From IMG/VR virus record IMGVR_UViG_3300010371_000035: 20,000 nucleotides of DNA. The stretch is one strand, 5' to 3'. The stretch comes from an uncultured virus (IMG/VR IMGVR_UViG_3300010371_000035) (taxonomy: Duplodnaviria > Heunggongvirae > Uroviricota > Caudoviricetes). The position numbers and the translations under genes are program-made. Position 1 is the first letter of the stretch, and every line of letters begins with the position of its first letter. Positions 1 through 20,000 of the stretch are shown piece after piece. The notes below the pieces were generated by a model that saw nothing but the letters and a program-made list of their open reading frames with translations, was not told where the DNA came from and did not search any database.

Positions 1-1
1 C

Positions 2-388
2 GACGACGCCGTTCAATACAAGGCGTTGCACTTCAGTCGCGTGCCGGTCAGCGTCAACGGCCTGAAGACGGCACTGGCAAATCAGCATCCAGTGGTCATC
101 GGCATCTCGGTCTACGACAGTTTCGAGTCCGATGAAGTCGCACGTACCGGGATGGTGCCGATGCCGGGTCCGAATGAGAGCATGATCGGCGGCCACTGCA
201 TGTACGTGATCGGCTATGGTCAGAAGCCCGATCATTTCACCGTCCGTAATTCCTGGGGCGATGACTGGGGTGACAAGGGGAACTGCTACATCCCGTTCAA
301 TTTCCTCGGGTCGCCGACCTACGGATCCGACTATTGGATCATCGACCTGTTCGGATCCGACGCCGAGCAGCAGGCTCATACGGCTTAA
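2..388 (+). CDS. Papain-like (C1 family) cysteine peptidase, C-terminal part; 5' end lies outside the window
   Basis: GGHCMYVIGY (catalytic His) and VRNSWGDDWGDKG (catalytic Asn) motifs; frame is open back to position 2. Confidence 0.9.
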   Translation, partial: DDAVQYKALHFSRVPVSVNGLKTALANQHPVVIGISVYDSFESDEVARTGMVPMPGPNESMIGGHCMYVIGYGQKPDHFTVRNSWGDDWGDKGNCYIPFNFLGSPTYGSDYWIIDLFGSDAEQQAHTA

Positions 389-403
389 CAGAAAGGAACA
401 GAA

Positions 404-733
404 ATGCGTTCACTTGCAGGATCTCTTCTCACCATCTTCGCCTTCTTCCTTGGCGGCTGCAATTCGCAGACCGGAGGTATCGACGTCAGCGCCGTGCAGG
501 CAGCTCTCAAGAGCGCATGCGGCGTGGAGTTGGCGGCCTCGACCGCGCTCACCGAGATCCAGGCTCTGACCGGCGAGATCCCGGGGCTGTCTACCGCTCA
601 GCAGGTTGCCGATCTGATCTGCAGCAGCATGCGGACCCAGATGGCGGGCAAGGCCGGTGCGCCGCGCGTTGGTGTCACTGAGACCGTCAATGTCCAGAAT
701 AAGGTTCTCGTCCACGTTCAGCGGGCGCAGTAA
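404..733 (+). CDS. Putative lipoprotein
   Basis: AAGGA RBS; hydrophobic N-terminus ending in lipobox-like FLGGC. Confidence 0.75.
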   Translation: MRSLAGSLLTIFAFFLGGCNSQTGGIDVSAVQAALKSACGVELAASTALTEIQALTGEIPGLSTAQQVADLICSSMRTQMAGKAGAPRVGVTETVNVQNKVLVHVQRAQ

Positions 734-773
734 TCAGCCAACCCCGGTGACATGCCTATATAGCCGGGAAACT

Positions 774-822
774 GAGGGGCTGCCACCACCTAAGAACCAG
801 CCCCTCGCATTTTCTCAAGGAG
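774..822 (+). promoter_or_regulatory. Hairpin / U-tract / RBS leader of the 829 gene
   Basis: GAGGGGCTG (774-782) pairs with CAGCCCCTC (798-806), followed by GCATTTTCTCAAGGAG. Confidence 0.55.
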
Positions 823-828
823 AAGAAC

Positions 829-1143
829 ATGGCCGATACGGAAAAGGATCCGGAAGAGTTCGCCACCACTGGCGACGAGCAGGAAGAAGGGACCGAGTCC
901 GAAACGATGGAACTTGCAAAGGGTCCGGAACCTCTGCCGCCCTTCGAGGGCTGGATGCCAGCCCCTCAGCTTGTCTGGTGCAGGGTACGCGCCGATGAAG
1001 ACGGCAAGGTCGTCGAAGTCAAGCTGGCTTCAGACTATGACGTCGTTCGGACACATCAGTACGACGAGAGCCATCCCGTCGTGTTGGTCAATCGCGAGAT
1101 GCCGGAGCATCTACAACAGCCGGAGGATCCGAAACGGGGATAG
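829..1143 (+). CDS. Acidic hypothetical protein
   Basis: AAGGAG RBS; 104 aa, E/D-rich N-terminus. Confidence 0.75.
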   Translation: MADTEKDPEEFATTGDEQEEGTESETMELAKGPEPLPPFEGWMPAPQLVWCRVRADEDGKVVEVKLASDYDVVRTHQYDESHPVVLVNREMPEHLQQPEDPKRG

Positions 1144-1429
1144 CTTGGGCCGGGGGAACTAGAGGGCCACGATCGTTCTCCCGGATCCATCCAGCGGCGC
1201 GCGCCAGCATCGTGATGTTCCACAGACGCCGACCGTCTGGCATCTCGGCCAGATAGTGCGATGTGAATAGAGTGCCGGTGTAGACGATGGTACCCAGGAC
1301 TCGGCCGCTTATCCTTTCCACGACCGACCATTGATCAGGCTGGTACTTCCGGGTCTTGCAGATACCGTCGTAGCGGATGAACGTCGGCTTCAGTTCGTTC
1401 GGCTGAACGAGCAGGCGTGGCTTTCTCAT
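1088..1429 (-). CDS. Hypothetical protein
   Basis: ATGA overlap with the upstream - gene; 3' end overlaps the convergent 829 gene by 56 nt. Confidence 0.65.
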   Translation of the reverse strand: MRKPRLLVQPNELKPTFIRYDGICKTRKYQPDQWSVVERISGRVLGTIVYTGTLFTSHYLAEMPDGRRLWNITMLARAAGWIRENDRGPLVPPAQAIPVSDPPAVVDAPASRD

Positions 1430-1728
1430 CGCTCTTCTCTCCCGTAATCGAATCTAGATAGGTAGACGATGCGAGTCTCTCGCCTGAGTTCAAGATCAGC
1501 CCGCAGTTTCGTCTCCTGCATCAACCCGCGATTGATATCATCGACGTAGTATTCATCATTGGTCGTCTTGGCGAACTCCAAGCTGGTGCCGCAGCCCCAG
1601 CAATGAGCGGCTTCCTTGATTAGGTTTTGCTTCCCGCACAAACAGACCCTAAGAACGAACCGACATTTTGGACTGTACCGCGACATTTCCATTCGGACAT
1701 GGACAATGTCGTTGACGTTGATGGGCAT
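1426..1728 (-). CDS. Small Cys-rich (zinc-ribbon-like) hypothetical protein
   Basis: AAGGAGGAG RBS before MPINVND at 1728; CLCG and CWGCG motifs. Confidence 0.75.
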   Translation of the reverse strand: MPINVNDIVHVRMEMSRYSPKCRFVLRVCLCGKQNLIKEAAHCWGCGTSLEFAKTTNDEYYVDDINRGLMQETKLRADLELRRETRIVYLSRFDYGREER

Positions 1729-1736
1729 GGTGTTCT

Positions 1737-1862
1737 CCTCCTTGTAGAAAAAGTGCTCCCCCGGCGCCTGCGAAAGGATGGCCCCCATTCGACCATCCCA
1801 CACCGGGGGAGCTAGACCGTGGTTCGGGTCACCTGCACAGGACAGGCTTCTATGCCACGGCC
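1737..1862 (-). promoter_or_regulatory. Structured intergenic RNA: two hairpins, U5 tract and RBS
   Basis: GCTCCCCCGG (1755-1764) pairs with CCGGGGGAGC (1803-1812), with inner GGATGG/CCATCC; second stem CCGTGG/CCACGG (1817-1860); G-U wobbles favour the - strand. Confidence 0.6.
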
Positions 1863-1868
1863 GTCTCG

Positions 1869-2645
1869 TTACCTACGCCAGTTGGGATGGCGGAAGTAAT
1901 CGCTCACATTATTGAGGCCGGGGTCGGAGGCATAGCCGGACGAGCCGCCAGCATTACCACTCCCACCAGAAGCGCCAGCAGAGCCGCCGCTTCCCGACCC
2001 GCTACTGCCACCGCCGCCCGAAGATGATCCGGATCCAGCCCCACCTGAGCCACCACCTCCGGATCCGCCACCCCCAGACGAGCCTGAACCGCCAGAACCT
2101 CCCGAGCCGGAACCACCAGAGCCTCCGCCAGATCCTCCAGAGCCTCCTGAGCCGCCTCCCGAGCCTCCGGACCCACCGCCCGATCCTCCGCCAGATCCGC
2201 CAGAACCCCCGCCAGACCCGCCGCCACTCCCACCGCCAGAACCACCACCGGACCCGCCGGACCCACCGCCGCCGCCAGATCCACCGCCACCACCGGACCC
2301 GCCTCCGCCAGAACCCCCACCGCCCCCGGAGCCGCCACCGCCACCAGATCCGCCACCGCCTGATCCACCACCACCAGAGCCACCACCTGAACCTCCACCG
2401 CCAGAGCCACTACCGCCGGAGCCACCGCCCCCGCCAGAACCACCTCCACCGCCGCCGGATCCGCCCCCGGAGCCACCGCCTCCGGAACCGCTGCCGCCAC
2501 CGGAACCTCCGCCACCGCCACTACCGGAACCTCCGGAGCCACCGCCTCCCCCACCACCATGCGCGGAAGCGCTGGCAACGGAGAGAAGACCGGCGGCTGT
2601 GCCGCTTAGGAGAAGTGCGAGAAACCTACGCTTGGTCGTTGTCAT
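1869..2645 (-). CDS. Secreted glycine/serine-rich low-complexity protein
   Basis: GGAG RBS before MTTTKRRFLALLL...ASA signal peptide; about 210 residues almost all G/S with varied synonymous codons; short unique C-terminus. Confidence 0.8.
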   Translation of the reverse strand: MTTTKRRFLALLLSGTAAGLLSVASASAHGGGGGGGSGGSGSGGGGGSGGGSGSGGGGSGGGSGGGGGGSGGGGGSGGSGSGGGGSGGGSGGGGSGGGGSGGGGGSGGGGGSGGGGSGGGGGSGGGGGSGGSGGGSGGGSGGGSGGGSGGSGGGSGGGSGGSGGGSGGSGGSGGGSGGSGSGGSGGSGSSGGGGSGGGGSGGAGSGSSSGGGGSSGSGSGGSAGASGGSGNAGGSSGYASDPGLNNVSDYFRHPNWRR

Positions 2646-2674
2646 GTTTTGCTCCAAACCTCATCTGGTTGATG

Positions 2675-3052
2675 TTAATATGCCACTCGGCCTCTGGAAT
2701 ATGGATGCCAGTCCCCAGCAACCACGTGACATCTCTCGTGATGGATAATGTCATCTCGCACCCAACCCCTCAGGTTTTCGTCGATCATGATGACCTTACC
2801 GCCCCACGTGAGCCCGTAGAGCCGCCCGTTGATATGACGCGCGGCTGCAAGTCGATCCATGTCGGCCCTGGAAACAGGGACGACCGGGATTTTGATGTAG
2901 CTTAAGTCTTTCTGGCAAGCCACAGGGTAGTGGTTTCCCAGAACATCTGTCGCCGCGTAGTAGTCCGGAGTGTTGCTGCAAGCGCTGAGCACTGCAGCAA
3001 GCCCTATGAATAGGATTTTCACGGCGACCATCCGAAGAGGATATTCGCCCAT
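2675..3052 (-). CDS. Lipoprotein with HEXXH motif (putative Zn metallopeptidase)
   Basis: AGGAG RBS before ATG 3052; lipobox LSAC; IIHHERCHVVAG. Confidence 0.75.
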   Translation of the reverse strand: MGEYPLRMVAVKILFIGLAAVLSACSNTPDYYAATDVLGNHYPVACQKDLSYIKIPVVPVSRADMDRLAAARHINGRLYGLTWGGKVIMIDENLRGWVRDDIIHHERCHVVAGDWHPYSRGRVAY

Positions 3053-3181
3053 AGCACTCCTGCGAACAGCAGAATCGCCAGTGTCGTTCCACAATGGAAC
3101 AAGGTATAGTCTCGCATAGCCAGCCTTACTCTCCCAATGCACCCTAACCGGGCATGCCTTAACTATGCCACAAGCAACAGG

Positions 3182-3204
3182 GGAACAATAGCTGAACTTT
3201 ACAG
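3182..3204 (+). promoter_or_regulatory. Conserved junction motif GGAACA-N5-TGAACTTTACAG (putative late promoter element)
   Basis: Same motif and spacing at 16061-16083; both lie immediately before the RBS of the first + gene of a block. Confidence 0.6.
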
Positions 3205-3214
3205 GAGGCAGGCC

Positions 3215-3412
3215 ATGTTCCGATATCGCCAAGTAGAGTTCGACAATGGAGCGACGGTGTTTCTAAGACCCCAAGACCATGACCGCCAGATAGGACTTCT
3301 ACTGCAGAAGATGACTACGGAAAATCTGGTGCTTGACATTACGGTCGAGAAGGCTGCCGCCTGGGACTATGCTGTGAATCTATATCACATGCCTGTGATG
3401 GGATCTGCTTAA
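3215..3412 (+). CDS. Hypothetical protein (65 aa)
   Basis: AGGAGG RBS before ATG 3215 (MFRYRQVEF). Confidence 0.7.
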   Translation: MFRYRQVEFDNGATVFLRPQDHDRQIGLLLQKMTTENLVLDITVEKAAAWDYAVNLYHMPVMGSA

Positions 3413-3428
3413 CACAGAAGGAGACAAA

Positions 3429-4577
3429 ATGGCACCTCCGTATAAGTTGATAGACGTTGCGACCGGTCAGGTCGTCCAGACCGATGGCCAGAGTTGGGAC
3501 AACATGGACACTCAGCCTGGGAATACGATCGAGGTCTATTCTGGAACCGTGACCGGCGGACCCAACGCTCGCATCAGCCCCGGCGAAATCATTCGTCCGC
3601 CCAACACCGACCCGGATCCCGGTCCAGGCCCCGATCCCACCCCGCCATCAGGAGCAGACATGGATTATCCTCTGAACGAGACCCAGCTTGCGCAGTTCCT
3701 CCAGAGCTATGCCAACAACGGCATCATCGGTCAGCTCGATCCTCGGACCAAGGTTACTGTGACCAAGACCATTACCATCAAGCAGAGCAACAACGGTGCA
3801 GGGAGCCCGTGGGGCGTTGATGGGAACGGCGCGAAGATCACGTGGGGTGGTGCTGCTGGACAAGACATGCTCCAATACGTCGGCGTTCAAGGCGTGAACA
3901 ATCGTGGCTTGACGGTCCGTGGGTTGTTCATGGACGGCAATGGATATGCCGGTGGAGCAGCCGGTGCTTGCCTCAAACTGTCCGCACCGCTGGGTGACAG
4001 CGGTCCGATCTACGAGTTCCTGATCGAGGACGTCTACACTGTCTATGCCACCAACGGACTCTTCCTCGAAGGCGGTGTCTACGAAGGCATGTGCCTCAAC
4101 GTGCATGCGCAGAACCACAATGCTGATGGAATCTTTATGCAGAACCTGTCCAATGGGGCAGTCGTCAGCAATGTGTCGCTCCTGCATCCGAACTGCTCGC
4201 GGAACTTCGGTGCCGGGATCCATTCGGTCTACTCCTGTGACATCAAGTTTGGTTCCTTCGTGCTGAATGCTCTAGGCGGCGTGGTGGCTCCAGCCGGTCT
4301 GCGGTCGGCCAGCCAGTGCAACGGCGAGAACACTGGCGAAGCGGTCTTCGTGGTCGGATCCAAGGGCGGATATGGCTGCGCTATCAGCTCTTGCGAAGCT
4401 TCTTCGGACGGCCAGACGGTCTGTCGCAAGTTCCAGAACGGTGTATGGGTGAGCCTCGGCAAGCCCGAGCTCTATCTGATCAACTGGAGCGACGGATCGG
4501 GTACGGGCACCGTTCAGCAGATGAACCATTGCTCCTACTATGGATCAGGGACCAATCCAATGCGAGTTGTGAAATGA
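3429..4577 (+). CDS. Right-handed beta-helix (pectin-lyase-fold) protein, possible polysaccharide depolymerase
   Basis: AAGGAG RBS; PDPGPGPDPTPP linker; beta-helix-like repeats (LTVRGLFMDGNG, NHNADGIFM, NFGAGI). Confidence 0.7.
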   Translation: MAPPYKLIDVATGQVVQTDGQSWDNMDTQPGNTIEVYSGTVTGGPNARISPGEIIRPPNTDPDPGPGPDPTPPSGADMDYPLNETQLAQFLQSYANNGIIGQLDPRTKVTVTKTITIKQSNNGAGSPWGVDGNGAKITWGGAAGQDMLQYVGVQGVNNRGLTVRGLFMDGNGYAGGAAGACLKLSAPLGDSGPIYEFLIEDVYTVYATNGLFLEGGVYEGMCLNVHAQNHNADGIFMQNLSNGAVVSNVSLLHPNCSRNFGAGIHSVYSCDIKFGSFVLNALGGVVAPAGLRSASQCNGENTGEAVFVVGSKGGYGCAISSCEASSDGQTVCRKFQNGVWVSLGKPELYLINWSDGSGTGTVQQMNHCSYYGSGTNPMRVVK

Positions 4578-5002
4578 AAATGGCTCGGAACGAAGCGCCG
4601 TATCCGGAGATTCTCCAAGAGCTCGTGAAACGGCTCAGCTATCGGAAGTGGCGCTTCACCCTCGGCCATATCGACCGCGGACAAGGTTCGGAAGGCTTGA
4701 CCTTGATCATCACCACGGTTGGATATGACAGCTACAACCCGGAAGATGGCGAGAACTACCGGGTGAATCACTACATGCCGGTACCTCCAGCGGCCTACAA
4801 CGAACAGAGCTGGCGGCGTTGGCTCTTCGAGCAATGTCTGCTCGTCGAGAGACACGAGTGCTGTGAGTTCTTCAAGATCGATGGGAAGCGGCCCTATGCT
4901 CCCCACCACGGACCGGGCAACGACCCCTATATCGTCTTCGAACGCGGAAGCGACGAAGAGGCTAGGACCATGTATACTGGTGAGGTCCGCCCAAAGACGT
5001 AA
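4574..5002 (+). CDS. Conserved phage hypothetical protein (HE..EFF...G.RP.APHH motif)
   Basis: ATGA overlap with the upstream gene; ERHECCEFFKIDGKRPYAPHH resembles a recurrent phage protein of unknown function. Confidence 0.75.
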   Translation: MKMARNEAPYPEILQELVKRLSYRKWRFTLGHIDRGQGSEGLTLIITTVGYDSYNPEDGENYRVNHYMPVPPAAYNEQSWRRWLFEQCLLVERHECCEFFKIDGKRPYAPHHGPGNDPYIVFERGSDEEARTMYTGEVRPKT

Positions 5003-5043
5003 CCCAGGAGGCGATCATGTAGTTCCAACAAAGGAGGCCAATC

Positions 5044-5346
5044 CTGTTTCAGTTTCTCATCCTGTTACGATACCTCAAGAACATCCTTGCAAAGGTGAAT
5101 AAAATGGCTGGTGAACTTCAGGCACTTCAGAACGAAGTGGCGAACAACAACTCCGTTACCCAGAGCGCGGTGACCCTCCTGCAGGGCCTCAAGGCGGCTC
5201 TCGATGCGGCGATTGCGTCCGGCGACATGTCCCAGGTCCAGGCGCTGTCTGATCAACTGGCGTCTCAGGATCAGGCGCTCGCCGCTGCGGTGACCGCGAA
5301 TACTCCGACCCCGCCGGAGCCCCCGGCTCCGCAGGGCCGTCGCTAG
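5044..5346 (+). CDS. Ala/Gln-rich coiled-coil phage protein; start uncertain (CTG 5044, GTG 5095 or ATG 5104)
   Basis: Heptad-like ELQALQNEV...ALAAAVTANTP; AAGGAGG lies 6 nt before the in-frame CTG. Confidence 0.75.
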   Translation: MFQFLILLRYLKNILAKVNKMAGELQALQNEVANNNSVTQSAVTLLQGLKAALDAAIASGDMSQVQALSDQLASQDQALAAAVTANTPTPPEPPAPQGRR

Positions 5347-5465
5347 TTCGATGAAGTGACGTAGGGGGAGGGGGCAGTGCTCCTTCCCTTTACGTTCGTC
5401 TTTAGAACGCAAAGCGATAGGAAGATCCCAATCGCCATGCCGAGTAGGAGCATCCGAAAAGGCAT
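5343..5465 (-). CDS. Small membrane peptide (40 aa)
   Basis: TGATG overlap with the upstream gene; hydrophobic MLLLGMAIGIFLSLCV; its tail runs through the hairpin, which lowers confidence. Confidence 0.45.
   Translation of the reverse strand: MPFRMLLLGMAIGIFLSLCVLKTNVKGRSTAPSPYVTSSN
5359..5395. terminator. Hairpin at convergent junction, probable terminator
   Basis: ACGTAGGGGGAGGGGGCA pairs with GCTCCTTCCCTTTACGT, just after the + gene stop. Confidence 0.55.
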
Positions 5466-5578
5466 CACAGATTCCCTTCTACCAGATAATAGGTCATCAT
5501 ATCCGAGATTCGGATAAGGACCATGCCGATGAGAACACCGGCGGCGAAGGTGACAATCATCCATTTCCAGGAGAACAT
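5465..5578 (-). CDS. Small membrane peptide (37 aa)
   Basis: GGAGG RBS before MFSWKW; one predicted TM helix. Confidence 0.6.
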   Translation of the reverse strand: MFSWKWMIVTFAAGVLIGMVLIRISDMMTYYLVEGNL

Positions 5579-5580
5579 GG

Positions 5581-5772
5581 CTACCTCCGGTTCCGAAATA
5601 TTCTGGAAAACCGAAACCAAAATCGGAGCCAGCGTGGTGTCTCGATCCACATAGTGCCGACATGGCCGTAGTGCGGATCTCCTGTCATTCTTCTAGCCTT
5701 GAAACATCCGGTGAACTTGGTGTAATCACATTGTTCCGGCTTACCGCCGCCACAGTAGATGCAATGTTTCAT
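5581..5772 (-). CDS. Small Cys-rich hypothetical protein (63 aa)
   Basis: AGGAGG RBS; MKHCIYCGG..C..C; basic/aromatic C-terminus. Confidence 0.7.
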   Translation of the reverse strand: MKHCIYCGGGKPEQCDYTKFTGCFKARRMTGDPHYGHVGTMWIETPRWLRFWFRFSRIFRNRR

Positions 5773-5793
5773 CGTTGCCTCCTGGTAGAAAAA

Positions 5794-6006
5794 GACCGGT
5801 CGCGCGATCACCCGGCTGAGGTTGGATCGCCACCGGCTCTCGTCTTTGGGGAAAACGAGCCTCACTGCAGGAACCTTCGGGGGTGGGACTGTCAGGGTCC
5901 CTGCAGCACGTTCTAAATTGATAAAAGAAAGACGGAGAGTGTAGCCTCCGTCTTGGGCGTATGTGTGACCGATCGCCCCCTTTAGTCATTGCGATCGACT
6001 CCGCCC
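5794..6006 (-). other. Non-coding array of five adjacent hairpins
   Basis: Stems at about 5794-5838, 5839-5859, 5865-5906, 5929-5954 and 5955-6006. Confidence 0.6.
5922..5954 (-). terminator. Intrinsic terminator
   Basis: On the - strand: AAGACGGAG-loop-CTCCGTCTT followed by TCTTTT. Confidence 0.7.
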
Positions 6007-6022
6007 TAGTTTACCCAGATGT

Positions 6023-6241
6023 TTACCGGCTGTCTTTCCGCAATTCGTTGTCGAGATGCGGCCAGACAGTAGCCTTGATCTCATTAGCGACCGAATTGAG
6101 AGCGTCGAGGAGAGCGATTGCGTCCTCTTCGAGATCCTCGTTCTTGGAATCGCAGTCTGCGCGATACTTGTTTATCTGCTCCTGCAATGCCACGGCCTTG
6201 CTGTAGACGTTCCAGAGTTCGCTCACGCGCATGGTGCTCAT
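6023..6241 (-). CDS. Hypothetical helical protein
   Basis: AGGAG RBS; 72 aa amphipathic helices. Confidence 0.75.
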   Translation of the reverse strand: MSTMRVSELWNVYSKAVALQEQINKYRADCDSKNEDLEEDAIALLDALNSVANEIKATVWPHLDNELRKDSR

Positions 6242-6251
6242 ATTCGATCTC

Positions 6252-6545
6252 CTATCGAACGCCGTGCTTGTTCTTCAGCATCTGCCGCCGATCAGCAATT
6301 TCGGCGGAGGTGCCAACGAAGTGGTCGCTGATGACGCCACCGATTCCTTTCGCGCTGGTCTGCAATATGATGTTCACATACCGGCGCGGCTCCGTTGGCC
6401 GTTCGCACACCGGACAGCCCTTCCCGTTATCCGAATGGGCGATCCCATGCAGCGTGCAGTAGGTCTTGCCACCGACTATCCGAGGAGCGATACTCCGTTC
6501 GCCCATCGTCAAGCGCGGCAGCTCTGCTTTGTCTGTCGATACCAT
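6252..6545 (-). CDS. Hypothetical protein with CxxH...CxxC zinc-finger-like motif
   Basis: AGGGGA RBS; CTLH and CPVC. Confidence 0.7.
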   Translation of the reverse strand: MVSTDKAELPRLTMGERSIAPRIVGGKTYCTLHGIAHSDNGKGCPVCERPTEPRRYVNIILQTSAKGIGGVISDHFVGTSAEIADRRQMLKNKHGVR

Positions 6546-6580
6546 TTCAGTCCCCTAAACGGTTTATAGAACAAACCCTA

Positions 6581-6622
6581 ACCGGGCAGCGCCAGTGTAG
6601 CCGGGCAAGTTACTGAATTATA
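6581..6622 (+). promoter_or_regulatory. Conserved junction motif ACCGGGCAGCG-N4-TGTA-N15-GAATTATA
   Basis: Same blocks at identical spacing at 10162-10203, upstream of the portal gene. Confidence 0.6.
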
Positions 6623-6642
6623 CATGAAAATAGGGTGATCCA

Positions 6643-8793
6643 ATGCCTGATTCAAACAACTTCGCAGATTTCTGGAGCAGCGGCCCGGGTCCCCTTAGCC
6701 CGTGGAACAGCAACGGGAATGACTTGATGTATGATGCCGGTGGAGTCCTGCTGCCTTCTACGGTTACGGGCGGCAGCAAGGGACCGGGAACGCTGAATAC
6801 TCAAGGGATCTATGTCAACGGCGATGCCATGCAGGCCGTGGACAACAGCGTCGTTCCCGGATATGTGCTCTATGAAGGCACAGGAGTCATTACTGGCAAC
6901 GCAGGATTCTTCTGGGATTCGGTGAATAACCGACTGGTGATGCCGGGTGCTCTAATCAACGGCGGGACCGGTGCCGGTTCTGTTGGCGATCTGGCGATGA
7001 CCGGATCAGGGGCCAACGGCGTCAACCTCAAGATGACCGGCAACACGAGTCTGTCGAAGACGTTCCGTGTACTGAACGGCCATCTGCAGATCATGAGCAA
7101 TGGCTACACGTCGCTCTTCGATCTTGACGACAGTGGATTCTTGACCTTGCAGCCCGGCACGGCAATTCCGGTGACCGGCACCGCAGATCTAGGAGTGCTC
7201 TTCAGCAGCACAGCAGATTTCGGAATCACTTATCTGAGCGGCACGCCGAACATCACCATGGCGCGCGGCACGCTGGCATTGATGAATGGCGCTGGTGGGA
7301 TGCCGTGGGTGAATACTGATGGGACTCCAAGCGGTTGGGTCCAGCTGGCTCCTTCTGTGGCCGGAGGCTACCTGCCTCTGTCGGGCGGCACGGTCACTGG
7401 ACCGGTGACGTTCCAAGGTGCCCTCACGATGCCTGACGGTTCGACGTGGGATACCAACGGCATCTCGATGGCCGCTGGTAAGAATGTCGTCCTGTCGTCA
7501 ACCAGCCAGATGCAGATTGTCAACGGCGTCTCTCTGGGCTGGACGGCACCGGCGACTCTCGAAGCAGCGGCAACGGGAAGCATCGGCTTCGCTCCTTCGG
7601 GAGACGTCACCGTTGCCATGGATACTTTCTGGACTCGAGATGCTGCAGGCATCATGGCCCAGCGCAATGGTGTGACTGCGCAACAGACCAACATCTACGG
7701 AACGTACACGAACTCCACTAACTTCCGTAGACTCGAGATTGCTGGATATTCCTCGGGTCGCGCGGCCGCTTCAATCATCACGAATTGGCAAGGAACAGGG
7801 ACTGCCTATCCTTTGGATATCGGATCTGGTACGGCACAATGGCAATGGACTACGGCGGGTCATTATGTTGCGCTAACGGACAACACCTTCGATATCGGAA
7901 CAACTGGTGCTCGGCCTCGCAACCTGTTTCTGGGAGGATCGGCGACGCTGGGCGCAAGCAGCGGATTGACTTGGGCTGGCCGTGCCTTCATGCAGTCTCC
8001 TGCAGACGGGCAGGTCCTGGCAACCACGCAGGCTGGAAATGTCGGCACGTTGCTGGACTTCGCGACTGATGGCGTGACGAAATTCCGCAATCGGACGAAT
8101 ACGGCTGATGCTGTCACGCAATTCAAGACACAGCCGAATGGGACCAACGACAACACCGGAGCAACTACCGCCTTCGTGCAGACGGCGGTATCTCTTGCCG
8201 TGCAGATCACGGCAGGCACGACGCCTCCTGTCTCGCCGACTACCAATGAACTCTGGTTCAACACTGATGCTTCTTCTGGAGGTGGCGGGCTCTACGTCTA
8301 CTACAATGACGGCAACACGAGTCAGTGGGTACCGACGACTCCGGGTGTCGGGGCTCTCGGACTTGCGCCGTCTACCTACGATCGGAGCACAACGGCACAA
8401 TCGGATGGCGGCACGTATCCAGTGGCCGCCCCCATGACCAGCACCCAAGGGACTCAAGTCTTTACCCGCACCTTCACAGCAAACAATCCAAACAATGCTG
8501 TTGAAGTAGACGTCACATTGTTTATGGGTGCTGGCGGTGTTGCGATCAACACTTATGCGGGTGTCTTTGTCGATGGAGGTTCCGCGGTGCAGATGGGGAT
8601 TGCAACCTGTAATTCTCAGTGGTTGCAGGTTCTGCGGATAGTCTATCGGGCTGTTGTGTCTCCCGGCGCACACACCTACTCGGTCCGCTTCGGTGCAAAT
8701 TCAGGATGCTATGTGCTCCGAAATGACGGAACCAATTACGGCACTCTTATTGGAGTCGCCAACACTATGACCATCAGAGAGGTACCCATCTAA
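6643..8793 (+). CDS. Phage fibre protein (tail-fibre-like)
   Basis: G/T/N-rich 716 aa; fibre motifs GYLPLSGGTVTG, TNDNTGATTAFVQTA and PPVSPTTNELWFNT...YVYYNDG..QWV. Confidence 0.85.
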   Translation: MPDSNNFADFWSSGPGPLSPWNSNGNDLMYDAGGVLLPSTVTGGSKGPGTLNTQGIYVNGDAMQAVDNSVVPGYVLYEGTGVITGNAGFFWDSVNNRLVMPGALINGGTGAGSVGDLAMTGSGANGVNLKMTGNTSLSKTFRVLNGHLQIMSNGYTSLFDLDDSGFLTLQPGTAIPVTGTADLGVLFSSTADFGITYLSGTPNITMARGTLALMNGAGGMPWVNTDGTPSGWVQLAPSVAGGYLPLSGGTVTGPVTFQGALTMPDGSTWDTNGISMAAGKNVVLSSTSQMQIVNGVSLGWTAPATLEAAATGSIGFAPSGDVTVAMDTFWTRDAAGIMAQRNGVTAQQTNIYGTYTNSTNFRRLEIAGYSSGRAAASIITNWQGTGTAYPLDIGSGTAQWQWTTAGHYVALTDNTFDIGTTGARPRNLFLGGSATLGASSGLTWAGRAFMQSPADGQVLATTQAGNVGTLLDFATDGVTKFRNRTNTADAVTQFKTQPNGTNDNTGATTAFVQTAVSLAVQITAGTTPPVSPTTNELWFNTDASSGGGGLYVYYNDGNTSQWVPTTPGVGALGLAPSTYDRSTTAQSDGGTYPVAAPMTSTQGTQVFTRTFTANNPNNAVEVDVTLFMGAGGVAINTYAGVFVDGGSAVQMGIATCNSQWLQVLRIVYRAVVSPGAHTYSVRFGANSGCYVLRNDGTNYGTLIGVANTMTIREVPI

Positions 8794-9815
8794 TGGCCGC
8801 TATTGATTTCCCCGCCTCGCCGGGTGACGGCCAGTTATTCTCGGCTGCCAACGGCATGACCTACCAGTACAAGGCATCCCAGACACTCTGGGTGCCGCTG
8901 TCGGCAATTGGACAGACATTGGCCGTCCCTGCATTCCAGGCATTTATCAACAATGCAGTAGTCTGGGCAACAGGATCGATCACCAAGGTCACTAGTTTCT
9001 TGACGCCAACTGTGAATGTCGGTAACTATTGGGATTCAGTGAATAGCCGATGGATACCCCCTGCAGGAACCTATGTGATCAGCGGACAAGGGCAAATTTC
9101 TCCCGGCGCAACTGCTGGTCTTACGTTGTATCTGTACAAGAACGGAGTTCAATACGCACAGTCATGGGAAGTTTCCGCTGCTGCTGGCTATACTTCAAGT
9201 CCCAATTTTTCCGTTGTTGTCCAAGCCAATGGCACGGATTATTTCGAGCTCTGGGCAATAGCGAGTGGTGGGCAAACAATCAACACACTAGGTAGTTTCT
9301 TTTCTGCCTATGGCGTGACGTTGGCTATGGGCAACGGTGCTGGAGGAACGCCTACTGGTGTTCTTCAGATGGTCAATGGGAAGAGCGGTGCTTTTCAGAG
9401 TGTCACCGGCGCTGCTGCTATTCCTCAAGGTCAAACGACGCCTATGACAACTTCGCAAGGCGGGCAGATCTTCAGTACTAGCATCACACCCAAGAGCGCC
9501 TCGTCGAATTTGCTCATCGAAGCCTTGATCAACTACAGTCCAAGCGCTGGGGACGCCTTTACGGTTGGCTTGTTCCGCGATGCTGGGACCAATGCAATCG
9601 CTGAAGGATCCTGTGCCGGTTCTACAGGTACCAGCGTGTTTCAGCTTTCGTTGTCTGCTGTAATTCCCAGTAGCGCCGCAGCGGCTACGACCTTCAAGTT
9701 GCGCATGGGAGGCAACGGCGGGACCAGCTTTGCTGTCAATGGTATCTGGGGTGCTTCTCTGCCGACGGGTGGCGGAACAATGTTCTCCGGTATGACCATT
9801 ACTGAGATACTTTGA
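8793..9815 (+). CDS. Short fibre / receptor-binding protein with C1q-like domain
   Basis: TAATG overlap; N-terminal IDFPASP.DGQ motif; C1q-like PAFQA...P.AGTY...LYKNG...NGTDYFELW. Confidence 0.75.
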   Translation: MAAIDFPASPGDGQLFSAANGMTYQYKASQTLWVPLSAIGQTLAVPAFQAFINNAVVWATGSITKVTSFLTPTVNVGNYWDSVNSRWIPPAGTYVISGQGQISPGATAGLTLYLYKNGVQYAQSWEVSAAAGYTSSPNFSVVVQANGTDYFELWAIASGGQTINTLGSFFSAYGVTLAMGNGAGGTPTGVLQMVNGKSGAFQSVTGAAAIPQGQTTPMTTSQGGQIFSTSITPKSASSNLLIEALINYSPSAGDAFTVGLFRDAGTNAIAEGSCAGSTGTSVFQLSLSAVIPSSAAAATTFKLRMGGNGGTSFAVNGIWGASLPTGGGTMFSGMTITEIL

Positions 9816-9816
9816 C

Positions 9817-9852
9817 AAAGGAAAGGGCGGTCCTCCCGAACCGCCCTTCTTT
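9817..9852. terminator. Bidirectional intrinsic terminator
   Basis: AAGGGCGGT pairs with ACCGCCCTT, with A-rich and T-rich flanks, between convergent stops at 9815 and 9857. Confidence 0.85.
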
Positions 9853-9856
9853 GGAG

Positions 9857-10120
9857 CTAGAGCTCGTCGAACCCACTATACTCTAGCAGGCTTTGGAACC
9901 CGACTGACAGTGCTTCCATCAACGTATCGCACTGGATGCGCTCGTTAGAGCACACCCACCTTTCCCCTACAAGCCAGCACTCACTCCATACATCGCTGGG
10001 CTTGCTCTCCCTATCTAACAACTCGATCCGGTAGGTCGGATATTTGTTGCCGTCTTGGACTTGAACGCCACGGTCTGTTACCTCATATCTTAAAGCAGTT
10101 TCTTGTCCAGCTGGGTCCAT
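9857..10120 (-). CDS. Hypothetical protein (start probably ATG 10120)
   Basis: Fills the gap between terminator and portal; the longer start would overlap the junction motif. Confidence 0.6.
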   Translation of the reverse strand: MDPAGQETALRYEVTDRGVQVQDGNKYPTYRIELLDRESKPSDVWSECWLVGERWVCSNERIQCDTLMEALSVGFQSLLEYSGFDEL

Positions 10121-10161
10121 TGTTTTATCCGCTTGGTTGGAGTACACTTGGCCCGGCTCGC

Positions 10162-10203
10162 ACCGGGCAGCGGTATTGTACCGCGCCATACCTGGGAATT
10201 ATA
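10162..10203 (+). promoter_or_regulatory. Second copy of ACCGGGCAGCG...TGTA...GAATTATA motif
   Basis: Matches 6581-6622; directly precedes the AGGAG RBS of the portal gene. Confidence 0.6.
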
Positions 10204-10215
10204 TAGGAGCTTACG

Positions 10216-11784
10216 ATGAGTCTCGCACCAATTCCTGTGGGAGACGGACCGGGTCTGGGAACCTTCTCAACTCTCGGTACCGCATTCAGTCAGATCTTGT
10301 TGGCGGAGGATATCCAACCCGGAACATCCCCGTCGTACCAGACATGCAAACTGATCTACGAATTCCATCCCTTGGGCGCCAAGATGGTGGAAAAGCCGGT
10401 CCGCATTGCCATGTCTCAGAATAGGAATATCATCGTGCCGGATGGCCCCGGCGAGGAATGCCAGAAGGCATTCTGGAAGGAGTGGACCAACCTCGGATGC
10501 AATCGCGCCATCTTCGCGACCCGAGTACAGAGCAAGGTCTATGGCATCTGCTCGATGGCTCTGCAAGTTGCCGAAGAGGATAACGAGAAGCCGATCATGA
10601 TTGATCGGATCTGGAAACAGGCTGTGCGTCTGCAGGTCTATGATCCGTTGAATACGGCGGGTAGCTTGACGCTGGATCAGGATCCGCGCTCGTTTGACTT
10701 CCAGCATGCCACTGAGATCACAGTTGCGGGTTCGACCTTCCACAGGTCCAAGGCTCGAGTTGTGATGAACGAATTTCCGATCTACATCTCCTGGACCCCG
10801 TCTGCCTATGGCTTCACAGGCCGCTCGGTGTACCAGCGCAGCCTCTACCCACTGAAGTCCTTTCTCCAGACCATGGTCACCAACGACATGATCGCAGTGA
10901 AGGCGGGTACGATCATCGCGAAGTTCAAGCAAGCCGGATCCGTCATTACGAACACTATGCTGGCGATGTTCAACGTCAAGCGTGGTGTGATCAAGATGGC
11001 GCGCACCGGCAACGTGGTCAGCATCGGCACCGAAGAAGCAGTCGAGTCTATTGATCTCAAGAATATCTCAGAACCGTTTGGCCTCGCGCGCAAGAACATA
11101 GTCGAGGACATCGCGGCTGGCGCTCCGATGCCTGCCCAGATGCTAACGGACGAGTCCTTTGCGCAGGGCTTCGCAGACGGCACCGAGGATGCGAAGGAGC
11201 AGGCGCGCTACATCAATTCAGAGCGAGAGGCGATGCAGCCGCTCTACGACTTCCTCGATCCGATCGTCATGCGTCGTGCATGGAACCCCGAGTGGTACAA
11301 GGATATCCAAGCAAGGTATCCGAAGGACTTTGGCTCTCTGGACTACGACGTTGCCTTTATGAAATTCAAGGACAGCTTCTCGGCAACTTGGCCGGAACTG
11401 CTGCAGGAGCCCGAGTCCGATCGTATCCTGATTGCCGAGACGAAGCTCAAGGCTCTGATCGCGATGTTCCAAGTCTTCCTGCCGAAGCTGGACAACGACA
11501 ATCTCGTGATCGTGGCGAAGTGGGTGCAGGACAACATCAACGAGATGCGAGAGCTGTTCGGCAATCCACTTGCGCTCAATATGAATAAGTTGAAAAACTT
11601 CACTGAACCGGGGCTGGATGTCGATGGTCAGCCTCTCGAGCCTGTGAAGAAACAGCATCCGTGGTCGGCGGCCGATTCCGCCAACGACGCAATCATCCTG
11701 CTGAGCGAAGCGGCCGAAAGCCTGCGACGCCAGAAGGACGAACGCAATGCCCGAATTGCAGAGCGGCGTGAAAGGAAGGTCTGA
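10216..11784 (+). CDS. Phage portal protein, DUF1073/HI1409-like
   Basis: 522 aa; family-typical HPLGAKM, DPLNTAGS, FTGRSVYQR.LYPLKSF and IAAGA.MPA.ML..E.F..GF.DGTEDAK. Confidence 0.85.
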   Translation: MSLAPIPVGDGPGLGTFSTLGTAFSQILLAEDIQPGTSPSYQTCKLIYEFHPLGAKMVEKPVRIAMSQNRNIIVPDGPGEECQKAFWKEWTNLGCNRAIFATRVQSKVYGICSMALQVAEEDNEKPIMIDRIWKQAVRLQVYDPLNTAGSLTLDQDPRSFDFQHATEITVAGSTFHRSKARVVMNEFPIYISWTPSAYGFTGRSVYQRSLYPLKSFLQTMVTNDMIAVKAGTIIAKFKQAGSVITNTMLAMFNVKRGVIKMARTGNVVSIGTEEAVESIDLKNISEPFGLARKNIVEDIAAGAPMPAQMLTDESFAQGFADGTEDAKEQARYINSEREAMQPLYDFLDPIVMRRAWNPEWYKDIQARYPKDFGSLDYDVAFMKFKDSFSATWPELLQEPESDRILIAETKLKALIAMFQVFLPKLDNDNLVIVAKWVQDNINEMRELFGNPLALNMNKLKNFTEPGLDVDGQPLEPVKKQHPWSAADSANDAIILLSEAAESLRRQKDERNARIAERRERKV

Positions 11785-13649
11785 TGTACATCTATCCTTT
11801 TGCCGAACAGATGCTGAACGGAGGATTGGGGACTGCTCCCAATTGGTCCTATGATTTCAAGAGCGGTGTGCTCCCCTCGGGATCCACCTTTACGAGAGGT
11901 TCAACCGCAACCTATATCAATTCGTCAGGTCTTGTTGCGACCGCCGGTGTTAATGTCGCCCGGTTTGAGTATGACCCTATCACGCTCGCGCCTCTTGGAT
12001 ACACTGACGAAATGCAGAGCACCAATACGGCTCTGCATTCTCAGGACTCCTCGGGCTGGACACCTGCAGCCGTGACTCTTACCAACAACGATGCTGTGGC
12101 CCCGGACGGCACCACCACTGCGATGACAATGGTGGTGAGTGCCACAACGGCTCTTCACCAGATCGGTTCCGTTACGTCCTTCAGCTATACCTCTGGAGAC
12201 GTTCGTGGCTGTTCGTGTTTCGCCAAGGAAATCCCAACCACATGGTCGTCAACTTCTAAGAACGCTCGTGTGGTTCTCTCAAACAATAGTTTGACAGCAA
12301 CGTCGAGCGCTCAAGGTATTGCTGAGACCGGCTTCGGGACAGTCGCTATCGGAGTCGCCACCGGGCAGAAACGCTATTGGGAAGTAACAGTCAACAATGT
12401 TCATTCGACCGGCGAGACTATTGCAGTCGGTGTCTGTAATGCATCACAGAGCGTAGCTGACGGTGGATTCCTGGGCAGTGCTGGGGGCACGGGTATCGGT
12501 TGGTGGAATAGCTCGAATGTCTATTTCAACGGTTCTGTTGTCACAACGGTTCAGTCCTACACCGTTGGCGATGTCCTGTGCTTTGCCGTCGATTATGATG
12601 CTAAGAAGATGTGGTTCCGGAAAAACAATGGTCTGTGGAATAATGCAGGAGGGCAAGATCCTGCAACAGGGACTGGTGGCATCGACATCAGCGCAATCAC
12701 CGGCACCGTATTCCCAGCCTACACATTCGTAGATAATGGAGCTCCTGCAGGACAATTCACTGCCAATTTCGGAGCTACGACGTTTGCGCAGACAATACCG
12801 AGTGGCTTCTCGAGCTTCAGCGGTCAATGGATACAGTTTACTTTCGGTGGAAACTCAGGATTCAATTTCCAACCTTCTACAGGTACGATTGGATCATCGC
12901 TTACGGGTACGCAATCGGCTGTTGCAGTTCGTCAACTTCTGAATGGATGGTGGCGCATCTGGTTCAATTTCACAGCCACTGCGACAACCTCTTCTACTAT
13001 GGCTGTCAATTTTGTTTCTAACAGTAATTCTACTTCTGCGCCTTCTTATGCAGGTAATGGAACTTCTAAGATCGCTGTCTGGGGATTCCAATTTGAGAGC
13101 GCCGGTGCGGGTGTCACTTCATATATTCCAACGACAACTGCTGCAGTCACAAGATCGGCGGATAATCTAGCCCTCCCACTTGCTTCGGTTACAGGCTGGA
13201 ATCCAAACGCTGGAGGTGTGCTGGTATCGGCATTCCGCATGAGTACACTCAAAACAGGCATCCAGCAAGATCCGGTCTATATTTCGGATGGCGGTTCCAA
13301 CAACATTGACTGCCGTGCGCAATCTGGAACGCAGGCCGGACAGGTCTTCGGTCTCATCATGCGCTCGACGGCAATCCAGATAAATCTCGGTGCAAATTCG
13401 CCTAACATCCTCTCAGCTCCCATATTCCAGAGACGCAAAGGTGCATGGGGCTGGGGGACAAGCGAGGGTCAGATCGCCGCCGATGGCGGAGGTCTCAACA
13501 CGTCAAGCGGTGCATACGTGCTCCCAGTTGGTATGACAACGATGAACATTGGTGGAATCGCAGGCAATTCTCTCAATGGTACGGTGGAAACTCTTGAATA
13601 CTATATGGGAGCTAGATCAGACAGCTTTGTGGTAAGTCGAACAATTTGA
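11784..13649 (+). CDS. Head-spike fibre-like protein with inserted SPRY/B30.2-like domain
   Basis: TFTRGSTATY...ARFEYDP...STN and WG.QFE...TSYIPTTTAAVTRSAD motifs; SPRY-like RYWEVTV...GDVLCFAVD...MWFRKNN. Confidence 0.75.
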   Translation: MYIYPFAEQMLNGGLGTAPNWSYDFKSGVLPSGSTFTRGSTATYINSSGLVATAGVNVARFEYDPITLAPLGYTDEMQSTNTALHSQDSSGWTPAAVTLTNNDAVAPDGTTTAMTMVVSATTALHQIGSVTSFSYTSGDVRGCSCFAKEIPTTWSSTSKNARVVLSNNSLTATSSAQGIAETGFGTVAIGVATGQKRYWEVTVNNVHSTGETIAVGVCNASQSVADGGFLGSAGGTGIGWWNSSNVYFNGSVVTTVQSYTVGDVLCFAVDYDAKKMWFRKNNGLWNNAGGQDPATGTGGIDISAITGTVFPAYTFVDNGAPAGQFTANFGATTFAQTIPSGFSSFSGQWIQFTFGGNSGFNFQPSTGTIGSSLTGTQSAVAVRQLLNGWWRIWFNFTATATTSSTMAVNFVSNSNSTSAPSYAGNGTSKIAVWGFQFESAGAGVTSYIPTTTAAVTRSADNLALPLASVTGWNPNAGGVLVSAFRMSTLKTGIQQDPVYISDGGSNNIDCRAQSGTQAGQVFGLIMRSTAIQINLGANSPNILSAPIFQRRKGAWGWGTSEGQIAADGGGLNTSSGAYVLPVGMTTMNIGGIAGNSLNGTVETLEYYMGARSDSFVVSRTI

Positions 13650-13662
13650 TTGGAGCGAGTCT

Positions 13663-13914
13663 ATGGCACTTCAACCTTACAATGCGCGGGCTCTTGCCAA
13701 CTTCGGGCAAGTGACTGCTATCACGCCCAATGACTCTACGGTCTTGGGTTTCGGCGCACTCTACATCGGCGTATCGGGGGATATCGCTGTTATTCCGATT
13801 GGACAGACTACTTCGATTGTCTTCAAGAGCTGCCCGGTCGGTATTCTACCCGTAGGCGTATCGCGTGTCTTATCTACGGGGACGACAGCCTCACAGATCC
13901 TGGGGCTGAACTAG
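13663..13914 (+). CDS. Head spike base protein (RcGTA Rcc01079-like)
   Basis: 83 aa; AITPND.T...ALYIG..GDIAV...LPV.V.RV.STGTTA..I.GL signature; GGAG RBS. Confidence 0.85.
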   Translation: MALQPYNARALANFGQVTAITPNDSTVLGFGALYIGVSGDIAVIPIGQTTSIVFKSCPVGILPVGVSRVLSTGTTASQILGLN

Positions 13915-13928
13915 CACAGGAGGGGCTA

Positions 13929-14138
13929 TTGGGCCTAATCGAAGGAGTCATCTATGCGTTGATCTTCATCGCCGTCTTGGCGTTGGTGGTCTGGCTTGTG
14001 ATCTGGGTGCTGACGACCATCGTGGGCGTCGCGCTCCCAGCTAAAGTGATCCAGATCGTTTGGGTCATCTTCGCACTTGTGTGCATCCTTATCCTGTTGC
14101 GGATGGTGCTGCCCGCAGCCGGTGTTCATTTACCTTAG
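13929..14138 (+). CDS. Small two-TM membrane protein (possibly holin-like)
   Basis: AGGAGG RBS with TTG start; two long hydrophobic segments. Confidence 0.75.
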   Translation: MGLIEGVIYALIFIAVLALVVWLVIWVLTTIVGVALPAKVIQIVWVIFALVCILILLRMVLPAAGVHLP

Positions 14139-14155
14139 CAGCAATGGAGTGAATC

Positions 14156-14485
14156 ATGCCCGAGGCAAAGAAGCCTGAAAACAAGGAGCCCAAAGAAGCA
14201 GCCAAGGACCCATCGGAGCTTGAAGATCGGGCGCTGGCCGCTGCTTCCGATCGTGAGAACAAGGAATCTCCGGCGGACCATACTGACGTGGACCGCGCGG
14301 CGGTTGGCGTCACTTGGAGGCAGCACGAGACCCATACGTTCGATGAATGGGCGGCCATCGATCCGGCCGTGGGCGGGCACGCCGCTGACTTCCATGCCCG
14401 CTTCGGCTCCCGAGCTCATCAGCTCATGGACCATGATACCCTCGAACTGCGTCTCGAGGAACTGATCCCGCGGCGTCGAGTCTGA
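14156..14485 (+). CDS. Hypothetical protein
   Basis: GGAG RBS; 109 aa charged protein ending just before a terminator. Confidence 0.75.
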   Translation: MPEAKKPENKEPKEAAKDPSELEDRALAAASDRENKESPADHTDVDRAAVGVTWRQHETHTFDEWAAIDPAVGGHAADFHARFGSRAHQLMDHDTLELRLEELIPRRRV

Positions 14486-14489
14486 AGTG

Positions 14490-14518
14490 AGGGGCGGCGC
14501 AAGCCGCCCTTCCCCTTT
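14490..14518. terminator. Intrinsic terminator at convergent junction
   Basis: GGGCGGC-GCAA-GCCGCCC followed by TTCCCTTT. Confidence 0.8.
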
Positions 14519-15124
14519 CTATCGAAGAAACTCCAGCTGATTGTAGTACATCCCCATATCTTCATCGAAGAGGCCGACTTGCTCTAGCAACCCCTGAGCG
14601 CTCATGTGCTCTGCCCCTTCTACTTGCTTGCCGTAGCTCCAGTGCTCTACATAGTCCCAGCGGTTGGCTAGGACATACAACATATCTCGCCATCGGCACA
14701 TCCGATAACCATTGGTACGCATCAACATCTGTGTCGGCGAACGCTCCTTGGCTGTTCCAGGGATGTGCCCGGCATAGAATATGGTGTCGTCGTCATACTT
14801 CTTACGGTACTTCATGTCGCTGTTCGACAGGAACGGACAAACCCTAAGAGAATAACGCGCGCACTCTTCGTGCATGGCAAGGTCCGAGAACAGACGATTC
14901 TTTGCTGCCGCGTGACCGCCAATGAACCATTTCTTGTTATCGAGACGCTTGCCGCAGATCATGCAGAGGCGCTTGAGCATGCACTCGGCCTGTTTCTCCA
15001 TGTCGATATGAATCTGCGTGTCCATCATGAGATAGGGGATTGGATAGCCGCGCTTGTCCCGTCGTATGCCGAGCATGCGCCGAGGCAGCGGGACATCCTT
15101 AATTGCTTGATGTGCATCAGCCAT
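14519..15124 (-). CDS. Conserved phage hypothetical protein with Cys/His metal-binding motifs
   Basis: RGYPIPY, LCMICGKRL, WFIGG and MHEECARYSLRVCPFL; GAGGAAGG RBS. Confidence 0.8.
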   Translation of the reverse strand: MADAHQAIKDVPLPRRMLGIRRDKRGYPIPYLMMDTQIHIDMEKQAECMLKRLCMICGKRLDNKKWFIGGHAAAKNRLFSDLAMHEECARYSLRVCPFLSNSDMKYRKKYDDDTIFYAGHIPGTAKERSPTQMLMRTNGYRMCRWRDMLYVLANRWDYVEHWSYGKQVEGAEHMSAQGLLEQVGLFDEDMGMYYNQLEFLR

Positions 15125-15284
15125 TGCCTTCCTCCGATAGAAGCCTAGCCAATTCCATCTCGACTTCGGCGGCGTCCAGATCTGGATCTTGCCGGTCTTC
15201 GAGTACCTCTTGGACGGCCTGTTCTAGTTTCTGCGCCGAGACACGACGCTGGCGGACACGACTACTCTTCTTAGGCTTGGTCAT
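15117..15284 (-). CDS. Small hypothetical protein (55 aa; not in ORF track)
   Basis: MTKPKKSSRVRQRR...LARLLSEEGNG; ATGA overlap upstream and 8-nt overlap downstream. Confidence 0.65.
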   Translation of the reverse strand: MTKPKKSSRVRQRRVSAQKLEQAVQEVLEDRQDPDLDAAEVEMELARLLSEEGNG

Positions 15285-15478
15285 GGATTTGCATATCCTT
15301 GTGCAAGTTCATTAGCAATCTCTACAGCCTTCAGGTGATGAACACCGAGATCGAGTAGTTTGTCGATGGCGAGAGTATAGACGCAGTCTGCTATTTCATC
15401 GGGGCTTGCATCTTCAGTCCAATCTGCATTGGCTTCGATGTTTCCCCGGGCTGCTTCCCGTAGTTCGTCGTCTGTCAT
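15281..15478 (-). CDS. Hypothetical acidic protein (65 aa)
   Basis: GAGGT RBS before MTDDELREAA; ATGA overlap. Confidence 0.7.
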   Translation of the reverse strand: MTDDELREAARGNIEANADWTEDASPDEIADCVYTLAIDKLLDLGVHHLKAVEIANELAQGYANP

Positions 15479-15624
15479 GGGTACCTCAGATGTAGGCGAA
15501 CGAGATTGAGAACATAGAAGGTCATGAGCACGATTCTTAGCCAGCCAGGAGTGCTCATCAGATCGAAGCCGAAACTGGTTGCCATGGATGCAAGCCACAT
15601 CCAGATAAAGAGCCGGACGTTCAT
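15475..15624 (-). CDS. Small two-TM membrane protein (49 aa; not in ORF track)
   Basis: MNVRLFIWMWLAS...LVRLHLRYP; ATGA overlaps at both ends. Confidence 0.65.
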   Translation of the reverse strand: MNVRLFIWMWLASMATSFGFDLMSTPGWLRIVLMTFYVLNLVRLHLRYP

Positions 15625-16010
15625 CGGCTTAACCTTATGGAATAGGATGGTGGCGTTCCCTCGATCTTCGTCGTGTACGCCAAGCTGTCGTGGAACGATT
15701 GGAACCGTAGATCCATGACGTTCTCAACGATGATCTCGTGATAGCCGTGGCGCTGCCCAACTTCCATCAACCAGCCTAGGAAGAACGTGTAGCGTTGCCC
15801 GCTCGTCTTCCTGAACGTGAACGTGATGTTGGCGAGATCGATGCGCCGCCAGTTGTTGTGCTCCATTTTCCGCAGATAGATTTCTGCGATAGGATTATTG
15901 AACCATCGCCGATCATTGACTTGATGCTCTTTAAAAGGAGTACCAAGCCATTCTTCTATATGGTCTAGGATCGAACCTAGTTCGTCACGCACGCTCTGTG
16001 TTACCATCAT
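15621..16010 (-). CDS. Hypothetical protein, possibly a degenerate GNAT fold
   Basis: AGGAG RBS; IDLANITF....SG..YT.FL..L...IIVENV...RF pattern. Confidence 0.65.
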   Translation of the reverse strand: MMVTQSVRDELGSILDHIEEWLGTPFKEHQVNDRRWFNNPIAEIYLRKMEHNNWRRIDLANITFTFRKTSGQRYTFFLGWLMEVGQRHGYHEIIVENVMDLRFQSFHDSLAYTTKIEGTPPSYSIRLSR

Positions 16011-16060
16011 CGACTCCTATTGCCGTTACCCGGCCCCACTAGGGTAGCCCGCCGGGCTGT

Positions 16061-16083
16061 GGAACACCACGTGAACTTTACAG
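16061..16083 (+). promoter_or_regulatory. Second copy of GGAACA-N5-TGAACTTTACAG
   Basis: Matches 3182-3204; precedes the head gene block. Confidence 0.6.
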
Positions 16084-16090
16084 AGGGACC

Positions 16091-16402
16091 ATGCCGCAAA
16101 TCAGAACGCCCACATATTCCTTGCCAAAGAAGCCGATGGCCGCACCAGCTTCTGTGGTTGTTCTCGGCGGCGAGCCTGTCGTTGTAATGACTGGGCCGGT
16201 CCGAGGAGGTTACATACAGAATCCCACAGGGGCAGGCGAAGTCTTGTTGGTCGATATGGTCAACACGCCCGGATGGGATCATCCAACAACATTCAGGCTG
16301 GCCGCCGGAGAGACGTTTACAGTTCCATTCCTACAGCCGGGAATACAGATCAAGGCTACGGCTGAAACCTCAGGTCACAAATTCGTGGCAGTAATCTGGT
16401 GA
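16091..16402 (+). CDS. Hypothetical beta-rich protein, probably virion-associated
   Basis: GAGGG RBS; first gene of the head block. Confidence 0.7.
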   Translation: MPQIRTPTYSLPKKPMAAPASVVVLGGEPVVVMTGPVRGGYIQNPTGAGEVLLVDMVNTPGWDHPTTFRLAAGETFTVPFLQPGIQIKATAETSGHKFVAVIW

Positions 16403-16415
16403 AAGGAGAAGTCCA

Positions 16416-16844
16416 ATGCCGCTCACCGGCGATCCCAAGAAGGACATTCCGGAACTGATGAAATCTGGCCGACCGCAGAAGCAAGCGGTCGCCATCGCTC
16501 TGAAAGAGAAGCGCGGAGACGACGACTGCGACGAAGACATAGTTGCAGACGACGACGATCGATCCAGCGAAGGGCATGCGCGTGAAGCCGCTCGTCTCAA
16601 GGATCTTGCCGAACGTGAAAAGGACCCGGCCAAGAAAAAGAAGCTCCAGGAGCAAGCCGAGTTCCACGGAAAAGAAGTTGGCATCGCCGATGCCAAGAAA
16701 GACGAAGTCGAAGACCTGAGCCTTCTCAAGCTGGTGGAGCGTATTAGGCATGATATGCAGGCCAACCAGGAGGCTATCGACAGGCTTGCGGGGAAGAGTT
16801 ATACTATCAGCTCTAGGATAAGGAGGATTGAAGAACAACAATGA
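16416..16844 (+). CDS. Head-region protein with MPL...GRPQKQAVAIAL motif
   Basis: AAGGAG RBS; motif recurrent in head modules of DUF2213-type phages. Confidence 0.75.
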   Translation: MPLTGDPKKDIPELMKSGRPQKQAVAIALKEKRGDDDCDEDIVADDDDRSSEGHAREAARLKDLAEREKDPAKKKKLQEQAEFHGKEVGIADAKKDEVEDLSLLKLVERIRHDMQANQEAIDRLAGKSYTISSRIRRIEEQQ

Positions 16845-18883
16845 TCTGCGCTGCGGGTGTTCTTATTTGCAGCACTCAAGGCCGGGTCCTGCTACTTCAG
16901 AGATCTGAAGCCGGGGACATGCCCGGTCTATGGTGTATTCCAGGCGGTAAATGTGAATCAGGAGAAAGTACTCTTGAAGCCGCCATTCGTGAAACAGTCG
17001 AAGAGACAGGGTATAAGCCGCCCAAGACTCGTTGCGAGAAATGGGCTCAGCGGGTAGCGTGTGACAACGGTATCGATCCTGTTGACTTCACAACTTATTG
17101 CATCAAGGACGTCGAGGAGTTTACGCCGACACTGAATCCAGAGCATGTGGCCTTCTGCTGGTGCGATCCAGCCAAGCCACCGCAAGGCATGCATCCAGGT
17201 TGCCTTGTGGCTCTGCAGAAGCTGTCACCGACTTGGAATGAACTTCACGTTGCCAAGGCGGTTCGTGATGGACAGCTTGTGTCCCCGCAACGGTACGAGA
17301 ACATTACGTTCTTCGACATGCGGGTGACAGGTACGGGCGAAGCCTTCCGTTCCATGAAAAGGGACGACAAAGGCGATGTTCTGTACGAAGAAGAGTATGT
17401 GTGGCGTGATCCGAAGATGTACCTGAATCCTGAGTTTCTGGAACGTTGCAATGGCGTCCCAGTCATTCTTGAACATCCCGATACTTCTATCCTAAATACG
17501 GAGGAATACCGCACAAGGACCATCGGTGCGTTGACGTTGCCCTACATCAAAGGAGAAGATGTCTGGGCGATTGCCCGCGTGCAAGACGATGCGGCTGCGA
17601 AGATCATGTCGGAGGAACAGCTTTCAACCTCCCCAGCCGTTTCCTGGAGCGACCCCGACGCCAACATTGCCGGGAAGCTGAAGGACGGGTCCAATTTTCT
17701 GATTGAAGGCAACCCCACTTTGCTAGATCATCTCGCCGTTTGCTGGCAGGGGGTTTGGGATAAAGACGGCGGACCGACAGGTATCAACATTGTCAGGAGT
17801 GACAGTATGGACAAAGCAGACCTCGACAAGCTGATCGCTCAGAACGAGACGATCACCAAGGCGCTGGCCGGTATCGGAACCGGCTTCGAGACGCTCAACA
17901 AGCGTCTGGACAGCGTCGAGACCAACTTTGCGACTCATCGCAAGGAGGTCATCCAGACTCGTATCGACAGCTTCAAGTTCTCGAAGCGCAAGGACAAGGA
18001 GTCCGAGCGTTCCTATCAGTCCCGTCATGACGACGAAGAGAAGGTTCTCCGCGCCGACATCATGAAGATCTCGACTGGCGAGGACGCGCGCGAGAAGGCG
18101 AGCGACGCCGCCCGCAAGGCGCGACGTGATGCCGAGGAGAAGGAAGAGGAGGAGCGTCGCGACGCCAAGGCTGACGAGTCCAAAGCCGACGAGTCCAAGA
18201 AGGACGAGAAGGAAGAGGACAAGGAAGCCAAGAAGGATGCGATGCCGCCTCAGTTCAAGAAGGACGAGGACGACAAGCGCAAGGACGAGGACGAGCGCGA
18301 CGACGCCAAGCGCAAGGACGAAGACGACAAGGACAAGAAGGCCGATGAGATGAAGGCCGACGAGTCCAAGAAGGACGAGCGCAAGGACGACGATCGCAAG
18401 GACGGACGTTCGGACAGCGTCGAGGAGCTCAAGAGGCAGGTCGCCATGATCCATGCAGGCATGAAGCCTCTGTCGGACGAGGACCTTGTCAAGGCAGGCA
18501 AGCTGTCCAAACGTGCCGACTCCATCTATACGGCGCTTGGCAAGTCCGTGCCCCGGCTGATGCCCGGCGAGAGCTTGGTGGACTACCACCGCAAGCTGGC
18601 GGCGGATCTCAAGCAACACACGAAGTACAAGGACTCGGAGCTTGCGGTCATCGCCGCGGATTCCGCGACCTTTGACATCGTGACCGAGGATATCTTCCGT
18701 CAGGCGGAAGAATTCGCAATGTCCCCGGCACGCTACAAGCCCGGCGAGATGGTCCAGCGCGTGGAGCGCATGGACAGCGGACACACGCGCTATACCTATG
18801 AAGGCACCGCGTCGTGGATGCGCCAGTTCGCTGGTCCCGTCCAGAACCACTGCAAGCGTTTCCTCACGAAGGAGGACAAGTAA
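16841..18883 (+). CDS. NUDIX hydrolase + DUF2213 (putative prohead protease) + charged scaffold fusion
   Basis: Nudix box GGKCESGESTLEAAIRETVEETG; DUF2213-like FLERCNGVPVILEHP, LSTSPAV and LLDHLAVC..GVWDK; K/D/E-rich C-terminal half. Confidence 0.85.
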   Translation: MICAAGVLICSTQGRVLLLQRSEAGDMPGLWCIPGGKCESGESTLEAAIRETVEETGYKPPKTRCEKWAQRVACDNGIDPVDFTTYCIKDVEEFTPTLNPEHVAFCWCDPAKPPQGMHPGCLVALQKLSPTWNELHVAKAVRDGQLVSPQRYENITFFDMRVTGTGEAFRSMKRDDKGDVLYEEEYVWRDPKMYLNPEFLERCNGVPVILEHPDTSILNTEEYRTRTIGALTLPYIKGEDVWAIARVQDDAAAKIMSEEQLSTSPAVSWSDPDANIAGKLKDGSNFLIEGNPTLLDHLAVCWQGVWDKDGGPTGINIVRSDSMDKADLDKLIAQNETITKALAGIGTGFETLNKRLDSVETNFATHRKEVIQTRIDSFKFSKRKDKESERSYQSRHDDEEKVLRADIMKISTGEDAREKASDAARKARRDAEEKEEEERRDAKADESKADESKKDEKEEDKEAKKDAMPPQFKKDEDDKRKDEDERDDAKRKDEDDKDKKADEMKADESKKDERKDDDRKDGRSDSVEELKRQVAMIHAGMKPLSDEDLVKAGKLSKRADSIYTALGKSVPRLMPGESLVDYHRKLAADLKQHTKYKDSELAVIAADSATFDIVTEDIFRQAEEFAMSPARYKPGEMVQRVERMDSGHTRYTYEGTASWMRQFAGPVQNHCKRFLTKEDK

Positions 18884-18885
18884 CT

Positions 18886-19776
18886 ATGGTCGCTACTCTC
18901 AACTACAACCCGTATCTGGTGACCTACGCCAACAACGGAATGTTCGGCGTCCACTCGATGGGCCTGAAGCAGGGCACCGCCTACCCGGATCCTGCGATCC
19001 GGAATCAGCTTCGCGGCGGCTGGCTCTCTGCTTCTGACACCCTCCCCATGTGGGGCGGTGTCGGCATCTACATGCAGGTCCCCGGTGCGGCGGGCAATCC
19101 GAACGTGGCGTTCCAGACCCAGATGGGTCGGGCAACGTCCATTGCTGGCGGCTCCAAGCCGCTCCTTGGGTTCTCGGTGTTCGACCAGAACTACAGCATG
19201 GTTACGACTCCGGGCAATACGGTTCCTATCGCCGTCGCCAATCAGTCCGTCCACGCTTATGCGCTGGGTAGCCGGGCTCGCATTGCCGTCCAATGCGATC
19301 CTCTGCTCATCGGACTGGCGGGCACGCCGATTAACTCCCAGGTAGCGTGGGATCTGCAGAACCAGATCCTGGTCCCGTACATCGCCGCGGCGCTCACCGC
19401 CTCGTCGGGGACCTACAACAGCACCACTGGTCTGATCACGCTGACCATGTCGGCTCCGATCACGTTCAGCCCCGGTGCTTCTGTGGTGACCTCGGCGCTG
19501 ACCGGCACCGGCGCGTTCGCCAGTCTCAATGGAACCTGGACCAGCGTTTCTCCCAGCACCGGGACCACGCTGACCCTCCAGGGCCCGGTCGGCGCGGGCG
19601 CGGCCACCATTACCGGCGGCACCGTGACTCCGTCTTCGGGCGTCGGCGCAAGCTCTGCGATCGCCGTCGATATCCTGGAAGTCCAGACGACCAACTGCAT
19701 CACCGTCGCCTGGGATCCCATCAACCTCGTCGCCAACTGGAACTTCAACGGCTGCTGCGCCGTGATCCAGATCTGA
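18886..19776 (+). CDS. Head decoration/cement-like structural protein
   Basis: GGAGG RBS before ATG 18886; QGTA.PDPA.R..L.GG...TLPMWGGVGI motif; lies between scaffold and capsid genes. Confidence 0.75.
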   Translation: MVATLNYNPYLVTYANNGMFGVHSMGLKQGTAYPDPAIRNQLRGGWLSASDTLPMWGGVGIYMQVPGAAGNPNVAFQTQMGRATSIAGGSKPLLGFSVFDQNYSMVTTPGNTVPIAVANQSVHAYALGSRARIAVQCDPLLIGLAGTPINSQVAWDLQNQILVPYIAAALTASSGTYNSTTGLITLTMSAPITFSPGASVVTSALTGTGAFASLNGTWTSVSPSTGTTLTLQGPVGAGAATITGGTVTPSSGVGASSAIAVDILEVQTTNCITVAWDPINLVANWNFNGCCAVIQI

Positions 19777-19791
19777 AGGAGATACTGAACC

Positions 19792-20000
19792 ATGGCACTC
19801 GAAGCCTCTGCGTTTCTGACCCTCAACCCGGCTTATCACGAGCCGGAGTTCCTGGTGCAGATCAATCAGTCGTCGGCGTTCATCGATCTGCTGGAGGGTG
19901 AAACCCTGCGCAATCGGCTGGCAACCGATGACCTCTTGGTCTACATGAAGACCCTGAACATGCGCGGCAAGATCGCCGCCGGATCGAGCGCGTTCAACGA
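19792..20000 (+). CDS. Probable major capsid protein, N-terminal part (runs off the window)
   Basis: AAGGAG RBS; MALEASAFLTLNPAYHEPEFLVQINQSS...DDLLVYMK; position after protease/scaffold and decoration genes. Confidence 0.7.
   Translation, partial: MALEASAFLTLNPAYHEPEFLVQINQSSAFIDLLEGETLRNRLATDDLLVYMKTLNMRGKIAAGSSAFN

Follow-up and report, generated by a model that had tools for sequence, protein, structure and literature searches.

Why do the packaging, lysis, tail-fibre and head genes of this phage lie in separate plus-strand blocks, split by backward accessory cassettes, and what is the role of the sequence common to the junctions? The DNA analysed here (the window, 20,000 nt) is a piece of an uncultured tailed phage from soil or rhizosphere. 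The overlapping contig L214 extends the visible sequence to 30 kb; judging from CheckV-type estimates for relatives, the whole genome may measure ~75 kb.

Late-gene blocks alternate with backward cassettes

Genes were called with a codon-usage model for which long ORFs from the window and from its relatives served as the training set. The resulting strand blocks (Table 1; the second minus block runs up to 6545 and the third spans 9857-10120/10189) reproduce the strand alternation described in an earlier note. The order in the window and L214 together is terS-terL, (-), lysis, (-), (+), (-), (+), (-), portal plus spikes, (-), head. The plus-strand late genes of this clade occupy at least six blocks. 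Backward cassettes, five or more in number and each made up of one to four small accessory genes, separate them. The earlier statement that virion genes form five blocks holds for the alternation with late-gene blocks but not for block 1. This block is read as lysis-type because its papain-like peptidase, complete on L214, comes there after a GH19 endolysin; the terminase block is found another 10 kb upstream, as seen via L214. For the two proteins of block 3, which had no match in the PHROG search, we infer a function as presumed tail fibre or receptor-binding proteins.

Table 1. Features of the window; all positions are plus-strand coordinates
Feature	Positions	Strand	Remarks
Plus block 1	2-1143	+	end of lysis-type block; codon scores 17-31
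Papain-like C1 peptidase, C-terminal part	2-388	+	Pfam Peptidase_C1 2.5e-10
Block 1 ORFs without assigned function	404-733, 829-1143	+	codon model
Minus cassette A	1088-3052	-	four ORFs, codon scores positive
Cassette A ORF	1088-1429	-	codon model
Cys-rich, zinc-ribbon-like protein	1426-1803	-	from translation
Gly/Ser-rich protein	1869-2657	-	RRF twin-arginine-type signal, read by eye
Protein with lipoprotein-type signal	2675-3052	-	signal ends LSAC, read by eye
Junction element W1	3139-3203	-	hairpin ~3139-3157; -10-like 3162-3167; 17-nt spacer; -35 position 3185-3190; A/T box 3193-3203
Plus block 2	3215-5346	+	four ORFs, codon model
Conserved small protein	3215-3412	+	block 2
Probable right-handed beta-helix, depolymerase-like protein	3429-4577	+	Atlas lead only; scores 0.93-0.95, low feature counts
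phrog_1540 protein	4574-5002	+	PHROG match
Block 2 last ORF	5095-5346	+	codon model
Terminator-like hairpin after block 2	5359-5395	+	17-pair stem with G-U pairs; 0/200 shuffles fold as well
Minus cassette B	5929-6545	-	secure ORFs 6252-6545, 6023-6241
Junction element W2	6575-6634	-	hairpin 6575-6587; -10-like 6594-6599; 17-nt spacer; hexamer 6617-6622; degenerate A/T box to 6634
Plus block 3	6643-9815	+	two genes, codon scores 141 and 34
Gly-rich fibre-like protein, 716 aa	6643-8793	+	codon model
340-aa protein	8793-9815	+	weak Pgp3 C-terminal (TNF-like) match, PF05475 1.3e-4, below its cutoff
Bidirectional terminator-like hairpin, block 3/cassette C	9818-9854	.	z -2.30 on +, -2.96 on -
Minus cassette C, single small gene	9857-10120	-	homologues in G2 (3e-15), G3r (2e-6)
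Junction element W3	10151-10216	-	hairpin 10151-10168; -10-like 10175-10180; 17-nt spacer; hexamer 10198-10203; degenerate box to 10216
Plus block 4	10216-14485	+	portal, head-spike module, small ORFs
Portal	10216-11784	+	PF06381 4e-14; phrog_146 8e-50
Head-spike fibre-like protein with SPRY domain	11784-13649	+	block 4
Spike base protein	13663-13914	+	block 4
Block 4 further ORFs	13929-14138, 14156-14485	+	codon model
Intrinsic-terminator-like hairpin after block 4	14489-14512	+	z -3.60; 10 pairs, 8 GC; T-rich tail
Minus cassette D	14519-16010	-	four ORFs, codon model
201-aa conserved Cys/His-rich phage protein	14519-15124	-	family without assigned function
Cassette D other ORFs	15117-15284, 15281-15598, 15621-16010	-	codon model
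Junction element W4	16022-16082	-	hairpin 16022-16034; -10-like 16041-16046; 17-nt spacer; hexamer 16064-16069; A/T box 16072-16082
Plus block 5, head morphogenesis	16091-20000	+	Pfam/PHROG searches
Block 5 first ORFs	16091-16402, 16416-16844	+	block 5
NUDIX + DUF2213-like fusion	16841-18883	+	block 5
phrog_6268 protein	18886-19776	+	block 5
Major capsid protein, start	19792 onward	+	full gene in relative L009 matches PF09950, phrog_6671

The minus genes are real: the 201-aa ORF of cassette D has 65 homologues at E ≤ 1e-3, mostly viral and without a Pfam family, two further ORFs are conserved in relatives, and signal peptides can be seen in two others. ORF 6252-6545 of cassette B has a homologue in lineage G2 (1e-16), and the gene of cassette C has homologues in G2 and G3r that occupy different surroundings, an element of their own preceding each of them. 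Profile searches gave no family matches for cassette A. Cassette B ends in a minus-strand terminator-like hairpin (5954-5929), and its ORFs further left (5465-5865) are uncertain. The minus ORF 5343-5663 listed earlier is doubtful, as the plus-strand hairpin 5359-5395 lies inside it and the codon model prefers 5465-5650.

An artefact, be it chimeric assembly, invertible segments caught in one orientation or wrong-strand shadow ORFs, is a highly improbable explanation of this layout. The contig comes from a metagenome and codon scores are low (4-9) for several minus ORFs, but minus ORFs have homologues, as described above, and the layout stands up to the coverage check for misassembly suggested in the earlier note. 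In DNA run X7 all 30 of 30 bins were covered evenly at a depth of 3-6, and independent contigs of this run, spanning 946-1876, 2516-6682, 9285-10890 and 14012-16057, bridge junctions, so the layout is not an assembly artefact. In addition, at least half of the sampled words were present in 10 DNA runs, the portal region is identical in three IMG/VR contigs from other samples, diverged relatives show the same alternation, and no inverted repeats flank the cassettes, all elements being direct repeats. The artefact reading is therefore already largely refuted.

RNA-library pieces 100% identical to the window lie in both plus and minus genes; they are unstranded and may include DNA carry-over. Such contigs cover 1514-1727 (cassette A), 6147-6401 (cassette B), 9899-10144 (cassette C) and, in three of three RNA runs, 13804-14398 (block 4). 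The cassette C contig terminates, with adapter, at 10144, ~24 nt into the predicted minus transcript and just beyond the hairpin; RNA processing, a stop of the reverse transcriptase or chance could each account for this end.

A common element precedes the minus genes

The pattern ACC[CG]GGC-N9-[GC]TA, searched on both strands, occurs four times in the window, always on the plus strand (3147, 6581, 10162 and 16028), and these occurrences lie at the four divergent junctions. In agreement with the earlier claim of motifs shared by these junctions, they have in common a ~75-nt element that is found nowhere else in the window. A profile built from ten copies, the four window copies included, recovered the latter with E values of 1e-7 to 4e-11 and had no match at E ≤ 0.01 in non-clade loci (among 212 loci, 2.9 Mb). 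There are 16 copies in total: four in the window, one in L214, three in G2, one in L213 and seven in G3r. The head of a G2 cassette at about L006 880-960 has no recognisable element.

Anatomy was tabulated for 14 copies. Positions 2 and 6 of the -10-like hexamer are A and T, respectively, in all 14, and TGn stands before it in nine (counted by eye); a T-G-rich or TATAAT hexamer lies 16-17 nt upstream of it in every copy. The hexamers at the -35 position are poor, and in four copies (W2, with TATAAT on the minus strand, W3, L7c and L214) TATAAT or TATAGT is found there, which suggests another register. A hairpin begins 5-8 nt past the -10-like hexamer. Its mean energy is -11.4 kcal/mol, versus -6.6 (sd 3.4) for 3000 random 34-nt windows, and none of 20,000 resampled means of 14 reached this value. 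Stem sequences vary among copies while pairing is preserved; the fold is better in the minus than in the plus sense in 10 of 14 copies, equal in one and worse in three, a modest strand preference. None of the eight promoter-like sites of a generic sigma-70 scan, a total no higher than chance (8.4 expected), fell in the four elements. By E. coli standards, which may not be those of the host, the elements would be weak promoters.

All 16 copies are oriented alike, each directly upstream of a minus gene, and five of them lie between two minus genes, inside cassettes, with no plus gene adjoining. The element therefore belongs to the backward cassettes. This lends no support to the repeated divergent unit as put in the earlier note, in which the control region serves the late block. 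That model, in which the junction holds a late promoter restarting each plus block besides or instead of a minus promoter, read by a phage activator or sigma factor without a sigma-70-like consensus, is unlikely. It would account for the ribosome-binding site of the plus gene 0-30 nt past the element at five of five cassette heads of this phage, and the junctions are too short for a second promoter (that at 16011-16090 measures 80 nt). However, it leaves five of the 16 copies without a plus gene to serve, and a sigma-70 scan, a motif search of upstream regions and reading of the aligned copies revealed no conserved promoter-like feature on the plus strand: the plus reading lacks a conserved -35/-10-like pair at fixed spacing, and no common motif emerged from the upstream regions, which are longer, of other plus blocks.

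Hairpins at convergent junctions

The earlier note had placed terminator hairpins at three convergent junctions, and comparison of fold energies with shuffles (z scores) bore this out for three of the four (Table 1). In an 81-nt fold window, the hairpin at 5359-5395 reached -40.3 kcal/mol (z -3.06) on the plus strand versus -24.6 (z +0.40) on the minus strand. The stem at 9818-9854 is set between an A-run before and a T-run after it. At the 1143/1088 junction, where the flanking ORFs overlap by 56 nt, no hairpin was detected (z -0.45). Because the plus-strand terminators at 5359-5395, 9818-9854 and 14489-14512 would stop upstream transcription, each next block needs a new start, which favours the late-promoter model, or antitermination.

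Relatives show the same layout and reshuffled blocks

The alternating layout is a clade trait: two related lineages, with portals 76-78% identical, alternate likewise. Between portal and capsid gene there are four minus genes in the window and five in L009, versus none in 36, one in seven and two in one of 44 distinct, more distant relatives (portal 37-49% identity). Cassette content turns over fast, as only 2 of 13 minus ORFs, versus 9 of 19 plus ORFs, have homologues in the two related lineages, whose contigs are partial. The plus blocks have moved as well, in line with the earlier suggestion of shuffled modules: the head-spike module follows the portal here, whereas G2 has it between terminase and portal, and in G3r it precedes the terminase. 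In this clade terminase and portal are 8-18 kb apart, with backward cassettes between them.

A further possibility, which we rate as somewhat unlikely, is that the cassettes are ordinary morons. The plus genes would then form one or a few long late transcripts, with antitermination through cassettes and terminators as in lambdoid phages, and the repeated element would be each moron's own promoter with no role in shuffling. The late modules are indeed co-oriented in the nearest cultured phages, single backward genes occur at the same portal-to-DUF2213 hot spot in 8 of the 44 more distant relatives, and the search for a plus promoter was negative. On the other hand, the visible 30 kb showed no antiterminator gene, one element present in 16 copies, some before single in-cassette genes, goes beyond what independent moron capture predicts, and the plus blocks themselves have been relocated.

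A proposed minus-strand promoter-leader element

We hold with moderate confidence that the layout, a minus-strand promoter-leader element and terminators together explain this locus. The ancestors would have had a single co-oriented terminase-portal-head-tail operon. In this clade the clade-specific element heads each cassette and, in relatives, many single in-cassette genes. Read on the minus strand from its 5' end, its proposed order is an A/T-rich box (TGTAAAnTTC), then at the -35 position a T-G-rich hexamer, separated by a spacer of 16-17 nt from an extended -10-like TGn-TAC(N2)T, and the GC-rich hairpin 5-8 nt beyond, at the expected transcript start; the minus gene follows with its ribosome-binding site and ATG. 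RNA polymerase would thereby transcribe the cassette independently of late transcription, possibly early or during lysogeny. The 5'-terminal hairpin probably stabilises or insulates the cassette mRNA, and most blocks end in a hairpin terminator that would keep the two programmes separate. The plus blocks may be transcribed from unrecognised promoters of their own or by read-through. Since units of element plus gene and whole plus blocks sit differently in the only three to four related lineages compared, the repeated element may double as a homology patch at which recombination takes place, a role that PeSLs have in T4-type phages.

Comparison with known systems

Shewanella phage vB_Sb_QDWS, Pantoea phage PdC23, Klebsiella phage vB_Kpn_Chronis and the Yersinia vB_YenM phages have a homologous head gene set. 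Their portals are 42-45% and their NUDIX/DUF2213-like proteins about 40% identical to those of the window, and the phrog_6268 and capsid proteins are homologous too. Unlike in this clade, terS-terL-portal-x-NUDIX/DUF2213-capsid-tail is contiguous and co-oriented in QDWS.

The spike module resembles the head spikes of RcGTA, with base Rcc01079 and fibre Rcc01080 (Bardy et al. 2020, PMC7296036). Genes 11784-13649 and 13663-13914 match NF048003 (3e-23) and NF048002 (1.7e-14), the NCBIfam spike-fibre-domain and spike base models, both above cutoffs. In contrast to RcGTA, the window belongs to a phage and not a GTA, and its fibre (621 aa) has SPRY and other domains and an N-terminus that lacks the (I/L)-G repeat by which the fibre of RcGTA is anchored.

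In the T4 genome early/middle and late genes lie on opposite strands in interleaved clusters. Virion gene clusters likewise alternate there with opposite-strand clusters of small non-essential genes; scale and lineage differ.

PeSL (promoter-early stem-loop) cassettes are known from the T4-type phages RB49/phi1, PST and nt-1 (Arbiol et al. 2010, PMC2839356; Comeau et al. 2014, PMC4122927). By description, they share with the present element a short repeated composite motif of promoter-like boxes, A/T-rich upstream region and G/C stem-loop, a position before small orphan genes clustered between conserved core-gene blocks, and gene-plus-motif units placed differently in related phages. The present phage differs in its unrelated lineage (a DUF1073-type portal and HK97-like head, kin to temperate Shewanella/Pantoea/Klebsiella myoviruses) and in a hairpin that is not an upstream terminator but follows the -10-like box, where the transcript is predicted to start. 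Its sigma-70 match is weak whereas PeSL promoters are consensus-like. Its cassettes run antisense to the late genes on either side and interrupt the terminase-portal-head order as well.

The original definition of the moron is reportedly that of Juhala and Hendrix. Morons of lambdoid and other temperate phages (Cumby et al. 2012, PMC3594210) are independent transcription units (promoter, gene or genes, terminator) between late genes, missing from close relatives and often encoding secreted or surface proteins, like the Tat-signal Gly/Ser-rich protein and the lipoprotein here. The present cassettes differ from morons in being multi-gene, in occupying at least five sites in 30 kb, in having one common promoter-leader element and in belonging to a clade for which lysogeny is at most putative. 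T4-type PeSL cassettes and morons are the closest known systems, and the layout is a variant of one already known from T4-like phages and morons.

Strand alternation recurs in independent contigs and in close lineages

The alternating strand map proposed in the earlier note was reproduced by a codon model for which long ORFs served as the training set. No near-identical phage record was found for the window. An IMG/VR fragment (G001/L005) is identical to window 4896-20000, the portal region is identical in two further contigs from other samples, and L214, a contig of the same phage, is 100% identical to window 1-2294 and extends the phage 10.1 kb upstream. Ten soil and rhizosphere DNA runs contained half or more of the words sampled from 9000-18000. 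In one of these runs, which carried no flag as a possible source, contigs covered 30/30 bins and bridged 946-1876, 2516-6682, 9285-10890 and 14012-16057, which are nearly all of the strand-switch points. Because contigs of an independent run bridge the strand switches and identical contigs occur in other samples, misassembly of the window is very unlikely. The idea that the cassettes are invertible segments was rejected, as no inverted repeats flank them. Neither tRNAs nor Rfam families were detected in the window.

The synteny comparison with related DUF1073/DUF2213 phages placed the alternation in a narrow clade. Two related lineages (G2/L213 and G3r/L007/L009, portals 76-78% identical) showed the same alternation, and in G3r the portal gene stands alone between two backward cassettes. 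Between portal and capsid the window has four minus ORFs and L009 has five, whereas 36 of 44 distinct relatives with 37-49% portal identity had no minus gene there, seven had one and one had two. Wherever one of these relatives has a minus gene, it is found at one and the same hot spot, ahead of the NUDIX/DUF2213 gene. Full co-orientation is seen in cultured relatives, Shewanella phage QDWS among them.

Features of the window and of the overlapping contig L214
Feature	Position	Strand	Basis or remark
C1 peptidase, end of gene		+	block 1; downstream of GH19 endolysin on L214
Cassette A	1088-3052	-	
Lipoprotein-type signal	2675-3052	-	by eye on translation
Probable beta-helix protein	3429-4577	+	Atlas lead only
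Hairpin	5359-5395	+ only	strong
Cassette B	5929-6545	-	
Two fibre-like proteins	6643-9815	+	
Hairpin	9818-9854	both	strong
Cassette C	9857-10120	-	
Portal		+	PF06381, phrog_146
Head-spike fibre-domain protein and spike base protein, RcGTA type		+	NCBIfam, above cutoffs
Hairpin	14489-14512	+	strong
Cassette D	14519-16010	-	
NUDIX/DUF2213-like protein	16841-18883	+	family matches
phrog_6268 protein, then start of capsid gene		+	
TerS, TerL	on L214		~18 kb upstream of portal

A repeated element stands at the heads of the minus cassettes

In agreement with the claim that all four divergent junctions have a motif in common, an alignment-derived pattern had four matches in all, one at each junction, every one of them on the + strand. 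A profile of this ~75-nt element built from ten copies yielded six new ones (E 2.6e-9 to 2.5e-3), so that 16 copies are known in the clade, all in a single orientation: four in the window, one on L214, three in G2, one on L213 and seven in G3r. Among the 212 loci (2.9 Mb) searched with the profile, those from outside the clade gave no hit. All 16 copies share the order and spacing of their boxes. The promoter-like element was present at 5/5 cassette heads of the window phage, and five copies separate two successive minus genes and adjoin no plus gene. Every copy leads into a minus gene, with the ribosome-binding site and ATG placed within 30-60 nt downstream of the hairpin (109 nt for a single copy).

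Box details were read on the minus strand from 14 tabulated copies. The -10-like hexamer has an invariant A2 and T6, is mostly TAC..T and is directly preceded by TGn in 9/14. A T-G-rich hexamer (TATAAT in three copies) is located 16-17 nt upstream of it, and an A/T box, TGTAAAnTTC, lies ~12 nt further upstream. Downstream, a GC hairpin begins 5-8 nt after the -10-like hexamer. Its sequence varies between copies while pairing is preserved, its mean energy is -11.4 kcal/mol versus -6.6 in random windows, and in 10/14 copies the minus-sense fold is the slightly better one. Most copies have no T-run after the hairpin.

We interpret the element as a putative promoter for the minus strand, with a stem-loop leader at the 5' terminus of the transcript. 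Its -35 hexamers are weak, and the element sites were not flagged by a scan with a generic sigma-70 consensus. Other readings were judged on the aligned copies. A sigma-54 reading (GG-N10-GC) and an ECF-type reading (GGAAC) were both dropped after inspection by eye, since neither the -12 GC nor the spacings are conserved; a plus-strand sigma-70 reading was dropped since the hexamer pair is not conserved.

A partial look-alike (CCCCGGTGACATGCCTATATAGCCGGG) is present at 740-800 (+) between two plus genes. It received no score in the profile search and may be a decayed copy of the element.

Transcription of the two strands

According to the earlier note the genome is built from repeated divergent units of accessory cassette, control region and late cassette, each separately regulated and possibly shuffled as modules. 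The alternation is confirmed, and this interpretation is supported in part; the element was found to face the minus genes. No plus-strand promoter-like feature was detected in the element or upstream of the other plus blocks, and in 11 regions that precede plus blocks, outside the element, nothing was shared beyond two 8-mers in 3/11 regions, neither of them informative. The plus blocks may be transcribed either from a new start at each junction or by antiterminated read-through.

The strong hairpins reported for three convergent junctions were borne out (see table), and none was found at the fourth, 1088-1143. The four cassettes of the window end differently: cassette C ends at the bidirectional hairpin, in cassette B there is a terminator-like site on the minus strand, the hairpin of cassette D lacks a minus-strand T-run, and cassette A has no hairpin.

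Three metatranscriptome runs contained pieces 100% identical to the window, in unstranded contigs for which DNA carry-over is possible. These pieces map to plus genes (13804-14398 in 3/3 runs, 17334-18558, 4879-5237 and others) and to minus genes (1514-1727, 6147-6401 and 9899-10144). The RNA Logan contigs give no information on strand, transcript start or level, and uncovered parts such as 14675-16008 in the three runs do not equal silence. That one contig stops at 10144 can be taken as a hint at most.

Minus-strand accessory genes

The minus ORFs are small, and family searches including NCBIfam, together with defence scans, gave no family match. Matches to a sigma-factor model (17 bits, cutoff 276), Dsr1 (E 0.0017) and Cas8g (E 0.0088) were all below threshold, and these identities were treated as noise. 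They are nevertheless real genes: the 201-aa ORF has 65 homologues, those at 6252-6545 and 9857-10120 are conserved in relatives, and two others carry signal-type sequences. The ORF 5343-5663 (-) listed in the earlier note is doubtful in view of the codon model and the hairpin evidence.

Three products are candidates for host take-over or exclusion: a secreted Gly/Ser protein, the lipoprotein and a Cys/His-rich protein. The first (1869-2657, -; 262 aa) has an RRF twin-arginine-type signal peptide followed by ~200 residues of near-pure Gly/Ser repeats, as seen by eye; the underlying DNA has a GC content of 66% and is strongly skewed towards C, and the repeat region varies among independent contigs, with loose ends and inserted letters at ~2005-2340 (run X7). 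The Cys/His-rich protein (14519-15124, -; 201 aa) belongs to a widespread nameless phage family. Its 65 homologues, mostly on viral contigs and including phage contigs of 35-125 kb, share the invariant motifs RDxRGYPxP, CxxCG, WFxGG and H..C..Y...VCPFL. Close homologues are encoded on contigs of 68-77 kb. It had no Pfam, PDB or PADLOC match and no solved relative, and its Atlas neighbours are family-less.

A backward cassette of the relative's contig L007 (5471-6190, -) carries the gene for a protein of pentapeptide repeats (Pfam, 7.5e-16). Since proteins with this fold frequently mimic DNA, it is a candidate for an anti-defence or anti-gyrase function.

Plus-strand genes and the head spike

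Block 1 is a lysis block, because its peptidase gene follows the GH19 endolysin on L214. The portal passed the PF06381 gathering cutoff (52.5 bits, cutoff 33.8). In the DUF2213-like head protein the DUF2213 domain itself (PF09979) remained below threshold (16.9 bits, gathering cutoff 22); the same protein matched phrog_6216 (E 2.9e-127), and its homologues come after the portal in relatives. It carries a fused N-terminal NUDIX hydrolase domain and Lys/Asp/Glu-rich repeats (18147-18408). Cultured relatives have the same fusion, under the annotation NUDIX hydrolase or glycosyl transferase.

The large terminase of the clade (L145 1429-3588, L146 13246-15543, L214 2424-4565) is 713-765 aa long. 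Its matched part stops near residue 510-520, and its C-terminus is ~250-300 residues longer than that of the ~425-460-aa terminases of more distant relatives.

The adjacent spike base and fibre genes matched NF048002 (53.9 bits, cutoff 28) and NF048003 (83.3 bits, cutoff 36). For RcGTA, a gene transfer agent with head spikes, PMC7296036 describes spike-protein functions and the binding of the N-terminal (I/L)-G repeat of the fibre to the base pentamer. Both RcGTA models were matched here, but the (I/L)-G repeat is absent from the first 100 residues of the window's fibre.

Cassettes turn over and plus blocks move

Homologues in G2 or G3r were found for 2/13 minus ORFs of the window versus 9/19 plus ORFs, counts that are lower bounds as the relatives' contigs are partial. 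Cassette content turns over. Plus blocks move between lineages: in the window the head-spike fibre gene and its small partner follow the portal, in G2 they are placed between terminase and portal, and in G3r they precede the terminase. The homologues of 9857-10120 and 6252-6545 retain an upstream element in different contexts, a comparative hint of recombination.

Downstream of the terminase block, L007 contains a 1.3-kb non-coding stretch (~2900-4270; G3r 8900-10280) with a GACACA-type microsatellite array and ~15 TGCGAC-N5-GTCGCA palindromes, 20-25 nt apart, and resembles a site of the origin, iteron, operator or parS type. L214 has short direct repeats at 4767-4939 (GATTCAGC / GATTCTGTCG units, among them two 46-nt copies), immediately after the terminase gene and followed by ~1.1 kb without a called gene (5507-6659). 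These repeats may be the counterpart of the L007 region.

Comparison with known systems

The natural comparison is between the co-oriented head module of most of the 44 relatives and one soil clade in which it has been opened at many points. It shows the arrangement of terminase, portal and head genes, in both order and contiguity, to be less rigid than is commonly thought, and the data suggest that modular shuffling beyond the T4 group may have short, repeated regulatory sequences as its driver. The element predicts four minus-strand start sites, near 3155, 6587, 10168 and 16034, with a 5' hairpin, and could be used as a marker for accessory-gene slots in uncultured phages. The most far-reaching reading, which we regard as rather unlikely, is that a portable element of the form "promoter + 5' hairpin" arose independently in a non-T4 clade. 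Such an element would have spread with small genes, would have split a contiguous late operon into at least six blocks and would supply the homology that moves cassettes and virion modules such as the head-spike genes, with head-on backward transcription serving as a timing or insulation device.

Two known systems resemble this arrangement. PeSL (promoter-early stem-loop) cassettes of T4-type phages are described (PMC2839356, PMC4122927) as repeated promoter and stem-loop motifs that accompany orphan genes and mediate shuffling. A PeSL promoter fits the sigma-70 consensus of the host and works early, and insertions, deletions, swaps or circles arise by recombination between PeSL copies. Likewise, the element is a composite intergenic repeat of promoter-like boxes and a stem-loop, here in 16 copies, and orphan genes occupy variable regions between conserved core blocks. 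However, the PeSL stem-loop is located upstream of the promoter, as a terminator, whereas the present hairpin is downstream of the -10-like hexamer. The promoter consensus is also weaker here (negative sigma-70 scan, with TGn-TAnnnT and the 16-17-nt spacing conserved), the phage lineage is unrelated, and the cassettes are antisense to the late genes. Morons are independent transcription units inside late operons (PMC3594210), in which the inserted genes are flanked by a promoter and a terminator of their own, and the minus genes resemble them in being missing from otherwise syntenic relatives (36/44). We therefore file the element as a system that would work like PeSL or morons, without counting it among the PeSL family itself.
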